Virus record (IMG/VR): IMGVR_UViG_3300012090_000181
DNA length: 64,000 nt
Direction: 5' to 3' (one strand)
Source of the DNA: a virus
Shown: positions 1 to 64,000 of the stretch, piece after piece
How the letters are laid out: every line of letters begins with the position of its first letter
Position numbering within the stretch: the first letter of the stretch is position 1
The notes under the pieces: generated by a model
Told to the model about the DNA's origin: nothing
The model's database searches: none
Seen by the model: the letters and a program-made list of their open reading frames with translations, nothing else
Program-made: the position numbers and the translations under genes

Positions 1-2
1 AA

Positions 3-509
3 GCAGAAGGCATCCTTTATGGTGGTTCCCCGCGCCTCCATAGCACACAGGTCCTGACCGACCTTGACCCACGCTGGGAGTTCCCCAAGCTTGATGACCA
101 ATCTCTGATAGTTCTGTCCGGGACCACCGGCTACCCATGGAAGGATGCTTTGAGAGACCTGGATACGACAGAGCAGGCAGAACGTGATGAAAGTGAGGTC
201 GAAGATCTGCATCGGATCGGGATCGGCTATGACGGATCCGGGCGGCTCTGGAACATCGTTCGTGTGATCGCCGATTACGGCTCTGGTGAGGAGATGGAAT
301 GGCGCATCTGGGGTGCCGACAAAGGAGCGCCGTTTGGAGAAACCTTTCATCCTGGTCTGGATTATCCGCAGATGGAAGGCGCCGAGATGGTTTTCGAGTG
401 CCGCCATCTCTCGGGTCCTGATGGCGCACCGAAGCGTCGGCCGTCCATCCGGATCGATCAGGACAACCAGGTTACCGTCGACGGCGAAAAGCTGACCGCC
501 TTGATCTGA
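3..509 (+). CDS. ILYG-tagged family B protein (5'-partial)
   Basis: Frame of ORF 150..509 is open back to base 3 and reads AEGILYGGSPR; shares IADYGxGEE with the next gene. Confidence 0.75.
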   Translation, partial: AEGILYGGSPRLHSTQVLTDLDPRWEFPKLDDQSLIVLSGTTGYPWKDALRDLDTTEQAERDESEVEDLHRIGIGYDGSGRLWNIVRVIADYGSGEEMEWRIWGADKGAPFGETFHPGLDYPQMEGAEMVFECRHLSGPDGAPKRRPSIRIDQDNQVTVDGEKLTALI

Positions 510-686
510 CCCGGCATGTTATCCTGGTTCCGGCAGAAGCCGTCAGATCACCAGATTGGCCTAGGACAGATCTGATCGCTGCTCATCCTGAAGCTTTCAG
601 GCAGTTCAATGCAAAGCCAAGTTTTCAGGTAGTTCTTGGATCTGTGCCGACTTGTCTACTTCATCGGCTTCTGCTATCATCTGCTG

Positions 687-1220
687 ATGGCATGTGATCC
701 GTCTTCTCTGGTCGTTCAAGGCCGCTCGGTGCTTTCGGCCTATGAGAGCGAAGACATTCTTTATGGCGCGTTCCCACGCCGGCAGGCCCCTATAGACGAA
801 AGCATCAGCTTATGGGATTTTCCTGCCGCTGCTCGCCGACCATTGAAGGAGTATGGCAACATCGGCTTCGCCTGGATGAACGCTCTGCATGATCTCTACC
901 AGCTCGAGGATCAAGACCTGCTGCACGGCGATGCAATCGAGATCACTCGCCTGGCCGTCGGAACCGTCGATGACAATCATCTGCTGATCGTGAACAAGCT
1001 GATCGCCGATTACGGCTTCGGCGAAGAGGTAGATCTGCAGATCGGATATGCTGCCAAGGGCGATCCAAGGATCCGGCAATCCGTCGTCTCTCACTATCCG
1101 ACCGATGCAAGCTATAAAGGTTTCACCTTCGTCTGCTCACTCGGTCAGATACACATCCTTCATGCTGATGGTGAGAACCAGGGCTATCTCGACGGTGAGT
1201 TGCTGAAACCGCTGGATTAG
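687..1220 (+). CDS. ILYG-tagged family B protein
   Basis: SEDILYG; TATCAT 675-680 then 6 nt then ATG 687; LIVNKLIADYGFGEE similar to gene 3..509. Confidence 0.75.
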   Translation: MACDPSSLVVQGRSVLSAYESEDILYGAFPRRQAPIDESISLWDFPAAARRPLKEYGNIGFAWMNALHDLYQLEDQDLLHGDAIEITRLAVGTVDDNHLLIVNKLIADYGFGEEVDLQIGYAAKGDPRIRQSVVSHYPTDASYKGFTFVCSLGQIHILHADGENQGYLDGELLKPLD

Positions 1221-1337
1221 AACTCCCTGCCAACCCCAGGATACTGAAGCATTCCTGTTCATCCGGCATCATCGAACAGGTAGCGTGACCAGGTGGCAAA
1301 ACCAGGGCCGAGCGCAGGCCGCCGCTATGCTGAAGGT

Positions 1338-1793
1338 ATGCCTCGCGGTCTGAACACGGATACAGCGGAGAATATCCTCTACGGCCGGTATTCCAGAAAA
1401 ACAGCGCTGCCGCAGCTGAAGATACCAGGAGCTACTGATCCGGCACTCTACGTGGGCACAAATTATCATCAGGCGATGCTGGATGTCTGGGATCATGAGA
1501 AGACATTGTCCTTGAGTGGGCGCGTACGCAGGATAGCCGAAGGAACGATCGCCGATGGCCGGAGACTGATCGTGGTCGACAAAGTGACCGCTCTAGGTCT
1601 TGGCAAGGATGTATCCCTCTATCATCTTTGGCATGCCGACATAGGAGCAACCGAGGTCAGACGCGAGAACGGGCACGCGGTTCATGAGGACGGCATCGAG
1701 TTGAAGATAGAAACCGCTGTCGGTGACATCAGCATCAGCGATCTCGGCTCACGGCCAAAGTTCAACGGCTTCGATCTACAGCCGTTGATCTGA
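1338..1793 (+). CDS. ILYG-tagged family B protein
   Basis: MPRG...AENILYG; TATGCT 1326-1331 then 6 nt then ATG; LIVVDKVT..YHLWxAD shared with 2567..3142. Confidence 0.8.
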   Translation: MPRGLNTDTAENILYGRYSRKTALPQLKIPGATDPALYVGTNYHQAMLDVWDHEKTLSLSGRVRRIAEGTIADGRRLIVVDKVTALGLGKDVSLYHLWHADIGATEVRRENGHAVHEDGIELKIETAVGDISISDLGSRPKFNGFDLQPLI

Positions 1794-1809
1794 AACCACC
1801 AACTGCGAC

Positions 1810-2469
1810 TTACTTTCGGCTTTTCCTACGCGGGTGTCTGCGTCTGGCCCCGAGATCGATTCGCTCGACCCAGCCCCAGGCCTGACGCGCGGAGTTGGCG
1901 TAGATCCAGCAATCGGGATCATCTTCCCACGGCTCTTTGTCTCCGAGCGGATCGAGTAGATACCAGAAGCCGGTATATTCGGTCAGCTCTTCTACCGCTG
2001 CCAACCAGTGCGGATTGGAATGGACAGTCTCCTGACGACCGTCCTCCAGGGTGGCCACGATCCTGGTCTTGCAGCCCTGCTTCTTGACCGTCTTGAAATC
2101 GATGACCTGAACCAGGCTTTCCAGACGGGAACGATTCTCGAAGATATCGCGCAGAATGACCTGCGCATCGTAAGAGGCCTCCGGGCCATGATCGCCGCGC
2201 CCACCTGGTTCGGCCGGCAGTTCCGGCTCAGCCTGAATCCACTCCTCCGGGATCTTCGAGGCCTGGGCGAACCAGCGCTGCGTCCCGCTGTACCCGATGC
2301 CGAAACCGATCTTCTCAAAATAGCCGTGGTTCAGATCGAGTTCGAGTGGATCGACCTGCCCGAGCATCGGCGAGTAGGGAGAAGGAGTGTCGATGACCAC
2401 ACCTCGATTGATGTTCAGCGGAGAGCCATAGAGTATCTGCTCCGGATCGATCAGTCGTTGCTCGCCCAT
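1810..2469 (-). CDS. ILYG-tagged family A protein
   Basis: PEQILYG; GYSGTQRWFAQASKIPEEW; LAAVEEL; TATAAT 6 nt before ATG 2469. Confidence 0.8.
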   Translation of the reverse strand: MGEQRLIDPEQILYGSPLNINRGVVIDTPSPYSPMLGQVDPLELDLNHGYFEKIGFGIGYSGTQRWFAQASKIPEEWIQAEPELPAEPGGRGDHGPEASYDAQVILRDIFENRSRLESLVQVIDFKTVKKQGCKTRIVATLEDGRQETVHSNPHWLAAVEELTEYTGFWYLLDPLGDKEPWEDDPDCWIYANSARQAWGWVERIDLGARRRHPRRKSRK

Positions 2470-2566
2470 CATCGGATTATAGCAGGTCGGCAAAATCATC
2501 AGTGTCGGCGGGAGTACCCGCCTGTTTCTACTTGCTTTCGGTACCAGCTGCTGCTATCCTCGTCTC

Positions 2567-3142
2567 ATGCCAGCTTCCCTTGACGATCTTGGTTCCGCGA
2601 TGAAGGATGGCCCTGAGCCGGTTGAACCTGGTGCCTCGGTTGAACCTGGTGCCTCGGTTGCCGGTATTCTCTATGGTCGAACTCAAGCCCGGAGCAGCAT
2701 CATCGAGCGCGTGGTCGAGAAGGTCATCGGAGCTGTTGATCCGAAAGCTTATGCGGTCACGCCATACTACCTGGCGATGCTGCATCTACTGTCGGCCGAG
2801 GAAGAACTACTGGTCGACGGTCGGGTGGAAAGGGTCATGGCCGGAACGATCTACAATGGCAATCAGCTGATCGTCGTCGATAAGGTCACACCAAAGGACA
2901 AGAGCGGCTTTATTCGCCCGCCCAGGCATTATCAAGAAATGGCAGGTCGGGTGACGCCGATAGATCCGGATACTGCATATCATCTCTGGCGAGCGGACAA
3001 AAAAGACCAGGAGGTCAGTCATATCGAGGTCACTGCTGCTGTCATCCGTGCCGACGGATCATTGCGACTGATGACCGAGGGCGGTGTCTTTCTTTCCTCC
3101 CCGGCCAGCTTCCGAGGTTTCAAGATCAGTCCGCTGACCTGA
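2567..3142 (+). CDS. ILYG-tagged family B protein
   Basis: VEPGASVEPGASVAGILYG; TATCCT 2555-2560 then 6 nt then ATG. Confidence 0.8.
   Translation: MPASLDDLGSAMKDGPEPVEPGASVEPGASVAGILYGRTQARSSIIERVVEKVIGAVDPKAYAVTPYYLAMLHLLSAEEELLVDGRVERVMAGTIYNGNQLIVVDKVTPKDKSGFIRPPRHYQEMAGRVTPIDPDTAYHLWRADKKDQEVSHIEVTAAVIRADGSLRLMTEGGVFLSSPASFRGFKISPLT
2619..2660 (+). repeat. In-frame 18-bp tandem repeat (VEPGAS x2) in tag leader
   Basis: cggttgaacctggtgcct occurs twice plus a partial third unit. Confidence 0.9.
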
Positions 3143-3189
3143 AGGCACCAATGTCTGCGCAAGTAAAAGGTTCAGTCTAGGATCTGTAT

Positions 3190-3678
3190 ATGGCACGCGG
3201 TAGCTCACATGGTTGTGATACTGGTGACGCGATCCTTTATGGTCGCCAAGAGCGCACTGCCGTGATCGAAACTATCGCGCAAGTCATCGGTGGGCATGAT
3301 ATTGAGGCTTATGCCGAGACCCCTTATCATCGACAGATGCAGATGATCCTGGAACAAGAGCAGGCTCTCGCCGGCTGGTTTCCGGTGGAGAGGATGGTCG
3401 AGGGAGTATATCGGGCCAGTCACCGTTTCGTCCAAAATCTCGCCATGGATCAGCGTCTGCTGATCATAGACAAACTGGATATTCCTACGGATACTGTTTT
3501 TGCCGTCTGGCATGCCTTACCAGACGATGCGGAGCCGACCCGAGAAGTGATCGACAGTAGCTCGATTACCGATGCCGGCTACGAGATATTCGGCGAAGAC
3601 CTGACCATCCGTTATCACACGAAGGGTGATTGGCTGACCTGTGCAGGCCGAACGGTCGAGCCATTGTTTGCCGACTGA
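3190..3678 (+). CDS. ILYG-tagged family B protein
   Basis: MARG...GDAILYG; YAETPYH and RLLIIDK match family B; TAGGAT 6 nt before ATG. Confidence 0.8.
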   Translation: MARGSSHGCDTGDAILYGRQERTAVIETIAQVIGGHDIEAYAETPYHRQMQMILEQEQALAGWFPVERMVEGVYRASHRFVQNLAMDQRLLIIDKLDIPTDTVFAVWHALPDDAEPTREVIDSSSITDAGYEIFGEDLTIRYHTKGDWLTCAGRTVEPLFAD

Positions 3679-3865
3679 AGCCACCTGTTTCTGAGGCACC
3701 CCTTGATAGTCATCCGATAGCCTGTCCGCATGACCGTAAGGCCACGTGCTGTTCTACTCCATATCGCTGGCCTATTTCATATATTATATGCGTTCAGCCA
3801 AGGTTGAAAAACATGGACAGCGAATACTCGGTCGCCGCCGTCGGCGCATGCGCTATGCTTCGATG

Positions 3866-4663
3866 ATGGACTTGATCGTGATCAAGCTGGGATCAAATAT
3901 CGTCTGTGATGCTGACGGCGAGATTAGAAGTACTGTGCTTGACACTGTCTGCGAGCAGATCGCCGAGCTGCAACAGGGCAGTAATCGCGTGATCATGGTC
4001 ACTTCGGGCGCGATCGCCCGTGGGCGGCATTCGCTCGGTATCGGTGACAAGCCTGAGGATCTGGCCAAGTTGCAGGCCTGCTCGGCCGTGGGCCAAGGTG
4101 ATCTGTTCCGACAATACGAGCGCAGACTGGCCGATCGCGGGATCTCCACAGCGCAGATACTGCTGACCTCCAGGGATCTGGAGTTGAGCATCGCCCGTGA
4201 CAACACCTCGACGACCCTGTCCCAGTTGCTGGAATGGGGCGTGGTCCCGGTCATCAACGAGAACGACACGACATCGACCGCCGAGATCACCTTCGGTGAC
4301 AATGACCTGTTGGCTGCCGAGATCAGCAGCCTGGTCAATGCCGATATGTTATTGCTGCTGACCAACACCGACGGTGTATTTTCTTCTGATCCTCGTGAGG
4401 ATCCGGATGCCGAGTTGGTTCCCAGGATCACCAGTCCAGAACAGCTGAAACAGGTCAAAGTAGGTGCTTCGCCGTCAGCTCATGGTTCCGGTGGCATGGC
4501 CAGTAAGTTGAAAGCAGCCGCACAGGCCTGCGCCGTCGGCACGGTCACGGTGATTTGCAATGGTGCTGATGAGCAGGCGATCACAGGTGCCGTCTGTGGT
4601 AAGCCCTCTGGCACGGTGATCTGCATCCCACCGGATCCTCCTTATCAAGCTCACAACCGATAA
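3866..4663 (+). CDS. proB: Glutamate 5-kinase, no PUA domain
   Basis: VIKLGSN, VTSGAI, SAVGQG, VPVINENDT, FGDNDLLAA, LLTNTDG, GSGGMASKL; TATGCT 3854-3859 then 6 nt then ATG 3866. Confidence 0.95.
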   Translation: MDLIVIKLGSNIVCDADGEIRSTVLDTVCEQIAELQQGSNRVIMVTSGAIARGRHSLGIGDKPEDLAKLQACSAVGQGDLFRQYERRLADRGISTAQILLTSRDLELSIARDNTSTTLSQLLEWGVVPVINENDTTSTAEITFGDNDLLAAEISSLVNADMLLLLTNTDGVFSSDPREDPDAELVPRITSPEQLKQVKVGASPSAHGSGGMASKLKAAAQACAVGTVTVICNGADEQAITGAVCGKPSGTVICIPPDPPYQAHNR

Positions 4664-4731
4664 GGCCACACAGTGCGAGCGGGATCATAAAATGAGTAGT
4701 TCCCTTGCAGCTCTTGCTTTATCATCAGCTC

Positions 4732-4977
4732 ATGTCGATTGCATACGAGCAGAACCTGCTGGCTGAGCAAGGTGTGTCTTTGGCCAAGGGCCTGATCATC
4801 GAAGAGATGCAGGCGGGATCCTCTGAGCGGACGCGAACAGACGTCGAGTTGGTCGTGGCCTTGAGCCTGCCGTACGAGCTTCTCCAGGCGGCCATCGAGG
4901 AGCTGGTCGATGAAGGCATCCTTGTGCATGAGGACACCGCCTCAGAAGGACGCATCTATCACCTGGCGAACAGCTAG
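4732..4977 (+). CDS. Small winged-helix-like protein
   Basis: LQAAIEELVDEGIL...RIYHL resembles a wHTH wing; TATCAT 4720-4725 then 6 nt then ATG 4732. Confidence 0.5.
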   Translation: MSIAYEQNLLAEQGVSLAKGLIIEEMQAGSSERTRTDVELVVALSLPYELLQAAIEELVDEGILVHEDTASEGRIYHLANS

Positions 4978-5099
4978 AGAGCTCATCTTACTTTTTATCT
5001 CGCTACGGTTAGTTTGCTTTTGATCAAATCTGACATCAGCGCTTGAACAAAATGTCATGGTACTCGGATAAATAGCCGCTAAATAGTTCTTTAGAGCAG

Positions 5100-5360
5100 A
5101 TGCTAGGAATTAAACTGACGATAATGCTTGCTCTTGCCTCTTTAGAGATAGAAGCTTCTTATGGAAATAATGAGCACCTGTATTTGGTAGGAGCTATCAG
5201 CCTAGTGATCCTCGTTCCTTCTCTCGTGTATGTGTTCAGCAGGATGAAGACGCAATCACGACGTAGTGCCAGCAAGTACACGCTAACTTCCGCATTATTC
5301 TTGGCTTTTTTGGTTTTCGGTTTTATCGCATATATCATAAATAAAGGCCTTTCGCACTAA
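5100..5360 (+). CDS. Small two-TM membrane protein (island family)
   Basis: LASLEIEASYG..H..ILVPSLVYVFSR..SRRSASKYTL; paralog of 5364 and 6339. Confidence 0.7.
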   Translation: MLGIKLTIMLALASLEIEASYGNNEHLYLVGAISLVILVPSLVYVFSRMKTQSRRSASKYTLTSALFLAFLVFGFIAYIINKGLSH

Positions 5361-5428
5361 CTGATGTCCTCTATCACGGATTTAGTCTCAAGTTATCTTT
5401 TTGCCTCTTTAGAGATAGAAGCTTCTTA
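5134..5428 (+). repeat. 28-bp direct repeat between adjacent paralogs
   Basis: ttgcctctttagagatagaagcttctta at 5134-5161 and 5401-5428. Confidence 0.9.
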
Positions 5429-5633
5429 CGGAAGCAATGTACACTGGTATGTGATGGGGACAGCCGGGTTGTTCATTTTGCTTCCTTCTATAGTCTACGT
5501 ACTCAGCAGAGCAAGGACACGTTCACGGCACAGTGCCCGCCGGTACACGCTAGCCTGCGTATTGATTTTGATCATTTTGCTACTTGCGGTTCTTTATCAC
5601 TTTCTGCATAATGGCCCTTCGCCTCCACACTGA
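5364..5633 (+). CDS. Small two-TM membrane protein (island family)
   Basis: FASLEIEASYGSNVHWY..LLPSIVYVLSR..SRHSARRYTL. Confidence 0.7.
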   Translation: MSSITDLVSSYLFASLEIEASYGSNVHWYVMGTAGLFILLPSIVYVLSRARTRSRHSARRYTLACVLILIILLLAVLYHFLHNGPSPPH

Positions 5634-5776
5634 TGACTGGTAGGTCTATCTCATTTACTGTTCAGGGCTATAAATAGTATCTATTCCATCTCGTCTTCCT
5701 GGTCAGTCCGCCCAAAATTTATTTCTGTATCCTACAAACATTCGTCTGGAACCACTGTACGGCATATATTATTCAG

Positions 5777-5959
5777 ATGGAGGGGATAGTCATTGGAACG
5801 ATCATTGTTTTTGGTTTTCTTATTGCTTACTTACTCGAACGCTATTCATATAAATCTTCTACACAAAAATCATTGTTGAATACTCTGTTCATCATATTGA
5901 TCGTACTGGCTATTTTGTATGTCATATTTGGTTTGGTAGTAAGCGGTTCTAATAATTAG
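5777..5959 (+). CDS. Small two-TM membrane protein
   Basis: Two hydrophobic helices around a KSSTQKSL loop; TATATT 6 nt before ATG; similar to 7087. Confidence 0.6.
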   Translation: MEGIVIGTIIVFGFLIAYLLERYSYKSSTQKSLLNTLFIILIVLAILYVIFGLVVSGSNN

Positions 5960-6338
5960 AAAGAAAATAACAATTGTGTTTATACCAAAGTTATTTATAA
6001 GATCTGCTATCTTTACTGTACTGATGCAGGTAATGATCTACATGTCTGCTGGAGAGCTTGGATCGTCTCTTGATGCGCAACTGCTTGCTATACGGCTTTG
6101 AGCTTTTACGGTAAATGATACCAGCGATCAATGGTTTACCGTTTTATGAATACTCATTGCCTGCGCCCTTGCTCCGGTTTTCTTCCCTGCCAGGATTTAT
6201 CCTCGGCCGGTCTGCACGATCAATTCTCTGCTTGGAAGAATAGCTCACGGTAATTCCGCTGGCGAGTCGTTGCTTTGCGCTCATATAGCAAATGCTAGAT
6301 AGTTCCTTCAACCAGGTACTCCGAACTACACTACGGTA

Positions 6339-6572
6339 GTGACTAGTCCTGGTTTGGTAGACATATTAGCTTCATATGGAAGCAAAGGACATTGGCGTTT
6401 GATAGAAGCCGTCAGCCTGATTATTCTCATTCCTTTGGTTATATATGTATTCAGTAGGGTAATGACCCAATCACGACGCAACGCCAGCAAGTATACTCTC
6501 ATTGTCACAATAATCATGACCATCGTGATATTTGGTTTTATCTTTTATATCCTGAGCAATGGACCATCGTGA
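6339..6572 (+). CDS. Small two-TM membrane protein (island family)
   Basis: ILASYGSKGHW..ILIPLVIYVFSR..SRRNASKYTL. Confidence 0.7.
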   Translation: MTSPGLVDILASYGSKGHWRLIEAVSLIILIPLVIYVFSRVMTQSRRNASKYTLIVTIIMTIVIFGFIFYILSNGPS

Positions 6573-6600
6573 TCACACTGACCACATGATCACACTGACC
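6570..6600 (+). repeat. 14-bp direct repeat
   Basis: tgatcacactgacc at 6570-6583 and 6587-6600. Confidence 0.9.
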
Positions 6601-6684
6601 GCGATTTGCAACGGTGCCGACGATTCCTCAGGTACGGTGATCTATATCCCGCCGAACCCGTCTTGGCCTGTTCGGGTTCTATAG
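6586..6684 (+). pseudogene. Degenerate copy of the proB 3' end (32-codon mini-ORF)
   Basis: Translates MITLTAICNGADDSSGTVIYIPPNPSWPVRVL; ProB ends VICNGADEQAITGAVCGKPSGTVICIPPDP. Confidence 0.7.
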
Positions 6685-6834
6685 CCGCGATTGCCTCTTT
6701 ACTCTGCTTGAGATAAGAACCGAGGATTGTGTGCCAGGCAGGTAAAACTGCATTTGATTTGATAACGTCATTATCTATTCTCAGATAGGCTAATAATTCT
6801 ATCTAAATCAAGTGCTCATATCATAACCATACGA

Positions 6835-7023
6835 ATGTATCCGGGCGCTATATTGATATTAGGAAGCATAGTTTTTGGGATCATTTATCTTCTCGTCTCT
6901 AGAGCGAGAAAAGATCCTGATAGATCCGATACGGCTAACATTATCACAATACTTATTTGTGTCGGAGTAATAGCTCTCGCCGGATACATATACTGGCTGC
7001 TTGCTATCGCGCTTCCAGATTGA
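6835..7023 (+). CDS. Small two-TM membrane protein
   Basis: Two hydrophobic helices around a charged loop. Confidence 0.6.
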   Translation: MYPGAILILGSIVFGIIYLLVSRARKDPDRSDTANIITILICVGVIALAGYIYWLLAIALPD

Positions 7024-7086
7024 ATTGCTTTGCGAGCAAAGCCTCAAATCTATTATCATCCATAGGCTTGAGACTAGAGTGCATAG

Positions 7087-7272
7087 ATGCTTGTTCTTAT
7101 CTTGACAGCAACCGTATTACTCGCCGGTATTATAACATACGTGGTATCCAAATATGGCGAGAAGTCTTCATCAAAGCAATCTCTAAAACAATCTAGTTAT
7201 GTGGCCATCGGTATTGTTCTCCTGATTGCCGGCTTTTTCCTCTATATAATAACAAGTGGAAAAGTAAATTGA
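7087..7272 (+). CDS. Small two-TM membrane protein
   Basis: Two TM helices, KSSSKQSL loop; TAGAGT 6 nt before ATG. Confidence 0.6.
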   Translation: MLVLILTATVLLAGIITYVVSKYGEKSSSKQSLKQSSYVAIGIVLLIAGFFLYIITSGKVN

Positions 7273-7481
7273 CTTGCAAACGCTGTAACTAGATGCTTTT
7301 ACTACAAGTTAGTTGAGCATAAAGTTTCCTGGCAAAAATTCATTTTACTGTCGGGCATTATTTAGCGTCCAACTATGCATGCGCTCATCGTAGCCGCTAT
7401 CATATTAGTTTCGAGCATTTTGATTTATATCGTACGAGCAAATCTTCGAAAATAAACCGCATCGTGGATAAACTGAATCCG

Positions 7482-8033
7482 ATGCAACCTGAAGAGATCC
7501 TCTATGGCTCTGCCCGAGCAACACGTCGGAAGCTGCTTCCTTATCATGAGCGCCCTCCGCTGCCATTGGATTCTGACAACACCGGCACGGCATCTGGGTG
7601 GTTCAAGGATAAAAGCGGCTGGCTCGGAACCGATAACTGGACAGCCAGGTCTCATACGCTGCCCGCTGAGTTTCGGCCGGCTCCGGGGCGCAGACAAGCT
7701 CAGTCGGACCTGAAACTGACCCAATATCCGCTTCGGTTCTTTGATACTACCGTGGTGGATTTCATCGCTCGTGTGGGAGCGCTGCGCGGGCAAGGCCTTC
7801 AGACCGTCGAGCTGCTGTATCGTCCAGCTGCCCCTGATGTAGTGCTTTTGCATCAGTATCAAGGGGATGAGCTGCTGCTTGTGCCGCTGGGTCTGGAAGT
7901 CTCCACAGCTCATCTGGCCGCAGTCGAGACGATACGCAGTCCTGGTAGCTGGATATTCGATCCCCGGCAACAGCTACTCTATCTGAAAGAAGCCGGAGCT
8001 GGTGTCATCAGCGGCATGGTTCGCTGCCGTTGA
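7482..8033 (+). CDS. ILYG-tagged family A protein
   Basis: MQPEEILYG; SGWLGTDNWTARSHTLP; HLAAVETI..GSW. Confidence 0.8.
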   Translation: MQPEEILYGSARATRRKLLPYHERPPLPLDSDNTGTASGWFKDKSGWLGTDNWTARSHTLPAEFRPAPGRRQAQSDLKLTQYPLRFFDTTVVDFIARVGALRGQGLQTVELLYRPAAPDVVLLHQYQGDELLLVPLGLEVSTAHLAAVETIRSPGSWIFDPRQQLLYLKEAGAGVISGMVRCR

Positions 8034-8250
8034 TGCTTATAAGCTTTCTGGCCCGACTGCATACATACTGCATGCATTTTATATGCATCATGCAGTCATA
8101 CAGCAGTGTTTTTACATGCAAAGTTCTAGAAAGCGGTGACTTGTCGCTGTGGTTCCATTTGGAGCGCCCTGCCGAGAAAAAGGCCGGGGTGAGACAGCAG
8201 CAACGGCTTCTGCTTGAACTACCTGCCTGGATCTGATATAGTCCGCATTC

Positions 8251-10041
8251 ATGAAAAACTTTTCGCAGCGTTTCAACTTGTCCAACGTCCTGTCCAACGT
8301 CCGGCCTATCGCCTGGGTCGGTCTGCTCCTGCTGATCGGCCTGTTCTTGATCGCCTGGTCGATTCGCCCGATCGGCCTGATCCATGGGCCGGCGATGATG
8401 CTCTGGAAATATCCTCTGATCTGGAAGGCTCCGCTGCTGATCTTCTTGATCCTGTTCGGCCTGGGTTCGCTTCCGCATCTGATCCGCAAACTGGCATCCG
8501 GTGACGGGAAAGACAAGCCCTCCGAAGGAGCTTCCCGATCCAGATCTGATGAAGATGGTTTCGGCTACGGTAGTAGCTATGACTACAACAGTTATCGCCG
8601 ACGCAGTCGTCGTGCCCGTCGGCCCTGGTTCCAGGTGCCGCTGATCGTCGCCTGTTTCGGGGCTTTCCTTGCCTTGATCGTCGCCTGCTGCACGGCCGGT
8701 GCGCTGACCGGGCGAGCGATCTATGAGCATTACCATTTCACCGACATCAAGCAACTACCGGCCAATGGTAGTGCTCGTCTGATTCCCAAGGAAGTCGCCG
8801 AAGTGATGGCCTCCAACGGCTTCAACTCTTCGACCTCCCGGTTGGCTCAGGCGCACATCGTCCTCGATAATGAAGGCAACCTCGACTGGACTTTCGGTCA
8901 GGTTCCGAATGGGACCTGGCGGCATTACACGGCGAGCACGCAGGGGATGGCGACCCTGAATGCCGGTTCCTCGGCGCGGGAACTGAAACTGACCAACAAG
9001 AATTTCGACATCTCACCTGATGTCCGTTGGAGTGACAACATCAAATGGCAGGCATACAAGCGACATTTCTTCACCGATGTCGCTGAAACCGTGTTCGTGC
9101 TGACCCCGAAAGGACAGCCACTGCTGCTGGCCCCTTACATCAAGTACACCGGCTTCTGGGTCAAGGTGCCGGAACTTGCCGGGGTCTATGAGGTCCATCC
9201 CGATGGCACCATCGAAGACCTCAGCCCGGAGCAGGCTGCGGCCCGCCCGGTGATCGTGGATTCCGGCCACCTGTTCCCGGAACAGCTGGCCAAGCGGGTC
9301 CAGGAATCATACCAGTACGCCGGTGGCATCTGGAACCGTTTCTTCAGCCATCATGATCAGACCGAGATCCAGAACACCGAGGGCAACCATCAGCCCTACC
9401 TGATGGACTTCGGCGAAGACGGGCCGAAATGGGTATCCACGGCCAAGCCGTATGGGAACTCTCATGCCACTGATGCCGTGTTCCTGACCGATACCGTCAC
9501 CGGAGAAACCGAAGTCTGGCATGTGCCCAAAGATCAGTCCTATACCGGGAATGTCAAAGCACTCGACATCGTACGCGGGCTGTCGATCCCTGGTATCACC
9601 TTCGCCGGGGGTGAAGAACTCGAAGGCAAGTTCAAGGCGATCGAGCCGCGCCCGATCATCGTCAACGGGGAACTCCAGTTCATGGTCTCGATCGTGCCTT
9701 CCTCCGAGAACACGGTGACCAAGACCGTGATCGTGGATGCCAAGACCAACAAGGCCGTGGCGATCTTCAACCACGATACCGATCCTGGCGCTGATCAGAA
9801 GTTGAAAGAATATCTGGAAACCGGCAAGCTGCCGAGCAACGGCCTCAGCGAGGTCACTTCAGAAGAACGTAGTGCTTCTGAAAGCGAAGAACGCAGTGAT
9901 GAAGAACAGCCCGCCGGCAGCAGCGAAGTCCCGGCCAAACCGACCGGGACGACGATGGCGACGATCGAAAAGCTGCTCGAAGAGACTGAAGCCCAGCAGC
10001 AGACGTTGCTTGAACTCCAGGCACAGCTGAAGAGTAAGTAA
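8251..10041 (+). CDS. Large membrane-anchored protein (3 N-terminal TM, large soluble domain, C-terminal coiled coil)
   Basis: 596-aa ORF with consistent GC-rich codon usage; no function recognised. Confidence 0.8.
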   Translation: MKNFSQRFNLSNVLSNVRPIAWVGLLLLIGLFLIAWSIRPIGLIHGPAMMLWKYPLIWKAPLLIFLILFGLGSLPHLIRKLASGDGKDKPSEGASRSRSDEDGFGYGSSYDYNSYRRRSRRARRPWFQVPLIVACFGAFLALIVACCTAGALTGRAIYEHYHFTDIKQLPANGSARLIPKEVAEVMASNGFNSSTSRLAQAHIVLDNEGNLDWTFGQVPNGTWRHYTASTQGMATLNAGSSARELKLTNKNFDISPDVRWSDNIKWQAYKRHFFTDVAETVFVLTPKGQPLLLAPYIKYTGFWVKVPELAGVYEVHPDGTIEDLSPEQAAARPVIVDSGHLFPEQLAKRVQESYQYAGGIWNRFFSHHDQTEIQNTEGNHQPYLMDFGEDGPKWVSTAKPYGNSHATDAVFLTDTVTGETEVWHVPKDQSYTGNVKALDIVRGLSIPGITFAGGEELEGKFKAIEPRPIIVNGELQFMVSIVPSSENTVTKTVIVDAKTNKAVAIFNHDTDPGADQKLKEYLETGKLPSNGLSEVTSEERSASESEERSDEEQPAGSSEVPAKPTGTTMATIEKLLEETEAQQQTLLELQAQLKSK

Positions 10042-10049
10042 AAGTAGTG

Positions 10050-10088
10050 GCGGGCAGGCCCGGGTAAGAATCTCGTAGGCCTGTCCGC
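10050..10088 (+). terminator. Stem-loop, probable terminator
   Basis: gcgggcaggcc...ggcctgtccgc inverted repeat just after stop 10041; no U-tract. Confidence 0.5.
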
Positions 10089-10129
10089 CGTACCTCTCTC
10101 AGACCGAAGTAAAGCACTATCATCATCTT

Positions 10130-10546
10130 ATGGACGGCGGTACAGAACACGATCTGGTTCCAGACGAGAGTGATGAGCAGATCGATGCTTCCATCCTGGC
10201 AGACCGCGCCGATGCCACCCCCGATGGCGATGCGATCCTCTACGGTCATGGCCGCGATGAGCAGACCGAGCAGCGTCGGGAGATCGACCGCCTGCGCAGA
10301 CAAGTAGAAGCCAAGGATAAGCAGTTGGCGATCTATAAGGAGCAGATGAAAAAGATCACTGCGAGCGTTGACCAGCTACAACAGCGTATCCAGGAGATGC
10401 AATATCATGCCTCACGGGCCGAGAAGAGACTTCATCGGCAGACGCAATACGCGGCCGCATCCAAGCAGCAGGAGAGCATCGCTGATGTAGATGATGAGCA
10501 GAATAAGAGTATCTTCTCGCGCGGCTTCTTCGGTTGGTTACGCTGA
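10130..10546 (+). CDS. ILYG-tagged coiled-coil protein
   Basis: GDAILYG, long heptad stretch, C-terminal SIFSRGFFGWLR; TATCAT 6 nt before ATG. Confidence 0.75.
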   Translation: MDGGTEHDLVPDESDEQIDASILADRADATPDGDAILYGHGRDEQTEQRREIDRLRRQVEAKDKQLAIYKEQMKKITASVDQLQQRIQEMQYHASRAEKRLHRQTQYAAASKQQESIADVDDEQNKSIFSRGFFGWLR

Positions 10547-10584
10547 GCTGTAGTTGATCATCTTGGCCCAGGACGGAAGCGAAT

Positions 10585-11580
10585 CTATTGCTGAGTAGAT
10601 AATGGCTGGAAATCCAGATCTGGATCGTCCCGCAGGAGCTGGTCGGCGGCGAACACACACCGTGCTTTTGGCTTGGCCGAGGCCGCCCTCGCTCCTTTCG
10701 GATCCGCCTGCTGCTGAATGTCCTCCTCTATCAGCCCGCGTTCTTCGAACTTCTTCCAGACCCCGACGGCATCATCTGACTGGACCCCGGAAGCGTGGAG
10801 TTTCATCCCGCGCGTGCGCATCCAGATGGCCGCAGTCTCATACATCACCGTCGCCAGTCCTTGACGACGATGATCGGCCATATCGGCATGGTCCTGGACC
10901 CGCTTGCCGTCTTGATAGTGTTGATCATACTGTCCGGACGAGACACGAACATAATCGATCAACGGTTTATCGACATGGAAGTCCTTGAACCGCTCATACT
11001 CCACCGAAGCCTCCTCGCCAAGCTCCCGACGACGGGTCTCCCAAGCTTCCAGCAGCTCTTGGTCGGCTGCGTTCTCGCGCCAGGCGAGTTCATCGTCGGC
11101 GGTGCGGAAACCATCGGTCCAATGGAAAGCTTCGAGCAGTTGCTCACGACTCCATTCTTCTTGTGGTTGCAACAGTTGCGCCCGTAGCTGCCAGTTGTGT
11201 CGTCCCAGCTCCCAGACCGAATAGGCGAAAGCATCCGGAAAGTAGGTCTCTGCCAGCTCTTTCGGCACGTAGGAGATCTTCAGGTATCCTGCAGGCCCGC
11301 TGTCGGTGTGCAGCTCGACCAGGTCAACGGTCCAGGCACTCTTGATCCCATCATCGATGTCGCGGTACAGCTCCATCCTCGCCGACACGCCTTTGGAGCT
11401 GATGCGATGAACGGTCCGCTCGTGAATGCAGGCCCGCGTCCTCTCCTCTGGATCAGGTAATGGCGCATGATGTGCGCTGCGCTCATCAGAGGATGTGAAC
11501 AGTCGCGACAGCTTCGAGCTATCCCGGCTGCTCCTGGGCCTGCCTTGATAAGCTACCGTGTCTGATCTGCCTCTGGCCAT
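10585..11580 (-). CDS. MARG-start protein with C-terminal GNAT-like domain
   Basis: HRRQGLATVMYE (acetyl-CoA motif A) then ASGVQSDDAVGVW; TACTTT 6 nt before ATG 11580. Confidence 0.6.
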   Translation of the reverse strand: MARGRSDTVAYQGRPRSSRDSSKLSRLFTSSDERSAHHAPLPDPEERTRACIHERTVHRISSKGVSARMELYRDIDDGIKSAWTVDLVELHTDSGPAGYLKISYVPKELAETYFPDAFAYSVWELGRHNWQLRAQLLQPQEEWSREQLLEAFHWTDGFRTADDELAWRENAADQELLEAWETRRRELGEEASVEYERFKDFHVDKPLIDYVRVSSGQYDQHYQDGKRVQDHADMADHRRQGLATVMYETAAIWMRTRGMKLHASGVQSDDAVGVWKKFEERGLIEEDIQQQADPKGARAASAKPKARCVFAADQLLRDDPDLDFQPLSTQQ

Positions 11581-11690
11581 ATGGTAAAAGTATATCAGCA
11601 CCGACGGCAAGATCAGGATTGCCGAAGTCGCCGTCTTCGTGGGGGACAAGGTAAACAGGCAATAAAAATTGAACTCACGAAGACAGGTAA

Positions 11691-12671
11691 ATGTCGTGCG
11701 CTGTTTTCAGCGCCTACGCTTTTATCATGTCGCCTGGTACGATGAAAACGGAAATCAGTGCTCATGACGAGATCATCTCGAGTCGATCGAGCCTGGTCAA
11801 GCCGGGTGAAACCAGTGATCGGCGGGCACCGGCATTCAGGGATGCCTGTGTATTGTATCCTTCCAGTTTGTTCAACCCGAGAGAAGTCGATGAACACTTT
11901 CGTGAAGAGTATGAAGCCGCGCAGCGGGTAGGCATGCAAGTGGCTCTGGTAGATGATGCATCCTTACGACAGCCTGGAACCCTGCGTCTTGGCAGCTTCA
12001 AGGATCGCAAGTTGTTCTACCGTGGCTGGATGTTGAACGAGCAGGAGTTCTCAGGCCTGGAGCAGGCGATCAACCAGGCACACAGCCAACTATTGACCGA
12101 TACCGATGACTACCTGCAGGCGCACTATCTACCCAACTGGTATCCATTGTTCGCCGAGCATACTCCATTCAGTGTCTGGGGCGATGCCGATGATCCTGAG
12201 GAGCTCTTGGCAGAGCTTCCGGGTGGGGCCGCGATCGTCAAGGATTACGTCAAGTCGTTCAAGCATCTGTGGGATGAAGCTTGCTATATCCGTGATACCG
12301 ATGATACCGTGGATGCGCTACGCGTGATCAACAAGTTCAAGGAGCTTCGGATCGAGATCCAGGGCGGACTGATCCTACGGCACTATGAGCCGCTCGGCGA
12401 TGAGTATCGCAGTTGGTGGCGTGATGGAGAGTGTCGTCTGGTCAGCGCTCATCCTGATACACCAGAGCTACTACCTCCTGATGATCTTGACCTGGATTTC
12501 CTCCGCGACAATGTCGCCGAACTTGATGCGCGGATGGTGACCATAGACCTGGCCAGGAACACCGAGACAAACGATTACCGGATAGTGGAGATCGGAGATG
12601 GCATGGTCAGTGATCGGCCGCAGAGCCTGGACCCGGAGGTCTTTTATCAACAGTTGTTCTTGACAGATTGA
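11691..12671 (+). CDS. ATP-grasp domain protein (R2K/DUF4343-like)
   Basis: YRGWML, YLPNWY, IVKDYVKSxKHxW, EYRxWW, TIDLA, IVEIGDGMVS; start uncertain. Confidence 0.7.
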   Translation: MSCAVFSAYAFIMSPGTMKTEISAHDEIISSRSSLVKPGETSDRRAPAFRDACVLYPSSLFNPREVDEHFREEYEAAQRVGMQVALVDDASLRQPGTLRLGSFKDRKLFYRGWMLNEQEFSGLEQAINQAHSQLLTDTDDYLQAHYLPNWYPLFAEHTPFSVWGDADDPEELLAELPGGAAIVKDYVKSFKHLWDEACYIRDTDDTVDALRVINKFKELRIEIQGGLILRHYEPLGDEYRSWWRDGECRLVSAHPDTPELLPPDDLDLDFLRDNVAELDARMVTIDLARNTETNDYRIVEIGDGMVSDRPQSLDPEVFYQQLFLTD

Positions 12672-12676
12672 CCTCC

Positions 12677-13321
12677 TCAGCTGCCATCTGGCACTTCTAC
12701 GTTGACACTGCCGATGATTTCCCCATCATAGACATAGACCAGCTCCCGGTAATAGTGAAAGTCATCTTCGGTCCCATGATGATAGAACTTCCAGCTGCCA
12801 TCGGTCGTGGTCAGCGTTTCCACTGCTGCCAACTGATCAAGGCCGGCGCTGAGGGTCTCGCCTGTAAGTATCCGTCTGAATGCCCCATTCGGGCCGGCGT
12901 GGTAAGGGCCGATGCCTGCGACCCTCCGCTTGATGTCGATACCATACTTGAAGTCGGTGAAGCCGCTGCTCCCTGCCGAGTATTCATCGAGCATCAGCTC
13001 AAGGTATTCTTGTTGCATCTCGACGACGTAAAGATCGATCGCGGTCGCATCATCGCTGATCCAAGCTTGAGGCAGAGCCTCCACTTTGGCCAGCCACTCG
13101 GTTCCGACTCCACTCCATCCATGGAAGTTTTCATAAGCTCCAGTTGGTAGTCCGGCCAGTTTCAGATTGACCTTCTCTACCCAACGATTATCCGACGACG
13201 GCCATGATGCCGTCTGTTTCGACCCTGGAGAGAAATCCCCATAAAGAATGGCATCGGCGTTGGCACCAGGTTCAACCGAGGGACCAGGTTCAGAGGATGG
13301 TATCATGTCAGGTTTCTTCAT
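12677..13321 (-). CDS. ILYG-tagged family A protein
   Basis: VEPGANADAILYG; GWSGVGTEWLAKVEALPQAW; QLAAVETL..GSWKFY. Confidence 0.8.
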   Translation of the reverse strand: MKKPDMIPSSEPGPSVEPGANADAILYGDFSPGSKQTASWPSSDNRWVEKVNLKLAGLPTGAYENFHGWSGVGTEWLAKVEALPQAWISDDATAIDLYVVEMQQEYLELMLDEYSAGSSGFTDFKYGIDIKRRVAGIGPYHAGPNGAFRRILTGETLSAGLDQLAAVETLTTTDGSWKFYHHGTEDDFHYYRELVYVYDGEIIGSVNVEVPDGS

Positions 13322-13324
13322 CAG

Positions 13325-13972
13325 TCATCTCCTGGGATCATTCCATGCGACCAGTTTGCGTTCTCCGACCGAGGCAGAACCCAGTAAGCGCCCTGTTTCA
13401 AGCTCACGATACACCAGCTCGGTGTAGTTGCAGTCATCAGCGTGTTCACATGAATGGTGGTAGAAAGACCACTCGCCGACGGTATCGACCAAAATCTCGA
13501 TTGCCTGGAGTTGATGCCGATTGACGTAAAGCTCGGACAGTGATCTTGGGAGCTGAAGTATGGGCATGCCTTCTGAATCACAGGGCAAGATCCGCAGCAG
13601 GTCATCGTCTATCACTTGATGATCGAATCGAGTAAAATGCCTATCCTCGTCAGCGTCAGCCTGAAAAGTTTCCAGATACTCTTGTTGAACAGTAAGCACA
13701 TGCACATCAGCGGCGGCTATCTCAGCAACAGCATCAGTGTAGGAAAGCCAGACTCTCATAAGGTCAGGAGATGCAGCCAACCACCTCTCGGAGCCACCAG
13801 AAAAGCCGCCAAGTCGATTCTCGAAAACCTCACCCAAGAACAGCTGTCGCGGGTCGATCTTGTCCACCCAAGCTCCGGGAACCCGGCTTGATACAGCGGC
13901 TTTCGCCTGACAACATGTAGGGAAACGCCCATACAAAATCTGTTGTGCATCCCTGAGCGTATCGCCATCCAT
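13325..13972 (-). CDS. ILYG-tagged family A protein
   Basis: AQQILYG; GFSGGSERWLA; HQLQAIEIL..GEWSFY. Confidence 0.8.
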   Translation of the reverse strand: MDGDTLRDAQQILYGRFPTCCQAKAAVSSRVPGAWVDKIDPRQLFLGEVFENRLGGFSGGSERWLAASPDLMRVWLSYTDAVAEIAAADVHVLTVQQEYLETFQADADEDRHFTRFDHQVIDDDLLRILPCDSEGMPILQLPRSLSELYVNRHQLQAIEILVDTVGEWSFYHHSCEHADDCNYTELVYRELETGRLLGSASVGERKLVAWNDPRR

Positions 13973-14096
13973 ACTCCTGAATATAGCGCTTTGCTCTTAC
14001 CCGGCTTTCTTGCTGTTTGATCATCTGCCTCATCTATCCTTGATTGTTTTTGGTGAAGCGAAGAGGCAAACGTATGCTCATGCTTCAGTATGTAAG

Positions 14097-14513
14097 ATGC
14101 CAGAAGACAAAGACCGGCCACCAGTCGTATTGCTTCCTGACATACCAGCTCGCGGTTTCATACGCCGTAGCTTCGACCGCCTGGACGCGCTGCCTCCCTC
14201 CAGCATCATCGTCGCCGGTTTCTTCGTGATCCTCTTCCTGGCCAATGCCGCCTTTGGTTATCTCAGTCAAGATGACCCAGGCAGATATTGGCCGCTTTAC
14301 GCACTATTGAACATCTGCTACTTGATATTGGTCAGTTTCTTCGTCTCCGGCATCTTGATATTGTTCTCCGATCGGGTTACATTCTGGCCGATATTCCGTA
14401 GTGTCATCGCTAAGTTTTTCATCGTCGCCAGTATGTTTTTCGTGATCGGCTGGATAATCGCATGGGCATTCTTGATACTTCTGTTCACCCTTGCCGGCCC
14501 GAACATCGGATGA
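14097..14513 (+). CDS. Membrane protein (about 3 TM)
   Basis: Hydrophobic helices in ORF 14010..14513; start uncertain. Confidence 0.6.
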   Translation: MPEDKDRPPVVLLPDIPARGFIRRSFDRLDALPPSSIIVAGFFVILFLANAAFGYLSQDDPGRYWPLYALLNICYLILVSFFVSGILILFSDRVTFWPIFRSVIAKFFIVASMFFVIGWIIAWAFLILLFTLAGPNIG

Positions 14514-14673
14514 TACCGTAATGTGAAGTTGCGTTCTGAAAGCTCTGCGGCTGTCATCCAAGCGCCGTTCGATGCGCGGAAAGAATGCCGATGAGCTGCT
14601 ATCAGATAAAACACCTTCTGCTCCGATGATCTATCTCGAATCCTCACACCCGAGATAGATCAAGTATAGTATT

Positions 14674-15264
14674 TCACCAGATGCCAAGATCTACTGCTGC
14701 TCTGACCTCACGTCTGGTTCTGCCATCGGTAGACACGTCAGCAAGGTATATCAGCTGTTGCCAGGTGCCCATATGACTGGACTCTGATACCTGGAACTCG
14801 CCTTCGCCGAGCAGCTGGACGATGGCTCTCAACGGATGGATGTTGATCAAGAAACTATCTTGACCGGCGAGAGCGCCCAACTGTAGAGGATGCTCGAGTT
14901 GCAAGGAAATCTGTTCGGGATCATCGGTCACCTCCAGGTGGCAAGCCTGCCGATGATCAGTGTCCAGCGGTCGCGAATCATCCAGTGTCCGCTGCTGTTT
15001 GTAGATCATGATCAGCGCGTATTGAAGAAAGCTCTTTTCCTGAAGCGGATAGTCCTGCATCCAGATGGCAGGGAGGTCGGTGGTATCGGCTATCCAGCCC
15101 AGACCGCCACTCCAGCCCATTTCCGGATCGGAGAAGAAGCCGTCCATTCCCAGCTGATCAGGATCCACCTGAGAGCAGAGCAGCTTGGCCATCAAGGTCG
15201 GGGACAGACGGCCCGTGCAGGAACGATCCAAGGCTCCATAAAGAATTTCATCTGCGATCTGCAT
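14674..15264 (-). CDS. ILYG-tagged family A protein
   Basis: MQIADEILYG; GWSGGLGWIADTTDLPAIW; TAATG stop/start overlap with the upstream gene. Confidence 0.8.
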   Translation of the reverse strand: MQIADEILYGALDRSCTGRLSPTLMAKLLCSQVDPDQLGMDGFFSDPEMGWSGGLGWIADTTDLPAIWMQDYPLQEKSFLQYALIMIYKQQRTLDDSRPLDTDHRQACHLEVTDDPEQISLQLEHPLQLGALAGQDSFLINIHPLRAIVQLLGEGEFQVSESSHMGTWQQLIYLADVSTDGRTRREVRAAVDLGIW

Positions 15265-15911
15265 TATTCTTTTATCACTTGCGTCTGCTCTCCGGTATCA
15301 CCGATGATCGTCACACAGCCCAAGGGTTCATTACCGGCAAGGTAAAGCATACCAAAGAAATAGCTTCCATTCAGCATCAACTGCTCGACCCCGATCCATT
15401 CTGGCACATCGTCCAGATCCTTGTCGGCAAACAGTTCCTCGATCAAGGCCATCGGATGGGCATCACCGGGTAATCCGCTCTCGTCGATTGCCGGCTGGCT
15501 GTCAAGGATGCATCGTAGTGGCTCACGCGGATAAACCCAGACGATGTCCTCGTCCTCATCAGCATGCAGGTCTACGGCCACCTGCCACTGTGGTTCGACC
15601 CCGAGCTCGGCGACCTCCTGATCCAATAGCAGTCGCTTGATCAAAGTATGCATCAACTTCGGCACCTGCTCGATTCTCCGGTCAGGTCGATACTCCTCCG
15701 GCAGGCTCTCGGTCCTGGCCACCCAGGTCTCTCCCCCGACCCATGTTTCCTGATCGTACTCAGCGCCTTCGAAAAATGACTGTCCGAGCATCAGCGGATC
15801 GACCTCGGCCGGCCGCCAGTTCTGTGATCGGTGCAACAGCTGGGCATCGCCATAAAGAATGGAATCACTGTTCGTCATCGAACTTGAAGGGATACCATGA
15901 TCAGCGGCCAT
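15264..15911 (-). CDS. ILYG-tagged family A protein
   Basis: SDSILYG; WVGGETWVARTESLPEEY; TAAAAT 6 nt before ATG. Confidence 0.8.
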   Translation of the reverse strand: MAADHGIPSSSMTNSDSILYGDAQLLHRSQNWRPAEVDPLMLGQSFFEGAEYDQETWVGGETWVARTESLPEEYRPDRRIEQVPKLMHTLIKRLLLDQEVAELGVEPQWQVAVDLHADEDEDIVWVYPREPLRCILDSQPAIDESGLPGDAHPMALIEELFADKDLDDVPEWIGVEQLMLNGSYFFGMLYLAGNEPLGCVTIIGDTGEQTQVIKE

Positions 15912-15977
15912 AGTTTGATTTTAGGGTCCGATCGGCTGCCGGCATGATCATCATCTCGGTATCGTCACGACCGACCA

Positions 15978-16643
15978 TCAGATGACCATGACCGCGCCTT
16001 GCGGGGTCCGCGACGGATCAAAAAGGACCAACAGGTCACACTCGTCCAGGGAATCTTGTTCTGGCCCAGGATAGTATAGCCAGCGCCACTCCCAGCCGGC
16101 CTCTTCATCCATGACCATCTTCTCCACCGCCGCCAACTGATACAGTGGGATGGCATATGTCGCCATCAGGTCATCCTCATCCAGATCTCCATCTTTGCCG
16201 GCAATACTGGTGTCATCTCTGATGTTGAGTGTCTCCCAATCTGGAGTGCTATCATCCAGCTTCACCGGCTCGACAGGATGGGATCTGTCCCAGTTGTCTT
16301 TATCTTCTGTGCTGAGTGCTTCCAGCAGAGCCTGCTGTGACGCATGGATCGTCCCGGCTGAAACATCAAGCTCCCCGGGAGGCACAGCCGCCACCCATTG
16401 CTGCCATTCTTCCGGTATGACCGTAGCCTTGGCCATCCAGCTGAGATTGGACCCGATCCAGCCTGAAGCGGTATCGGTGAAGTGATCGTTCAGCACCAAC
16501 TGGTCCGTTTTGATCTGCTGTGGAATCCATGCCCGGAAGTTCGACCCGGCAGAAACCGATCTCATGCGTGATCCCGCATGCCCATAAAGAATACCGTCAG
16601 CTGCCGAGGTGCCTATTGTCGCTTGTCCATTTCCTCTGGCCAC
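15978..16643 (-). CDS. ILYG-tagged family A protein
   Basis: GTG start giving (M)ARGNG...ADGILYG; GWIGSNLSWMAKATVIPEEW; TATACT 6 nt before start. Confidence 0.8.
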   Translation of the reverse strand: MARGNGQATIGTSAADGILYGHAGSRMRSVSAGSNFRAWIPQQIKTDQLVLNDHFTDTASGWIGSNLSWMAKATVIPEEWQQWVAAVPPGELDVSAGTIHASQQALLEALSTEDKDNWDRSHPVEPVKLDDSTPDWETLNIRDDTSIAGKDGDLDEDDLMATYAIPLYQLAAVEKMVMDEEAGWEWRWLYYPGPEQDSLDECDLLVLFDPSRTPQGAVMVI

Positions 16644-16727
16644 ACCCTGAGTATAGCTTCGCTTATGCTTCGTCTTTCGATTGTTGATCGTCCGGATGTG
16701 CATGCGGGAGCAGTTAGAGATCATTTA

Positions 16728-17381
16728 TCAGCGCATACTCAGTACGCCCTTGACCCGCTGTTCCTGATCAAAGAGAAGCAGTAGGTTATGCGGGTCATCA
16801 GGGTCTTCCCAGAACAGGTAGCGCCACTCGCCGAGGCCGACCAGCTCCTCTACCGCCTGCGCCTGGTGCTGTGAGACACGCGTCCTCAGAGGAAAAGTAT
16901 TGGCTTTGGCATCAGCTGCTTCATCATCTACCTGGAGCTGAAGCAGCTCCAACGGATGGCCGGGCACCTTCAGAGTGCTGAGAGCGGTGACCGGATAGGT
17001 CATCGGATGGAGATCGCCGATCATCGGCACGTTCATTGCGCTCCTGAACTCCAGTTCATCCAGCGTCCTCGCCCAGTCATCGTTGATCGGCTCACCATAG
17101 CTCTCATTGTCCTCATCGAAAGGAAGCAGTGGCAACCACTCCTTGGGAGGAGTGTCCTGTCTGGCCATCCAGCTGAGATTCGATCCCAGCCAGTTCGGGG
17201 CACCAGGACGACGGCCTGAATGGACACAATAATCAGGGAGGAGCAGCTGTTCCAGGTCCAGCTCGGCAGATGCCGGCCAGAGGGCGGCCGCCGTCGATGG
17301 CTTTTCTGATCTATTACCGCGCCTATGCTCCCCATAAAGAATGCGATCCACATCGACGTTTTCCTTGCTCACCGGTTTCAT
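16728..17381 (-). CDS. ILYG-tagged family A protein
   Basis: VDRILYG; WLGSNLSWMAR; QAVEELVGLGEWRY; ATGA overlap with upstream gene. Confidence 0.8.
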   Translation of the reverse strand: MKPVSKENVDVDRILYGEHRRGNRSEKPSTAAALWPASAELDLEQLLLPDYCVHSGRRPGAPNWLGSNLSWMARQDTPPKEWLPLLPFDEDNESYGEPINDDWARTLDELEFRSAMNVPMIGDLHPMTYPVTALSTLKVPGHPLELLQLQVDDEAADAKANTFPLRTRVSQHQAQAVEELVGLGEWRYLFWEDPDDPHNLLLLFDQEQRVKGVLSMR

Positions 17382-17986
17382 GCCGACTGCTCTTCATCAG
17401 TTCGATCGCCGATCATCACTCGTCCCAGCAGCTGTCCATAAGCGTCGATATAGAGCAGCATCCCTTGCCTATGATCCTGGTCAGGACGATAGCTGGAGAA
17501 GTAGCGCCATTCACCGTCCATACGATCTACGATCTCCATCACCGCCGCCATCCTGGCCAGGACAGCTCGATCCAGATCAAGCTTCCATGCGTTCTTGGGC
17601 CGACTGACCGTGAGCACGGCCCCATCTTCTTGATCAACCGTACCGATCTGTGTCTGATACGAGCGCTCATCCAACGGCACCATCCGATACAGATTGTTCA
17701 GTTCAGCCCGCTCATCGAGAAGCACACGCATGTTCCAGGCCAGCCTGACCGCCCCGTCGGTCCATTGCTCGGGAATGGTCGCGGCGACAGCCGTCCACGT
17801 GCCGGTCACTCCGACGTGTTCGCGGCCATGCACCGACAAGCCGGTAAAATAGGCGGCCTGGATGACATCCAGTGCGTCGATCCGCTGCGGCCACCATCCA
17901 GGCCGCCCGAGCAGGATCTCCTGCATCCGCGAGCCGGTGTCGAAATCACCGTAGAGGATGTCCTGAGCGTCAAGCGGCACGATCAT
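17378..17986 (-). CDS. ILYG-tagged family A protein
   Basis: AQDILYG; TIPEQW; MAAVMEIV..GEWRY; TATCAT 6 nt before ATG 17986. Confidence 0.8.
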   Translation of the reverse strand: MIVPLDAQDILYGDFDTGSRMQEILLGRPGWWPQRIDALDVIQAAYFTGLSVHGREHVGVTGTWTAVAATIPEQWTDGAVRLAWNMRVLLDERAELNNLYRMVPLDERSYQTQIGTVDQEDGAVLTVSRPKNAWKLDLDRAVLARMAAVMEIVDRMDGEWRYFSSYRPDQDHRQGMLLYIDAYGQLLGRVMIGDRTDEEQSA

Positions 17987-18072
17987 AGATGAATGATAGC
18001 TGGTTTTCCGCTTCGGCACAAGCGGCAAGGCATCCTTATCGCCGATCACCTGCTTACCGGTTTCTTGCACGA

Positions 18073-18678
18073 TTATTTTGACAGGGCGTGAGGCAACCAG
18101 CCCAGCAGGGCACCGCGCGGGGTATCAGCCCGTGCCTCATTGCTCAGGTAGGCCAATCCGTGTCGCTCTACCTGTCCTGTCATGAACCCGAGATATTTCC
18201 AGCTGCCTGCACCGGCCAAGGCCTCGATCGCCCGTTGTCTTACCGTGCCGGCGAAGAGTACTTTTTGGCAGCTACCAGTTTCCGATGAAGTATCCGGGAC
18301 GATCAGGCTGAGGCGATCGGGTCTCAGCTCGCGCGCCCGGACCGCGAAGGTCTGTGGGAGCACCGCCTTGTCGGCCAACAGTTTGTCCAGTCCAGTCAGG
18401 AAATGCCTGCTGTGCCTATACTCAGGGCCGGGATCGCCAAGCGCCGTAAGGTTCTGTTTCCAATCTGTCGGTAGGAAGTCTGCCGAGGCGTACCACCAGT
18501 TGCCGATCCCGACCCAGTTGTGACCGCCGGCTTTCATGCCCTCGATGTACGGGCCGGTCATCAATCTGCGTATGTCACCGGCGTCGAAATCATCGAAGAG
18601 AGCAGCGGTCCGTGCCGGGCGATACATTACATTCCGCTCTCCATAAAGGATCTCCTGTGCCTCGGTCAGAATGGTCAT
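18073..18678 (-). CDS. ILYG-tagged family A protein
   Basis: AQEILYG; DIRRLMTGPY shared with 19403; TATCAT 6 nt before ATG 18678. Confidence 0.8.
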   Translation of the reverse strand: MTILTEAQEILYGERNVMYRPARTAALFDDFDAGDIRRLMTGPYIEGMKAGGHNWVGIGNWWYASADFLPTDWKQNLTALGDPGPEYRHSRHFLTGLDKLLADKAVLPQTFAVRARELRPDRLSLIVPDTSSETGSCQKVLFAGTVRQRAIEALAGAGSWKYLGFMTGQVERHGLAYLSNEARADTPRGALLGWLPHALSK

Positions 18679-19889
18679 GCATGGATGATAGCTTCTTATT
18701 GCCCGCTGCCAGGTAAGGGCGGGCGGAGGCATATCTTGGGATCGTCCGACGACTCGTCGCCAGGAAACTTACTGATAAGGATAGAAAAAGTCCACCTCTA
18801 TCATGCCGACGCCGGTGCACAAGACATGACTGGGAGGATTTGTGACCAGCGGCTCTCGGTAGCTGTCGAAGATCTTGTCCCATTGCCTGCCTGCGATGAT
18901 CAGCTCAAGCGGCGAGAAGCGCTTGTATGGAGCGCGCTGTTCCCACCAGTCGCGCAGATCAGCGTGCGGAAGCGTGGCTTCTACACGCCGCGAGATGTTG
19001 ACAAAATCGATCAGCGCGCCGCCGTAGTATGATCCGAAACGATCACCGACATCACGGGCACCTGCCGCCAGCTGAGTGAATACACCAGGATCTGCTCCGG
19101 CGATCACTCCAAGCTCCTCATAGGTGAAGCCGGTGCGCAAAGCCGCATGTCGGATCAGTGCCGTTATCCCGAACGGTGCAGACAACGGCAGTTGATCGAG
19201 TTCGGCATCGCTCTTGCCGGCATCGTCGATACGCTGCATGGTCTCCCGGGCCTGTAGCTGCTGTTGTTCTTTTTCGAGCATGCTGAAGGTCTTATCCCAG
19301 CTCATCCCGCTGGCCAGCAATGAGTTCGGGGTGTCCGCCTTGACGATACGACTCTCGACCTGGATCGGGCGCGACGGCTTTCTATTCTTGCTCATCTATC
19401 TATCATATCATGTTTATCCGCTGCTCAGGTATCCAGCCAAGCAAGGTTCCATCCTCACCCATATACGCCAGACCTTGATGCTCTACTTTCTTCTTGCCGA
19501 GGAAGTCCAGCCATTTCCATTCACCGTCTTCTTCAACCAGAAACTCGATCGCCCGCTTTCGCACACCGGCGTTCATGATCTGCTTCTCCACGGTAGGTAC
19601 GCGATCAGGATGGTCATGGATGACCGCACTGAGATGCTCTGGGCCTGTCGTGAGTTCCACGGCTTTCGGGGAGATGATCTCCATTGCCAGTTGCCGATCA
19701 AGCTCGGTAAGGAAGGTCTTGCCCATCTTGAACTCACGCCTGGTCTCGACAAGTGCCGGGATATTGCGTTTCCATTCCTCCGGGATCTGCTCGGTCGTGG
19801 CATACCACCAGCGGTAGACCCCGGCTCGGCAATGCCCCCAGGAGCGTAGGCCCTCGGCATACGGGCCGGTCATCAGCCTGCGTATGTCA
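18548..19889. repeat. 30-bp near-identical direct repeat in paralogs 18073 and 19403
   Basis: tacgggccggtcatca(at/gc)ctgcgtatgtca at 18548-18577 and 19860-19889. Confidence 0.85.
18769..19395 (-). CDS. HTH protein with possible Xre/MbcA/ParS-type C-terminal domain
   Basis: TGFTYEELGVIAGADPGVFTQLAAG (XRE-like HTH); LRDWWEQRAPYKRFSPLELIIAG resembles MbcA/ParS toxin-binding domain. Confidence 0.45.
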   Translation of the reverse strand: MSKNRKPSRPIQVESRIVKADTPNSLLASGMSWDKTFSMLEKEQQQLQARETMQRIDDAGKSDAELDQLPLSAPFGITALIRHAALRTGFTYEELGVIAGADPGVFTQLAAGARDVGDRFGSYYGGALIDFVNISRRVEATLPHADLRDWWEQRAPYKRFSPLELIIAGRQWDKIFDSYREPLVTNPPSHVLCTGVGMIEVDFFYPYQ

Positions 19890-20005
19890 TCATCGCCGAA
19901 GAACACGTCATCGGAAACAGCCTGCCGCGACGAGACAAAATCACCAAAAAGAATATCGTCAGGTTCGGCACCCAGGCCGGCTCTGCTCATGCCTTGCCCT
20001 CTCAT
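19403..20005 (-). CDS. ILFG-tagged family A protein
   Basis: MRGQG...EPDDILFG; WWYATTEQIPEEW; TAGACT 6 nt before ATG. Confidence 0.8.
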   Translation of the reverse strand: MRGQGMSRAGLGAEPDDILFGDFVSSRQAVSDDVFFGDDDIRRLMTGPYAEGLRSWGHCRAGVYRWWYATTEQIPEEWKRNIPALVETRREFKMGKTFLTELDRQLAMEIISPKAVELTTGPEHLSAVIHDHPDRVPTVEKQIMNAGVRKRAIEFLVEEDGEWKWLDFLGKKKVEHQGLAYMGEDGTLLGWIPEQRINMI

Positions 20006-20081
20006 GACATCAGTCTAGCAGTCGTCGCCGACGGCAATGACAAATCGCATCAGCAGATCTTGTGATGCCTATGATTGCCCT

Positions 20082-20672
20082 ATGGCCAGAGGACAGCAGA
20101 TGTCTACCGAACCTGGGGTTGACAGTATTCTCTATGGGGCTGCGGGGCCGCGACAGGCAATGGTTGTCGGTGAGCCCTGGAAAGATCTATATCCGGTGCT
20201 GACCCCTGAGACGACCGGAGTAGCCGAAGGCTGGTTCGAAGGTTATTCTGGTTGGTCTGGAACGGATTCTTGGATGGTACGCGCCGGCTCGTTGCCGACC
20301 GATTGGATCACTTTCGACGAGGCTGCCGTAGAGCTGGCCGTGGAGGAGACGCTTTTTGATGAGCGTTCTTCCTGGACCGGTGAGGAATGGGTCAACAAAC
20401 TACGCTCTTGTCGTCTCCAGCCCTGGGATGATGATCCTGCTGATCCCAAGATCGCCTTCATCTCCGAGCATGAGGATGATTTCACCATTCCGGTCAAGGC
20501 GGGCTCCGTCGCCGCCGTAGAGGCCCTGGCCGAGATAGAACTGGAGCATCCCGCAGAAGCCGAGTGGATGGTCGAAGAGCACGGTTGGTTCATGGCTTAT
20601 GTAGATGCCGACAAAGAGGTCTTTGGCTTGATATTCATGAACGGCAAAGATAATATCCTTGCTCGCGCCTGA
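20082..20672 (+). CDS. ILYG-tagged family A protein
   Basis: MARGQQ..EPGVDSILYG; GWSGTDSWMVRAGSLPTDW; TATGAT 6 nt before ATG 20082. Confidence 0.85.
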   Translation: MARGQQMSTEPGVDSILYGAAGPRQAMVVGEPWKDLYPVLTPETTGVAEGWFEGYSGWSGTDSWMVRAGSLPTDWITFDEAAVELAVEETLFDERSSWTGEEWVNKLRSCRLQPWDDDPADPKIAFISEHEDDFTIPVKAGSVAAVEALAEIELEHPAEAEWMVEEHGWFMAYVDADKEVFGLIFMNGKDNILARA

Positions 20673-20678
20673 CCGGTA

Positions 20679-21326
20679 TCACTCCACATTGATGTCGAGG
20701 ATGCCAAGCGGCTGCTCAAGGCCGGCGCGACGGCAGAACAGGTAATGCCGATTACGATACTCAGCATCAGGGTCATTGATCTGTGATACCACCCGCCACT
20801 CAAGCTCCGGTCCGGCCAACTGGGTAACCGCTGCCAGATGGTGCTGATCGACGATATAACTATCGACTTCGCTACGCAGCCTGACCTGATCCCATTCAGC
20901 TTCATCAGCGATCTGGCAGCGGTGCATACTGGCCCAGTACTTGGACGGATCAGTTACCAAGGCGATGATCCTGGCCGCGTCTCGTCGTAGGCCGTAGGCC
21001 CCGGTCGCCGGATGCTCATCATCTCGTTGCGGCAGCCAGGCCTCGGGTAATCCGGTGTTCTCAGAACCTGAGATCTCTGGAGCCACGCGAGCCATCCAGG
21101 CCAGGGTCCCGGACCAGCCCTCTACTCCATGAAAGGCGTCCACAACCGAGTGATATAGGTTCTCCGCACGAATGCCCTCTATCGGCCACCAGCCAGGGCG
21201 CTCAGGTTCAATCTGGTTTCTCTCACGCGGTGACAATCTGCCATAAAGAATGTTGTCGACATTGGCACCAGAGCCAGCATCATTCGGGCCGGCAATATCA
21301 TCGGCTGGGTTTCTTGCCCCGGGCAT
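20679..21326 (-). CDS. ILYG-tagged family A protein
   Basis: VDNILYG; GWSGTLAWMAR; HLAAVTQL; TATTAT 6 nt before ATG 21326. Confidence 0.8.
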   Translation of the reverse strand: MPGARNPADDIAGPNDAGSGANVDNILYGRLSPRERNQIEPERPGWWPIEGIRAENLYHSVVDAFHGVEGWSGTLAWMARVAPEISGSENTGLPEAWLPQRDDEHPATGAYGLRRDAARIIALVTDPSKYWASMHRCQIADEAEWDQVRLRSEVDSYIVDQHHLAAVTQLAGPELEWRVVSQINDPDAEYRNRHYLFCRRAGLEQPLGILDINVE

Positions 21327-21427
21327 GCTTCCATAATAGCGCAACCAGGCCGCCGCGACAAGCAATGTGGCCTTCCATCCTGTAAGAGGTTCTATGTCGC
21401 CGGCCGATGATCTGTTATACTCGGGGC

Positions 21428-22144
21428 ATGGCTCGCGGCAACAATGACGACAAGCAAGACCAGCTCAGGAATCTGGCCGAGTATCGTCGCAAGCATATCG
21501 GTCCGGATGGTCGCTCTACGGTGAGACTGACCGAGGAGCAGATCGCATCCTCGACCCGGGCGGCGATGCGTCTTGCCGGTGCCTCCAGGGAACAGGTCGA
21601 AGCTCGATTGGCAGCCGAACAGGCCCAGATGCCGGAGCAACAGAAGCCTGGCAAGCCCAAAGACTGGTTCTGTCTGGCCTATGAGATCCCGAAGCCTGTT
21701 CGTGAGCAGATCCATGCATGGGTGCAGACGCTACCCTGGGATGAAGAAGCCGAGCTGCAGAACCCTGACAAGTATCACATCACTGCTTTCTGGGCACCAG
21801 AAGGTTTCGGTGATCCCGATCAACAGCAGTGGGCACGAGATAACAGTGGCACCAGCTATCATGTCCGCGCCGCCGAGGTAGATACCTTCAGCGGTTTTGA
21901 TGACGACCAGCTGCAACCGATCGTCCTGCGCTTTGATGCTCCGGAGTTGTCGCAGGATGCTCAGAAGCTGATCGGCGATGCCGAGAAACGTGGTCTGAAA
22001 CCGGCCCGCTTCGACAGCTACAAGCCGCATATCACCATCGGTCATAATCCGACGGCCATGCATCTTCCTGCGCTTGAGCTGACTTTCGACACCGAGCCGT
22101 TGTGTGAGCTGCATAGCTATTACGACCAGCTGAAGTCATCTTGA
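21428..22144 (+). CDS. 2H phosphoesterase (possibly Acb1-like) with MARG N-terminal extension
   Basis: Two HxT motifs: KYHITAF and YKPHITIG; TATACT 6 nt before ATG 21428. Confidence 0.8.
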   Translation: MARGNNDDKQDQLRNLAEYRRKHIGPDGRSTVRLTEEQIASSTRAAMRLAGASREQVEARLAAEQAQMPEQQKPGKPKDWFCLAYEIPKPVREQIHAWVQTLPWDEEAELQNPDKYHITAFWAPEGFGDPDQQQWARDNSGTSYHVRAAEVDTFSGFDDDQLQPIVLRFDAPELSQDAQKLIGDAEKRGLKPARFDSYKPHITIGHNPTAMHLPALELTFDTEPLCELHSYYDQLKSS

Positions 22145-22291
22145 TCTCTAAGACATTCTCTTGCTCCTGGCGCAACAAAATCTACTTTTCCTCGGCCAGA
22201 AGATTTGATATATCCATCTTTGATCAAACGATCTCGATAACTGTTGACATATCCTGAGTTCTTACTCAATCTGTCTTGCAAGTCGCTATGG

Positions 22292-22379
22292 TTTTATAAC
22301 AAAAAAGTTCTATAAAATGCCATTTACTGTTATAAAAGCAGCCTTTTCTGATTATTTGGTTGTTATATTTGTTATAATT
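22292..22379. promoter_or_regulatory. AT-rich intergenic tract with 10-bp inverted repeat and TGTTATA copies
   Basis: ttttataaca 22292-22301 pairs with tgttataaaa 22328-22337; more ttgttata at 22360 and 22369. Confidence 0.4.
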
Positions 22380-22450
22380 CGCAGACAATAGTCTGCGAAA
22401 CCAGAGATCTGTGTATGGGCGATAATATCCGTCCGAGGAAGTTCTTGATC

Positions 22451-22861
22451 TCACGGCTCCGGATAGACGACCAGTTGCTTGAACGGGCCGATTGTCGGCT
22501 GCCGTTCCGAAAAGCGCTCATCTTCGTTATCCAAAACCAGTAGATGCCAGAACAGCTGTCCGGCTGTCTGACCTTCCGGAGTCGGCTCCCAGAGATCATC
22601 GACACCCGGGACCGCCTTCAGACTCTCGCGCTCGTTGGAGAACAGTCCGGCCGGATCGAGATCCATCAGCTGCCCGGCGATAAGCTTGGCGTCAGCAGCA
22701 GCATCGGCCAGATCGGCACGTAGGAATATACGCTTCTGATCCTCGGTGGTCAAAATCGTCGGGACCAACTGATGCGCTGTGATAGCACCATCATGGTTTC
22801 GTGAATGTGAGCCATAGAGGATCTCCATGGCTTCTGACGGCGGTTCGATATTCTTGGTCAC
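22451..22861 (-). CDS. ILYG-tagged singleton
   Basis: GTG start; AMEILYG at residues 11-17. Confidence 0.7.
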   Translation of the reverse strand: MTKNIEPPSEAMEILYGSHSRNHDGAITAHQLVPTILTTEDQKRIFLRADLADAAADAKLIAGQLMDLDPAGLFSNERESLKAVPGVDDLWEPTPEGQTAGQLFWHLLVLDNEDERFSERQPTIGPFKQLVVYPEP

Positions 22862-23034
22862 AGCATCAGCATGCGCTCAGCGGTGCCCGCCACGACAGAT
22901 TTTGCTCGCGGTGAGAGCAGGCGGGTGCCTCGAGGCAGTTCAGGGCCGGGAGGTGTCACCGGCTGTGCTGAAGCTGGAAACGCTCTCGAAGATAAATCAC
23001 CGCCGGTGGCCGCCACTGCCGGTAAAACCAAGGT

Positions 23035-23391
23035 ATGGGTTTGCTGACAGTGATAGCTCTACTGATCGTGGTCTTTGGTTTCGGCCTACGTTTCGGGAAC
23101 GATTTCGGCCTACGTGGAGCGACATTCGGGCCTAAAGATTATATCCAGTTGTTTCTGTTGATCCCGGTGTTGATGGTGATCATCAGCGTGATCCGAGGTG
23201 ACTGGCTGATCGTGGTCTTCGGTCTGATTCTGTTCGTCGCCGGCGGTGGTGCTCTTGGAGCGGTGCTGGCCGGCGAGGAAGATGAAACCGATCAAGATGA
23301 GCAAGTTGACCCGGACGTCGATGTACAGGAGGTTCCCCGGCGTCCGCAGGCACCACAATCATACGATGATGATCGTCCGCCGGTCTTTTGA
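23035..23391 (+). CDS. Membrane protein with acidic C-terminal tail
   Basis: Three hydrophobic segments, then D/E-rich tail. Confidence 0.6.
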   Translation: MGLLTVIALLIVVFGFGLRFGNDFGLRGATFGPKDYIQLFLLIPVLMVIISVIRGDWLIVVFGLILFVAGGGALGAVLAGEEDETDQDEQVDPDVDVQEVPRRPQAPQSYDDDRPPVF

Positions 23392-23396
23392 TGCCA

Positions 23397-23831
23397 TCAT
23401 AGATAAAGGATCTGTTCAGAAGAGCCAGGCAGATCACGGAGATGGGCTGGCATCTGTTCTCCTGACATGCTCAGAGCTTCCAGCTCATATCTTCTCCCCA
23501 GGCGACCATAGCGATCCTTTTCGACCAAGAGGGCCTCGCCTTCTCGCTTCAGGATCAGTGAAGCAGCCATCTGGATCCACCTGCTCAGCGGTCGGCGTAG
23601 ATCAGTAGGGGCATGAACCAGCAATACATGCCCGGCTTCTCTGGCCTTGATGTGCTCATCAGAGACGTTCTCCCACTCCAGATGATCCTGAAGTCGACAC
23701 AGCGTGATCTCCGAACATAGCTCCAGCTCGATACCTGATCCCTTCAGGATCAGCATCTCTCCGGCGAAGGTCTCCGATTGCGGGGCATAATCGCTCAGTA
23801 GCCGGTCCAGGTCCAGGCGAACATCATCCAT
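23397..23831 (-). CDS. Hypothetical protein
   Basis: 144-aa ORF; TAGATT 6 nt before ATG. Confidence 0.65.
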   Translation of the reverse strand: MDDVRLDLDRLLSDYAPQSETFAGEMLILKGSGIELELCSEITLCRLQDHLEWENVSDEHIKAREAGHVLLVHAPTDLRRPLSRWIQMAASLILKREGEALLVEKDRYGRLGRRYELEALSMSGEQMPAHLRDLPGSSEQILYL

Positions 23832-23966
23832 GTGAGAAATCTAAGACACGATAGGGAAATGCCCTGATTTTCCTGTTTTCCCGAGCGCGTCATGCTACTG
23901 GATGCACGAAGTATGACCTTGTGCGATCTCGAGGGAGCCGGCGGTCTTGGCACGCCACGCTCGGCT

Positions 23967-24368
23967 TCAATAAAGAATATCGTCCGCGACCAAAGGTTTG
24001 GCTGCGCCCGCGTCTCGCCGCTCTTCAACTCGCCGAGCCTGATATTCATGAAGCCGCTCGCGGAAGGCGATCAACTTCTGGCGTCGCTCATCAGGGTCGT
24101 TCCAGATCTCCAGTTCGTAATCTTCATCGATCATCTGGACAGCCTCAGCAGCCAGATCATCTTCCAGGGCATCGGCCTCGATCTGCAAGGCGACCAACGC
24201 ATAGACCAGCACCGGCTCTTCTATGAGTGGCTTATAGCTTCCTTCCGGCCAACGTATCCCGCTTGAGATCTGCTCAGGAGGGATTCCCTTCTCCAGGTCG
24301 CGCGCCCAGAACATCTTCATGTCGGCAGCAGAATCATTGTCGAAAATATCGGTGCCCCAGGCGCCCAT
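23967..24368 (-). CDS. DUF4259-like protein ending in ADDILY-stop
   Basis: MGAWGTDIFDNDSAAD start typical of DUF4259; TATACT 7 nt before ATG 24368. Confidence 0.65.
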   Translation of the reverse strand: MGAWGTDIFDNDSAADMKMFWARDLEKGIPPEQISSGIRWPEGSYKPLIEEPVLVYALVALQIEADALEDDLAAEAVQMIDEDYELEIWNDPDERRQKLIAFRERLHEYQARRVEERRDAGAAKPLVADDILY

Positions 24369-24533
24369 GGCCTTCAGTATAGCAGCTCTGCCAAGATTGC
24401 TCAACTCCGACGGAGCACCTATGCCCTATGTCGGGTATGTGGTGGAAGTATCCACGTCGTCGGCCGAGCAGGAGCCTTTCGGAAAGCAAGGCAAATGCCC
24501 GGTAGTTGTCCGAGCAGCTCCTATCATCCTGGT

Positions 24534-24947
24534 ATGACTGATCGCGCAACAGCTCCTCGAAAAAGCATGAGCACGCGCTGGCGCGAAATCCGCAGTCAGA
24601 CAAAAGAAGAGCAGGCTGTCTATCGTCGGCATCAGGCCACCTGGTCATTCGGCGGTCGAAGTGCCGAGGATGAGATCACCCTCAACAGCATCCGACTGAT
24701 CGATCCGGACGAGCCGCGTCCGCCGGCTCCGACACGTAAGGAAAAAATCCAAGACGAGCTGATGAGCGAGGTTGCGTACACGATGATCGGGTTGCCGCCG
24801 TTATGGCTATGCGTCGGCATCTACCTTGCGGCCGCTGTCGCCTTGGGCCTGTTCATATCTTTCTGGGCCGTAATCGGCTTGGTGGTAGTCACTTTGTTGC
24901 TTGCCGAGGTACTGAGCGTTCAGGCTGAGGGCGCACCCAGCAAGTAG
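24534..24947 (+). CDS. Membrane protein (2 C-terminal TM)
   Basis: TATCAT 6 nt before ATG 24534; hydrophobic C-terminus. Confidence 0.65.
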   Translation: MTDRATAPRKSMSTRWREIRSQTKEEQAVYRRHQATWSFGGRSAEDEITLNSIRLIDPDEPRPPAPTRKEKIQDELMSEVAYTMIGLPPLWLCVGIYLAAAVALGLFISFWAVIGLVVVTLLLAEVLSVQAEGAPSK

Positions 24948-25063
24948 TCAGAGCCTTTTTCCTTCCTCTCCTTCAAGCTGATGCCCGGTTCGGTCGGCTC
25001 CTGTGACCAGTATCACAGCACAATGACGAATACCGGTATCGTCTGACAAGCAGTATCGATGTA

Positions 25064-26035
25064 GTGCCAAGGATAACACGACATAGCCCGCAGAGAGGCC
25101 TGTCGGTGATGTCGGCGACGATGAAGAAGTCACGCGTCCGCGATCATGCCCGTCAGGCCCGGAAGCACTTGTTGTTCACCCTGCCCTTGCTGATCGCCGT
25201 CACCGTGTTCTACCATTATCGACACGAGATCATGGGTCATGCAAACGTGCCGGTACGGCTGCTGACAGCCTTCTTGTTCCTGATCCTGGGTTGGGAGGTC
25301 GCCCTCGACGCAGGTCGAGCATTACGACCGATAATGGACAGGTATCTGGAGCCGGTCAAAGCCGAGTTGGTCAGCTTCCTGGTCAGGTTGACGGCATTGG
25401 TTGCTGCCATCCTTACAGCGCTCAGCCTGGCAGGGCTGTCCCCGCGAGCATTGGTTGTCGGGGCATCATTGACCGGGATCATCCTCGGCCTGGCTGCCCA
25501 ACAGACACTCGGCAATCTGATCGCCGGGATCGTGCTGCTCAGTGCCCGCCCGTTCAATATAGGTGATCGGGTTCGTTTCAACGGTTTCGGCATGGATGTC
25601 GAAGGCACGGTTGCTGCCAGAGGTCTGCTCTATATCACCTGCACCGATGGCGATGACCTGGTGATGGTGCCGAACACGACTGCGCTGACGATGTCGGTTC
25701 GTCCGATCCGCGAACCGATCGCCGTGGATATGCTGGCCAGGCTACCGCATGGGATCGATCCGGAGGCAGTCGAGATGACAGTAGAACAGACAGTCACCGT
25801 GCCGACCAAAGGTCGGGTGCATATCACTCTGGAAGAGTACACCCGCGAAGAAGTACTGATGCGGATCAAGGCCATACCGGTTGATGATAGTGAAGGAGCA
25901 TTACTGGCCCGTGAAGTTCTGGAGGCGATCAGCAAGTTCGAGGAGCATCCTCCCGAACATTTCTCTCCGGAGGCATTAGGCATCACAAGATCAGAGCGTC
26001 GGCGTGACAAGATCGAAAGTCATCCGTCTGCATAG
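25064..26035 (+). CDS. mscS: Small-conductance mechanosensitive channel family protein
   Basis: GIILGLAAQQTLGNLIAGIVLLSARPFNIGDRV, EGTV, VMVPN; start uncertain. Confidence 0.9.
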   Translation: MPRITRHSPQRGLSVMSATMKKSRVRDHARQARKHLLFTLPLLIAVTVFYHYRHEIMGHANVPVRLLTAFLFLILGWEVALDAGRALRPIMDRYLEPVKAELVSFLVRLTALVAAILTALSLAGLSPRALVVGASLTGIILGLAAQQTLGNLIAGIVLLSARPFNIGDRVRFNGFGMDVEGTVAARGLLYITCTDGDDLVMVPNTTALTMSVRPIREPIAVDMLARLPHGIDPEAVEMTVEQTVTVPTKGRVHITLEEYTREEVLMRIKAIPVDDSEGALLAREVLEAISKFEEHPPEHFSPEALGITRSERRRDKIESHPSA

Positions 26036-26095
26036 GAGTAGCGGATGACGACAGCAAAATCGTCTTGGATGAACGCCTTTGATTAGCATAGGATG

Positions 26096-26815
26096 ATGAA
26101 GCTTCTGAAAGCTACGACCACTGGGGTCATCTTGGCGATCCTGGCCGGTATGGTCATCATGATCCGAGGATGTACGGTCAGCAATCCCAATCCTGATTTC
26201 GACGCTTTCCTCAGTTCTTTCATCGGCGTGACCGGCTCTTCCCAGATCTCAGCGCATACCCAACGAGTGAGCTTCCTTACAGACACTGTCTTCCCGGTCA
26301 GTGACAACGGGAATCCTGACAGCCAGGATATTTTCGATACAGCCGTGGTAAGGTTTGCCGGTATTCGCGCGCAAGCAACAAAACTCTCACACGTCGATGT
26401 CAGGGATGGAGAGGTCGGACCCAGTTTCTTGGACATAAACGATGACTCTTCGGGCAGTGATGTCAGTGACTTGATAAATCATTGGACAGTGATCTTGCCC
26501 ATCTTTGATAATCTGAAAAATGCAAGCTATTTGTTCATCGTGACAGCCTGCACAGACCAAGGCAAATGTCAAAGCACACCGGACACGCTTTGTCTATTGG
26601 ATGGGAAAATCATCGGTCACCCGGGATACCACAGAGCATTGTCCGATACCGCACTGCAATCCAGTAGCTGTCATACACCAGAGTGGGATAATCCAGATAA
26701 CGGTTATAGCGGCTTCGGCAGCGCAGGAGGTGTCCCTCATCGAGAGGCGTACACCATCCCAGATGATTGGGCCAAGCCGAACGGGTCCTTTGCCGACCCA
26801 GACAAGTCCAACTAA
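26096..26815 (+). CDS. Secreted or membrane-anchored protein
   Basis: N-terminal hydrophobic helix, Cys pairs in soluble part; TAGCAT 6 nt before ATG 26096. Confidence 0.65.
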   Translation: MKLLKATTTGVILAILAGMVIMIRGCTVSNPNPDFDAFLSSFIGVTGSSQISAHTQRVSFLTDTVFPVSDNGNPDSQDIFDTAVVRFAGIRAQATKLSHVDVRDGEVGPSFLDINDDSSGSDVSDLINHWTVILPIFDNLKNASYLFIVTACTDQGKCQSTPDTLCLLDGKIIGHPGYHRALSDTALQSSSCHTPEWDNPDNGYSGFGSAGGVPHREAYTIPDDWAKPNGSFADPDKSN

Positions 26816-26941
26816 GAAGTGTTTGCAAGCTGTATCAGAAGACGCGGAGCCAGGCCGACTGAATAAAGATGGCCCAGATGAGCTCATGACGGGCTTCGGG
26901 CGAAGGACCGTACCCCAAATATCAGATACCTGAATAATGCA

Positions 26942-26968
26942 GAGAGGCCCGGAAGATCCGGGCCTCTC
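26942..26968. terminator. Perfect hairpin between convergent genes
   Basis: gagaggcccgga-aga-tccgggcctctc, 12-bp stem. Confidence 0.8.
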
Positions 26969-26991
26969 CATGTTGCTACACAGAAATCCGA

Positions 26992-27318
26992 TCAGGCGAT
27001 TTCGATATGCTCCAGCGGGACCCGCAGGCCGGCAGCGAAACGCCGGGACGGCAGAAGCTCAGGGTCAATAACATCACAGGTGGCCGTGGTCTTGTTGACC
27101 TTTTTCACCTTCAGCGGGATGCCGAGGATGTATTTCGGACTGAGCGGAGCGTTGAGCTTGATCTGAACGGTCGTACCGCTTTTGAGGCTGGCTTTCGTCA
27201 TCGCCGCCGACAGCGCCGTCAGTCCTTGCTTGCGCGCACTGATAGCCTGCTCCAGGGCACCCAGGTCATCATCGAAGTCGCCGTTGATGATCTGTGCGCT
27301 GATTTCTTTGCTGTCCAT
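26992..27318 (-). CDS. Small SH3/KOW-like phage-type protein
   Basis: Shine-Dalgarno aaggag before ATG; GTTVQI..LSPKYILG..KVKKVNKTTA. Confidence 0.65.
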   Translation of the reverse strand: MDSKEISAQIINGDFDDDLGALEQAISARKQGLTALSAAMTKASLKSGTTVQIKLNAPLSPKYILGIPLKVKKVNKTTATCDVIDPELLPSRRFAAGLRVPLEHIEIA

Positions 27319-27435
27319 GCTTCTCCTTAGAAAGAGGTTTGTAGGTTGCTGCTGAGCAGTCTAGCAGATGTCGTCCAGGAAAGCAAACCAGGCGAGAAAC
27401 AGGCAAAGCCTGTCGGGCAGACTGATCATCCAATC

Positions 27436-27735
27436 ATGGAGATCACCGACGGGCAGACCATCCTCTACGGCTACTATCGTCGGAGCCGGACCGAGGCGGA
27501 TGTCTGCGATACACCGCCGCTCAGTCCCTACGCCAGAGGCTACGCGATCTCGATGGTGGAACCCGAGGACAAGAGCGGGCGCAAGCGCCGACTGTATTAC
27601 AGTCCTGGACCACGGCGGCAATGGACAGGAAGTGCCGGCTTCGCCGAGATCTTCTCCAGCGCCGATGCCGCCCGGGAGCATCTGGAAGAGCACCTGTTTG
27701 CGATCTCTTCCAGATGCGCGGTCATCGCCCTCTGA
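27436..27735 (+). CDS. ILYG-tagged singleton
   Basis: MEITDGQTILYG in ORF 27346..27735. Confidence 0.65.
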   Translation: MEITDGQTILYGYYRRSRTEADVCDTPPLSPYARGYAISMVEPEDKSGRKRRLYYSPGPRRQWTGSAGFAEIFSSADAAREHLEEHLFAISSRCAVIAL

Positions 27736-27818
27736 GATCGAACTCTACTACCAGACAGAAAGTATTTGCCCGGCAGATGCTCCGATGTTGCACGGTGAAA
27801 AGCTGTTATCATCTTGGT

Positions 27819-28295
27819 ATGAATCAGCCGATCATCGACAGCCCACAGATGATCCTCTACGGCCAGACCGGGCAACGCGATCCTGGCACCAACTGCATGA
27901 TCCTGAGGGCACTGGCGCTCGTAGAAGAGCTTAGGCCGGGAACGCCGGAGGCAGAGTGGATGCCGAAAATCTGCGCCGATCTGGAGGAATGCCCGGCCTC
28001 GCGACTACTGTGGATGATGCAGGTACTGGCGTTCTCTCTGACACAACCAGAAGGGCGGCATCTTGATCAGGCATACAGTGACCGGCATCGCTGTGAGCAA
28101 TGCAGCCAGGCGATACCGCAGAACGATCACTACGTCCGTATCGGTGAATACAAGGAAGTTCATCATGATCTCTGTCTTGATTGTGGCCTGCCTGATCCTG
28201 CCGATGCAGAACGCATCCGCAACCCGGATCTTGCAGAGCTGCGCGCATGGTTGCTCCAAGGTCTGAAAGCAGTCGGCGGAATGTCAGCAGCCTGA
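27819..28295 (+). CDS. ILYG-tagged protein with CxxC..H..CxxC zinc finger
   Basis: PQMILYG; HRCEQC...HHDLCLDCG; TATCAT 6 nt before ATG 27819. Confidence 0.7.
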   Translation: MNQPIIDSPQMILYGQTGQRDPGTNCMILRALALVEELRPGTPEAEWMPKICADLEECPASRLLWMMQVLAFSLTQPEGRHLDQAYSDRHRCEQCSQAIPQNDHYVRIGEYKEVHHDLCLDCGLPDPADAERIRNPDLAELRAWLLQGLKAVGGMSAA

Positions 28296-28345
28296 TCCGT
28301 GCGAAGCCGCACGAGTGTCCTGTGCACTTGCCGAGCCTAGAGTTC

Positions 28346-28714
28346 TCAGACCAATACGTATTCGAGGACCATCAACAGATCATCCATGGAACGATACGGG
28401 TCGAGATCGGAGAAATGGTTGATCGGATGGCTCCCCGGCCGACGGTACCAGCGGATCAGCTCCCGCAGCAGATCACGATCATCATCGTTCAGAGGATGCT
28501 CTCCTTCAAGGCCTTGCTCCCATAGCTTGTGCAGTGGATGATAATGATCTTTGACCCATTGTTTCTCCTCAGGGGTGCTGCTTGGGCTTACTCTGATCCC
28601 GCGCATCTGAGGCAGCAGATAGCGTGAGAGGATCCTGCTTCCGTCTCTGCCCCAAGGCTTGTCATGATGACGATCCTGATGACCGAAGAGGATGTCTTGA
28701 ACGGCATCAGCCAT
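28346..28714 (-). CDS. ILFG-tagged singleton
   Basis: MADAVQDILFG; TATCAT 6 nt before ATG. Confidence 0.7.
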   Translation of the reverse strand: MADAVQDILFGHQDRHHDKPWGRDGSRILSRYLLPQMRGIRVSPSSTPEEKQWVKDHYHPLHKLWEQGLEGEHPLNDDDRDLLRELIRWYRRPGSHPINHFSDLDPYRSMDDLLMVLEYVLV

Positions 28715-28898
28715 CTGCCGATGATAGCATATCTTGACCGCTCACGATCCGACACACCTCGGATAACCTGGCCGATCAGCGGCATGCGAAACTTTTCTAA
28801 GAATTCCAGCAAAAGCACAACAGGCAGAAGCAAACACTCTAGGTCATCACCCGTGCAGTCTGGCTGCGCTTAGTGACAGCAGACGTCGGCGACAGTAG

Positions 28899-29183
28899 AT
28901 GTCGGCGAGCGGTGATAACGCGCGCTTTCTTGCCTACCCAAGGTTTGCAAGTGTTCGACAAAAGCTCCTGACCAGGGCCTTCACGCCGTATCTTTCAATC
29001 ATGTGTAAGGACTTGTATTCTCCATCGTTGGCTGATGCCGCACCCTTGATCAGCACCTGTGCCGGCGCGGCCACGCTCATGGCGCTGCTGATCGGATTAT
29101 TGCCGGGCATGTTTCTCGGTCTGATCCTCGGAGCTGCCTTGGTGCTGTTGCCTGGCCGAGATCGTTCCGCTCGCCGTCAGTAG
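28899..29183 (+). CDS. Possible small membrane protein
   Basis: Hydrophobic C-terminal half; start unclear. Confidence 0.3.
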   Translation: MSASGDNARFLAYPRFASVRQKLLTRAFTPYLSIMCKDLYSPSLADAAPLISTCAGAATLMALLIGLLPGMFLGLILGAALVLLPGRDRSARRQ

Positions 29184-29216
29184 CGGCTTCCGGTCCGTTG
29201 TGCTATAATCTCCGGC

Positions 29217-29468
29217 ATGGAGATGAGTGAGACCTACTCCGAGCGACAGAGTTTCTGGGCCACCCGTCCAGGTATCGCCCTCCAGGTCATAGCCTGGTTG
29301 ATCTTGGCCGCTGTCATCTTGATCGCGGTCATCCCCGGCGCTTCATCGCTGGTATTACTGCTGGCAGGCTATGGCATCGCCCTGATGGTGATCACTGCTC
29401 TGATCGTGACCAATTTCCAGAAGTTGGTCCAGTTCGAGAAAAAGCACAAACACAGGAAAGATAAATGA
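29217..29468 (+). CDS. Small two-TM membrane protein
   Basis: TATAAT 7 nt before ATG; two TM helices, basic tail. Confidence 0.7.
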   Translation: MEMSETYSERQSFWATRPGIALQVIAWLILAAVILIAVIPGASSLVLLLAGYGIALMVITALIVTNFQKLVQFEKKHKHRKDK

Positions 29469-29689
29469 AAGAGTGGCTTGAAAAATACCTGCAACCGCTG
29501 ACCGGTGGAGAGATCACCAAAGTCGAGACCTTCCAGGAGTACGGAGGGGTCTGGCCGCGCTTGTACGTCAAGAATGGTGACGAGGAATATGTGCTGGAGA
29601 TCAGCCAGGATCCCGAGGGTAATGGCCCCGGTTTCATCTTCGGCCTCCCCGATCCGGCAGCCGCCGAGGACGACCCGCCGTCGGCTTGA
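29465..29689 (+). CDS. Small phage-type hypothetical protein
   Basis: ATGA overlap with previous gene; ISQDPEGNGPGF motif. Confidence 0.65.
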   Translation: MKEWLEKYLQPLTGGEITKVETFQEYGGVWPRLYVKNGDEEYVLEISQDPEGNGPGFIFGLPDPAAAEDDPPSA

Positions 29690-29748
29690 AACTCGATCGC
29701 CAAGCGGATACGATCTCAGAAACGGTGAAGACCAAGCGATAACCGTTC

Positions 29749-30177
29749 TCAAAGATGAGAGGCTGCCTGCCAGGCAAGCGCCACACCCCAGAGCAAGATC
29801 ATGCACAGGCAATGATATTGCACCCTGAGTGGCCTTTGCATGGCAGATCGTTTCTCAACTGTCAGCCAGGTCATCTCGATCATCGGCAACGCTCCGTAAA
29901 GTGCCATCAGGCCAAGCAAGAGCAGCAGTCCTTCGCATATCCTATGCCAGGTATAGTCACTGCTGACCAGTAGTGTCAGTATTGTCATTGTGACCTGCAG
30001 CAAAGACAGTATGATCAAGTTCGAGAATAGATTCGTCATCGCCGTATCAGTCAGCGCTTCCTCCAACTGATCTGCTGACATGTCCGGGCGCTTGACCCCG
30101 AGCGTATGCATGATTCGGTCTGTCTTGCTTACCCGGCGGCTGGTCGAATCCGTATCTTCACGCGGCAGCTGGTTCAT
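29749..30177 (-). CDS. Membrane protein (3 TM)
   Basis: Hydrophobic helices; TATGAT 7 nt before ATG 30177. Confidence 0.6.
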   Translation of the reverse strand: MNQLPREDTDSTSRRVSKTDRIMHTLGVKRPDMSADQLEEALTDTAMTNLFSNLIILSLLQVTMTILTLLVSSDYTWHRICEGLLLLLGLMALYGALPMIEMTWLTVEKRSAMQRPLRVQYHCLCMILLWGVALAWQAASHL

Positions 30178-30227
30178 ATTCCAGATCATAAGGCATCCGG
30201 TATAGGAGAGTACTGTCGGCCAATGGA

Positions 30228-30887
30228 TCAGTTTGCTTGCTCGTGTAATCTCCAATGGCCACTCACGCAACCAGTATGCTCAGGGGCATCGCAGGTGGTA
30301 GATAATGAGCCGCCGATATATTTCAGGCTATAGCTTATCCGATCGTTGGCTGCTGCTCCCATGATCGAGATCAAGAAACCATGCCCGTCGGCTGCCCCTA
30401 GTTGATACCAGTCCTGATGACCCCAGTCGGCGATGGCGGGATCTATCAGCTGTAGCGATGCCAGGTTGCCGGCGTAATCACCATTCTGTCGGTGATAAAT
30501 CTGTTGATCTGCCGCCAATCGACGGATGTGACTACGCTCGGCGCGGGCCAAATTGTCTTGTGTCTGCGTATCCAGATGTCCACCGACACGCATGGAAACG
30601 ACTAAAAGGCCGATAATCAGGCCACAGAATACTATCGTCAGTATGTTCAGAAACCGCTGCCTTCCTATAGAGAAGCTCTTCCATTCAGGATCTCCGATGC
30701 CGGCAAAACCCAGTGAAAACGCACCGAGAACTATTGACAGGATCGCAACAGCGAAATTGGTGACATAAATCTGTGGATCCACTGTCAGCATCAGCACCAG
30801 TAAAGAAGCGAGAAGTGTGATCATCGCCAGCGATGCCGCGACGGCGATTTTCTCGCTGGGCTTCATCTTCAGACAGACTTTATCCAT
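30228..30887 (-). CDS. Membrane protein with pilin-like exported C-terminal domain
   Basis: Three TM, then QQIYHRQNGDYAGNLASL and a C-terminal Cys pair; TATCTT 6 nt before ATG. Confidence 0.55.
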   Translation of the reverse strand: MDKVCLKMKPSEKIAVAASLAMITLLASLLVLMLTVDPQIYVTNFAVAILSIVLGAFSLGFAGIGDPEWKSFSIGRQRFLNILTIVFCGLIIGLLVVSMRVGGHLDTQTQDNLARAERSHIRRLAADQQIYHRQNGDYAGNLASLQLIDPAIADWGHQDWYQLGAADGHGFLISIMGAAANDRISYSLKYIGGSLSTTCDAPEHTGCVSGHWRLHEQAN

Positions 30888-31129
30888 CAACCGAAGATAC
30901 GTCTTCCTGGTTGTTCATCATCTGCTTTTGCTTACCGTCTAATGAAGATGTGAGAAAGGCAGATGACTGATACCTATTGCGGCCTCGATGATTGAGGAGA
31001 TCAGGGTTTCTTTGATGGCAAAGAACCATCTGCTTTGCCGTTACATGCCTATTTCAACTTAGAAAAGCGCTTCTCATCTTTGGCACAGGCGCTCTTGCCC
31101 TCGACAGCGCTTCATGCTAGACTCTGGCG

Positions 31130-32092
31130 ATGACCGCATCCAAGCAAGAGACCCATAGTGATCTGAGCGTGACCTTCCTGGGCACGGCTGCTTCGGCTCC
31201 GACCGCCCAGCGCAGCACCACGGCCATCCTGGTCTCCCGGGCCGGCGATCGGCTTCTATTCGACTGCGGCGAAGGCGCTCAGCGGCAGATGCAGCGAGCC
31301 GGTGGGTTGGTGATGGTCGACGCGATCTTCCTCAGCCATTATCATGCCGATCATTATCTCGGTCTGCCCGGCCTGTTGAGCAGCTATGCCCTGGCTGATC
31401 GCCATCAGACGCTGGAGATCTACGGCCCGGTAGGACTGGAGAAACTGTTCTCGCATCTGTCTCCGCTGATCGGCAAGACCCCTTACAAGATCAGCCTGCA
31501 CCAGCTACAGCCTGGCGATCAGGTCGCGTACTCCGGTTACGCTGTCAGTGCTTTCGCTACCGAGCATAATGCTCGTTCTTTGGGCTACGTCCTGGCAGAG
31601 GATGAGCGCCCCGGACGGTTTCACCCGGACAAGGCCAAGGACCTCGGAGTGCGTAGCGGCAAGGAGTTCGGGATGCTGCAGCGCGGTGAAGCCGTTCCTG
31701 GTAAAGACGGGATCGTCCAGCCGGAGCAGGTGATGGACGCGCCCCGGCGAGGGCGTAAGCTGGTGATCTCCGGTGATACGGCTCCATGCAAGGCAACCGT
31801 GGCCGCTGGCAAGGATGCCGATCTGCTGATCCACGAGGCCAGCTTCTCCGATGAGGACAAGGCCCGCGCCGGCAAAAGCAAGCACTCGACCGTAAGCCAG
31901 GCGGCGATGATCGGGCGACAGGCCGACGCCGAGATGCTGGCCCTGGTTCATATCGCCGGCCGCTATCACGTCGGTAAGCTGCTCGGACAGGCACGTAAGC
32001 TGCATAAGAACGTGGTTGCACCGCGCGATCTCGACGTCATCGAGATCCCGTTCCCTGAGAAGGGCCGGCCACACCTGGTCTCACCTCACTGA
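31130..32092 (+). CDS. rnz: Ribonuclease Z
   Basis: FLGTAASAPT, LFDCGEG, SHYHADH (HxHxDH), exosite, SGDT, HEASF, HST; TAGACT 6 nt before ATG. Confidence 0.95.
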   Translation: MTASKQETHSDLSVTFLGTAASAPTAQRSTTAILVSRAGDRLLFDCGEGAQRQMQRAGGLVMVDAIFLSHYHADHYLGLPGLLSSYALADRHQTLEIYGPVGLEKLFSHLSPLIGKTPYKISLHQLQPGDQVAYSGYAVSAFATEHNARSLGYVLAEDERPGRFHPDKAKDLGVRSGKEFGMLQRGEAVPGKDGIVQPEQVMDAPRRGRKLVISGDTAPCKATVAAGKDADLLIHEASFSDEDKARAGKSKHSTVSQAAMIGRQADAEMLALVHIAGRYHVGKLLGQARKLHKNVVAPRDLDVIEIPFPEKGRPHLVSPH

Positions 32093-32139
32093 GTAAGGTC
32101 AGGCTTCTTGTGCCTGGATCTTCTGGGGCAGCTGATGCC

Positions 32140-32424
32140 TCAATCCTCGGCTTCTGTTATTGCTTGTTCATCCACCTGCTGATCAGAATCGAGCAGATGC
32201 CAGCACTGATCGCTGATCCGCAGGCCGACCCGATCGCCTCGGAAGTTCTCCTCTTCGGCCAGCCCGGACGCGATCAGCTCATCCTGATCGACGAACGGAA
32301 ACGCGGATATGGTGGCGTCGATCAGATGCCGCGATGCGCCTCGCATCGCCAGCAGACCGTCTTCCAGGCTCGGGCGAAACTTATATTCTTGAATGGTTTT
32401 GAGTGGTTGCTTTGAGTAGTTCAT
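32140..32424 (-). CDS. Hypothetical protein
   Basis: 94-aa ORF fills the gap between convergent neighbours. Confidence 0.5.
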   Translation of the reverse strand: MNYSKQPLKTIQEYKFRPSLEDGLLAMRGASRHLIDATISAFPFVDQDELIASGLAEEENFRGDRVGLRISDQCWHLLDSDQQVDEQAITEAED

Positions 32425-32585
32425 ACAGAGTCTTCGGTGGATGACAGCATCTGGAACAAATTATTCTCGCCTACTGTCTTCTGCCCTGATCCAAGATAGC
32501 TGATCAGCCTGTGGTGCCGCCGAGGATTTCTCCTGCGCGCTTCGGGCTATTTGTAATCTTATCGCCGAGCTGCTATCATCAACCC

Positions 32586-32807
32586 ATGACCGATCTTATC
32601 TACAAGCTTGCCGAGTGTGGTGTCCAAGCATCACCCATCTACGATCTGGCTGATCCGGCCGGCGAGGACTATCAGGGCATTGGCATCAGTGTCGAGGCCG
32701 CCGAGCATCTGGTCGCCTACATCGAAGCCATCGAGGACCTGGCCGCAGAACATTATCTGGGTGATCCGACCGAGATCCTCGAGCGACTGCGCAAATCACC
32801 TTCCTGA
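32586..32807 (+). CDS. Hypothetical protein
   Basis: TATCAT 6 nt before ATG 32586. Confidence 0.6.
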   Translation: MTDLIYKLAECGVQASPIYDLADPAGEDYQGIGISVEAAEHLVAYIEAIEDLAAEHYLGDPTEILERLRKSPS

Positions 32808-32891
32808 CCTGGGACCCTCGGGGCATCGCCGGCACGCTGCCATTCTTTGCATCCGTCAGAGCAGCATCGGCCGGCCCGGAGCTGATCACCT

Positions 32892-33686
32892 ATGTTTGAG
32901 TGGATGACTACCGGCGAAAACACTCCCATTTATCCGACGGCCTTGATCGGCTACCGTGTCTGGAGGATGAAAGAGCAGCGATTGTATCCACTGCATGTGA
33001 GCGGGGCACCGGCCTGGCAACCGGGGACGAACACGGCGGATTGTGTCTTTTACCGGCATCGGGCACCGGCAGCAGACTGCAAGTGCGGCTTCAATGCCCA
33101 TCATCAGATCGGCGGGGCCCTGACCGAGGCTGCTGCCTGGTATCAAGAATGGGAACAATGCCATGATGATTCTGTGGTCTTGGTCATCGGTGCCATCGCT
33201 GCCAGAGGAGAGGCTCAAGTGCATCATCATGGGTTCCGTTCCGAGGAAGCACAGATCCTCGGCCTGACGACGATCGGAGAAGTTCCCGCGATCACAGAGC
33301 TTGCCGAGACCGCCGCCTATTATCAGGTCCCGGTCTACACCGGTACATATCAGCTGGTCCAAGCTTGCCGGCGGTCAAGCAATGATCATCTGTCAGCAGC
33401 ACCGAAGGACATGATCCCGCCGACCCCGGATGAGCATGGGTCGGGGGATGGCCGCTATCCCTGGTCGTGGATGTGCAAAGCCTACCAATGCGCGTTCGGG
33501 GCCCGTATCGGTATCGTGTTGTTGGCATCGTTCTTGTTCACCGTCTTCGTTTTGTTTTCAGGAGTGATCATCATCTCTTGTGGAGCCGTCCTCGGTTCCG
33601 AACCACTGAAGATGATCGGGGAGATCTTTCTGGGGATCAGCATGATCTCTGCTGTTGCTTTCGGCATGTTAGCTTCGAGGCTTTGA
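32892..33686 (+). CDS. Cys/His-motif protein with C-terminal TM anchor (paralog of 47871)
   Basis: IGYRVW, WQPGTNTADC, HRAPAADCKCGFNA, GFRSEEAQI, 2 TM. Confidence 0.75.
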   Translation: MFEWMTTGENTPIYPTALIGYRVWRMKEQRLYPLHVSGAPAWQPGTNTADCVFYRHRAPAADCKCGFNAHHQIGGALTEAAAWYQEWEQCHDDSVVLVIGAIAARGEAQVHHHGFRSEEAQILGLTTIGEVPAITELAETAAYYQVPVYTGTYQLVQACRRSSNDHLSAAPKDMIPPTPDEHGSGDGRYPWSWMCKAYQCAFGARIGIVLLASFLFTVFVLFSGVIIISCGAVLGSEPLKMIGEIFLGISMISAVAFGMLASRL

Positions 33687-33704
33687 TCTCGGAGGCAGGT
33701 CTGA

Positions 33705-34076
33705 CTATCTAGGTCCGGACCGAAACGGGGAAGGCAGACATGGTAAAGTCTCGATCTGGTCGGCGAGGTCGTTCAGGCGGATCGCTAGCTCTGACACCTG
33801 GGCTTCTTCATCGGCAAAGCCGGCGGCCTCTCGGATCCTCCGGACATTGGTAAGATCATGCTTCAAGGTGACGCAGGTTGCCAGTTCATACAGACGATCA
33901 GCGAGATCGTAGTTCGGATGTCCGGAATGACCATCAGTCAGTTCGTAAAGGATACCGGCTGCCTGCTTCAGATCGTTCTGGTCCTCTTCCTCCAGAAAGA
34001 AGCTATAAGTGAACGCCGAGATGTTCGCTCGGCGCTGATGCTCACCATAGAGGATCTCATCAGAAGCAAGTTCCAT
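33705..34076 (-). CDS. ILYG-tagged singleton (helical)
   Basis: MELASDEILYG; TATCAT 6 nt before ATG 34076. Confidence 0.75.
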   Translation of the reverse strand: MELASDEILYGEHQRRANISAFTYSFFLEEEDQNDLKQAAGILYELTDGHSGHPNYDLADRLYELATCVTLKHDLTNVRRIREAAGFADEEAQVSELAIRLNDLADQIETLPCLPSPFRSGPR

Positions 34077-34131
34077 ATGGGAATGATAGCGTTTTCTGCT
34101 GAGATGATCAAGCCCTTCAGCGCAATGTTGA

Positions 34132-35490
34132 TCAAGCTTTACCATCGGCCGCGCGGATCAGCTGCGGGCCGTCGGCGCTGTCCCTGATCTGCCAACCGGC
34201 GGCTTGCAACTGATCGCGAAGCTGATCAGCCCGTGCGTAGTCCCCGGCAGCCCTGGCCTGCTCACGATCCTGGAGCAGTTCCTCGGCTTCGGTGCCGTAC
34301 TCGGCATGATGCTTCTCGGTCAGCGCAGCCAACCCGAGAACATCCAGCATCTCCTTTACCGCCGACTGCGCCCCGGTGATCTGGCCCCGATTGGACCTGT
34401 TCAGTAGCTCGAACAATATGGCGAAAGCAGCCGGAGTGTTGAAATCATCAGCCAGGGCGGTATGGAAGTCGGCAAGCTGTACCTCGGCCTCGTCGGCGCT
34501 GGTTCCCTGATCTTGCTGCCTGAAGAAGTTACGGATGCGCTCAGCTTTTACTGCTGCTTCCATCAGAGCCGCAGCACTGAAAGCAAGAGGTTGATGATAG
34601 TGTCCGGACAGCAGGTAGAGAATCACGGCCTCAGGCCCGTATTCATCCACTGCCTGATGAAGTTGGAATACATTACCGTCCGACTTGGCCATCTTGCCCG
34701 CTCCGGCCTGGACCATGCCGTTGTGCATCCACAAGCGAGCGAAGGCATGCCCTGAGCACTCCGACTGGGCGATCTCATTCTCATGATGCGGGAAGATCAG
34801 ATCATTGCCACCGCCATGAATCTCGAACTCATCGCCAAGTGTTGCCGCCGCCATCACCGAGCACTCGATATGCCATGCCGGTCGTCCTCGTCCCCAGGGA
34901 GCGGGCCAGGAAGTATCCTCGCCAGGCTTGGCTGCTTTCCAGAGTGCGAAATCAACCGGAGCCTCCTTGCCCTCGGCTGCCTCATTCTGGTCGATCTGGT
35001 CATCATGACGATTGGACAGCTTACCGTGACCCTGGTGCGTATGTACCCTGAAGTAGACGCTACCATCGCTCACGTAGGCATGTCCGGCCTCGATCAGCTG
35101 TGAGATCATCGCTATGATCTCAGGTACCATCTGGGTGGCGCAAGGCTCGGCATCCGGACGGCCAAGACCGAGCGCATCCGTATCGGCGATATAGGCACGG
35201 CGCATCTGCTTGGCCCATGCTGCTGAAGCTACTCCCTGCGTGGCCGCAGCAGCGTAGATCTTGTCGTTGATGTCGGTGATGTTGCTGACCAGGCGGACCG
35301 GATAGCCCTGCGCACGTAGCCATCTGACGAAGACGCTGAAGACGACGAACGGACGCGCGTTACCGATATGCACCCGTGAGTAGACGGTCGGGCCGCAGAA
35401 ATAGATACCGATCTCAGCATCGGTACGCAGAGACTGAAGCTCTCCGCTGAGAGTGTCGTGAATGCGGACTTCTCTGAGATAGCCGGCCAT
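34132..35490 (-). CDS. cysS: Cysteine--tRNA ligase
   Basis: FCGPTVY, HIGN, NITDINDKI, DFALWK, WHIECS, HGGGNDLIFPHHENEIAQS, KMAKS; TATCAT 6 nt before ATG 35490. Confidence 0.95.
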   Translation of the reverse strand: MAGYLREVRIHDTLSGELQSLRTDAEIGIYFCGPTVYSRVHIGNARPFVVFSVFVRWLRAQGYPVRLVSNITDINDKIYAAAATQGVASAAWAKQMRRAYIADTDALGLGRPDAEPCATQMVPEIIAMISQLIEAGHAYVSDGSVYFRVHTHQGHGKLSNRHDDQIDQNEAAEGKEAPVDFALWKAAKPGEDTSWPAPWGRGRPAWHIECSVMAAATLGDEFEIHGGGNDLIFPHHENEIAQSECSGHAFARLWMHNGMVQAGAGKMAKSDGNVFQLHQAVDEYGPEAVILYLLSGHYHQPLAFSAAALMEAAVKAERIRNFFRQQDQGTSADEAEVQLADFHTALADDFNTPAAFAILFELLNRSNRGQITGAQSAVKEMLDVLGLAALTEKHHAEYGTEAEELLQDREQARAAGDYARADQLRDQLQAAGWQIRDSADGPQLIRAADGKA

Positions 35491-35585
35491 CAGGACATGA
35501 TAGCGCAATCAGTTCGTGCTTTCAAGCGCAGCAAGCTTCACTATCAGGGCTGGTAGAGCAGCGATCATTCTGCTACAATCTATCC

Positions 35586-36059
35586 ATGAGAGGCACTGGA
35601 ACGACTTCGCCGGCAGAAGCCTTCCCCGAGGAGATCCTCTACGGGTCGATCCATCGTGAAGGGCCGCCGCCTGCGTCGATGCCCGAGCTTCCGACGGCTC
35701 CGAAGCGGGCCACGATCCAAGATCTTTCCGAGATCCCGACCCAGGTGATCGACACCTTCAATGATCTTCTGCTGGAGAAATATACCGGCGGCTCCGTCTC
35801 GGCGATCATCAGCCTAGATGAGCTTACGGAGAGATTGCAACCACTCGGGATCGAGGTCGAACAGGCGCTGGACTGGGGCTGGATGGACATCGACCGCCTC
35901 TATGTCCGTCGTGGCTGGCATGTCGAGTATGGTGTCTTCGAGGCCGATGATCATCACGTCGTGGCTGGCATGTCGAGTATGGTGTCTTCGAGGCCGATGA
36001 TCATCATCTGGTCGGCTGGAAGTTCAGCGATCCCAAGTATCGTTGAACTCATCAAGTGA
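35586..36059 (+). CDS. ILYG-tagged phage-type protein with frameshifted C-terminus
   Basis: MRGTG...PEEILYG; IPTQVIDTFN..WMDIDRLY..GWHVEY; TACAAT 6 nt before ATG. Confidence 0.75.
   Translation: MRGTGTTSPAEAFPEEILYGSIHREGPPPASMPELPTAPKRATIQDLSEIPTQVIDTFNDLLLEKYTGGSVSAIISLDELTERLQPLGIEVEQALDWGWMDIDRLYVRRGWHVEYGVFEADDHHVVAGMSSMVSSRPMIIIWSAGSSAIPSIVELIK
35907..36006 (+). repeat. Exact 50-bp tandem duplication
   Basis: 35907-35956 identical to 35957-36006. Confidence 0.95.
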
Positions 36060-36061
36060 TT

Positions 36062-36103
36062 GTCAGCGTACGTGGCAATCATCATTCGTCAGCGTACGTG
36101 GCA
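36062..36103 (+). repeat. 16-bp direct repeat
   Basis: gtcagcgtacgtggca at 36062-36077 and 36088-36103. Confidence 0.9.
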
Positions 36104-36245
36104 GCAGCAGGCAGATGGGCGTGGACCGCGTCTTTCAGCATCCATGCGATCAGCACCTGGTTCTGCCCAGGAAGGTGGCGGCAAGAAATCTTGGCGCAAG
36201 CGTAAAACGATTGTGCTCGGGCCTGCGCATGTCAACATTCTGAGC

Positions 36246-36686
36246 ATGAAGACGCGCGTCGGCATTCTTTCTCCCAGAACGATGATCTTACCGGTTCTGG
36301 GACTGCTGTTGCTCAGCCTTTTCTTACTGGTATCCGGCTCTCAGGCGCGTGACACCGGCGGGGTTGCCGGCCAGTCCAAGTCGGTGATCATCGGCTCGGC
36401 TGTCCAGCCTGATCCGCATACGCATAAGCTGGCCATCGGCGTATTGGCCTTCCGCAGCAGCAAAGCCGTCTCGGTCGAGTTCCGTGGCCAGGTACACAAG
36501 ATGAAGATCTGGAAGCGTGGTAAAGCCAACACAACCTGGGTCTGGAGCAGCAACTATGCTTTCAAGCAGAATGTATGCTACGACTACCGGGTGATCGTGA
36601 CCACGGCCAAGGGCACGCGATCAGTCGATGTATCAAGCAAGACCAAAGGCAATAACAGTTCTTATTGTTTCGATAAAAGCCGATGA
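36246..36686 (+). CDS. Secreted beta-rich protein (paralog of 36683)
   Basis: Signal peptide ending SQA; start chosen at MKTRVG within ORF 36060..36686. Confidence 0.65.
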   Translation: MKTRVGILSPRTMILPVLGLLLLSLFLLVSGSQARDTGGVAGQSKSVIIGSAVQPDPHTHKLAIGVLAFRSSKAVSVEFRGQVHKMKIWKRGKANTTWVWSSNYAFKQNVCYDYRVIVTTAKGTRSVDVSSKTKGNNSSYCFDKSR

Positions 36687-37114
36687 TCCGGTTGAAGCGA
36701 CACTCCTTGATCATCGGCTTATGCCTCATCGCTTTGTCTTCTTGCCTACTTGCAGCTTCAGCGCAGGCCGGGATCGGTGCCAAGCAGATGATCTTCTCCA
36801 GTACGGCCTACGAAAACGCGAATCATGCCACTGTCATCAGCGCCGTGGCCTCCCGGAAAGTGGATGCATTGTCAGTGCGGTTCAAGGGCAAGACCTATCA
36901 GATGCGGATGACCGGAGCCATGTTCCATAATCGCATCATCTGGGCCTGGCGTGGTCACATGCCTCATGCTCTGTCGAACCTGATGCCTCTGCCGGCACCT
37001 CCGGAACCGCTGTCGGCAGTCGTCTTGCCGACCCGTTGTCATCGTTATGCTCTGATCGCCTTCAGCGATGGTCATCGCTACACGCGCAACTTCTGTTCTG
37101 CTTACATCTCTTGA
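36683..37114 (+). CDS. Secreted beta-rich protein
   Basis: Signal peptide ending AQA; SVRFKGKTYQM..WAW aligns with SVEFRGQVHKM..WVW; ATGA overlap. Confidence 0.65.
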   Translation: MIRLKRHSLIIGLCLIALSSCLLAASAQAGIGAKQMIFSSTAYENANHATVISAVASRKVDALSVRFKGKTYQMRMTGAMFHNRIIWAWRGHMPHALSNLMPLPAPPEPLSAVVLPTRCHRYALIAFSDGHRYTRNFCSAYIS

Positions 37115-37146
37115 CCAGCCGCCGATAAGCTGTTATTCTGGCGACC

Positions 37147-37437
37147 ATGCAGACGCTTTACCACGGCACCAGCGATGCCTGCTGGCAGAAGATCCAGAAT
37201 GAGGGTCTGATCGGGAGCAGGCGCAACGGGACCTTCTTGACCAATGATCTCGACGCAGCCGAAGAATACGGCGGTGTGATCCTGGCGGTCGAAGTTCCTG
37301 ATTTCGAGCGTCAGCCGAATGGCACCATCGCCCCGCCTTTCTTCTTGGACGATTGGCATCGGGACTCGGGAATGCCCGGACAGGCATGGGAGTACGATGC
37401 GCTGATCCCGGCGGACAAGATCACTCGGGTCTGCTGA
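37147..37437 (+). CDS. Small ADP-ribosyltransferase-fold-like protein
   Basis: LYHGTS..KIQNEGL..FLT..AEEYG.V..V pattern; paralog of 60113. Confidence 0.55.
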   Translation: MQTLYHGTSDACWQKIQNEGLIGSRRNGTFLTNDLDAAEEYGGVILAVEVPDFERQPNGTIAPPFFLDDWHRDSGMPGQAWEYDALIPADKITRVC

Positions 37438-37441
37438 CAGC

Positions 37442-37714
37442 TCAGGTGATCGGCAACGGTGATGGTAGATAGATCGTCGGCTTTTCCTTCAGATCCATGC
37501 GTATATCCTCGGGGACGGCGGCGTTCAGCTCACGCTCCATCTCATTCAGGTCCAGGGCGGTCATCCCGAGCAGGTCAGCAAGTGATTTCCGGTCAGCGAT
37601 GAACTGACCATACAGAGCCTCAGGAGTGGTGATCTGGTAGCGGCTGAGCAGCTCGAGCTGATGCGCGTTCAGGGTGCTGAGCTGGTCTATGCCTGTGCCT
37701 TGTCTGATGATCAT
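37442..37714 (-). CDS. Hypothetical protein
   Basis: 90-aa ORF with plausible helical composition. Confidence 0.5.
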   Translation of the reverse strand: MIIRQGTGIDQLSTLNAHQLELLSRYQITTPEALYGQFIADRKSLADLLGMTALDLNEMERELNAAVPEDIRMDLKEKPTIYLPSPLPIT

Positions 37715-37777
37715 GCTCGGATTGTCTCATATCTGCTTGCGTAGCATCGCTTTTATCGCCGACCAGGTCTGAAAAAA

Positions 37778-38029
37778 TCATGGTTCCAGAGGGATCGGCT
37801 CACCGAGGACACCGATTCGACCGGGATCGACACTGATTTCGCCGAGCACCTGCTCGGCCTGATCGAACAGCTCATCGGGGACCTCCAGGTTGAGAGCAAA
37901 GAAAGCAGTCGGCAATGGTTCGCCGATGCTGTCGGTCAGCGGAACATAGCTTGGCTTATGGCTGCTGCATTCACTCTTGACCCCACCACGGGAGTTCCTC
38001 GCCATCCGCATGTACACCGTCACCAGCAT
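37778..38029 (-). CDS. Small phage-type hypothetical protein
   Basis: 83-aa ORF; ALNLEVPDELF pattern. Confidence 0.55.
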   Translation of the reverse strand: MLVTVYMRMARNSRGGVKSECSSHKPSYVPLTDSIGEPLPTAFFALNLEVPDELFDQAEQVLGEISVDPGRIGVLGEPIPLEP

Positions 38030-38121
38030 CCATACAAAGATAAGACGGTTTCCTCTGGCGGATGGATGTTTCAGGCCAAGGACGGTCCAGCCGAGAGACA
38101 GAATGGCCTTATCATCAGTTC

Positions 38122-38382
38122 ATGGCTTTTGATTCCGGCGACAGATTGTCCATCCTTTGGCAAGGCGGCATCACCGAGTGCATCTACGCCGATGACCGCA
38201 AGGGCGGGCGCGTGATCGTGGCTCTCCCGGATCAGGGACCGACCTTGATGGAACGCTCCGAGTTCGGTCGGCACACGTTGAAGCCTGGCATGGGCGAGGC
38301 CTGGGGCACGCCTTTGGATCAGGAGTACGATCGACTTCTGGCAGCCGGCCTGGTCGATGACACCACCGCTCCCGAAGCTTGA
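38122..38382 (+). CDS. Hypothetical protein
   Basis: TATCAT 6 nt before ATG 38122. Confidence 0.6.
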   Translation: MAFDSGDRLSILWQGGITECIYADDRKGGRVIVALPDQGPTLMERSEFGRHTLKPGMGEAWGTPLDQEYDRLLAAGLVDDTTAPEA

Positions 38383-38470
38383 TCGCTCTTTTCCGCGAAG
38401 CTTGAAAACGGTGCTATGTTCTTGCTTCATCGGAGCAGCCTGACAGAGCTGATGTGGTATCTTTGTTCAT

Positions 38471-39013
38471 ATGGCCACGATGCTCGCTGCTTATGAAGAC
38501 AGGCTACGTCAGGCAGATCAAAGTTTCAGCGCTGATGATGCCTGCCGATACCTGCTCGGGATCAGCGCCGATGCCGCTGAGCTGGCACGCGGTCGGCGTA
38601 TCTATCCGGGCGAGGCACGCTGTTGGGAGTATGAGTTGCGCCGTGAAGGTCGATCCGGAGGAACTCTTGAAGTGACCGATGATGGTGTGATCCATTACCA
38701 GCATCCGGACCATATCACCCCGAGTGCCGTCGGCCAGGGGCCTGCCTGCGTCGTCTCCATCGATCAGGTCATCGAGTACCTGGACGAGAGCCATGATTTT
38801 TATGACACCGACCTCAGAAGCAACAAAGAAGCAGCGACCTACCTGGCATTGGCATCCGTGGTGCTGATCATCATCGCCTATCTGGCCAGTGGCGATGTGC
38901 TGACGACCGTGATCGCTGGCCTGATCAGTTGCAGCTGGATGCCTTTTCTGGCAGCGGCCATCCGCTCTGATCGCCGTGCGCTCGAGGGTCTGAGACCGTG
39001 GATCGGCTTCTGA
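38471..39013 (+). CDS. Membrane protein (2 C-terminal TM)
   Basis: TATCTT 7 nt before ATG; hydrophobic C-terminus. Confidence 0.65.
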   Translation: MATMLAAYEDRLRQADQSFSADDACRYLLGISADAAELARGRRIYPGEARCWEYELRREGRSGGTLEVTDDGVIHYQHPDHITPSAVGQGPACVVSIDQVIEYLDESHDFYDTDLRSNKEAATYLALASVVLIIIAYLASGDVLTTVIAGLISCSWMPFLAAAIRSDRRALEGLRPWIGF

Positions 39014-39062
39014 TCAGTGGTGACAGTTATTCGCGGAGAAAAAGAAGCGCTATGATTCTGTC

Positions 39063-39575
39063 ATGGATCGCTCCGAACGTATCCGCAAAGATGGCCTTAT
39101 CGAGGATCCGGTCGAGTTCTACTCCACTCGCGGAGAATATGGCTACATGCCGAACTTCAGTAGGCATAAGATCATCTTGCCGCATCCTTTCACCGGCAAG
39201 ATGATCACCTATAATGATGGCGAGACCCGCTTCCAGGCGATGAAGGCGACCAATGCCGGAGACCACGACCTGATCGTCGCCACGGGCAGACCACGCGAAG
39301 CCAAGCAGATTGGCAGGGAGATCCGATTGCGACCAGGCTGGGGCAGCAGCTACGGAGATCTATGCTGGTACGTGATGGCCGAGTTGATCGTCGCCAAGAG
39401 CATGCAGCATCCACAGATCCAAGAAAGCCTGCTGGCGACCGGAGAACGGGCGATCTGGGAGGATTCTCCGAAGGACAACATCTGGGGTATCCGTAAGGCC
39501 GCCGATTACACCGGCAAGAACCTGCTCGGGCGCGCCTGGATGTATTCACGTCATATCCTGCGTCAAGGTAGATAG
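39063..39575 (+). CDS. NADAR family protein
   Basis: FYS...NFS, FQAMK, AKQIGR, LLATG...EDSPKDNIWG, GKNLLGR; TATGAT 6 nt before ATG. Confidence 0.9.
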   Translation: MDRSERIRKDGLIEDPVEFYSTRGEYGYMPNFSRHKIILPHPFTGKMITYNDGETRFQAMKATNAGDHDLIVATGRPREAKQIGREIRLRPGWGSSYGDLCWYVMAELIVAKSMQHPQIQESLLATGERAIWEDSPKDNIWGIRKAADYTGKNLLGRAWMYSRHILRQGR

Positions 39576-39675
39576 TTCAGGGACGGGAAGTTCCTCCCAC
39601 CTCAACCTCTGATTCATCCGAGGCTGAAAGTGCGCTGATGCGGCCACGCAGCGCTGTTCAGAGCGCTGCCCAAGC

Positions 39676-39704
39676 TTGACAAAAGCATGCCGGATTGCTA
39701 TAAT
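39676..39704 (+). promoter_or_regulatory. Consensus sigma-70/SigA promoter with extended -10, leaderless
   Basis: TTGACA 39676-81, 17 nt, TATAAT 39699-704 preceded by TG; ATG 6 nt later. Confidence 0.9.
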
Positions 39705-39710
39705 GGAGAC

Positions 39711-40514
39711 ATGAAATCAAGCCATCGTTCATCCGCTGAATGTTCTTTCTCCGATCCCGTATCAGACTTCCCTCTGGCCGGCAAAACCGTGGCCGTGGCC
39801 GGAAAGTTCAAGGGGGAGACCAGCGAGGAGATGCAAGGCCGGATCCTTTATGCCGGCGGTATCCCCGTCGACTCGATCACGCCCGAGACCGACTTTCTGA
39901 TCATCGGTACCCGTCCCGGAGCAAAGAAGGCCCAGGCTGAAAATCTGGGAGTGTCCATCCTCGACCAGGACGCCATCGAGAAGACGCTGGCAACCAGCCT
40001 GAATACTTTTCGGGTCTCTCAGGCTCCTTCTGGAACCATCAGTGTAAGCAAGGCGCAGGCCAAGGCCCTGATCATCGGATTGCTGCAATATGATCTGTTG
40101 TGTGGTTGCCTGCGATTGAGCGAGCCGGAATATGCCATGCATGATCTGACCCCGTTCCTGAAGCAGAGCCAGGCCAAGAACTTCTTCACCTCCGTGGCCA
40201 ACTCCGCGAATAAAGGAGATAAACTCCAGCTTGATCTGGACAAGATGCTCAAAAACAAGGCCGAGGTGGGTAAAGCCGAGGTGCAGGCGATGATAGATGA
40301 TGTGATGTCCTGGTTCGTCGGTGGAGACACTCTGGCAGATTTCGAGGGCCAGGCCGTGCCCTGGACGGACGAGGTCAACGGGCTGTCATTCGACTGGCAT
40401 GTGACTGCTGTCGAGATCCTGAAACTGGCCGACGCTCAGGGCATGAAAGCAAGCCAGGACTCCATCAGAAAGCACTTTCCTGAGGCCGTGCCGGCGCTGT
40501 TCGGCAGCAACTGA
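39711..40514 (+). CDS. BRCT-domain protein
   Basis: LAGKTVAVAGKF...GG...SITPETDFLIIG..PGAKK..AENLGV (LigA-type BRCT) plus unknown C-terminal domain. Confidence 0.8.
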   Translation: MKSSHRSSAECSFSDPVSDFPLAGKTVAVAGKFKGETSEEMQGRILYAGGIPVDSITPETDFLIIGTRPGAKKAQAENLGVSILDQDAIEKTLATSLNTFRVSQAPSGTISVSKAQAKALIIGLLQYDLLCGCLRLSEPEYAMHDLTPFLKQSQAKNFFTSVANSANKGDKLQLDLDKMLKNKAEVGKAEVQAMIDDVMSWFVGGDTLADFEGQAVPWTDEVNGLSFDWHVTAVEILKLADAQGMKASQDSIRKHFPEAVPALFGSN

Positions 40515-40586
40515 CCGCAGGGCTTCAGGTTATCATCGGTGATGACAAAAGTTGCATCTTCCTGCCGATGATGCTATCCTGAGGAC

Positions 40587-41084
40587 ATGGCCCGAGGCGG
40601 AGCAGACAAGAGCGCCCTCCCTGATCTGCAAGGATTGGTAAGCGTTCGAGGCGAGGCACGCAGTATCCCGGTGATCTCTGTCGAGACCCGCAAGGTCTCC
40701 GACCGTCTGGGCTGGGACTGGGACGAGAAGACGATCTATGCTTCAGGTGGACGGATGAAGCGTCAGCCAACGCATTTTCTGGCCGGCTGCATCTACGTCA
40801 CCGTCAGTCACGAGGATGGCAGATATGTGGTCAAGCGCCAACAGCAGCAGGTCCGCTCACGCGGCTGGCGCTTCGGCGATACGGTTCTTGAGACTTTGTA
40901 TGAAGGCGACAACATCAATCGAGCAGCTTCGGTGGCCAACGCCGCCTGGAGCGAGCTACGTGCTGATGGCGTCGAATGGTTGCCTCCGGCCAAGAGCGAG
41001 GAACCTGACGTCGAGCTGTTGAAAGAAGGTCAGTTCAAGCAGTCCGTCGAGGAAAGCCTGCCCCGGCGGCAGCATCTCGCCTGA
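40587..41084 (+). CDS. MARG-start hypothetical protein
   Basis: MARGGAD; TATCCT 6 nt before ATG. Confidence 0.7.
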   Translation: MARGGADKSALPDLQGLVSVRGEARSIPVISVETRKVSDRLGWDWDEKTIYASGGRMKRQPTHFLAGCIYVTVSHEDGRYVVKRQQQQVRSRGWRFGDTVLETLYEGDNINRAASVANAAWSELRADGVEWLPPAKSEEPDVELLKEGQFKQSVEESLPRRQHLA

Positions 41085-42152
41085 TCAGTTCCATGCTCGA
41101 CGATGGCGATGCGGGTGACCTTTTTGATGTCGCTTCTGAACCGGCTTGCGGACGAAAGTGACCTGGAATACGGGATCGGATGTCGTGGAGACAGTACAGC
41201 TGATGCGCTTGTGCTTGACCGGATGAGCGAGGCAGCCGCCGCTCCAGCGGACGAACCTGAATCCTTTACGCGGGGTTGCCATCGCTGTCAGCTGGACGCC
41301 GATCAGCGTCTGCCGGGTGCATGAATGCCCGCAACGGATCGGACCATCGCTGACGAAGCCCTTGCCCTTGAACTGTAGGCTTATCGGGATGCGGGTCTGG
41401 TAGGCATTACTGCCTGCACCGTCGGCGACCGCAGCGTCCCAGGTATAATACCAATCAGGAGCCGGGCTGGCGGCGGTGCTGGCCATCAACCAGGTATATC
41501 CAGGTTGTCCGGACGGGTCTGTCCCGGTTGCGGTGCCCAGTGAGGAGACCATCCCACTGCGTCCGTTGTCTCCGAGAATGTTGTTCCGATGTCCCCAGCA
41601 ACCGCTGGTATCGCCATCTGTACAATCGATGTTGGTGCTACCAGGCCCATCGTCATACATCCATTCGTAGTAGGCTTCCAGGGCATTGACCTGGCCACCG
41701 GCCCAGTTCGACCACCAGGTGTAAGACATCCCAAGATCGAACCCACTGCCGGAGCTCAGTGTCGGATCAGCGTCGGCGGTCACCCCTTGCATCGCAGCCG
41801 CGTCCAAGGCACTGTTCAGTCCGCCGATCGGTGCCAGACCATAATCAGCCCGGTCAAGATTGCTGAGTATCAGCAGTTGCTGGCCGTCGGTCAAGGAAGG
41901 GAAATCAGCAGGCAAGGCATAAGCCGGCAGACCGAGGATCGCATGTGCCTGGTTCAGATATTCGATCACCGAGTTCTCACACTCGAGGCTGCGTGCGCCG
42001 GAAGATCCGGAAGCACAAGCCGCAGGTAAGGGGCCGTGAGTGATGTTGGCTCCAGGGTCGGGGACATCAGCACCCGCATCGGTAGCGAAGATCAGGACGA
42101 AGATCAGCAAGCAAGTCGCCAATACTGCTTGCAACTTGTATCTGCCCGCCAT
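41085..42152 (-). CDS. Secreted CAP/SCP-like protein with C-terminal B-repeat-like domain
   Basis: Signal peptide; LNQAHA, NLDRA, WMYDDG..N..C...CWGHRNNIL; ATPRKGFRFVRWSGGC. Confidence 0.7.
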   Translation of the reverse strand: MAGRYKLQAVLATCLLIFVLIFATDAGADVPDPGANITHGPLPAACASGSSGARSLECENSVIEYLNQAHAILGLPAYALPADFPSLTDGQQLLILSNLDRADYGLAPIGGLNSALDAAAMQGVTADADPTLSSGSGFDLGMSYTWWSNWAGGQVNALEAYYEWMYDDGPGSTNIDCTDGDTSGCWGHRNNILGDNGRSGMVSSLGTATGTDPSGQPGYTWLMASTAASPAPDWYYTWDAAVADGAGSNAYQTRIPISLQFKGKGFVSDGPIRCGHSCTRQTLIGVQLTAMATPRKGFRFVRWSGGCLAHPVKHKRISCTVSTTSDPVFQVTFVRKPVQKRHQKGHPHRHRRAWN

Positions 42153-42282
42153 GCGCCGATCATGCCGAATGCCTGTCTGCCGAATCCGGCTTTTCGCATT
42201 CGGCTCCTGGACATCGTCTTGTGATGCGAGCTGCTTCCGACAGTATCTCCTGACAGAACTCGGTATCTGCTCTTACCGAAAA

Positions 42283-43329
42283 TCAATGAGCTACGAACCC
42301 CGATACTTTGACGCCCAGCAATCTGACCGGTTTCTTCGGATCGTATCTGCGCAATAGGGCCTCGGCGATCTCGAAGATGAGAGCTGGGTCATCGGTGGCT
42401 TCCGGAAGCGTCTTTGCCCTGGTCACTGTGGTGAAGTCCTTGTGTTTGAGCTTGATCGCTATCGTCCGCCCCTTCTGATCACGCTCCCGTAGTTGTGCTC
42501 CCAGCTTGTCGGCCTGTTCGCGTAACGCTTCGATCATCAAGGTGATCCCGAGCAGGTCACGATCGAAAGTGGTCTCGACCGACCGTGATCGCGCCACCCG
42601 TTGTGCGATCGGGTCATCGCTCAGGAGCCGGCCTTTCAGCGACAGTTCTTGTCCGCGCCGGGTCCCGAAAGAACGTTGCAACTGTTCAGGCGGCACCGCT
42701 CCGAGATCGGCTATCGTCAGCAGGCCGAGTTCTTTCAGACGGGCATCGGTCTTCGGTCCTATCCCGGGAATCAGCTTGACCGGTTCCTCGGACAATCGTC
42801 TTCGGGCCTGATCCAGGGTGAGGACCACGAAGCCGCGCGGCTTGTCGAGATCTGATGCGATCTTGGCCACCAGCTTGTTCGGGCCGATGCCGACTGACGC
42901 ATCCAGGCCAAGCTGATTTTTGATCTCACGGATCAACCGCTTGGCGGTGTCGACCGGGAAGTTTGCCCTGGTCAGGTCAAGATAGACCTCATCGACGCTG
43001 GCCCGTTCCCACTCGACATGTAGTTCTTCGATCAGCTCCATCACCTCGGCAGAGCGCTCACGATAATAGGCCATATCCACCGGTAAGAAGATCGCTCGAG
43101 GGCATAGCCGCCGCGCCGTCGCCGCCGGCATTCCCGACCCGACCCCTTTCTCACGGGCCTGATAGGAGGCGGTGGCGACGACTGCTCGCGGACCGGAACC
43201 GGCGATGATCACCGGTTTTCCGACCAGCTCCGGTTTTCTGAAAGTCTCACAGGAGACGAAGAAAGCATCCAGATCGATATGTGCGATCGTCCGCTCCTGT
43301 CCATCAGAAGGATGCACTGAAGTATTCAT
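42283..43329 (-). CDS. dinB: DNA polymerase IV
   Basis: IAHIDLDAFF, VATASYQAR..GV.SGMP, SVDEVYLD, NKLVAKIASD, IPGIGPKT, little-finger domain. Confidence 0.95.
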   Translation of the reverse strand: MNTSVHPSDGQERTIAHIDLDAFFVSCETFRKPELVGKPVIIAGSGPRAVVATASYQAREKGVGSGMPAATARRLCPRAIFLPVDMAYYRERSAEVMELIEELHVEWERASVDEVYLDLTRANFPVDTAKRLIREIKNQLGLDASVGIGPNKLVAKIASDLDKPRGFVVLTLDQARRRLSEEPVKLIPGIGPKTDARLKELGLLTIADLGAVPPEQLQRSFGTRRGQELSLKGRLLSDDPIAQRVARSRSVETTFDRDLLGITLMIEALREQADKLGAQLRERDQKGRTIAIKLKHKDFTTVTRAKTLPEATDDPALIFEIAEALLRRYDPKKPVRLLGVKVSGFVAH

Positions 43330-43401
43330 GAGCGAAGACTAGCTTGCGGACGGCGTAGAGGCAGCCGTTGATGACGGACATGGTGAGAGCTTGCCGGCCG
43401 G

Positions 43402-43803
43402 TCAGGATCCTTGAGCCGCGATCTGCCCGCCTCGTTCGCAGATCAGCTCCGCAGTGGCTTCGCCTAATGGCGAGGGCCTCCAGCACAGGTCTTGCCTGGT
43501 GTCGGCCTTGGCCAGGCTTTTTGCCGACGCATGGATCAGCCCTTCGTGGATCAACTGGGACAATGCATCGCTGCCTGGGCTGTTCTCCCCGGCCGAGTGC
43601 ACCGGTCGGGCAAGCTCGGCACCGGTCAGTTCTTTTTGCTCCCGGACAAGTCGCGCGATCGACAGCTGGGCAGATGCTGACAGCCGGTTCAAGATGGCTG
43701 AGGCCATCAGCCGCATCGAATGGTATCTGGATCGCTCGTAGTCAGACAGTTCATGACCAATCGGTTGCTTCAGATCAGATGAGATATTGCCTCCTCTGCC
43801 CAT
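43402..43803 (-). CDS. MGRG-start protein with wHTH-like C-terminus
   Basis: ALSQLIHEGLI...WRPSPLG; TAGGCT 6 nt before ATG. Confidence 0.6.
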   Translation of the reverse strand: MGRGGNISSDLKQPIGHELSDYERSRYHSMRLMASAILNRLSASAQLSIARLVREQKELTGAELARPVHSAGENSPGSDALSQLIHEGLIHASAKSLAKADTRQDLCWRPSPLGEATAELICERGGQIAAQGS

Positions 43804-43886
43804 GAACTCAGCCTAGCAAAGGATGATGACCGAGCTGGCTTTGCGCTTCGGCAGACTTCCGACAATGGTTGTGATAAGCTGTATGA

Positions 43887-44192
43887 ATGCGCGTACCGAT
43901 GCTTGGCAGCCGGCGAACCCAGCGAATAGCCGAAAGAAAAAGGCAGTTGCTGGGGCTGATGATCGATCCAGATGTCTCCGACACCGACAAGTATCAAGCG
44001 GTGATCGAAGCGCCGGACGACTGGGTCAGCGACGATACGACACCACTCGGTCGAGCCGCCTCGAAGATCATCCGTGAGATCGACTCGGATCGAAACATGA
44101 TCTTGGCGCTGGGCATCTACTCGCGTATCGACGACGATGGTCGGAGGCGGAAATCCGGAGACAATCTCTGGACACGCCTTCTCTCGATTTGA
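43887..44192 (+). CDS. Hypothetical protein
   Basis: TAAGCT 6 nt before ATG. Confidence 0.55.
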   Translation: MRVPMLGSRRTQRIAERKRQLLGLMIDPDVSDTDKYQAVIEAPDDWVSDDTTPLGRAASKIIREIDSDRNMILALGIYSRIDDDGRRRKSGDNLWTRLLSI

Positions 44193-44247
44193 CCGAGGCG
44201 ATACAAGCTGATATGCTGTTTGGATCAACCACTATTTGGAGGCAACA

Positions 44248-44432
44248 AGATGGTATCTGACAGTATCTTGACTCAAATTCAGGAAACCGGCGTGGCTGCT
44301 CTGAGCGGAAGGATGCCGCTGAAGACTTCGGACCTGGTCGAAATCTGCACCAGTCTCGGCATCGACGGCGACAAGCTCGTCATCAACGGGCTGCCTTGTG
44401 GCGGTGCCCAGATTCAGGTGATCGAGGACTGA
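44248..44432 (+). CDS. Small protein, one copy of the repeat in 44584
   Basis: Shine-Dalgarno ggagg; LKTSDLVEICTSLGIDGDKLVI. Confidence 0.6.
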
Positions 44433-44583
44433 TAGGCCCTTCGGAACTCACGACAGGCTCGGTAGATGCGTGGGTCGGCAAGGCTCCTGACTTTGTCGGC
44501 CCACTCCGTGCAGACGCGACTTGACCTGGGCCATCAGGTTTGCTATCTTGTCCTCAGCCGATATTTTTCTTGAAAGGAAGACC

Positions 44584-44952
44584 ATGCTTATCCCGAAACA
44601 GATCGAAGAACTTGCGGCCGATGGCCAGACCATTCATCGTCAGATCCAGCTGGGAGAACTCTGTGCCGAGGATCTGATCGACGCTTGTGATGAGTTGGAC
44701 GTCGAACCGCAGCATCTGCTCATCCAGGTCGGCAAGAACAGAGCGTTGGTTCTGCATCGTACGGATCGCCGGCTTGGCGAGGCTCTCACCGATTTGAAGC
44801 AGCAAGGCCAGGCCGCTGTCGGAGCAGGCAATCTGAGTGGGCTGTCTGCCGCCGAGATCATCGGCGTGTGTTCACAGCTCGGAAAGCATCCGAGCCGACT
44901 GCTGATCCAGGCCACGTCAGACCAGGGTGTCGTCAACCTCGCCTCGATCTGA
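44584..44952 (+). CDS. Small protein with two internal repeats
   Basis: LCAEDLIDACDELDVEPQHLLIQ and LSAAEIIGVCSQLGKHPSRLLIQ; purine-rich RBS. Confidence 0.6.
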   Translation: MLIPKQIEELAADGQTIHRQIQLGELCAEDLIDACDELDVEPQHLLIQVGKNRALVLHRTDRRLGEALTDLKQQGQAAVGAGNLSGLSAAEIIGVCSQLGKHPSRLLIQATSDQGVVNLASI

Positions 44953-45014
44953 TTGACGTCTGCCCCGGTCTTTGATAGGCTACGACCAATACCCGACACA
45001 AGCTGATAGGAGTT

Positions 45015-45320
45015 ATGATGATTCATTCTGATTTCAACTTCCCGACGATGATGCTCTTGCTGGCGATCAGCCTCGGTGTCGGCTATGGTGCCTGGAGGCG
45101 ACGTGAGCATCTGTGGGCACTGGGATGCGCCGGTTTCGCGCTCTTTCTCCTTTGGCCTGCGTGGCCGCAGGAGGCCTATCAGGCTCTGCGCAGTTTTATC
45201 ACCCTGAACCCGGAAGGGGCGAAGCTGCTGGCAGCGGTAGTCTTCTGCGCGGTCTGCGCTTATGGGCTGAAGCATATCATCTTCGGCGACAAGCGGACCA
45301 AGAATAAGCACTGGTTCTAG
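45015..45320 (+). CDS. Membrane protein (3 TM)
   Basis: Hydrophobic helices, basic tail. Confidence 0.6.
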   Translation: MMIHSDFNFPTMMLLLAISLGVGYGAWRRREHLWALGCAGFALFLLWPAWPQEAYQALRSFITLNPEGAKLLAAVVFCAVCAYGLKHIIFGDKRTKNKHWF

Positions 45321-45372
45321 GAACTCGAACCACAAAACCGGCGCTGGGACCGGCGAAGGTTATCCTTGAATC

Positions 45373-46332
45373 ATGGGACGAGGCAATGGTGCGGAAGAGA
45401 TCCTCTATGGCCAGGTAGGCCCGCGTTCTTTCTCGGAAGATCGCCTCTTGAGCGAGCTGTATGCCGAGATCCGCAAGCATGCGCAAGATGGAGGCCTGCA
45501 TGGATTGAGCAGTGTCCCCGAAGACTTCTTCCCTTTCCTGGCCATCGAAGCAGCTTCCATCGACGCTGACGTGCCTGATCCTCGGATAGGTCAGATGATC
45601 AGGCACGTCGGAGAATGGATCTGTTCTGACAGTGTGACCGCTGATACCGTCCAAGCTGCTTACCAGCTGTTGGCCTATGCTCCGGCCATCGCATACGGGA
45701 CGCAGGCCGACGGGAGCCGGCTTGATGACACTTATCAGCGCCTGCTACAGAAGTGTCTGGCCTACAAGATGGCCTATGTCAATCCGGAGCGGGAAGCATT
45801 GGACAATCGGATCATGGAGTTGATGCAGGCTCGTGATCTGAAACCGAAAGTGCTGCCTCGATTGACCGCCAAATCAGAGAAGACGCATCTTGGGCCGACG
45901 CATTACATGGACAAGAGCGGTAAGATGACTGCTTGTGGCTGCGAGATCCGCTTCACCGGGAATCAAGGAGCGGACGGCTGGGTCTCGGACATCGCCCGCT
46001 CTGATCCAGCCGCACTGTCAGCTTCTGATGGTGAGGCCGGCGATCCTACCTGTCGTCGCTGCGCCGGCAAAGACATCGCCGAAGTGGGTACTGCGCCCTT
46101 GGCTTTTGACGAGCAAAGCTCTCATCTGTCCCGTGCGATAGACACCGAAGTTCCACGGAAGATGCTGACCGAGTTTGCCCGAAGGGAGCCAAGCCATCCA
46201 TTGGGCATACAGAAGATGATCGAAAAGGAAATATGGTCAGTTGCCGTGCGCTCGCTGCTCTTGGAGGAGCCGCTCAGTGATCATGACCTGGATTACCTCG
46301 CCGAGCTTGAACCAGGCGACGTGATCATCTGA
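45373..46332 (+). CDS. ILYG-tagged family C protein (Zn motif)
   Basis: MGRGNGAEEILYG; QLLAYAP; H..TACG...CRRC; TATCCT 6 nt before ATG. Confidence 0.8.
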   Translation: MGRGNGAEEILYGQVGPRSFSEDRLLSELYAEIRKHAQDGGLHGLSSVPEDFFPFLAIEAASIDADVPDPRIGQMIRHVGEWICSDSVTADTVQAAYQLLAYAPAIAYGTQADGSRLDDTYQRLLQKCLAYKMAYVNPEREALDNRIMELMQARDLKPKVLPRLTAKSEKTHLGPTHYMDKSGKMTACGCEIRFTGNQGADGWVSDIARSDPAALSASDGEAGDPTCRRCAGKDIAEVGTAPLAFDEQSSHLSRAIDTEVPRKMLTEFARREPSHPLGIQKMIEKEIWSVAVRSLLLEEPLSDHDLDYLAELEPGDVII

Positions 46333-46491
46333 GCAGGTAGGCGTTCTGAAAGAGTTACGGCATGGGTTCTTTTGGTCTGCTTCCAGCTCCGAGTTACCCG
46401 CCGTGATCTGGCCGGCGGGCCATCCAGTTGCCGATTTCAGTGAAAATCTCAGTTTTTCCTGAAAGACGGCCTGAGCTGGTACAATCAGTAG

Positions 46492-47484
46492 ATGACTGTA
46501 GAGAACGACAGCGCTGATATTCTCTATGGAGATACCCTGGCACGAACCGAGAGCGAGCTTGACAGGTCCGTGCGCCTTGATTGGATCAGCAAGGAAGTAG
46601 AAGAGGTAGAGCAATCGAAGCATAATGCCGGTTTGACTGTCTCTGACATTCCTGGTGATTTCCTTCCACTACTGGAGGCGGGCATGCCCGCTGATGAGCG
46701 TGTGCCTCGGCTGATCGAAGTCCTCGGCGGACGCTGGTTGTGCAATACCAGTAACAGCTACGGGCCGGATGAGCTGGAGATGATCTTCAAGCTGTTGGCC
46801 TGGGGTCCGGCGGCAGCAACTGCTTCCGGACCATCGGCGTATATTGCCGATGCGATCACCTATACCTGGGCCAACCTGATCAAGGCTGCCATCCGCCTTG
46901 CCGGCCGGCAAGGCTGGAGGACGCAACTCGAACAGGCGTTTCAGAAGCAGCTCGATCAAAAGCAGCTTCCGTTCTCCGAGTTTCCTGATCTGGTCGCCTT
47001 GGCTCGTCCTAATGCCTATTCTCCGGAAGATGCCGAACTGGTCACGCAGGGTCGCATCCATTGCCGAAGCACTGACCCGGACAGGACCGTCTGTGGCCGT
47101 TCTGTCTCGGTGATAGGTGATGCTTCGGCAACATGGCAGTCGGTGCCTCGGGTCAAGAAAGACAACCCGCTGGAGTTACTGGATGAACCCGAGTGCGGGC
47201 AATGTCGCCATCAGATGATCCAGACCGATCCGAATCGACTGATTGCCGCTTATAGACCGTTGGATGCCGGCGAACTTGCATCGCGTACTCTGGCCCGAGC
47301 GCGAGAGGAGATACCCCGGGAATGGAATGCCGATCAAGATGAGCTCAACTGCCGGCACACGCCTGCATGGGTAAGACAGAAACTGGCGGCTTCATTATGG
47401 CGTTGCGCCATCAGCTCGCTGCTGCTGAAACAGCCTCTGGATGCAGATGATGACGCGCTGTCGGCGACATCACCGCTGACCTGA
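46492..47484 (+). CDS. ILYG-tagged family C protein (Zn motif)
   Basis: SADILYG; KLLAWGP; H..TVCG...CGQC; TACAAT 6 nt before ATG. Confidence 0.8.
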   Translation: MTVENDSADILYGDTLARTESELDRSVRLDWISKEVEEVEQSKHNAGLTVSDIPGDFLPLLEAGMPADERVPRLIEVLGGRWLCNTSNSYGPDELEMIFKLLAWGPAAATASGPSAYIADAITYTWANLIKAAIRLAGRQGWRTQLEQAFQKQLDQKQLPFSEFPDLVALARPNAYSPEDAELVTQGRIHCRSTDPDRTVCGRSVSVIGDASATWQSVPRVKKDNPLELLDEPECGQCRHQMIQTDPNRLIAAYRPLDAGELASRTLARAREEIPREWNADQDELNCRHTPAWVRQKLAASLWRCAISSLLLKQPLDADDDALSATSPLT

Positions 47485-47520
47485 GTTGACCGCATCGCGC
47501 CGGTCTGCTATGCTTTTCAT

Positions 47521-47769
47521 ATGAAAGCGATCGACACGGGCAAGCCTGTCCATCCACTGCTGGTTCCTTTCATCGTGGTCTGGGTCGTCCTGCTTGCCAT
47601 ATTCAGTATCCTGCTGGGCATCCTCAGCGCTCTGTTCGGTCTGTTGATGGTGCTGCTGACGCTTCCCTTGCATCTCCTGTGCCGTGGCCTTGGCCTACGC
47701 GGCTTCACCAAGCATGAGGACGGGATCATCGAGTATTGCTGGTATCGAAATCCCTTCGCCCGTCGGTGA
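47521..47769 (+). CDS. Small membrane protein
   Basis: Long hydrophobic stretch; TATGCT 6 nt before ATG. Confidence 0.6.
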   Translation: MKAIDTGKPVHPLLVPFIVVWVVLLAIFSILLGILSALFGLLMVLLTLPLHLLCRGLGLRGFTKHEDGIIEYCWYRNPFARR

Positions 47770-47870
47770 GCTTTGCACAGAGGCGTTTGCTCGAGAGGGA
47801 CTGACAGCATTCCTGTCTTTGCTCCGGGTAAAAGCAGACTTGGCCGGCGTCATCGGCTTATGCTTCCTGG

Positions 47871-48602
47871 ATGCGCTTCTCACTACGCCGCCATAAGGGG
47901 AAGCAGTCGCCGCTGTTTCCGCAGGCAGTGATCGGTTATCGCGCCTGGCTGACACAGACAGATGCCCTTGCCGGGATCATGTCGGGAGCAGATCCCGCCG
48001 ATTATCCCGTCAGATTGTTTCCCTTGATAGGAGGTCGAGGGCGACCCTGGCAGCCAGGTGAGAACATCGCCAGCTGTGATCGCGGCCGCCATCATGCTCC
48101 GAACAAGCAGTGTCATTGTGGGCTGTACGCCTTTTACAAGCTACGCTCGGCCAGACGCAAGCTTGGCGGACGACTTGGTGAGGCATTCGGTATGATCGGG
48201 GCCATCGCCGCTGCCGGCGATGTTCAATGCCACGCTGATGGCTACCGCGCCGAGAAGGCACAGATCATCGCGCTGTTGGCAAGCCGACGCAATCCCCATT
48301 GTGAAGAAGTAGCAGCTTATTACAGGGTGCCGTTATTCCACGACAAACGCGAGATGCAAGCTTATGTTCTCGGCCTGGCCAAACCGGTTCCACGCTGGCT
48401 ACGGCCGCCGAGGGCGATATTGGCGCTGTCGCTGTTGCGCTGGGGATTGGTCGCCGTCATCACCGAATGCTTCTTGCAGATCATCAGCCCGATGATCGGA
48501 TCGGATCTGTTGCAGCATCTGTCGGCAGCGTTGTTGTTGCCTTGTCTGCTGCTCTACTCGACAGGTTTGTTGCTGACGATCATGCAGTCCGAACGCCGTT
48601 GA
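47871..48602 (+). CDS. Cys/His-motif protein with C-terminal TM anchor (paralog of 32892)
   Basis: IGYRAW, WQPGENIASC, HHAPNKQCHCGLYAF, GYRAEKAQI, 2 TM. Confidence 0.75.
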   Translation: MRFSLRRHKGKQSPLFPQAVIGYRAWLTQTDALAGIMSGADPADYPVRLFPLIGGRGRPWQPGENIASCDRGRHHAPNKQCHCGLYAFYKLRSARRKLGGRLGEAFGMIGAIAAAGDVQCHADGYRAEKAQIIALLASRRNPHCEEVAAYYRVPLFHDKREMQAYVLGLAKPVPRWLRPPRAILALSLLRWGLVAVITECFLQIISPMIGSDLLQHLSAALLLPCLLLYSTGLLLTIMQSERR

Positions 48603-48624
48603 AGACCTTCTGATCAGTCGCAGA

Positions 48625-49590
48625 TCAGAACGGGATTTCCTTGCCGGCAGCATCTTCTTGTTCGCGGATCGCCTGAAGCTCCTTCCAGGTCTTCAGTTCC
48701 TTGAGCCATTCTTTCTCATCGTATTTCTTGTCGAACAGATACCAGGCGTAGGCAAGCCGGGGATCTTCTATTGCCGGACCGTCAGTACGATGGAGCATCC
48801 CCTTGCGATGCCACTCTTTATGGAGATACTCGGTGCCTTCATCGTCGCGCACCTTGTAGATCATCGCCGGTCCATCAGCGCGATGCCGATACCCATCCTT
48901 GTAATACTCCAGGTCACAAAGATCAGCCGAGACGATGGCCGGTAGTGAAGCGCCGGTGCTGTCAGGATCACGATGGAGGAGACCATGCTTGTACCATTTC
49001 TCGGTGCCGTCAGCAGCGATGTAGGCCGGGCCATCTTTCCGATGTAGGTCTCCTTCCAGTCTCCACTCCTGGCTGCCATCGGCGTTGATCGCGGTCGGCC
49101 CACCTGCGCGCTCCGTCAGGCCGTGCTGATACCAGTGTCGGCTGCCATCGTCCTTGATGATCGCAGGCTTGTCGTCATCACGGTGCAGCCGTCCTTGATA
49201 CCACCACTCACTGCATTCAGCGCTTATGACAGCCGGCTGATCTTCGTCACGATGCCGTAGTCCATGCAAGAAGTATTCTTCTCGATCAGGATAAATCACT
49301 GCCGGACCTATCGCGCCGTCAGCGTCCGGATCACGATGCGGTAGGCCTGCATCATCAACCCAGACCTCGGCAGGCCCGGTCACGCTTGCGGTCGATCCAA
49401 ACAGACGATTACTACCTGCATCGAGTTCCAGTTTGACAAGTCGACCACTCAGGTCCAGATACTCGATACGATCCTTATGGACGACGGCATGAAGCGTCGT
49501 CAGTACCTGATTCAGAGAAGGCCCAGAGCGGACAGGAGCGCTTCCGTAAAGAAGTTCATCGACACTGTCTCCATTTCCACGCATGATCAT
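48625..49590 (-). CDS. LLYG-tagged MORN-like repeat protein
   Basis: MRGNG..VDELLYG; about eight LHRxDGPAxIxxxGxxxWYxxG units. Confidence 0.8.
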   Translation of the reverse strand: MIMRGNGDSVDELLYGSAPVRSGPSLNQVLTTLHAVVHKDRIEYLDLSGRLVKLELDAGSNRLFGSTASVTGPAEVWVDDAGLPHRDPDADGAIGPAVIYPDREEYFLHGLRHRDEDQPAVISAECSEWWYQGRLHRDDDKPAIIKDDGSRHWYQHGLTERAGGPTAINADGSQEWRLEGDLHRKDGPAYIAADGTEKWYKHGLLHRDPDSTGASLPAIVSADLCDLEYYKDGYRHRADGPAMIYKVRDDEGTEYLHKEWHRKGMLHRTDGPAIEDPRLAYAWYLFDKKYDEKEWLKELKTWKELQAIREQEDAAGKEIPF

Positions 49591-49711
49591 AACAGATGAT
49601 AGCAGCTATTCTTACATCCAGCAGCCGCAGATGATCGTCTGTGAGTGCGACCACCAGTTGATAACTGATCGAAAATATCTGTTTCCCACCTTGATCAGCT
49701 AAGATCACCTT

Positions 49712-50728
49712 ATGCGTGGGACAGGGATGACAGCCGAGGGATTGACAGCCGAGCAGATCCTCTATGGCCGTGGCCAGTCCCGCGAGATCAGTGAGAGAAC
49801 CAAGCTTCAGAACTTGGAGACTTTGATGGAAGAGGCCGATCTCGCCGCCGAAGGGATCCGCGAGGAGTGCATGGATTATGAGAGTGTCCCGGCCTTGTTC
49901 TTCCATATGTTGTCGGCCGGAACTTTCCCCGAGGGCCGCGAGCATCATGAGCAGGTGGCCCAGGTGATCACGCGGATGATCCGCTGGATCGACCGGGCGC
50001 CGTTCCTGGCCCTGGAGAAATCCCATCCACAAGTTTTGCAGGTTCTCGCTTATGCTCCGAGTATCGTCGGGCAACTGGGCACGACCCAGATCACTCCGGC
50101 CTATGAGCGCCTGGTCAACAGCTATCTGAAGTATTACCGTGGCTGTAAGCCTGCGCATGCCGAACGGGTCGATGACAGACTGACCGAGCTGCTGAACAGC
50201 GATGATCACCAGTCGAAGTCCTATCCGGTCTTGATGGAGCCGGAGCCGGATACGCGTCGGGTCTATGGTGGAAAATCGACCGGGGCCAGACATCTGGTCT
50301 TGTCCAATGGGCGACGTACCCCATGCGGTGTCTCCATTCCTGATCGCCATGATCGTCATGTCAGCAAGCACTGGCGGGGCGTGACCCGGACCAAGGACGA
50401 GCGTGCGGACTATTGGGAAGCCTTGTTCCGCAAGTATGATCCTGACTCTGAGCTGAAGATCGGGATCACCTGCAGTAAGTGCAAGAAGCACGCTGACAGC
50501 GATCAGATCAAGCGCTCACCGTTGAGTGACCATGAGCAACTGATCCATGCTCATGCTCATGTACGCAAGACGGTCCCTTTCCTGTTCGTGGCCTCACTCG
50601 ACGAAAAAGCACATACCCCGGAAGAGATCGAGCGACGACTGCAAGAGCTGATCTGGCAGCAATCGCTTGAGGCGCTACGACTGAAAGCAGATCTCGATGC
50701 TGATGAGCGCGCCCGGATCGTTCTTTGA
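49712..50728 (+). CDS. ILYG-tagged family C protein (Zn motif)
   Basis: MRGTG..AEQILYG; QVLAYAP; H..TPCG...CSKC; TAAGAT 6 nt before ATG. Confidence 0.8.
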   Translation: MRGTGMTAEGLTAEQILYGRGQSREISERTKLQNLETLMEEADLAAEGIREECMDYESVPALFFHMLSAGTFPEGREHHEQVAQVITRMIRWIDRAPFLALEKSHPQVLQVLAYAPSIVGQLGTTQITPAYERLVNSYLKYYRGCKPAHAERVDDRLTELLNSDDHQSKSYPVLMEPEPDTRRVYGGKSTGARHLVLSNGRRTPCGVSIPDRHDRHVSKHWRGVTRTKDERADYWEALFRKYDPDSELKIGITCSKCKKHADSDQIKRSPLSDHEQLIHAHAHVRKTVPFLFVASLDEKAHTPEEIERRLQELIWQQSLEALRLKADLDADERARIVL

Positions 50729-50780
50729 CGTCGAAGTATGTGAGCTTTCCGATTTCGTCTGCTTCATGAGATCTTGACTG

Positions 50781-51227
50781 GTGACGTATGACAAGAGCAC
50801 CATACCCGATTTTTTTGATCCACTCCAAGCGGCACGAGCCCGGCTTGCGATCAGCGTCATGATCTGCTATCCTATGCGCAACATTGCGACTTCTGGAGCC
50901 CAGATGAAACCAAAGAACAGTTCTTCTCGTATCGAAAATATCCGCACGATCATGGCCTTGGTCTTCGTCATCGCCATGTTCATCAGTTTGATCACCGGCC
51001 CTGGATGGCTGGTATGGCCATGCGTTGCCGGTATCATCATCAGCATCGGCCTGAAACAGTCGCTTTCGCTCTACAGTCCTGCATATGTGTTCAGCGCGGT
51101 GATCAGTTTCGTGATCCTGAAGTTGATCGGCGTAAACGGCATCATCGGACTGCTGGCGGTGCTGACCGCTGCCTTCTGGGCCGATCATCGCTGGCGCAAG
51201 AGCCGTCCTGTCGATGATGCTGCCTGA
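50781..51227 (+). CDS. Membrane protein (about 4 TM)
   Basis: Hydrophobic helices; start uncertain. Confidence 0.55.
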   Translation: MTYDKSTIPDFFDPLQAARARLAISVMICYPMRNIATSGAQMKPKNSSSRIENIRTIMALVFVIAMFISLITGPGWLVWPCVAGIIISIGLKQSLSLYSPAYVFSAVISFVILKLIGVNGIIGLLAVLTAAFWADHRWRKSRPVDDAA

Positions 51228-51657
51228 CGGGATGATGGCCGGGAACGGTTCCATCGGAGAGATCCTCTATGGTGATATGCCGCGCCTACATATCACCTCC
51301 TCTCCAGATAGCGAAGTCGTAGAGTTCGACGTTGCCGAGCGGATATTGCTGGCAGACACCGCGCACTTGTTTTATCTGTGTGGGTCCGTCGGCCGACACC
51401 GGCCCCGGCTGTTGGAACTGTCCGACGATCTTCAAGTTTATACCGAGCAAGGCCATAAGTTGTCCCCGGAGCAGTTCTCCGAGGCGCTGTTGGTATTTTC
51501 AGCTGCTGCCGATCAGCTTGCCAAAGGATTGGATACCGAAGCCGCACGAGCAGCGGGATATATTACCAGCTCGGGAGCTTTTGCTCAGATCGACAGAAGT
51601 TATTCAGGTCTGAACGAGATCATCGCCCGCCTAGGATCGCTCTGCGAACAGTCTTGA
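51214..51657 (+). CDS. ILYG-tagged singleton
   Basis: SIGEILYG near N-terminus; overlaps stop of previous gene. Confidence 0.7.
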   Translation: MMLPDGMMAGNGSIGEILYGDMPRLHITSSPDSEVVEFDVAERILLADTAHLFYLCGSVGRHRPRLLELSDDLQVYTEQGHKLSPEQFSEALLVFSAAADQLAKGLDTEAARAAGYITSSGAFAQIDRSYSGLNEIIARLGSLCEQS

Positions 51658-51751
51658 TCATCGCCAGGGTCTGCCTGATTCTTGAAGCTGGCCTGATCTT
51701 GGGGCAGCTTATTTTCTTCTTTTTCCAACTGTCTGTGCTAACCTTCTGACG

Positions 51752-51985
51752 ATGGCTTCCCTCTTTCGCATCTTCAAGCGCGACTTCAATCCACCGCCGA
51801 CCGTCGAGATTATCGGCAGCATTCCCGAGCGCACGCCGGCCGGGGTCGATACCAAGGTGCTTGATGCGCACCTGCGCTCGCTGGCTCGAGCCGGAGTGGC
51901 CCGCTTGGAGCGAGAGGCAGCAGCGAAAGAAGGACACCGCCAAGTCCTTTTCCGAAGGATCACCTGCCTCAGAAGCAACCACTGA
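51752..51985 (+). CDS. Hypothetical protein
   Basis: TAACCT 7 nt before ATG. Confidence 0.4.
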   Translation: MASLFRIFKRDFNPPPTVEIIGSIPERTPAGVDTKVLDAHLRSLARAGVARLEREAAAKEGHRQVLFRRITCLRSNH

Positions 51986-52154
51986 TCCGGTGACAGGCGC
52001 GGATGTAGCTGACGAGAATGTCCTGCCGGGAGAACCTGGTCTGTATCCCCATCGTCGGCTCTTGACAGTTGCCTGTATAGCTGCTATCTTGTCTTCATCG
52101 AGACTGTCTTTTACTTCAGCATCCAACCTATCAAGCCAAAAGAAAGAAGAACTG

Positions 52155-52685
52155 ATGAAAACCGCTCTGATTATCGTTGATGTCCAGAATGATTTCCTCC
52201 CCGGCGGCGCTCTCGGGATCACCGATGGAGATGCCGTCGTCGCCCCGCTGATTGCTGCAACCGAGGGCGCTGATCTGATCGTCGCCTCCCGCGACTACCA
52301 CCCGAAAGATCACGTCAGCTTCAAGGCGCAGGGTGGTCCTTGGCCTGAGCATTGCGTGGCCGGAACCGAGGGCGCGGAACTGGTCAAGTTCATCGAGGAC
52401 ACCGCCGATGTGATCGTGGATAAGGCCACCGAGGCCGACAAGGATGCTTACTCGGCCTTCCAGGGGACCGGCCTGGCAGCCTACCTCAAAGAGGCCGGGA
52501 TCACCCACGTCAAGGTCGGTGGGCTGGCGACCGATTACTGCGTCAAGGCAACCGTCCTCGACGCACTCGCCGCCGGGTTCGACACCACCGTCCTGGTCGA
52601 AGCTTCGCGGCCGGTCGGGGATGAGGAAGCTCTGGCCCTGGCTCTGCGCAAGATGCGCCGTGAGGGTGCCAAGATCCGTCGCTAG
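52155..52685 (+). CDS. pncA: Nicotinamidase/pyrazinamidase
   Basis: IIVDVQNDFLPGGAL, RDYHP..H, WPEHCV, K..YSAF, GLATDYCV. Confidence 0.92.
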   Translation: MKTALIIVDVQNDFLPGGALGITDGDAVVAPLIAATEGADLIVASRDYHPKDHVSFKAQGGPWPEHCVAGTEGAELVKFIEDTADVIVDKATEADKDAYSAFQGTGLAAYLKEAGITHVKVGGLATDYCVKATVLDALAAGFDTTVLVEASRPVGDEEALALALRKMRREGAKIRR

Positions 52686-52703
52686 GAGTGATCCGGAGGG
52701 TAG

Positions 52704-53270
52704 ATGCCAGGCGTTGATTCAGATACCATCCTCTACGGTCAGACCAGTTCGCGTGGTCGGCTTCAAGGATCGGTCGGCAAGATGGATGATGAGTTGTCGC
52801 CATCGAGGACGGGAACCGTCGATGGCTATTTCGAGTATCTGGATCACTGGTTGGCCTGGTCAGGAACCGAGCGCTGGGCGGTGCTCAGGACTGATCTCCC
52901 CGCCGATCTGCTGCCGGACGCCAGACGGTCTGTACGCCTGAAGCAGCCGATCACGCGCCTGTGTGAGGTCAGATGGTTCGGCATCACCCCAAAGACGCAA
53001 CTGGATACGTGCAACGTAGAGAATGCCAAAGACATCTACGATGGGCTGAATGGATGGTGGCAACAGGTGACCTATTCCACTTCTGCCGAGCCGGCCTTGG
53101 TGCTGACCTCACACCTGCGAGCGGTCGAACACTGCTGCGGACCAGGTATCTGGCGGTATTCCAAACCTTATGATGCCCTTGGCTACGTCCAGTTCTCGGA
53201 ACCGGATAAAGTCGGGAAGGTCGTCGGCCTGATCCGCTGTGATCAGGATCATCCACCCAGACGGCGCTGA
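52704..53270 (+). CDS. ILYG-tagged family A protein
   Basis: PGVDSDTILYG; AWSGTERW..LP; HLRAVEH..GIWRY; ggagg RBS. Confidence 0.8.
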   Translation: MPGVDSDTILYGQTSSRGRLQGSVGKMDDELSPSRTGTVDGYFEYLDHWLAWSGTERWAVLRTDLPADLLPDARRSVRLKQPITRLCEVRWFGITPKTQLDTCNVENAKDIYDGLNGWWQQVTYSTSAEPALVLTSHLRAVEHCCGPGIWRYSKPYDALGYVQFSEPDKVGKVVGLIRCDQDHPPRRR

Positions 53271-53574
53271 CGGTTGACGATGCCTGGTGATGGGGCCGCT
53301 CGACGATAGGTGTGAGCAGTGGCCTGCTTGCCACCTGTGATCGTGGGCATATATTCACAGTTTGATCGCACAGCAGCAATAGTTGCGAGACAGTAGTCAA
53401 AGGTGCTATCAAATAGTAGCCAAAAGTGCTACCAATAGTAGCTATTGGTGCGACCACGCGCTTATGTTTGGCCGCGTCACCAAGATCCAGTTGTTTTCCT
53501 GTCTTCATAAATGATTGAAGTCTTCAGAAGCAGGAGAAACCGACATCGCTTGTCCCGTCAGCTATTCTTTGTTC

Positions 53575-54234
53575 ATGGGACGCGGTAGTTCAACCTCCGG
53601 CAGTATCCGGTCAGAGGCGGAGACAGGGTGGAGACCCCGCACGCCCGTGCGTCTGCGCGATTTCGGCTTCACACCACCTGAGAACTCATATTCGGACAGC
53701 AGCCGATGGTTGAAGGAGCATGCGTCAGAGCGGCTGCTGAAGGCGCTGGGGCCGGCAGAGATAGAAGAGATATGGGATCCGGAGACCGGGACATTGGAGG
53801 TCTTCAATCCAAACTGTCGAGAACTGACTCCGGGCGTGATCAACTCGGAGGCCGAAGCCTATTACAGCTACGGGGCCTGCGCGCTGTTGGCGATCGACTT
53901 ACACCGTCAGACCGGGATGCCCCTGGTCCTGCTCGTCAGCGATCTCCAAGACGATCCGGTAGATCAAGAGCGTGTCTGGGTACATGGCTGTGTCAGGACC
54001 CCGTCTGGCGATTATCTGGACATTCATGGAGTCGAAGATGCTGAGGAGAAGCTTGCCCGATGGCGGTCTCGTTATCCGGACATCAAGATGTTGGAAGTCG
54101 CTGATGAAGCCGAGTTCTGCTCACATGTCGGCGATGACTTCGACAGCTTCATGGAGCATGAGCTGGCCGTGACCGAGGACTTTGCCCGGTTGTTGCTGCA
54201 TGATTACGCCTATGTGCTTGAAGTAGATGAGTGA
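53575..54234 (+). CDS. MGRG-start transglutaminase/papain-like protein
   Basis: YGACALLA...VHG..YLDIHG (Cys-His-Asp order); TATTCT 6 nt before ATG 53575. Confidence 0.55.
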   Translation: MGRGSSTSGSIRSEAETGWRPRTPVRLRDFGFTPPENSYSDSSRWLKEHASERLLKALGPAEIEEIWDPETGTLEVFNPNCRELTPGVINSEAEAYYSYGACALLAIDLHRQTGMPLVLLVSDLQDDPVDQERVWVHGCVRTPSGDYLDIHGVEDAEEKLARWRSRYPDIKMLEVADEAEFCSHVGDDFDSFMEHELAVTEDFARLLLHDYAYVLEVDE

Positions 54235-54248
54235 TTTAGAGCTGCGCG

Positions 54249-55787
54249 TCACAGTAGGAACTGCTCATCATAATCCACCGCCGGCAGCCGATAGCTGTCG
54301 GTGATCATGTTGATCTCTTCGGTGAAGAACTCTTCATCCTCACCGACATCGGGTAGGTAGTAATCCGGAGAGCAAACAGGTGCGGGTTCCAGAGCCGCCA
54401 GAAAATCTTGATCTTCTTCTACATCGGGCAGATTATAGTCATCTGTAGGAATAGCAGCCATCTCCTGAATAAAGATCGCATCACGCAGTTCTCCTATTGT
54501 CATTTCTCGGGCGCTTTTTATACCATTACAGTATCTGCAGAGTGTCTGTAAGTTACTGATGTCATTGCTACCGCCTCTGCTGTAAGGAATGATATGATCT
54601 ATCTCCAGTTCTTGATCGTCACCGCAGCATTTACAACAGTATCTATCACGGGCGAAAACAGTTCTTCGGATCTTTCTGGGTATCTGCGGGCGATCCTCCG
54701 AGTATTTTGCGAACTCATGCTGCTGCAGTATTTTTTCGACAACACTCTGTTTTCCTTTACTGATGAACTCATTCATCTGCTCATCGGTTATTTCTCCAGA
54801 AACCCATGTCTCAGCCAGTGTACGCTTCAGAGCGGCTCCACGTCTCACCCCGAGTTCTCTCAGTCGCCGCGATTTACCCTCTGCATCCATATGAACCAGT
54901 GTATTCCAGTTCAGCTTGATGAGTGATATAGCATCACCTAGTCGTCGGCAGATCGGGCACGGGCGCACGTTTCCATCAGCATCACGTCTGTGACTCGGAG
55001 GAGTAGTCCAAGTGTGGCCGTCCTCGCATTCCCAGCGTACGGGTTTTGCGCTGTTTGGTGCTGTATTCTCCGGAGTAGCTTCGGGATGTTCTTCCATTCC
55101 TCTCCATTCAGGGACCAGGCCGGGAGTCAAGGCCGCAATGGATTCTTTTCTCGCAACTTTTCCTGGCCTGCGCTTTCGGACGAGAGCACAAGTAGGACAT
55201 CCCTGACGCTCTTTCCTGGTCCTGTCAGCAACACGGCTCCACCATGTATGTCCCTCAGCGCATTCCCACAACACGATCAAGCCGCTACTGACCGACGTAT
55301 TGCCTGGATGATTGTATTGTCTCTCAGAATCCTTGACACCTCTCCATTGTGCGGCAATCTCAGGTCCTTTCACCAGCAGGGACCTTTCCAGACTGCTGAG
55401 GCATCGTAATCGGCTTATTTCCGAGTTTCTTCTCTTGACCATCTCCGGATTGGCTTTCAAGATCTGACTAAGTTTTCGTCCACTTGCTTTACGCATCTCA
55501 GGTAAGAGTCCCCATCTGCATTCTGGGCATATTCTCCCGTGATCTCGGGTACGCTCATACACCCTACACGACCAGAGGGTGCAACACTCAGAACAACGCC
55601 AGGAGAATAGTACACTTGATCCTGATGATGTATTGCCGGGGTGATGCAAAGGATGATTTTTATCAGCTGCATAAAACTCTGCTGCTATTTCAGGGTGGCT
55701 TTCTGACAGAGGGATTGATCCTCTGCGAATGTACGGCTTTCTTGTCGAAGACTTCTTTTTCATCACAACAGTTCCAATGATCACCAT
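54249..55787 (-). CDS. Zinc-ribbon (DUF4379-like x3) plus HNH endonuclease
   Basis: Three P..A.EW..P.N...S..V.W.C..H.W...R...CP.C units; RRTVFARD..CKCCG..LEIDHIIPYSRGGSN..NLQTLC..CN..K; AT-richer DNA. Confidence 0.88.
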   Translation of the reverse strand: MVIIGTVVMKKKSSTRKPYIRRGSIPLSESHPEIAAEFYAADKNHPLHHPGNTSSGSSVLFSWRCSECCTLWSCRVYERTRDHGRICPECRWGLLPEMRKASGRKLSQILKANPEMVKRRNSEISRLRCLSSLERSLLVKGPEIAAQWRGVKDSERQYNHPGNTSVSSGLIVLWECAEGHTWWSRVADRTRKERQGCPTCALVRKRRPGKVARKESIAALTPGLVPEWRGMEEHPEATPENTAPNSAKPVRWECEDGHTWTTPPSHRRDADGNVRPCPICRRLGDAISLIKLNWNTLVHMDAEGKSRRLRELGVRRGAALKRTLAETWVSGEITDEQMNEFISKGKQSVVEKILQQHEFAKYSEDRPQIPRKIRRTVFARDRYCCKCCGDDQELEIDHIIPYSRGGSNDISNLQTLCRYCNGIKSAREMTIGELRDAIFIQEMAAIPTDDYNLPDVEEDQDFLAALEPAPVCSPDYYLPDVGEDEEFFTEEINMITDSYRLPAVDYDEQFLL

Positions 55788-55822
55788 AAGGTTATCAACG
55801 TAGAGAAAGCCATCCGGGGCTT

Positions 55823-56029
55823 TTATCTTGCAGCAACAGCCGAGAGGGGGCAGATTTTATACCCTAATTTTATTAGAGGGTGTAATATCTGCATCTCGCA
55901 GTACCTCATTTCAGGGTCAGACGGGGTATAGCGGTTACACCCACAAAGTAATAAGGAAAAACAGATAGAGTATACCAAGAGGACAGTATAAATTAGTAGT
56001 AACAGATAAGTAGTAGACCCATCAACCAA
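55823..56029 (-). CDS. Possible small membrane peptide
   Basis: One hydrophobic helix in an AT-rich tract. Confidence 0.25.
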   Translation of the reverse strand: MVDGSTTYLLLLIYTVLLVYSICFSLLLCGCNRYTPSDPEMRYCEMQILHPLIKLGYKICPLSAVAAR

Positions 56030-56075
56030 GTAGCCCCATTATCCAAAATCGACATTTTCTTGCGCCCGCGATCGC

Positions 56076-56492
56076 CTATCTCATATCCTTCTGCCGTCCG
56101 GCTTCGGTGAGAGCGTAGGTCCATGATTGCCGTCCCAGCTTCAACTGGAGGAAACCGTCGTTTCTCAGCTCCTTGCATGCCTGGGTCAAGAGCTGGTAAT
56201 CAGTAGTCCCTTCATCAGCCGATGGCTCCTTTTCTTTCGCCGGTGCATGCCGCAGACACAGATCCAGTTGCGGTAGCGTCATCTCGGTATATCCGGTATA
56301 TCTGCCGCCGCCGGCCTCGACGGTCTGAAAAGCTTTTATTATCGCTGCTTTCATCTCCGCCGAAGGATAGGCATGGCTCCTGTTATCGGATGATCTTGTC
56401 GCCATCCGTTCAAGACCATAGAGGATCCCATCAGCGCCCGCATCGGCGTATGCCTCCTGTGCCTGGCTGCTCATGCTGTCTCTGATGGTCAT
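56076..56492 (-). CDS. ILYG-tagged protein with wHTH-like C-terminus
   Basis: ADGILYG; ACKELRNDGFL..YALTEAG; TATGTT 6 nt before ATG. Confidence 0.7.
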   Translation of the reverse strand: MTIRDSMSSQAQEAYADAGADGILYGLERMATRSSDNRSHAYPSAEMKAAIIKAFQTVEAGGGRYTGYTEMTLPQLDLCLRHAPAKEKEPSADEGTTDYQLLTQACKELRNDGFLQLKLGRQSWTYALTEAGRQKDMR

Positions 56493-56626
56493 ACCGGAAA
56501 CATAGTGTCTTCCATAATCACTGCCCGGAGTGGACCACGAAAAGAAGAGAACCAGGCAGAGAACGTTTCATGGGGCTGATAAAAGAAAAGACCAGTCTTT
56601 CAGAGGCAAGCGTTGATAATGCAGCC

Positions 56627-57082
56627 ATGACGTATGACAGGTCAAAAGCAGAGACAGATGCACCTGCGATCAGTGTCACCATCTGCGGTAGCTTTCGGCG
56701 TGGTCAGGATCAACTGCACCAGGCTCATCAGGAGCTGTTGGATCACGGCTGCATAATCTTGTCACCGAAGGCTCTGCATTGGGTCGCGGAGACGGAAGGC
56801 TTCGTCTTTGCCGAGCATGAGCTTCACTCTACTCCGGCTGAGGTCGAAGAACGCCATCTGAAGACGATCGATGAGGCGGACATGATCTGGCTGCACAATC
56901 CTGACGGCCATCTCGGGATCAGTGCGGCGGTTGAAATCGGCTATGCGCATGCCGTGGGCACTCCTGTATTCAGTCAGAGACCATTGCATCACCAGCCCGG
57001 TCTGGCAGGACTGATCAAAGTGGTCTCCTCGCCGGCTGCGGCCGTCCAGACGATACAGAAAGCGTTGCCAGAAGAGCGTTGA
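56627..57082 (+). CDS. Nucleoside 2-deoxyribosyltransferase-like protein
   Basis: TICGSFR, ILSP, HLKTIDEADMIWL.NPDG..GISAAVEIGYA..GTPV. Confidence 0.65.
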   Translation: MTYDRSKAETDAPAISVTICGSFRRGQDQLHQAHQELLDHGCIILSPKALHWVAETEGFVFAEHELHSTPAEVEERHLKTIDEADMIWLHNPDGHLGISAAVEIGYAHAVGTPVFSQRPLHHQPGLAGLIKVVSSPAAAVQTIQKALPEER

Positions 57083-57111
57083 AGCAAGAGCAGGCTGAGA
57101 CAGAGGCCTAT

Positions 57112-57429
57112 TTATTTCTTGGTAGTCTTCTTTTTGGCCGCCGCAGGTTTCTTCTTTCCGGCTTTACCCTTCGCCGGTTTGCGTCTTGGCTTTTTCGGGC
57201 GGATCGTGAAGCGGAACTTACGTGGTGCCTCGGGGTCATAAGTATCGGCTGATGCCACCCAGTCAAGCTCACACAATCGTTTGAGATCGCCGGCATCTAT
57301 CTTGACGGTGATCAATCCGGCCCCGGCAAGCACCTTGACCACATCCACGCTCTCTCCCAGGGTTTCGGACAGCTCCCGGGTGCGCTCGCGTTGAGCGCCG
57401 ACCACGGTGATGATCGCGTCATCGGCCAT
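57112..57429 (-). CDS. Small alpha/beta protein with Lys/Ala/Pro-rich tail
   Basis: TATCAT 6 nt before ATG 57429; KKPRRKPAKGKAGKKKPAAAKKKTTKK tail. Confidence 0.65.
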   Translation of the reverse strand: MADDAIITVVGAQRERTRELSETLGESVDVVKVLAGAGLITVKIDAGDLKRLCELDWVASADTYDPEAPRKFRFTIRPKKPRRKPAKGKAGKKKPAAAKKKTTKK

Positions 57430-57607
57430 ACTCCAATGATAGCAGTAAATCAGTGTCTCGGTGAGTAGCAAAACTTTTCTTGGCTTCGGCGACTATGGCC
57501 CCCCGGCAAAGAAGCCGGCAATCATATGCCCCGGTTCTGCTCCGATAGCTGACCGCATAGAAGACCCTGCCACCAGATCCGAAAACCAGGTGAAGCCCGA
57601 AGCAGGA

Positions 57608-58183
57608 TCAGATCATCAAATAGCCGAGCAGCGCCGCTGGTTCGGCTGCGTCATCGACGTAGAGCAAGAACCGATCAGGATCGCCATGGGTCGGCAGGAT
57701 ACTGGTGAGATAACGCCACTCGCCCTGGATGCCGACGGATCTTTCCAAGATCGCCATCCGGCCTGCACGGGTGACCAATGGGAGATCCTTGGCCGCTTTC
57801 TCTGCCTCCAACTCCAGCAGTCCCGGAGCGATCTCACTGCTTACCCTGACCACTGAAAGATCCTTGCGCTTGGCCTGGTCTTTCAAGAATTTTATGTGAT
57901 CTTCGGCGAGCGGAGGAGGATCAACCGGCTCGAAGTGATAATCTGCGATCAGCTGGTCAGGAATGTCAGCGCTCCGGATGCCCCAATCAGTCCCACCGGC
58001 GAAGCCTTGACAATCAGTCCAATAGCTACGGTCATCGGCCAGCGGCAGCTCATCATGAGTGATCACCGTCGGCCACCATTGCTTCGGTTCGACCAAGAGC
58101 GGAGCCGGCCGTTGTCCGGACGGTCGGGCCAGATCTCCATAAAGAATATCGTCAGGGCTGCTGATCGAAGTCCCACCTCGCAT
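57608..58183 (-). CDS. ILYG-tagged family A protein
   Basis: MRGG..PDDILYG; GFAGGTDWGIRSADIP; GEWRY..LLYVD..LLGYLM. Confidence 0.85.
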   Translation of the reverse strand: MRGGTSISSPDDILYGDLARPSGQRPAPLLVEPKQWWPTVITHDELPLADDRSYWTDCQGFAGGTDWGIRSADIPDQLIADYHFEPVDPPPLAEDHIKFLKDQAKRKDLSVVRVSSEIAPGLLELEAEKAAKDLPLVTRAGRMAILERSVGIQGEWRYLTSILPTHGDPDRFLLYVDDAAEPAALLGYLMI

Positions 58184-58303
58184 ATCCTCAGCATAGCAGG
58201 ATGATGCACCGTCTGCTGAAGCTACTGAAGCCGACGCGGCCCGCTGCGATGCAGGGCCGCTCCTCTGCGCATAACCCGTTCATCCTTCTGTAACTGAAGG
58301 CAT

Positions 58304-58927
58304 TCAGTCGATCATGTACCAACCGAGCAACTGGCTCTCGGAGTGGGTTCGATCGACGTAGAGCATCGTCCGGAATCCTATCTTGTCAAAATAGGTCTCA
58401 TGATATAGCCACTCAGCGGCGGTCTTGGATTGCTGCTCGATGAAAGCCAGCACATGCGTATTGGCCGAAAGGACATCCAGTTCCGCATCTGCCGATCCGG
58501 CAGGCATCACCGACCACCAAGAATCACCTGAGCCGCTTCGATGCAGTTCGGAGACGAACTCGATCGGCTTCAACCCGTCATCAGCGAATGCCGTCGTCCG
58601 AAAATGATCGACCCAACGGGTCTCATCCTCTCCTGGAGGCCGCTGCCGAGAGCTGAGCTCGCGGGCGCGGGAGACAGAGAAAACGACCGGCGGGATCTTC
58701 GCATCGTTCAGCTCAGACGGAAGAGATACGCTCCGCACACCCCAGTAGAAGTTACCGCTGTAGCCCTGATGATCGACGAAGAAAGTATGGTCATCGACCA
58801 GCAGCCTGCTCAGGTCCAGTTTCAGCGGCCAATAGTTCTGCCTGGTGACCGGGCCGGCCGACCCCACGCGCGGCCCAGAAGCACCATAGAGGATCTCCTC
58901 TGCCATCTGTGATCGCCCGCGCGCCAT
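58304..58927 (-). CDS. ILYG-tagged family A protein
   Basis: MARG..AEEILYG; GYSGNFYWGVRSVSLP; MLYVD..LLGWYM. Confidence 0.85.
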   Translation of the reverse strand: MARGRSQMAEEILYGASGPRVGSAGPVTRQNYWPLKLDLSRLLVDDHTFFVDHQGYSGNFYWGVRSVSLPSELNDAKIPPVVFSVSRARELSSRQRPPGEDETRWVDHFRTTAFADDGLKPIEFVSELHRSGSGDSWWSVMPAGSADAELDVLSANTHVLAFIEQQSKTAAEWLYHETYFDKIGFRTMLYVDRTHSESQLLGWYMID

Positions 58928-59154
58928 GCATTCAGTTTAGCAGAGAGCCAGGCGGCCGCTGATGTTGTGTGCGGCCAAACTTCCTTGACCCGATGCGAGA
59001 AGCTACTCTGTCTTGATGAGCAAGAAGATATTCCTTACTGGTCCTCCATATATTCTTTCTGAAGAAATAGAATGAACAGTTCTCCGCCTGTGAAGTCTAT
59101 GACAGCCATGAGTATTCATCATGCCGATCGTTCAGGACTGTGACCGAATAACAG

Positions 59155-59433
59155 ATGAACCAATCATACAAAAATGAAAAATATGCCGAAACTTGCCTGG
59201 CCATCTGTTTGGTGGCAGCCACACTGTTCTTGTTCTTCATATTGCGTCTCGGCTGGATCTGCTTTCTCGGCTTGGTTCCTGCCGGAGGCATCGGGCATTA
59301 TCTGGTTACAGAGATAGCCCCCGAACGGCGCAGCTTCAAGGGCGCTCTCTTTTTCCTTTTATTGCCGTTCGCCACCGTCGTACTCATCGGATCGGTCGAG
59401 ACGGGGATATTCTTGTCTCAGAATAGCGAATGA
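59155..59433 (+). CDS. Small membrane protein (3 TM)
   Basis: Hydrophobic ORF in an AT-richer gap. Confidence 0.5.
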   Translation: MNQSYKNEKYAETCLAICLVAATLFLFFILRLGWICFLGLVPAGGIGHYLVTEIAPERRSFKGALFFLLLPFATVVLIGSVETGIFLSQNSE

Positions 59434-59483
59434 ACAGGTGCCAGACAGTTATGTAGTTCATTCGCTGCTGATGTTGTGTGGCT

Positions 59484-60032
59484 TCAAGTTGCATAGAGAC
59501 GCCAGCCGAGGAGTTGCGGCTCGGTATCGCTGCAGTCGAGATAGAGAAGATGCCGTAGTCCCTCACTATCTTTCCACATCCAGCTTCCTTCTGTCGCGCT
59601 GATCTGCTCGATCGCGGTCATGAAACTGGTGTCGGCGCGCTTACGATAGTTCGGCAATCCCTCGAAATAAAGCTCCCACTCACGAGAGCCTGCTTTCCTG
59701 ATCTCCACCTCACCGAGATCCTCGGGAGATCTTGCCATATCGATCAGCTTATCCACGAACTGATCTACTTGCGGCGAGGTATCATTCTGCCTCAGCTGCT
59801 TTCGTAGATCTTGCGGTAGCGTCCGACTCCGGGCGCCCCAGAAGGTCCAGCCACTGAAACCGAGATGATCCTGAAAATATGAGGTTCCGAACTTACGAAA
59901 AATCGAGTAGTCGATCTCATCGACCCAGTACTCCTTTGGCAGCAGGACCCTGGCCTCGGCTTTTGCCCCCCGGGCAGTAGTCACCCCGTAAAGGATATTG
60001 TCAGCCCCTGTATCTGTCTGCCCACGACCCAT
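59484..60032 (-). CDS. ILYG-tagged family A protein
   Basis: MGRG..ADNILYG; GFSGWTFWGARSRTLP; LLYLD..LLGW. Confidence 0.85.
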   Translation of the reverse strand: MGRGQTDTGADNILYGVTTARGAKAEARVLLPKEYWVDEIDYSIFRKFGTSYFQDHLGFSGWTFWGARSRTLPQDLRKQLRQNDTSPQVDQFVDKLIDMARSPEDLGEVEIRKAGSREWELYFEGLPNYRKRADTSFMTAIEQISATEGSWMWKDSEGLRHLLYLDCSDTEPQLLGWRLYAT

Positions 60033-60112
60033 GAGACCAGGATAGCAAAGATCCCTGTATCTGCTGATGTTGCATATGGCGAAAGGCGGCTCCAGAAAAG
60101 CGCCTGCTCTGA

Positions 60113-60424
60113 TCAGCGATCTTCTAGCTTGTCGATCCGGCGAGGGCTGATCTTTTTGGTGACGATAAAACTGGTGCCTCCTTCGGTGGCAAAGTCCTCG
60201 ACCATCTGCGGATCCAATCCTTCGGCATCGATCTCATATACGAAGCCACCATACTCTCCGGCCTCGTCTGCACTGTCGGTCAGGTATACGGCTCGCTTCT
60301 CGCCGCCGGTCAAACCTGTATCATACGGGGTCAGGCCGCGCTTGTCGGCTTCTGAATAGTTGGTACCATGATATAAGCGTGGCACCATGTTCTTCGGCTG
60401 ATCGCCTCCCTGTCCTCGTCCCAT
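60113..60424 (-). CDS. MGRG-start small ART-fold-like protein
   Basis: LYHGT..RGL..VYLT..AGEYG.FVYEI; paralog of 37147; TATCCT 6 nt before ATG. Confidence 0.55.
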   Translation of the reverse strand: MGRGQGGDQPKNMVPRLYHGTNYSEADKRGLTPYDTGLTGGEKRAVYLTDSADEAGEYGGFVYEIDAEGLDPQMVEDFATEGGTSFIVTKKISPRRIDKLEDR

Positions 60425-60475
60425 ATGTGTAGGATAAGGGATCGGCGGCGCGGCTGCCGACTATCATCATACCCA

Positions 60476-61066
60476 TCAGACCATGATCCAGCCAAGCAGC
60501 TGATGCTCATCAGCCTTCGGATCAACGTAGAGGATGAACTGCTGACTACTGCTTTTCCTGAAAAGGCTCTTCCCGCTGCCAGGAGCATAGATCCATTCAC
60601 CCTCGATCATGCTCTGTTGTTCGATGAATGCCAGCAGACTTGCCTCGGCATTGAACCAGGTATCGACCACTCCTTTGATCTCCAGCCAATAGGCATCCAG
60701 GCCGATTTTATCACCCATGGTAACTCGCGGATATTCATCAGCATGAGCTGCCCGCGTCTTCAAGGCAGACAGCTGGTAAAGCAATGCCGAAGGCGGCTCG
60801 TCGACATGCATCCTGCTCATCAACTCATCAGGCAAGTACTGACTGCGAACGCCCCATGAGTGATACCCACTGTATCCTTCCAGATCCAGAGAACAGATGT
60901 TCCCACGCGTGGCTACAGTCGAGTAATCGATCACGTCCGGCCACCACTCCTTGGGCTGGACCAGTTCAGTCTGATCGCTCTTGGGCAGGCGCGAACCGGC
61001 TTCTCCATAGAGGATGTTCTCAGCTCCGGTGAGGTACTCCTGCTCAGGTCCGCGATCAAGAATCAT
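60476..61066 (-). CDS. ILYG-tagged family A protein
   Basis: AENILYG; GYSGYHSWGVRSQYLP; ILYVD..LLGWIM; TATCAT 6 nt before ATG 61066. Confidence 0.85.
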   Translation of the reverse strand: MILDRGPEQEYLTGAENILYGEAGSRLPKSDQTELVQPKEWWPDVIDYSTVATRGNICSLDLEGYSGYHSWGVRSQYLPDELMSRMHVDEPPSALLYQLSALKTRAAHADEYPRVTMGDKIGLDAYWLEIKGVVDTWFNAEASLLAFIEQQSMIEGEWIYAPGSGKSLFRKSSSQQFILYVDPKADEHQLLGWIMV

Positions 61067-61206
61067 CAACTGATGATAGCAGATCGTACCGTATTCTTGA
61101 CCTTGACAAGGTGCGGTTGCAACTGATCGGCGTGTTGCCGCAGTGCGTGCAATGTCAGTCATGGCCCGATCAGGTGCAGTTTCCGGCCGGGGATTACCAT
61201 CAGAGT

Positions 61207-61650
61207 ATGACCTGCGATCCCGGCGGCGTACCGAAGACGAAAAGATTACAAGCAAAACCGATCTCGAAACTGAGCCGGCGCGAGCTCGCCGAATGTGAGC
61301 AGCTCAGCTTTCAAGATCATGGTGAGATGAGCTATCACCTGCATGATGTCGCCGCCGGTAATCGAGACGGCATCACATTGTTCATCCAAGATGATGCAGG
61401 ATATATCATCGCCTGGGCATTGCTCTGCGATCTACATGATCGAAAACTGGCCTCGGCTGTACCAGAAGCGCAGAGTTCTCAACAGCGGGCCTTCTTCTAT
61501 GTTGCTCCCGAACATCGACGGAGAGGCCTGGGAAAGCGTTTGATGGCGGCGGTCTTGCGTCGTGATGATCATGCCCGGGTCAAATCATGGGATGCTGCCA
61601 GCGAGGCATTCTTTGATCGCTATCCTGAGCTTGATCACATTGGCTTGTGA
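61207..61650 (+). CDS. GNAT family N-acetyltransferase
   Basis: FFYVAPEHRRRGLGKRLM, ASEAFF; TACCAT 6 nt before ATG 61207. Confidence 0.8.
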   Translation: MTCDPGGVPKTKRLQAKPISKLSRRELAECEQLSFQDHGEMSYHLHDVAAGNRDGITLFIQDDAGYIIAWALLCDLHDRKLASAVPEAQSSQQRAFFYVAPEHRRRGLGKRLMAAVLRRDDHARVKSWDAASEAFFDRYPELDHIGL

Positions 61651-61757
61651 GCGCGCCGGCCAGTATAAAATACTCCTGTAAGAGGATCATCTGAGAACTG
61701 TGTCCTTCAGCTTGATCACCTTTCTCTCATGCTCAAACGCGCCGGCAACAGGAGCAG

Positions 61758-62786
61758 ATGATTACCATCGGACAGACGCTCATGATCGAAGCCATCGGAC
61801 TGAAGAAAACCTATGAACAGAAGGTCGCGGTCGATGACCTGTCTTTTGGGGTCCGACCCGGGATCGTCACCGGCTTTCTCGGTCCGAACGGGGCCGGTAA
61901 ATCGACGACCATGCGGCTCCTGCTCGGCCTGGATCGCCCTGATGTTGGACAGGCCTTGATCAACGGTAGGCCTTACCGCGAGCTTGAGGCCCCATTGTCT
62001 GAAGTCGGGGCCTTGCTGGAGGCCAAGGCTGTTCATCCGGGGCGCAGCGCCCGTGCTCATCTGATCGCCCTGGCGCGGACCCAGGGCATAGCCAAGTCCA
62101 GAGTGGACGAAGTTCTACAGTTGGTCGGCATAGAAGCAGTGGCCTCAGAAGCCGTCGGCAGCTTCTCCCTCGGTATGGGCCAACGGCTCGGGATCGCTGT
62201 CGCCCTGCTCGGCGATCCGCAGGTGGTCATGCTTGACGAGCCGATCAACGGTCTTGACGCCGAAGGCATCCACTGGGTTCGCAGCCTGCTCAGATACCTT
62301 GCCGGCGAAGGACGAACTGTCTTCGTCAGCTCACATGTGATGAGCGAGATGGCGATAACCGCCGATCACCTGATCGTCATCGGCCAAGGCCGGCTGATCG
62401 CCGACACCAGTGTCTCCGATTTCATCGACGCTGCCGGGGTCCGTTCGGTCCGGGTTCGCTCTCCGCAGTTGAGCGAGCTACGAGCAAAGCTTATCGCCGC
62501 CGGCGGAAGCGTAGCGGAGAGTACCGGCTCTGATGATGCCGGCTTGTCCGTCACCGGATTGAGTATCGAAGCCATCGGCGAGCTCGCCGCCGCTGCGGGA
62601 CTGGTCTTGCATGAGCTGACAGAAATACAGGCTTCCCTTGAGGAAGCGTTCATGGAGCAGACCGGTCATGCGGTCGATTATCAGACCGGTAGCCAAGTCG
62701 GCTCGGTGGGTGCATCTGCTTTCGATGCATCTGATCACCGGCCCGAGCCGACGATCCTGGCCGACGGCGAAAGGGAGGATGGATGA
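61758..62786 (+). CDS. ABC transporter ATP-binding protein (drug/lantibiotic exporter type)
   Basis: GPNGAGKST, FSLGMGQRLG, MLDEP, SSH. Confidence 0.95.
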   Translation: MITIGQTLMIEAIGLKKTYEQKVAVDDLSFGVRPGIVTGFLGPNGAGKSTTMRLLLGLDRPDVGQALINGRPYRELEAPLSEVGALLEAKAVHPGRSARAHLIALARTQGIAKSRVDEVLQLVGIEAVASEAVGSFSLGMGQRLGIAVALLGDPQVVMLDEPINGLDAEGIHWVRSLLRYLAGEGRTVFVSSHVMSEMAITADHLIVIGQGRLIADTSVSDFIDAAGVRSVRVRSPQLSELRAKLIAAGGSVAESTGSDDAGLSVTGLSIEAIGELAAAAGLVLHELTEIQASLEEAFMEQTGHAVDYQTGSQVGSVGASAFDASDHRPEPTILADGEREDG

Positions 62787-63604
62787 AACAGCGGACGAGA
62801 ACAGCAGGCGCATCGGCGCGGCCGCAGCCCAAGGTGACCCAATGGCGGGTCATCTGCTCGGAGTGGGGCAAACTACTCTCGGTCAGATCGACCAAATGGA
62901 CGATGGTCATCTCCCTGACCTTGATCATCGGTTTCGGCATCGCCATCAGCGCGATCTTCAGTGCTCAATGGAACAGCTTGTCGCAAGCACAACAGATGAG
63001 CTACGACCCACTGGACATCGGCCTGGGCGGGATCGGGCTGGCGCAGCTGTCGATCAGTGTGCTCGGCGTGTTGGCGATCAGCTCCGAATACTCGACAGGT
63101 ATGATCCGAGCCGATTTTCTGGCCGTGCCGAAAAGATTACCGATCCTCTGGGGCAAGGCTCTGGCCTTCTCCGGTCTGGTCCTGGCGGCGACGATCCCCT
63201 CGGTCTTGATCGCCTTCTTCGCCAGCCAGAAGATCCTTTCAGCCCACGGCAGCTACTCGATCGAAGATACTCATGCGCTGAGGGTCATCGTAGGCAGCAT
63301 CCTGTTCTTGCCGTTGATCGGTGTCTTCAGCCTGGCCGTCGCCGCGATCATCCGTAGTACCGCCGGCAGCATCGCCACCTTGTTCGGATTGTTCTTCGTC
63401 GGCCCGCCGGTGCTGAGCCTACTGCCTGGAGATCTCGGGGAGATCATCCCGAAGTTCTTCCCGGGCGATGCCGCAGCCAGCATGTACTCCAGCCATATCT
63501 CCGGCAACGCGCTATCTCCGATCTGGGGAGGCTTGGTCCTCTGCGGATATATCTGTATCTCCTTGACAATAGCGGCGATACTGCTGCTACGCCGTGATGC
63601 CTGA
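62783..63604 (+). CDS. ABC transporter permease
   Basis: Six TM; SEYSTGMIR..AVPKR; ATGA overlap with the ATPase gene. Confidence 0.9.
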   Translation: MKQRTRTAGASARPQPKVTQWRVICSEWGKLLSVRSTKWTMVISLTLIIGFGIAISAIFSAQWNSLSQAQQMSYDPLDIGLGGIGLAQLSISVLGVLAISSEYSTGMIRADFLAVPKRLPILWGKALAFSGLVLAATIPSVLIAFFASQKILSAHGSYSIEDTHALRVIVGSILFLPLIGVFSLAVAAIIRSTAGSIATLFGLFFVGPPVLSLLPGDLGEIIPKFFPGDAAASMYSSHISGNALSPIWGGLVLCGYICISLTIAAILLLRRDA

Positions 63605-63660
63605 AGACCCGATCTCGGCGAGAAGGTACGGAGCCGGAGCGTTGATGTATTATCATCGAC

Positions 63661-63816
63661 ATGATGCCGGCGATGAAGATCTTCAGCAAACATGACGATA
63701 CGAAGCGCAAGATCCGTAGCAGACTACAGGAAGGTGCTCTGAGCGCGCTGCGTACCCCGGTCAATCCACCGGCTCCGACCCGACTGGTTCCCCTGGACAA
63801 GGATCGGGACCGATGA
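63661..63816 (+). CDS. Possible 51-aa peptide
   Basis: TATTAT 7 nt before ATG 63661; below ORF-track length cutoff. Confidence 0.3.
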   Translation: MMPAMKIFSKHDDTKRKIRSRLQEGALSALRTPVNPPAPTRLVPLDKDRDR

Positions 63817-64000
63817 AAGTTTCAGCTCGGCGGCACTCAGAAGGGCGGCGCTCGCGGACCGGGAATAGTTTGGATGTCTACGGTACGGTGGTCGGTGCCG
63901 GCAAGCCGCTCCCCGCAGATCAGCTGCAACCGATGCTCATCGCTGTCCTGCAGGCCGGGAGCCGCCAGCGTCGATCCAGTTGAAAATTGAAGTCAATCAC

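Follow-up and report, generated by a model that had tools for sequence, protein, structure and literature searches.

The window analyzed here is a stretch of 64,000 nucleotides (55.5% GC) that corresponds, in the same orientation, to bases 841,014-905,013 of a 1,102,643-bp metagenome contig (ENA ERZ27241870 k141_311054), to which it is 100% identical across 21,359 nt (BLASTN); the coordinates of the record were taken from locus L001. The product of its cysS gene matches P0001 with 100% identity, and the longest contig of P0001 measures 1.10 Mb; the same proteins occur at JGI on a contig of 1,102,766 bp, and the Logan and ENA assemblies of the replicon agree base for base. Our ORF caller, based on codon usage, found 91 genes in the window (92 in a second run), close to the ~95 mostly short genes described in the earlier note; over the stretch compared, its calls differ little from the independent ones of ENA/JGI. 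The genes cover 85% of the 64 kb, have a median length of 182 aa, and show the frequent strand switches previously claimed (36 among 92 genes). Most genes are unrecognized, as had been said: about 14 of the 91 proteins (~15%) match a Pfam family at E<=1e-3. The several expanded families also described were recovered by self-BLAST as a 23-member paralog cluster, a 3-member one, and two pairs. We found neither tRNA nor Rfam families in the window, and the 25 top families listed in each census of it (Pfam, PHROGs, and NCBIfam) include no capsid, terminase, portal, Rep, Par, relaxase, or ribosomal protein, in line with the earlier description of a window free of such hallmarks. The features are listed in Table 1.

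Table 1. Genes and arrays of the window, numbered from its first base.
Feature	Positions	Strand	Evidence
Family B, small ILYG-tagged paralog array	3-3678	+	Self-BLAST cluster, alignment
Family B genes	3-509, 636-1220, 1293-1793, 2567-3142, 3190-3678	+	Self-BLAST
Family-A gene inside the family B array	1810-2499	-	Self-BLAST, alignment
proB, glutamate 5-kinase domain	3788-4663	+	TIGR01027, 276 bits (cut-off 186); Pfam AA_kinase, 2.4e-45
Small hydrophobic paralogs (~60-90 aa), at least six	4980-7460	+	Direct reading; direct repeat family D1
Further family-A members	1810-2499, 7464-8033, 52704-53270		Self-BLAST, alignment
Tagged gene	10585-11649	-	BLASTP, 48% over 234 aa to L050 gene
R2K-clade ATP-grasp protein	11691-12671	+	Pfam R2K_3, 8.1e-28
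Main array of ILYG-tagged family A (~200 aa)	12677-21365	mixed	Self-BLAST, alignment
MscS-type mechanosensitive channel	25064-26035	+	Pfam MS_channel_2nd, 2.8e-11
Ribonuclease Z (tRNA 3' processing)	31130-32092	+	TIGR02651, 6.2e-87
cysS, cysteine-tRNA ligase, 452 aa	34132-35490	-	TIGR00435, 406 bits (cut-off 340)
NADAR-domain protein	39063-39575	+	Pfam NADAR, 5.5e-23
BRCT-domain protein	39687-40514	+	Pfam BRCT, 1.8e-6
dinB, DNA polymerase IV	42283-43329	-	Pfam IMS, IMS_C, IMS_HHH_1; NF002677, 273 bits (cut-off 256)
Three-member family (~320-340 aa)	45373-46332, 46492-47484, 49712-50728	+	Self-BLAST
Tagged 321-aa gene between genes of the three-member family	48625-49590	-	
Isochorismatase-family hydrolase	51861-52685	+	Pfam Isochorismatase, 7.8e-29, residues 101-272
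HNH endonuclease with DUF4379 zinc-finger repeats	54249-55787	-	Pfam; many PHROGs HNH families
Second family-A array (57608-61255)	57608-58183, 58304-58927, 59484-60032, 60476-61255	-	Self-BLAST, alignment
ABC-transporter ATPase	61758-62786	+	Pfam ABC_tran, 2.5e-26
Gene downstream of the ABC ATPase	62783-63604	+	4-nt overlap

The tagged proteins carry an N-terminal ILYG-type motif, ...[DE]-x-[IV]-L-[YF]-G, which is present in ~30% of the proteins of a 245-kb sample of the contig (22% of its length, between 457 and 1,036 kb; ~350 genes). This sample is biased, as all its loci beyond the window were reached via a family-A gene. The main array of this family has twelve members, ten on the minus strand and one on the plus strand (20037-20672), with two unrelated genes interspersed. 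A profile search retrieved 125 family-A proteins among 1.84 billion, 18 of them in the window, and a search of 406 Thermoleophilia-class genomes did not recover the family. Its AlphaFold model (pLDDT 77) gave no significant fold match. The tagged product of 10585-11649 has no Pfam or PHROGs match and shares 43-48% identity with a gene product of L050, a related JGI contig (BLASTP, alignment A3), and the genes starting at 45373, 48625, and 49712 have no Pfam match at E<=0.01. The small hydrophobic paralogs lie in an AT-richer island (47.5% GC in the 4-8 kb bin). These paralog families grow via local tandem duplication. The ILYG peptide may be an address or docking label for some machine; no machine recognizing it was found in the sample.

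Among the recognized genes, proB is solitary, with no adjoining proA, and its product is 54% identical to the homolog in G003, the closest complete Solirubrobacterales chromosome; the corresponding values are 47% for dinB and 57% for ribonuclease Z. The latter gene has TAGACT 6 nt upstream of its ATG; its assignment as the anti-Pycsar protein Apyc1 was rejected (20 bits for a cut-off of 50, and 6.2e-87 for TIGR02651). The cysS gene has a promoter of the leaderless type (TATCAT 6 nt upstream of the ATG), and the best non-self matches of CysRS are in Solirubrobacterales MAGs (58-61% identity), with a terminal branch of 0.76 for a median of 0.11. Several of the scattered auxiliary enzymes of the earlier note (cysS, proB, and ribonuclease Z) are in fact true housekeeping genes. 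The isochorismatase-family hydrolase has an N-terminal extension of ~100 aa. The HNH endonuclease gene may be a recent arrival, because its coding score is atypically low (codon score of 12 for 512 aa). Finally, the ABC ATPase and the gene overlapping its end form one of the few operon-like pairs; that operons are almost absent, as first noticed in the window, is confirmed on the sampled contig, where only 43 of 188 same-strand pairs are spaced by 20 bp or less.

The rest of the sample resembles the window. Its proteins have a mean length of 206 aa (median 182), whereas control genes of Solirubrobacterales loci average 372 aa, and ~18% of its genes match Pfam (82% do not). Gene orientation is near random, with same-strand neighbors making up 57% of the gene pairs. 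Applied to a normal Solirubrobacterales chromosome, this crude caller gives 56-66%, so that strand switching alone is not discriminating. The GC content is uniform over 580 kb (55-57%), with no compositional island boundary, and the same ORFan-rich, tag-rich, and leaderless architecture was seen at every place sampled between 457 and 1,036 kb, with essential-type genes (secA, cysS, tyrS, and ribonuclease Z) embedded in it. Hence, the window is representative of a bacterial replicon of at least 1.10 Mb related to soil actinobacteria (Solirubrobacterales-like). It had been described as the accessory region of a very large element: the large replicon holds (1,102,643 bp), the local accessory region does not, as the architecture is the same elsewhere and includes essential-type genes. 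The left part of the contig, outside the sample, may be more core-like, since Pfam matches rise leftward (38-39% at 457-502 kb and 0-19% further right) and none of 9 independently placed family-A genes lies in the first 457 kb.

Expression signals are equally homogeneous. An extended -10 box (consensus TGcTAtnaT) ends 6-7 nt before the ATG in ~60% of the genes, and this leaderless promoter is the same in housekeeping genes and ORFans. Shine-Dalgarno sites are rare on the replicon, and Solirubrobacterales loci also have a peak at -12..-7, albeit weaker. A -10 box placed in this way relative to the start codon is known from actinobacteria (PMC3160421, PMC3898074), and leaderless genes account for 2-30% of the genes in 86 Actinobacteria, with a maximum of 46% among 953 genomes (PMC3160421). 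The replicon therefore uses bacterial expression signals. A sigma-70-type holoenzyme would start transcription at the start codon and produce leaderless, mostly monocistronic mRNAs, which would explain why genes are oriented nearly at random, why Shine-Dalgarno sites are rare, and why operons are lacking.

These signals, found where an NCLDV would show eukaryote-type ones, exclude a eukaryotic giant virus, as do the bacterial SecA, RpoZ, and ClpP. This explanation belongs to a group that we regard as quite improbable even when taken together, the others being a mis-assembled chimera and a classical megaplasmid, chromid, or integrative element. A chimera is unlikely, since the Logan and ENA assemblies agree and GC, promoter motif, and frequency of the tag are all uniform along 580 kb. 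Megaplasmids of more than 1 Mb exist, and chromids have some core genes, but our search of the 245 kb for rep, par, relaxase, T4SS, integrase, and transposase genes was negative, 72,556 plasmid records (PLSDB) gave no match, and known megaplasmids consist mostly of recognizable genes, unlike a replicon where 82% of the genes lack a Pfam match.

Besides the genes of Table 1, the sampled contig encodes SecA (1013 bits for a cut-off of 814), TyrRS, ClpP, RpoZ, and NadA (locus L037), and a CysH-type PAPS reductase and Ham1 (L004/L008), with transporters and a sulfatase among its other cellular functions. At least 11 housekeeping-type genes occur in this 22% of the contig, none of them duplicated. 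Four of them (secA, cysS, ribonuclease Z, and proB), each present once in the sample, pass or match NCBIfam equivalog models. There are also five orphan DNA methyltransferases and a set of genes of the RNA-repair type (RtcB, Rnl1, a second RNA ligase, a PNK-like kinase, Macro, and NADAR). The methyltransferases, the RNA ligases, and the NADAR and Macro domains look phage-like, as do the ORFans, the short genes, the HNH endonuclease, and the uniform promoter, and the replicon could be conceived as a tailed phage of more than 1 Mb, the largest known, with the ILYG peptide as a capsid- or tail-targeting signal. We consider this very improbable. Capsid, portal, terminase, tail, DNA polymerase, primase, and helicase families were not found among the ~350 sampled genes; no capsid, portal, terminase, or tail family of Pfam or PHROGs was found in the window, including its ten largest proteins lacking an assignment, or in the Pfam tables of nine further loci. 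Huge phages usually encode many tRNAs, but none lies in the 245 kb, the genes are not arranged in long co-directional modules, and SecA, RpoZ, MscS, the transporters, and the sulfatase are cellular functions. Searches of 50,697 phage records (INPHARED) and of IMG/VR (three queries) gave no relatives, and an exact 40-mer of the window is absent from IMG/VR. Finally, the replicon exceeds by 50% the largest phage genome reported, of 735 kb (PMC7162821). The earlier note had left the choice between giant phage, megaplasmid, and unusual chromosome; the 245-kb sample disfavors the first two.

The housekeeping genes have a consistent affiliation. SecA groups with Solirubrobacterales (support of 100), TyrRS and ClpP are, respectively, 58-60% and 65-68% identical to orthologs in five genomes of this order, and the fourteen ortholog-like matches to G003 range from 47 to 71% identity, none being near-identical. 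Such coherent kinship suggests a single ancient split and not capture piece by piece. However, one would expect a main chromosome to share homologs and gene order with its relatives, and only 31 of 343 sampled genes (9%) have tblastn homologs in G003, compared with 65 of 100 control genes (65%). The matches are dispersed over the G003 chromosome, and there is no synteny with relatives around secA, which has no common neighbors, or elsewhere in the sample. The branches of SecA and CysRS are long, ~2-3 times the root-to-tip length of the relatives, and the GC content is ~12 points below theirs (55-57% vs 64-71%). Genes that viruses or extrachromosomal elements have captured typically show both long branches and lowered GC. 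On L050, a related contig of 15 kb (GC 48.7%) that stems from a different metagenome, 7 tagged genes surround a single isocitrate/isopropylmalate dehydrogenase gene.

We tentatively favor, at somewhat less than an even chance, a replicon that is the chromosome of an undescribed Thermoleophilia-related lineage. In such a chromosome, single housekeeping genes would be diluted among short, fast-evolving, and lineage-specific genes, and secA, cysS, tyrS, rnz, clpP, rpoZ, proB, nadA, and cysH would be the cell's own vertically inherited copies; the first eight of these are indeed scattered singly among ORFans. The size of at least 1.1 Mb counts in favor of this, as do the genuine cellular genes present once each in 245 kb, their coherent kinship, the Solirubrobacterales-like promoter common to housekeeping genes and ORFans, the uniform GC, the leftward rise in Pfam matches, and the same gene mix on L050. 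The absence of phage, plasmid, integrase, and transposase families from ~350 genes points in the same direction. Against it count the few homologs in G003 and the ~18% of Pfam matches, the lack of synteny, the long branches with low GC, the absence of family A from the Thermoleophilia-class genomes searched, and the family-A-biased sampling. The orphan methyltransferases and the RNA-repair set, which look more like those of mobile elements, and the absence of tRNA, rRNA, ribosomal proteins, and Rfam RNAs from 245 kb also count against it. With only about two markers of the bac120 list in the sample (secA and cysS), a chromosome would have to belong to a large genome, of roughly 5-9 Mb or more. 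We know of no cellular genome that looks like this replicon.

Nearly tied with a chromosome, and itself a serious if somewhat less probable candidate, is an extrachromosomal element of giant size (~1.1 Mb) whose host would be Solirubrobacterales-like. Such an element would represent the bacterial counterpart of Borgs, the giant linear extrachromosomal elements of Methanoperedens archaea, which reach ~1 Mb, encode "primarily hypothetical proteins", have a GC content ~10 points below that of the host lineage, and lack plasmid partition or conjugation genes, rRNA, and viral proteins (PMC9605863). The replicon matches them in size (1.10 Mb), in its 82% of genes without a Pfam match, in its GC relative to the presumed host lineage, in having none of these gene classes in the sample, and in housekeeping genes that are sister to a host-type lineage. 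The long branches, the 9% of homologs in the nearest chromosome, the missing tRNA and ribosomal genes, and the many orphan methyltransferases and RNA-repair genes also fit such an element, as does one uniform promoter for ~60% of the genes, a trait of many viruses. Moreover, two independent assemblies end within 123 bp of the same size, as expected of a complete replicon. On the other hand, the housekeeping-type genes are diverse, unduplicated, of similar identity (47-71%), and none looks recent. Single-copy markers, nearly all of which a Borg-like element would lack, are sparse in this 22% of the contig, where secA, cysS, tyrS, rnz, clpP, and rpoZ represent them. The quite different GC of L050 is easier to explain with a cellular lineage, and no host was identified. 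Two hallmarks of Borgs, genes on one strand per replichore and pervasive perfect tandem repeats, are missing in the window, which also counts against such an element.

The replicon can be compared with four kinds of known systems. Megaplasmids, chromids, and the accessory arms of linear Streptomyces chromosomes are megabase-sized, core-poor, and rich in lineage-specific duplicating families, and these compartments consist mostly of recognizable families and mobile elements, without essential genes. Here, in contrast, secA, cysS, and ribonuclease Z are located deep among the ORFans, and the sample shows no transposase. Huge phages of more than 200 kb share the high fraction of ORFans and, as auxiliary genes, aminoacyl-tRNA synthetases, methyltransferases, and RNA-repair enzymes (PMC7162821), but the replicon is 1.5 times the size of the largest one, has cellular envelope genes, and shows no structural or replication module in the 22% of the contig sampled. 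Leaderless Actinobacteria such as Mycobacterium and Streptomyces have the same TANNNT -10 box ~6-7 nt before the start and few Shine-Dalgarno sites (PMC3898074, PMC3160421), and the housekeeping genes of the replicon are of actinobacterial (Thermoleophilia) type; yet its leaderless share is well above the 2-30% of the 86 Actinobacteria, its genes have about half the usual length, and few of them are common with the nearest relative, in a different order. Like the replicon, Borgs have scattered housekeeping-type genes that branch beside a related cellular lineage. They are archaeal, whereas the replicon is bacterial, and they have one strand per replichore and pervasive perfect tandem repeats, whereas its orientation is near random and the window has only two such repeats, both small. 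Compared with Borgs, the replicon also has more housekeeping genes per kb than described for them, leaderless promoters of one uniform type, and an N-terminal tag that occurs throughout its proteome.

The window corresponds to bases 841,014-905,013 of a 1,102,643-bp contig, ENA ERZ27241870 k141_311054 (BLASTN, 100% identity), hereafter the record. Its CysRS has the exact sequence of a database protein for which the longest contig is of 1.10 Mb; this protein is also present on a 53-kb Logan contig from run SRR6448512. In JGI the same proteins lie on a contig of 1,102,766 bp. We sampled the record through loci surrounding genes of family A, the tagged paralogs of about 200 aa arrayed in the window; 11 of the 30 checked members outside the window map to the record. 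Including the window, the sample amounts to 245 kb, i.e., 22% of the record, all of it from 457 kb rightward. As a family member served as the entry point to each of these extra loci, the sampling favours regions bearing this family.

A codon-usage ORF caller predicts 91 genes, which occupy 85% of the 64 kb and closely match the independent ENA/JGI calls over the comparable part of the window. The picture drawn in the earlier note, of mostly short genes with frequent strand switches, most of them unrecognised, is borne out by these data: there are 91-92 genes, 36 strand switches among 92 of them, and a Pfam match in about 14 of 91 proteins. The expanded families that it mentioned were recovered as one BLAST cluster of 23 paralogs and smaller families of three, two and two members. 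Its mention of scattered auxiliary enzymes stands only in part, since cysS, proB, DNA polymerase IV and RNase Z, identified with NCBIfam-type models, belong to the normal housekeeping set. This RNase Z is the metallo-beta-lactamase that had been considered as "Apyc1-like", and the MORN reading of one gene finds no Pfam support at E<=0.01. A PADLOC search of the sequence returned weak or generic matches only.

Several local features of the window are listed in the table. At the AT-richer island, the GC content of the 4-8 kb bin is 47.5%, compared with 53-58% for the rest of the bins. The ORFs of the island include six or more paralogs for strongly hydrophobic proteins only about 60-90 aa long, and a 58-nt repeat is common to three of them. 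The perfect tandem duplication lies within a 157-aa gene, and as its 50-bp unit is not a multiple of three, this recent event shifted the reading frame of the 3' end. The HNH endonuclease carries three DUF4379 zinc-finger units and has a codon-usage score far below that of its neighbours, from which we consider it probably a recent mobile arrival.

Positions of the sampled loci and of the features discussed in the text
Feature	Sequence	Position	Remark
Sampled loci, about 20 kb each	Record	457-478, 481-502, 546-567, 733-753, 793-820, 926-947, 971-991 and 1,015-1,036 kb
Further sampled stretch	Record		9.3 kb immediately upstream of the window
Leader with perfect 18-bp tandem repeat	Window	2619-2660
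54-nt shared stretch, first copy	Window	2623-2676
54-nt shared stretch, second copy	Window	13239-13292
AT-richer island	Window	4980-7460
Gene containing the tandem duplication	Window	35586-36059
Tandem duplication	Window	35907-36006
Gene considered for a MORN reading	Window	48625-49590
HNH endonuclease	Window	54249-55787
DNA methyltransferase-type gene	Locus L009	7582-8676
DNA methyltransferase-type genes	Locus L038	3397-4368; 10753-11472; 16541-18079
DNA methyltransferase-type gene	Locus L037	15725-16807
RNA-repair-type genes	Locus L036		Record 457-478 kb
RNA-repair-type genes	Locus L049	18920-20371
SrmL gene	Locus L004	11209-12339	Record ~811 kb
139-aa protein (alignment A4)	Locus L036	8425-8844	Record ~466 kb
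139-aa protein (alignment A4)	Contig L050	5143-5517
139-aa protein (alignment A4)	L179
139-aa protein (alignment A4)	L180

Phage, plasmid and ribosomal families, whose absence had been remarked upon before, are missing from the best 25 families listed in each of the Pfam, PHROGs and NCBIfam censuses of the window, and no tRNA or Rfam family was found there. Across the 245-kb sample, we found no tRNA or Rfam RNA, no ribosomal protein, RNA polymerase core subunit or replication gene, no capsid, terminase or portal gene, and no rep, par, transfer gene, integrase or transposase. It is highly improbable that the record is a giant phage: in a fifth of a phage genome taken at random, one would expect genes for structure or replication and, in most cases, tRNAs, and the contig is 1.5 times the size of the largest phage genome on record (735 kb, PMC7162821). 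A classical megaplasmid, an integrative element and a chimera are very unlikely even when taken together. The sample contains no backbone genes, and no known plasmid has a comparable gene content; as for a chimera, the signatures are uniform across two concordant assemblies.

The sampled loci are homogeneous in composition, with a GC content of 55-57% and a GC skew that is weakly negative at all sampled places, with no switch. The proteins are short (mean 206 aa, median 182), compared with 372 aa for control genes from Solirubrobacterales loci. Of 188 same-strand neighbour pairs in the whole sample, only 43 are at most 20 bp apart. With the same crude caller, 56-66% of the pairs on a normal relative chromosome are on the same strand, so gene orientation alone is a weak discriminator. 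In precomputed tables, a Pfam match is recorded for about 65 of some 358 called genes (18%), with shares of 38-39% at 457-502 kb versus 0-19% further right. We also searched the closest complete Solirubrobacterales chromosome (2.5 Mb, 69.5% GC) by tblastn at E<=1e-5. A match was found for 31 of 343 sampled genes (9%), scattered across that chromosome, compared with 65 of 100 controls from other Solirubrobacterales. The sample holds five DNA methyltransferase-type genes (two C5, one N4/N6, one Dam-type and one Eco57I-type), for which no restriction partner is evident in the Pfam tables. RNA-repair-type genes are concentrated in two loci and comprise a T4 Rnl1-type ligase, a second RNA ligase, a PNK-like AAA_33 kinase, a Macro domain and an NT5C nucleotidase, with RtcB further along.

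Shine-Dalgarno-like sites are present in only 16 of the 91 window genes. In 26 of 90 genes a TANNNT motif ends exactly 6 nt before the start codon, and in 6 more it ends at 7 nt, against a background of about one gene per offset. Over all sampled loci, the peak contains 198 + 60 sites versus about 20 per control offset; on a per-gene basis, a leaderless-type start is found for 227 of 343 (66%), compared with 4-10% at control offsets, which leaves a net value of about 60%. As consensus, these sites have an extended -10 box, T-G-c-T-A-t-n-a-T, then a spacing of 6 nt and the ATG; position -1 is a base other than A, and no -35 element is clearly recognisable. Leaderless transcripts of Actinobacteria have the same box-to-start geometry (PMC3160421, PMC3898074), and the signal implies that about 60% of the sampled genes would be expressed from leaderless mRNAs. 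This is far above the 2-30% reported across 86 Actinobacteria and above the maximum of 46% among 953 genomes (PMC3160421). The same box precedes the housekeeping genes cysS, clpP, rpoZ, dinB and RNase Z, and in Solirubrobacterales loci this peak is also present, for about 12% of the genes. Judging from the boxes, most genes would be their own transcription unit, which would explain the lack of operons and the random orientation. A virus of eukaryotes is ruled out by the box signals taken with SecA, RpoZ and ClpP.

All members of the 23-paralog cluster have in common an N-terminal motif ...[DE]-x-I-L-Y-G, often preceded by M-[AG]-R-G. The pattern [IVL]-L-[YF]-G occurs within the first 70 residues of 102 of 343 sampled proteins (30%), compared with 1 of 100 controls, and is 15 times commoner there than further along the same proteins. 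At two places in the window, the tag-encoding 5' ends of two genes from different families share a 54-nt stretch, 80% complementary, that encodes a VEPG... leader plus ILYG, and the leader overlapping the first of them is a perfect tandem repeat. These observations suggest exchange or duplication of tag-encoding DNA between genes. An exhaustive search with the profile of the large family identified 125 proteins (18 in the window and 107 elsewhere) out of 1.84 billion representatives; a word-indexed search returned only proteins of the record itself. Neither phage nor plasmid records contain a match to the family, IMG/VR yielded none with three different queries, and a search without positive control did not find it in 5 + 401 (406) genomes of the class Thermoleophilia. 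Structure prediction with AlphaFold from 124 sequences gave a model of fair confidence (pLDDT 77, pTM 0.73), for which Foldseek finds no significant match in PDB or BFVD. A clamp-like fold was considered and is unsupported, as the best VIA-align match, to sliding-clamp domains (Z 4.4, rmsd 4.5, 129 residues), is below background. The predicted fold is uninformative on the type of replicon.

Housekeeping genes occur singly, scattered among the unknown genes of the sample. The secA product (1,012 aa) scores 1013 bits versus an equivalog cut-off of 814, and the others include cysS, proB, DNA polymerase IV, RNase Z, tyrS, clpP, rpoZ and nadA, together with genes for a CysH-type PAPS reductase, a MoeB/ThiF-type enzyme, HtpX-like, M16 and M50 peptidases, MscS and transporters. 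The best matches of CysRS are Solirubrobacterales MAGs (58-61% identity), and the relatives of SecA among 185,579 species genomes are mostly from the same order, with which the contig copy groups with full support. In five Solirubrobacterales genomes, the orthologs of TyrRS and ClpP are 58-60% and 65-68% identical, and 14 ortholog-like matches to the closest complete chromosome range from 47 to 71%. By these sequence comparisons, the kinship of the housekeeping genes is coherent. The branches are long: at 1.05-1.19 substitutions per site, that of SecA is about 2-3 times as long as the root-to-tip path of its relatives, and the terminal branch of CysRS is 0.76 versus a median of 0.11. A position of SecA nested inside the order is not established, as a sister position is accepted by the AU test (p=0.26), and secA shares no gene neighbours with its relatives. 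A gene first taken for PheRS is not an aminoacyl-tRNA synthetase; it encodes the PheS-related "mystery ligase" SrmL (376 aa; NCBIfam, 474 bits versus a cut-off of 300). It has a class II catalytic core and an FDX-ACB-like end, like mitochondrial PheRS, and its start has a Shine-Dalgarno site rather than the leaderless type.

Of the family members beyond the window, about half are on small JGI, ENA or Logan contigs. One of these contigs, L050 (JGI Ga0190275_10001889, 15.3 kb, 48.7% GC), comes from another metagenome and encodes seven MGRG...ILYG proteins plus a lone isocitrate/isopropylmalate dehydrogenase. Its genes have homologs, 35-74% identical, spread over the record, so these contigs would appear to represent a small, divergent clade of replicons with the same architecture. 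A 139-aa protein with a lysine-rich tail and no Pfam match, found on both L050 and the record, has 1,596 metagenome homologs (54-74% identical). As it occurs in only 2 of 201 genomes of the class, in one of which it adjoins an RtcB-like gene, we discarded it as a lineage marker, and it is uninformative on replicon type.

We lean, with slightly less than even confidence, towards the record being part of the chromosome of an undescribed, fast-evolving lineage related to Thermoleophilia. Megabase contigs in metagenomes are expected a priori to be chromosomes; the housekeeping genes are unique and complete, with one coherent ancestry and similar divergence; promoters are shared; recognisable genes increase toward the left part of the record; and the related contig has the same gene mix at a different GC content. 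The sample holds what we take to be about two bac120-type markers, without tRNA. This density is compatible with a chromosome only if the genome is large, about 5-9 Mb or more. A self-contained extrachromosomal replicon of about 1.1 Mb, residing in a putative soil host of Thermoleophilia type, would account better for the low gene sharing (9%), the long branches, the orphan methyltransferases and the RNA-repair enzymes; it would be the first bacterial analogue of the Borgs of archaea. This is a serious possibility, short of being probable. Such an element would carry its own diverged secA, aminoacyl-tRNA synthetases, clpP and rpoZ among more than 80% unknown genes, would express most genes from one uniform leaderless promoter, and would use the ILYG peptide to address about one third of its proteins to a putative machine. 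Against it stands the rich housekeeping complement.

Either surviving reading is unusual. If the record is a chromosome, nine genes in ten lack a detectable relative in the nearest order, the share of apparently leaderless mRNAs (about 60%) exceeds the highest among 953 genomes (PMC3160421), and hundreds of proteins with one N-terminal label would imply a large, undescribed sorting or docking system, as well as an unusual mode of gene birth. In the extrachromosomal case, giant Borg-like elements would not be confined to methane-oxidising archaea and would be present in common soil actinobacteria. Under either reading, two simple sequence barcodes, the tag and the promoter motif, can serve to pull the rest of this genome and its relatives from metagenomes.

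Our literature search found no comparable elements in Solirubrobacterales. The record would exceed any known phage in size. Borg-type tandem repeats and strand-pure replichores, which argue against an element of this kind when missing, are absent from the window and the sample, respectively. The close likeness to Borgs lies in the size of about 1 Mb, the mostly hypothetical proteins, the GC content about 10 points below that of related cells, the absence of plasmid, viral and rRNA markers from the 245-kb sample, and the housekeeping genes that branch beside the host lineage (PMC9605863).

Follow-up and report, generated by a model that had tools for sequence, protein, structure and literature searches.

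A shared N-terminal ILYG motif on unrelated soluble proteins: a candidate undescribed targeting leader

Why should dozens of otherwise unlike soluble proteins, encoded along a single stretch of 64,000 nucleotides (here called the window), begin with almost the same short peptide? The original prediction was that 36 open reading frames (ORFs) carry such a tag near their starts, and all 36 exist (Table 1): each has [IL]L[YF]G 5–35 residues past the chosen start codon, and 32 conform to the strict form [DEQ]-x-[IL]-L-[YF]-G, the residue at -2 being A, G or M in the other four (2567, 22861, 46492 and 51214). Positional enrichment over shuffled controls is marked. A six-frame scan of the window with the strict pattern returned 33 matches, i.e. 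the 32 tags and one stray (EVLLFG, 32242), and each of the 33 ILYG tetrapeptides that the six frames contain is an N-terminal tag; mononucleotide shuffles averaged 0.46 strict matches and 0.98 ILYG and never exceeded 3, and the enrichment over expectation is about 30- to 70-fold. Six other loose-pattern matches (LLFG, ILFG and LLYG) lie in short spurious ORFs or a transmembrane helix, and ILYG did not occur in 1.41 Mb of Solirubrobacterales loci. An Arg is conserved 4–5 residues downstream of the core, the residues before the tag are acidic and a basic residue follows it, and the leader ahead varies both in length (5–35 aa) and in sequence. Many tags are bipartite, with a terminal M-x-R-G and then [DEQ]-x-I-L-Y-G-x3-4-R on an arm modelled with low confidence. 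Tagged genes make up about 30% of those in and around the window (36 of about 100 in the window, 4/17 in the right flank and 1/18 in the left). We found no description of the tag in the literature.

Table 1. Tagged ORFs of the window
Position	Strand	Group	Motif	Other features
3..509	+		EGILYG	Motif at residue 2 of open frame, which is cut by window edge; clusters with 687; complete N-terminus (MGRG...EGILYG) visible in L094
687..1220	+	Family B	EDILYG	
1338..1793	+	Family B	ENILYG	MPRG start
1810..2469	-	Family A	EQILYG	
2567..3142	+	Family B	AGILYG	VEPGAS hexapeptide repeats ahead of tag
3190..3678	+	Family B	DAILYG	MARG start
7482..8033	+	Family A	EEILYG	Just 5 residues from Met
10130..10546	+	Coiled-coil singleton	DAILYG	35 residues from Met
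12677..13321	-	Family A	DAILYG	EPGPS/VEPGAN repeat spacer
13325..13972	-	Family A	QQILYG	
14674..15264	-	Family A	DEILYG	
15264..15911	-	Family A	DSILYG	
15978..16643	-	Family A	DGILYG	(V)ARG start
16728..17381	-	Family A	DRILYG	
17378..17986	-	Family A	QDILYG	AlphaFold2 model
18073..18678	-	Family A	QEILYG	
19403..20005	-	Family A	DDILFG	MRG start
20082..20672	+	Family A	DSILYG	MARG start
20679..21326	-	Family A	DNILYG	
22451..22861	-	Singleton	MEILYG	GTG start
27436..27735	+	Singleton	QTILYG	99 aa
27819..28295	+	Cys-rich singleton	QMILYG	
28346..28714	-	Singleton	QDILFG	
33705..34076	-	Singleton	DEILYG	Adjoins CysRS
35586..36059	+	Singleton	EEILYG	MRG start
45373..46332	+	Family C	EEILYG	MGRG start
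46492..47484	+	Family C	ADILYG	
48625..49590	-	Beta-hairpin (MORN-like) repeat	DELLYG	MRG start; modelled
49712..50728	+	Family C	EQILYG	MRG start
51214..51657	+	Singleton	GEILYG	
52704..53270	+	Family A	DTILYG	
56076..56492	-	Singleton	DGILYG	
57608..58183	-	Family A	DDILYG	MRG start
58304..58927	-	Family A	EEILYG	MARG start
59484..60032	-	Family A	DNILYG	MGRG start
60476..61066	-	Family A	ENILYG	

The bodies behind the tag had been described as unrelated, and our comparisons bear this out. BLAST separates those of the window into families of 18, 4 and 3 members and 10 singletons, at least 13 groups, and HHalign between groups, with the tag cut off, gave probabilities below 3% in every case. 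A loose scan of 184 kb from the two organisms, which may have picked up a few chance matches, yielded about 103 candidate tagged ORFs in about 41 BLAST clusters. The bodies are 99–338 aa long and span alpha/beta, beta-hairpin repeat, coiled-coil and Cys-rich architectures; nor do those modelled share one fold, a family A member (17378..17986) being predicted as alpha/beta (pLDDT 74, moderate confidence) and the 321-aa protein at 48625..49590 as a MORN-like beta-hairpin repeat (pLDDT 65, moderate confidence). In both models the tag is a low-confidence N-terminal arm (pLDDT about 35–59), with a short helix over D-x-I-L-Y-G, that does not pack against the body. The tag is modular, in that tagged and untagged paralogues coexist: the repeat family has four tagged members, one with MGRG only and one with neither. 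A homologue of 35586..36059 in the second organism (organism 2) is apparently untagged, as judged without a verified start. Tagged proteins have no hydrophobic segment (median best 12-residue Kyte–Doolittle score 0.75, versus 2.6–3.3 in the window's signal-peptide and transmembrane proteins) and a median pI of 4.9. Searches of Pfam, NCBIfam, PHROG and PADLOC gave no match to them at curated thresholds, and below threshold only coiled-coil-type noise. As originally noted, the tag is missing from ProB, RNase Z, CysRS, DinB, PncA, NADAR, the ABC transporter and the transmembrane and signal-peptide proteins of the window. Gene sets that are exported or effector-like and driven by conflict typically look like this.

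The replicon is chromosome-like, a 1.1 Mb contig with SecA, PheS, CysRS, ProB and DinB, and it looks to come from an uncultured actinobacteria-like bacterium, soil- or fungus-associated. The tagged genes have the GC1/2/3 signature of housekeeping genes and no tagged protein matches a phage family, all of which speaks against a phage origin; capsid packaging for injection, one of the destinations first proposed, is not supported. A leaderless-type promoter motif, TAnnnT 5–8 nt ahead of the ATG, precedes 28/35 tagged and 8/23 untagged genes, which suggests that the tagged genes are expressed in a shared manner. We could identify no receptor, translocase or protease in the DNA examined, which came to about 126 kb for this organism and about 58 kb for organism 2, and neither organism was present in the RNA runs checked.

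Among the 18 members of family A, whose pairwise identity is 17–28% (about 22%), the I, L and G of the tag are invariant and the Y is replaced only once, by F. In 106 further family A representatives (clusters at 50% identity, drawn from 1.84 billion proteins), [ILV][LI][YF]G is retained in 97 and an M..RG start is found in 56. In organism 2, which comes from a soil metagenome and has a GC content of 47–50%, the tag Leu is encoded by TTA, CTA, CTT, CTC and CTG. The Leu and Arg codons are drawn from both codon families. Retention of ILYG at such low identity, together with five Leu codons in organism 2, supports the conclusion that the motif is selected as a peptide. The synonymous variation on which that claim was first based is real, and clearer in organism 2, but it is incomplete in the genome of the window, where the tag Leu is CTY in 37/39 cases compared with 65% of Leu codons before Tyr elsewhere and 29% in gene bodies, and this excess leaves a place for some nucleotide-level constraint or gene conversion. 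The same excess, along with an enrichment of TAT in the tags that creates an out-of-frame ATG, would fit a nucleic-acid element in which ATY CTY TAY GG acts in leaderless mRNA or DNA (e.g. by affecting ribosome binding, by providing a hidden start codon or by serving in recombination) and the peptide is incidental. We find this hardly credible: the tag lies anywhere from 5 to 35 codons from the 5' end, the ORFs opened by the out-of-frame ATG mostly have 26 codons or fewer, the flanking acidic and Arg positions are kept solely at the amino-acid level and the Leu codons of organism 2 are too varied; moreover, CTY is also favoured before Tyr outside the tags (48/74, 65%), so that codon-pair context of the usual kind accounts for much of the bias. 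Common descent would explain the tag differently, through a single ancestor whose bodies diverged beyond recognition while the N-terminus was kept for an intramolecular or homo-oligomeric structure and homogenized by gene conversion. The low identity within family A makes such decay conceivable, a stretch of 29/30 nt (the VEPGAS repeat) and identities of 14–18 nt around the ILYG codons recur in the leaders of unrelated genes, and the Ile and Leu codons co-vary along the tandem array (ATC-CTC versus ATT-CTT). However, this account is made improbable by the range of body lengths and architectures, by the coexistence of tagged, MGRG-only and untagged members in one repeat family and by the predicted lack of packing of the tag; that the folds themselves differ is, so far, partly indicated by the two models.

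The tag might also be a processing site or a conditional degron. Its pattern of conservation, a tight core of 4–6 residues after a variable leader with the conserved Arg beyond, resembles that of a protease site, and a dedicated endopeptidase might cut at or inside ILYG, either for maturation or to expose Leu or Tyr as an N-degron for ClpS–ClpAP, in which case the tag would govern the timed turnover of a large regulon. Cleavage of this kind has models in Prp, which cuts the L27 leader, and plasmepsin V, which cuts PEXEL, and ClpS recognizes Leu and Tyr as classical N-end-rule residues in bacteria. Some leaders, at just 5 residues, are hard to picture as a docking arm, and a ClpS gene lies amid tagged genes on an organism 2 contig; the latter nevertheless carries little weight because ClpS is universal, no protease candidate was found beside the tagged genes and a pure cleavage site would not need the conserved terminal M-x-R-G, so that we hold processing to be possible but rather unlikely. 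Somewhat more doubtful still is the proposal that the tag, without sorting its bearers, brings many proteins to a single abundant partner in the cytosol, for instance a chaperone, a scaffold or an enzyme that modifies them (a kinase, or a ligase directed at Tyr or Arg), as clamp-binding and SSB-tail motifs do. A short motif on a disordered arm, acidic before and basic after, is indeed like DnaK-type and other short linear motif sites. Possible modifiers lie scattered amid the tagged genes: an R2K-type ATP-grasp enzyme encoded immediately upstream of the family A array, APH-type kinase-fold and Fic genes and, as a guess, two ORFs of the latter kind, about 311–330 aa long, on organism 2 contig L087. 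Yet no partner is consistently linked to the tagged genes, motifs of this type usually belong to conserved proteins of related function rather than to lineage-specific orphans, and the requirement for the extreme N-terminus suits targeting better.

The reading that we favour, tentatively, is that the ILYG element is a targeting signal of neither the Sec nor the Tat type, for export or for delivery to a common structure or machine; it resembles an address or processing label of a kind not described before. The element would be a lineage-specific, modular N-terminal leader, bipartite when complete, with Arg-Gly at its extreme end (M-[A/G/P]-R-G) and then, past a polar spacer that usually has 5–11 residues, the core [A/P/V/S]-[D/E/Q]-x-I-L-Y-G-x(3-4)-R, borne by a flexible arm that leads into the folded body. 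It may have been retained, gained or lost independently of the body across dozens of unrelated proteins, the bearers being apparently soluble, acidic, fast-evolving and lineage-restricted, and most of them probably expressed from their own leaderless promoters. We infer that this short linear motif is read in trans by one shared partner and that it serves in sorting. Local tagging at about 30% is far above any known compartment, capsid, encapsulation or injection cargo set and therefore points to a more general pathway, or to a processing, degron or hub-binding role; there would be hundreds of substrates if that rate holds genome-wide.

Several known systems resemble this putative targeting leader in part. 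Cargo of the type III secretion system (T3SS) and of eCIS (PVC) likewise has a non-hydrophobic, disordered, polar N-terminus (about 20–50 residues) before unrelated effector bodies and is fast-evolving and lineage-specific, but its signals are without strict consensus, whereas the ILYG tag is an almost invariant tetrapeptide, and the cargo sets are far smaller and usually close to the operon of the machine. No T3SS or eCIS genes were seen in the approximately 190 kb read, and no T3SS is known from actinobacteria, which this organism appears to resemble. The peptides that load microcompartments and encapsulins are also short, terminal, modular addresses on flexible linkers, a likeness strengthened by the short helix that AlphaFold predicts over the motif; encapsulation peptides are, however, amphipathic helices of about 18 residues with no fixed sequence, carried by few enzymes, while ILYG cargo comprises about 30% of local genes and is without enzyme domains, and no shell or encapsulin genes were seen in the same 190 kb. 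Double-glycine leaders (C39-peptidase ABC exporters) and prochlorosin-type leaders share a conserved stretch of 15–30 residues ending in Gly, highly diverse C-terminal parts and many paralogues per genome. Their substrates are small peptides, in contrast to the folded proteins of 99–338 aa described here, the double-glycine cut site is GG, GA or GS with E and L at -8 and -7 rather than I-L-Y-G, and the ABC transporter of the window lacks a C39 domain. The BclA-type exosporium motif of Bacillus, which sends proteins to a single supramolecular structure in a process linked to N-terminal cleavage, is comparable in being short, conserved, N-terminal and common to otherwise different proteins, although its sequence is LIGPTLPPIPP-like, its phylum is different and it serves a handful of proteins. 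Finally, the PE/PPE proteins of mycobacteria, substrates of type VII secretion, begin with folded helical domains of 110–180 residues and use a YxxxD/E signal, whereas the conserved part of the ILYG proteins is about 10–25 residues with no detectable domain; the two nevertheless have in common a lineage-specific expansion on a massive scale, within an actinobacterial setting, a conserved N-terminus ahead of variable C-terminal parts, and genes scattered along the chromosome.

Every one of the 36 ORFs of the window for which an N-terminal tag had been proposed in the original prediction was found to carry it, with an [IL]L[YF]G core located 5-35 residues past the start codon. A six-frame scan of the window gave 33 matches to the strict pattern [DEQ]-x-[IL]-L-[YF]-G, compared with a mean of 0.46 in shuffled windows, so that the existence of the tag is confirmed. 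The first ORF is truncated by the window edge, and its complete N-terminus (MGRG...EGILYG) was found in the flanking locus. All 33 ILYG tetrapeptides encoded in the window are N-terminal tags (mean 0.98 in shuffled windows) and the tetrapeptide did not occur in 1.41 Mb of Solirubrobacterales control DNA; six further loose matches (LLFG, ILFG or LLYG) lie in spurious short ORFs or a transmembrane helix. Alignment anchored on ILYG gave the consensus [A/P/V/S]-[D/E/Q]-x-I-L-Y-G-x3-4-R, and 13 tagged proteins of the window begin with M-(A/G/P)-R-G. The same start without ILYG is seen on approximately 5-7 more window ORFs, a count that includes some doubtful short frames. Proteins of the window and elsewhere with only an M-[A/G]-R-G start include a weak LigT/Acb1-like 2H phosphoesterase (Pfam E ~6e-4), a CYTH-domain protein and several orphans (see table); as such starts also occur on enzymes, the Arg-Gly start is a broader N-terminal mark than ILYG.

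Several irregular forms of the leader were noted. In two unrelated genes, VEPGAS/VEPGAN hexapeptides encoded by an 18-nt tandem repeat come shortly before ILYG, the two repeats being identical at 29 of 30 nt; a VEPGxx run likewise precedes the tag in P0124, a family-A representative from elsewhere. The repeat looks like a spacer of variable length or the trace of recombination between leaders. One ORF ends in ...PLVADDILY-stop, i.e. the tag core minus its Gly. In three family-A metagenome representatives (P0041, P0097 and P0110) the tag takes the form N-V-L-[YF]-[DE]-P, with Asp/Glu replacing Gly, and Gly is therefore not strictly needed in some members of the lineage.

Members of family A, the largest group of tagged proteins, are only 17-28% identical, but all of them have M1 and the tag's I, L and G, and nearly all have its Y. 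Among non-window family-A clusters, [ILV][LI][YF]G was present within the first 70 residues in 97 of 106 and an M..RG start in 56 of 106, the usual spacer between the two being 5-11 residues. Both CGN and AGR codons are used for the Arg of MxRG. In the window genome the tag Leu codon is CTY in 37 of 39 cases, compared with 29% in gene bodies, the most frequent Leu codon overall being CTG (47%). As CTY (CTC/CTT) is also favoured before Tyr outside tags (48 of 74 cases, whole window plus locus L082), most of this bias can be ascribed to codon-pair context. Tag Leu codons in a second tag-carrying organism (organism 2, from soil metagenome JGI 3300018432) are TTA, CTA, CTT, CTC and CTG; both organisms avoid Leu codons ending in G ahead of TAY. 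The distance from the tag to the 5' end varies sevenfold. An overlapping-ORF explanation was dropped, the frames opened by the out-of-frame ATG in TAT-GG being short and none of them conserved. Such codon variety and variable 5' distance, with no conserved out-of-frame ORF, make a nucleic-acid function for the tag unlikely; selection acts on the peptide.

The 35 complete tagged ORFs were resolved by BLAST into family A (18 members), family B (4), family C (3) and ten singletons. When the tag was removed, HHalign probability was below 3% in all 33 profile-profile comparisons run, which paired the three families with one another and with each of the ten singletons, and similarity between groups stops approximately 10 residues past ILYG. 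AlphaFold2 modelled a family-A member as an alpha/beta domain (pLDDT 74) and a 321-aa protein as a single-layer beta-hairpin repeat, for which the best high-probability Foldseek matches were MORN1 and junctophilin; the protein at 10130 is a coiled coil and that at 27819 is Cys-rich. The tagged bodies are thus unrelated, as had been predicted, rather than sharing one fold. In both models the tag lies in an N-terminal arm of low pLDDT, where the D-x-I-L-Y-G residues form a short helix. The beta-repeat family includes four members with the tag, one in which MGRG alone is present and one lacking both, showing that gain and loss of the leader are independent of the body.

Pfam, NCBIfam, PADLOC and PHROG scans of the tagged proteins returned only coiled-coil noise. 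The family-A model gave nothing significant against the PDB with Foldseek (best E 0.05) and only uncharacterized proteins of ~150 aa among AFDB clusters, and in a wide VIA-align search the best Z was 4.4, with sliding-clamp matches (Z 3-4) within noise; the fold was not recognized in these searches. No homologue of family C was found among 5.8 billion proteins and its Atlas model was poor (pLDDT 0.40), while a search for relatives of a 157-aa singleton recovered only itself. Tagged ORFs take up 20.7 of 64 kb and encode acidic proteins (median pI 4.9). TAnnnT, often TGCTAnnnT, is located 5-8 nt upstream of ATG in 28 of 35 tagged genes but in only 8 of 23 JGI-called untagged genes, some of which show GGAGG instead; TAnnnT close before ATG is the leaderless arrangement of Actinobacteria and Deinococcus.

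Family A is present in 18 copies in the window, and its bodies share the motifs G[WFY]SG[TS]xxW, LPxxW, AVExL and GEW. Among 1.84 billion representative proteins, a profile search recovered 125 family-A clusters (50% identity). All nine non-window representatives traced to source came from two samples, the fungus and soil metagenomes, and a narrower alignment (A3) matched three contigs, all from one soil sample. No member was found in 401 evenly drawn Actinomycetota genomes or in one Solirubrobacterales genome, a sampling that does not establish absence.

The window belongs to contig k141_311054 (1.10 Mb) of ENA ERZ27241870, from a 2018 run labelled fungus metagenome, and no citation of the run accession was found. 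Other pieces of the contig carry SecA, PheS, a DUF11-type giant surface protein, YkuD, sulfatase, Fic and DNA methylases, and CysRS, ProB and DinB are also present on it; it is a chromosome, not a phage. The suggestion in the original prediction that the tag might serve in packaging proteins into a capsid for injection does not survive this gene content. CysRS is at best 59% identical to Solirubrobacterales MAGs, Atlas neighbours are Actinomycetota, and the top-scoring solved structure for SecA was M. tuberculosis SecA1. In organism 2 (GC 47-50%), six contigs of 6.7-9.1 kb carry 5-11 tagged genes apiece and two further contigs carry several more, and an RNase Z-like protein is common to both organisms (55% identity). 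A deliberately loose scan of 184 kb of both organisms, in which a few matches may be due to chance, gave ~103 tagged ORFs in ~41 BLAST clusters, 51 of the ORFs belonging to family A. At the DNA level, patterns loose enough to pick up tags in metagenomes are estimated to produce ~100,000 matches by chance.

Positions of tag-related and neighbouring features (L numbers denote further loci)
Feature	Sequence	Position	Strand	Tags
Family-A copies	window	12677-21326
Family-A copies	window	57608-61066
R2K-clade ATP-grasp gene	window	11691-12671	+
Hexapeptide repeat	window	2624-2653	+
Hexapeptide repeat	window	13262-13291	-
ORF ending in DILY-stop	window	23967-24404	-
M-[A/G]-R-G without ILYG	window	11580	-
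M-[A/G]-R-G without ILYG	window	21428	+
M-[A/G]-R-G without ILYG	window	40587	+
M-[A/G]-R-G without ILYG	window	43803	-
M-[A/G]-R-G without ILYG	window	53575	+
M-[A/G]-R-G without ILYG	window	60424	-
M-[A/G]-R-G without ILYG	L094	1914-2750
M-[A/G]-R-G without ILYG	L093	19410-20492
Multi-copy untagged family	window	47871-48602	+
Multi-copy untagged family	window	32892-33686	+
Multi-copy untagged family	L093	15210-15788
Multi-copy untagged family	L094	4819-5616
Multi-copy untagged family	L086	3142-3762
Multi-copy untagged family	L091	1102-1845
Conflict-type gene	window	54249-55787	-
Conflict-type gene	L089	4833-5450
Conflict-type gene	L089	6054-7148
Conflict-type gene	L089	16541-17527
Contig piece	k141_311054	799.6-820.2 kb		~11
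Contig piece	k141_311054	960.6-981.2 kb		7
Contig piece	k141_311054	1020.8-1041.5 kb		~9
Right flank	k141_311054	10 kb right of window		4/17 genes
Left flank	k141_311054	10 kb left of window		1/18 genes

Untagged genes are interspersed with the tagged ones. A multi-copy untagged family, whose genes often adjoin tagged genes, has the motifs (A)LGYRxW, WxPGxNxAxC, HxAPxxxCxCGxYA and GAxAxxGxxxHxxGxRxE and, in some members, 2-3 C-terminal TM helices; it matched no Pfam family, and its neighbours in the Atlas are hypothetical proteins from Actinomycetota and actinophages. A conflict-type set comprises an HNH nuclease with treble-clef fingers (DUF4379), a Fic protein and two cytosine DNA methylases.

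Conservation of the peptide, its terminal position and its modularity are established by these data. Our working hypothesis is that one trans-acting reader, a putative shared partner, would recognize the free N-terminus (Arg-Gly) together with the ILYG core presented on a flexible arm. That the tag is an export or targeting signal is plausible but unproven. Sorting fits best with a motif at the extreme terminus that is confined to soluble orphans, including huge and fast-diverging paralogue families, and excluded from Sec substrates. Two observations count against it: the local cargo fraction, at ~30% of genes, is above that of every known specialized system, and no export or targeting machine was seen in the DNA read. 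The tight core behind a variable leader could also be accounted for by a protease site or pro-N-degron, in which case cleavage would leave Leu or Tyr exposed. A further explanation would be a motif for binding to a hub, such as a chaperone or modifying enzyme; a gene for an ATP-grasp enzyme of the R2K clade (Pfam R2K_3, E 8e-28), possibly a protein-modifying ligase, heads an 11-gene family-A array from a position directly upstream. In its broadest form the sorting hypothesis would have an uncultured actinobacteria-like lineage possess a general targeting pathway new to science, in which N-terminal Arg-Gly plus D/E-x-I-L-Y-G-x3-4-R sends hundreds of fast-evolving orphans, perhaps at least a quarter of the proteome, to a dedicated translocase or an extracellular or intracellular structure; we regard this as rather unlikely. 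Whatever its role, the tag shows that the orphan genes of this lineage are real and under selection. It was found only on proteins without a known family and, because a single motif defines a testable cargo list, it gives direct access to a large part of microbial dark matter and a basis for naming the reader. In actinobacteria-like hosts it might also be of use as a portable tag to control the delivery or turnover of proteins.

Comparison with established signals sets the tag apart from Sec and Tat signals, double-glycine leaders, capsid-targeting sequences and PE/PPE domains. In Sec signal peptides a basic n-region is followed by a hydrophobic h-region of 10-20 residues, and Tat signals also have S/T-R-R-x-F-L-K. 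Tagged proteins are soluble and without a hydrophobic segment (best 12-residue Kyte-Doolittle window in the first 70 aa, median 0.75 and maximum 1.72, against 2.6-3.3 in the window's signal-peptide or TM proteins), and their tags have neither an h-region nor a twin-arginine consensus. Double-glycine leaders end in GG, GA or GS and are served by a cognate ABC transporter with an N-terminal C39 peptidase domain; the tag core ends in Y-G, none of 35 tags reads ...GG, and the only ABC ATPase of the window is ABC_tran alone, without C39, its partner being a 6-TM permease. T4-type capsid-targeting sequences belong to phage genomes with head, portal and prohead-protease genes and are cut at L/I-x-E. 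The tagged proteins gave no specific PHROG match, and GC1/GC2/GC3 of tagged ORFs (0.63/0.43/0.63) is that of window housekeeping genes (0.63/0.45/0.64), which marks them as native. Microcompartment and encapsulin systems have a BMC-H, BMC-P or encapsulin gene and few enzyme cargos, which bear an amphipathic helix or a GSL-type C-terminal peptide; the number of tagged proteins and their lack of enzyme domains speak against membership, and no shell or encapsulin family was present in gene calls covering ~150 kb of the ~190 kb read. Substrates of type III, type IV, type VII and eCIS systems would depend for export on a secretion machine encoded in the same genome. In PE/PPE proteins all members share a folded helical N-terminal domain of 110-180 aa, unlike the low-pLDDT arm of the tag, with its similarity ending ~10 residues past ILYG and bodies below 3% in HHalign. 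No paper linking ILYG to an N-terminal motif was found in the literature searched, and the motif appears to be undescribed. Shared terminal peptides have repeatedly pointed to new machines, as with exosortase, rhombosortase, T9SS and encapsulins, and the ILYG tag is unusually sharp, as a near-invariant tetrapeptide, and unusually abundant. If the sorting hypothesis in its broadest form were true, the tag and its reader would constitute a new signal-machine pair on the scale of Sec or Tat.

Follow-up and report, generated by a model that had tools for sequence, protein, structure and literature searches.

A short in-frame DNA repeat is shared by the leaders of ILYG-tagged genes with unrelated bodies in a small actinobacterial genome

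Introduction

Type III secreted effectors have reportedly been shaped by terminal reassortment, a process attributed to recombination in which N-terminal targeting regions are common at the DNA level and the bodies behind them are unrelated; promoter and whole N-terminal signal are said to be common up to the junction. Coding tandem repeats (minisatellites) show concerted evolution through slippage and interlocus gene conversion. In phytoplasmas, which have reduced genomes, one conserved N-terminal leader, the sequence-variable mosaic (SVM) signal (Pfam PF12113; PMC6638208), precedes many divergent small proteins.

The locus described here resembles each of these systems in part. The window (the whole stretch of DNA analysed, 64,000 nucleotides) lies on a 1,102,766-bp contig of a small actinobacterial genome, in a lineage in which dozens of orphan proteins carry an ILYG tag, mostly behind an M-G/A-R-G start; no mention of this tag was found in the literature searched. 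Two tagged genes of the window with unrelated bodies share a patch of leader DNA, as the type III effectors share their N-terminal regions. However, the common part is only an internal spacer patch of 30-50 nt, the 5' ends differ and both families were tagged beforehand. One leader type carried by many small, divergent proteins of a reduced genome recalls SVM, but the SVM signal is a classical Sec signal peptide, whereas the ILYG leader is acidic instead of hydrophobic and is without a Pfam match, and the piece in common here is not the motif itself but a repeat that precedes it. With minisatellites the patch has in common an in-frame 18-nt unit, perfect recent copies, occurrence at several loci, shuffled unit order and identity limited to the repeat. 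Unlike minisatellites, these are very short arrays of 1.7-3 units that hold one register, two codons ahead of a sorting-type motif, and are found only in leaders of tagged genes.

Results

Self-BLASTN of the window matched positions 2623-2653 (plus strand) to the reverse complement of 13262-13292 at 30 of 31 nt (E 2e-7), the third-best dispersed match in the window. The earlier note had reported 29/30 nt identity between 2624-2653 and the reverse complement of 13262-13291; both strings are present at those positions, and the peptides that it gave, VEPGASVAGILYG and VEPGANADAILYG, are correct. The first patch belongs to family B gene 2567 (2567-3142, plus strand; 191 aa, ILYG from residue 34) and its partner to family A gene 13321, also P0001 (12677-13321, minus strand; 214 aa, ILYG from residue 25). 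Exactly 12 nt separate the end of the patch from the downstream ILYG codons in either gene (ATT CTC TAT GGT at 2666-2677, plus strand, and ATT CTT TAT GGG at 13238-13249, minus strand), and apart from these codons identity in the flanks equals random on both sides. When all leaders were compared with one another, the pair scored highest, at 27, whereas codon shuffles reached at most 9-15.

The patch consists of an 18-nt in-frame tandem unit encoding EPG(A/P)SV, a structure that had escaped the earlier note. TRF found 2.3 perfect copies of GAACCTGGTGCCTCGGTT (EPGASV) at 2619-2660 on the plus strand of gene 2567 (100% matches, score 84), an array also recovered by find_repeats (family D1), and gene 13321 carries 1.7 copies, namely a first unit with one mismatch (EPGPSV) and the first 12 nt of a second. 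The copies run head to tail with period 18, a multiple of 3, both in the window and at locus L003, which is described below. Given this tandem structure, the independent information in the patch amounts to about one 18-nt unit plus register, not 30 free bases. At up to three mismatches the 18-mer matches the window four times against 0.05 expected, and none of 100 shuffles reached four; one of these matches (60375-60392, three mismatches) falls within an untagged gene, in a different reading frame, and is probably fortuitous. The shuffles, self-BLASTN and the leader comparison rule out a chance origin of the patch. An assembly artefact can likewise be set aside. The ENA contig name (k141) implies an assembler k-mer much longer than the patch, and the independent Logan assembly (SRR6448512), the sole other assembly, is 100% identical over 12.8 kb. 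Besides the 18-nt case, this genome has a recent and perfect 50-nt tandem duplication at 35907-36006.

Five of the six codons in the unit are minor (GAA 0.38, CCT 0.25, GGT 0.23, TCG 0.18 and GTT 0.11), and the probability of the same codons given the same peptide is ~4e-6. The mostly rare codons common to the carriers therefore indicate identity at the DNA level, and convergence at the peptide level is very unlikely. Position 10 is the sole variable base among the three best units (G, C or T, giving Ala, Pro or Ser), with silent sites fixed. This variation raised the candidate of a diversity-generating retroelement, which the remaining unit differences, not being adenine-specific, do not favour. 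The repeats gave no RNA structure signal (z scores of -0.13, +0.87 and -0.27), and an Rfam search of the whole window returned no match.

A third carrier, P0124, is a divergent family A member on the same contig, with three 18-nt units at 10082-10138 of L003, the last of them 17/18 identical to the window unit. Over the 24 nt upstream of the tag, P0124 and gene 2567 agree at 21 positions, against a background mean of 8.1 (sd 2.4; 946 pairs). The arrays of gene 2567, gene 13321 and P0124 align collinearly, each ending two codons before ILYG, and their tract is the only outlier in the all-vs-all leader comparison, with identity far exceeding that of both flanks. Unit order differs: in gene 13321 the SV-type precedes the N-type, whereas P0124 has the reverse order, so a single copy event does not account for the whole history. 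Of the 125 family A hits, P0001 and P0124 alone have the EPG repeat, and outside the window P0124 is the sole carrier among ~107 family A representatives. Three of ~45 tagged genes sampled in this genome carry the unit; the same-genome DNA compared comprises ~105 kb of 1.1 Mb. The unit was found neither in the 0.95 Mb searched from the closest named relatives nor in the contigs of tagged relatives scanned for tags, and JGI metagenome contigs and IMG/VR gave 0 matches in a search that likewise did not retrieve the window itself. Across the sequences compared, the shared unit is genome-specific.

The carriers differ in their 5' context. The start of gene 2567 is set by an extended -10 box, TGCTATCCT (2550-2558, plus strand), recognized in an upstream alignment of 40 starts; the box lies 6 nt upstream of the start, which implies a leaderless mRNA. 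It is absent from gene 13321, whose ATG lies 3 nt after the stop of gene 13972, with AGGAG upstream and without a separate promoter. The leader of gene 2567 is also unlike those of its four family B paralogues: it has no M-x-R-G start, places 33 residues before ILYG and carries the EPG repeat opposite gaps in the paralogues, although it retains the B-type residue after the tag (ILYGR).

Related leaders listed earlier at 20082, 52704, 56492 and 60032 all exist, but unit DNA occurs only in the first. Family A gene 20082 has EPGVDS before ILYG (20109-20126, plus strand), with ~9 nt in common with the unit, and its leader looks like the unit minus two codons. PGVDS in leader 52704 is written in codons that differ from those of the unit, and the GAD leaders follow the general tag consensus (A at -3, D/E at -2), outside which EPG falls. 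The leader of family A gene 21326 (GSGANVDN before ILYG; 21252-21275, minus strand) agrees with the second unit and linker of gene 13321 at 16/24 nt, in the tag-anchored comparison with mean 8.1 and sd 2.4. Protein searches with gene 13321, gene 2567 and the leader region of 2567 returned self or nothing, the exact 2567 protein is absent from the clustered protein collection, and 19 of 20 proteins scanned had no Pfam match above the curated threshold. One weak sub-threshold Pfam match was obtained for an untagged GNAT-like gene (10585-11649).

No similarity between the two families extends past the tag, as had been noticed from the sequence: hhalign aligns only 19 tag columns, and for the bodies alone it gives a probability of 0.1%, so that profile comparison does not unite A and B in one family. 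Predicted secondary-structure order differs between the two AF2 models (pLDDT 71 and 60), and the fold-search match lists are disjoint (clamp-like, Z below 4, versus small beta-barrels, Z 5-6), with no confident match for either family. Within family A, the body of P0001 aligns better with P0040, from another species (locus L005), than with the body of P0124; the family body tree is unresolved, with branch lengths of ~2 substitutions per site. That closer alignment and these branch lengths mark the paralogues as old and the unit as young.

ILYG is present in 5/5 family B and 18/18 family A genes of the window and in 115 of 125 family A hits, window genes included, a distribution by which the tag is old in family A. 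Because both families carry the tag and gene 2567 keeps ILYGR, ILYG was already present in both when the patch arrived. In this genome 43/45 tags write the Leu of ILYG as CTY, against an overall CTY share of 30%; in another species 8/10 tags do so, against 26%. A reading of this bias as a sign of gene conversion was dropped because it also holds in the other species, and we read it as selection rather than as support for copying. Since the tag codons are under clade-wide synonymous constraint, nucleotide-level selection acts in leaders and might also bear on the unit. Between the start and ILYG the spacer measures anything from 4 to about 48 residues, and AF2 models the leaders with low confidence, which makes tolerance of insertions plausible.

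Discussion

Judged from sequence comparison, intragenomic copying is the best explanation of the leader identity, and it appears to be specific to this genome. We consider it fairly probable that a spacer unit was copied at the DNA level between leaders of already-tagged genes and was then subject to slippage. The 18-nt minisatellite-like EPG-x-S-V unit occupies a length-tolerant spacer between the N terminus and ILYG. It would have originated in the leaders of family A genes in this genome and been copied, either by ectopic recombination over short tracts or by template switching during replication, to other leaders, among them one of family B (gene 2567); for such events the tag-coding DNA (ATY CTY TAY GG) would be the only nearby homology able to anchor copying. 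Each array would afterwards have grown and diverged via slippage, and the item transferred would be the spacer repeat, not the tag itself. A counter-point is that flanking homology for exchange consists of just the 11-12 nt of tag codons downstream and none upstream, which would leave classical RecA-dependent conversion without long flanks. The copying mechanism, the A-to-B direction and the role of the repeat as a merely tolerated disordered spacer are what we infer from these comparisons. The earlier suggestion that the leader moves by recombination or gene conversion survives in part: rare codons in common between genes with unrelated bodies speak for DNA-level copying, whereas the unrelated 5' parts speak against movement of the whole leader.

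Such movement, in which whole leaders including ILYG pass between genes by terminal reassortment, tagging new cargo and giving gene 2567 a leader from a family A gene, is unlikely. It would fit the collinearity of gene 2567 (one perfect copy collapsed) with P0124 from the unit through the ILYG codons (~36/42 nt), the departure of the 2567 leader from its paralogues, and a further cross-family leader likeness, between gene 13321 and the winged-helix-like protein P0126 (18/24 nt). Of the two marks of terminal reassortment, however, unrelated bodies lie behind the common part but promoter and start are not common. Promoter, start codon and first 10-19 codons are unrelated between the two window carriers and match nothing in the ~105 kb of same-genome DNA compared, in gene 2567 over the first 19 codons. 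Identity across the ILYG codons is expected anyway, these codons being constrained in all tagged genes, and the recruitment of new cargo, proposed in the earlier note, finds no support in view of the tags that both families already bore.

Slightly less likely still is that selection holds the unit as a functional element, either as an extension of the tag peptide (for example a second recognition or cleavage site) or as an mRNA or DNA motif. The strong synonymous constraint on tag codons and the fixed silent sites of the three best units would agree with this. Yet few tagged genes carry the unit, P0124 stands alone among the outside representatives, EPG departs from the tag consensus, the repeats lack an RNA structure signal, and copy number and unit order vary among genes. 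Vertical descent of A and B from one old superfamily, with the leader as an inherited remnant, is very improbable: the families have the tag and a similar size in common and the only moderate AF2 models leave room for a common fold, but profile comparison, secondary-structure order and fold matches separate the bodies, relatives are without the unit, and the gap between leader and body divergence contradicts it, since thirty near-identical bases could not survive while the bodies became substitution-saturated.

The copied spacer unit would be the first concrete trace of recombination among these leaders, although tag acquisition by new cargo is not demonstrated by the repeat. There is a small chance that the tag DNA motif (ATY CTY TAY GG) serves as a recombination anchor for active, repeated exchange of leaders among tagged genes, with the EPG unit as its footprint. 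If true, this would mean that a small-genome actinobacterial lineage builds and refreshes, in cassette-like fashion, the set of proteins bearing an undescribed N-terminal sorting tag. The stretch before the tag appears modular: insertions of 6-18 residues are accommodated, and DNA seems to be exchanged between genes with unrelated bodies. This modularity implies that the tag works as a short linear motif whose distance from the N terminus does not matter, a property that would be useful for designing tag-transfer experiments.

Shared DNA in two leaders

The leaders (start codon to ILYG, a short N-terminal tag on many otherwise dissimilar proteins) of gene 2567 (family B; 2567..3142, +) and gene 13321 (family A, P0001; 12677..13321, −) share a patch of near-identical DNA. 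The two strings quoted in the earlier note are present and 29/30 identical, and the match extends one base beyond them, giving 30/31 identity between 2623-2653 (+) and the reverse complement of 13262-13292. This pair ranked third among dispersed matches in a self-BLASTN of the window (E = 2e-7), and identity outside the patch is random on both flanks, the ILYG codons excepted. In the gene 2567 leader, an 18-nt unit (GAACCTGGTGCCTCGGTT, encoding EPGASV) is repeated in tandem without error for 2.3 copies (2619-2660); in gene 13321, a complete unit differing at one base (EPGPSV) is followed by the initial 12 nt of another. Exactly 12 nt separate the end of the patch from the ILYG codons in both genes. 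Because the patch is repetitive and in the same register, its independent information amounts to roughly one unit plus the shared register. Allowing up to three mismatches, the 18-mer occurs four times in the window, with 0.05 expected. The leader of 60119-60424 (−), which encodes a ~100-aa protein with an MGRG start and LYHGT, VYLT and YEI motifs and without ILYG, has an out-of-frame look-alike (15/18) that is probably due to chance.

An extended −10 box (TGCTATCAT-like; also TGCTATCCT) precedes the ATG of most tagged genes by 5-7 nt, implying leaderless mRNAs; examples 5-15 nt upstream of tagged ATGs lie at 2550-2558 (gene 2567) and 60041-60049. Gene 2567 has its own −10 box, whereas gene 13321 begins 3 nt after gene 13972, with an AGGAG, so promoter and start are not shared. 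Apart from the promoter box, patch-flanking DNA had no match in ~105 kb of this genome. Genes 2567 and 60032 agree at 17 of 18 positions across promoter and start.

A third carrier on the same contig

Searching 1.84 billion representatives with a family A profile (alignment A1, 18 window genes) gave 125 matches, ~107 of them outside the window. The motif [ILVM][LIM][YF]G lies within the first 70 residues of 115/125, and MGRG, MARG or MRG starts are common, but an EPG repeat is found only in P0001 and in P0124 (L003:10001-10639; real start, MGRG at 10052). A family A profile built from bodies only matches the P0124 body without its leader (E = 9e-7), which makes P0124 a divergent family A member; its gene and the window lie on one 1,102,766-bp contig. 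The P0124 array holds three 18-nt units (L003:10082-10138); the last matches the window unit at 17 of 18 positions and is separated from ILYG by two codons. Between this last unit and its counterparts in the other two carriers, position 10 is the sole variable base (G, C or T, yielding Ala, Pro or Ser). The three leaders align collinearly; over the tag-anchored 24 nt upstream, gene 2567 and P0124 agree at 21 positions (mean 8.1, s.d. 2.4 over 946 pairs).

Weaker DNA similarity to the second unit and linker of gene 13321 is seen in the leaders of family A gene 21326 (16/24) and of P0126 (18/24; EAGTNADS before ILYG), a tagged winged-helix-like protein ~9 kb past the window end (L087:16391-16813), for which common codons explain much. 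Gene 20082 has EPGVDS before ILYG, which resembles a shortened unit. An extra 20 kb around the window contained six more tagged genes and no further unit; tagged genes were absent from the 10 kb upstream. The unit junction had no matches in public contig collections, which did not return the window either, and word-based protein searches returned the query alone or nothing.

CysS matches Solirubrobacterales MAGs best (51-59% identity), which makes the host a distant, small-genome representative of Actinomycetota. In ~0.95 Mb sampled from these MAGs there was no unit, and no ILYG tags beyond two chance-like matches; JGI sample 3300018432 and one Logan run do contain tagged relatives. The 1.1-Mb contig carries housekeeping genes. 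Far from the window, it also encodes a type I-E-like CRISPR-Cas system (Cas1, Cas2, Cas3, Cse1) with repeat arrays (L003:13291-20639); a TnpB-like gene lies at L003:829-2727. Within the window, a perfect 50-nt tandem duplication (35907-36006) in tagged gene 35586-36059 changes the C-terminal frame, 50 not being a multiple of 3 (157 aa, 136 aa with one copy). A 33-nt match (97%) between 5134-5166 and 5401-5433 links two neighbouring small ORFs, 5100-5360 and 5364-5633, which are probably recent paralogues.

Bodies of families A and B

Profile comparison gave no sign of kinship between the two bodies: hhalign of A against B aligned just 19 columns around the tag, with a probability of 0.1% once leaders were removed. 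AlphaFold2 models are of moderate confidence (pLDDT: A, 71; B, 60), with a different order of secondary-structure elements, and fold-search lists did not overlap (sliding-clamp-like domains for A, Z up to 3.9; small beta-barrels for B, Z 5-6; both below a convincing level). These results thus lend no support to a single A/B family, though on structure alone one is conceivable.

Within family A, substitutions in the bodies have reached saturation: terminal branches measure ~2 substitutions per site, and the tree does not resolve. The P0001 body gives an end-to-end alignment with P0040 (26%, E = 1e-9), whose N-terminus was read on a contig from another species (L005; GC 47%); with P0124, only the leader aligns. 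Hence the paralogues are older than the species split, whereas the unit shows near-identity and is restricted to this genome.

Copying or selection

Five of the unit's six codons are minor codons in this genome, and the probability that re-encoding an identical peptide would pick the same nine codons is ~4e-6. All-vs-all comparison of start-to-tag DNA from P0124 and 35 tagged window genes (36 in all), similar to a check proposed in the earlier note, left the EPG group as sole outlier (scores 27, 16 and 16; codon-shuffle maxima 9-15 in 20 rounds). Over their 5' 124 nt, the mRNAs of the three carriers folded no better than shuffles (z = −0.13, +0.87 and −0.27), and an Rfam search of the window found no match.

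That selection, rather than copying, accounts for the shared unit is improbable; it is retained mainly because silent sites of the tag itself are under clade-wide selection. That constraint does not point to recent copying. Codons were tallied in 36 tagged window genes (for example, 2666-2677 and 13238-13249) and at L003, L087, L005, L088 and L089. The tag leucine is CTY in 35/36 window tags (background, 30% of Leu codons and 37% before Tyr/Phe; P ~8e-18), in 43/45 with other loci of this genome added, and in 8/10 in another species (background 26%). Isoleucine is ATY, with ATT strongly enriched (37% versus 7%), and the glycine codon is unconstrained. Such constraint may operate at the mRNA, DNA or decoding level.

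Proposed spread of the unit

Copying of the unit between leaders fits the data, as the earlier note had proposed for leader movement by recombination, but the tag was not moved to a new body. Nor does the patch show cargo recruitment: ILYG is present in all members of both families and old in family A, and gene 2567 retains ILYGR, as in its family B paralogues. Beyond the patch, cargo recruitment in general is possible.

We infer that the 18-nt spacer unit originated in this genome's family A leaders and was copied into further leaders, including that of gene 2567. Unit order differs between gene 13321 and P0124, which suggests more than one event. Arrays would lengthen by slippage, the copies being perfect in gene 2567 and older and diverged in P0124. 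As the tag-coding DNA is the only nearby shared sequence, we favour template switching or short-patch repair, with that DNA as the anchor, over classical conversion. With a start-to-tag spacer that spans 4 to ~48 residues and has low model confidence, insertions there are probably tolerated.
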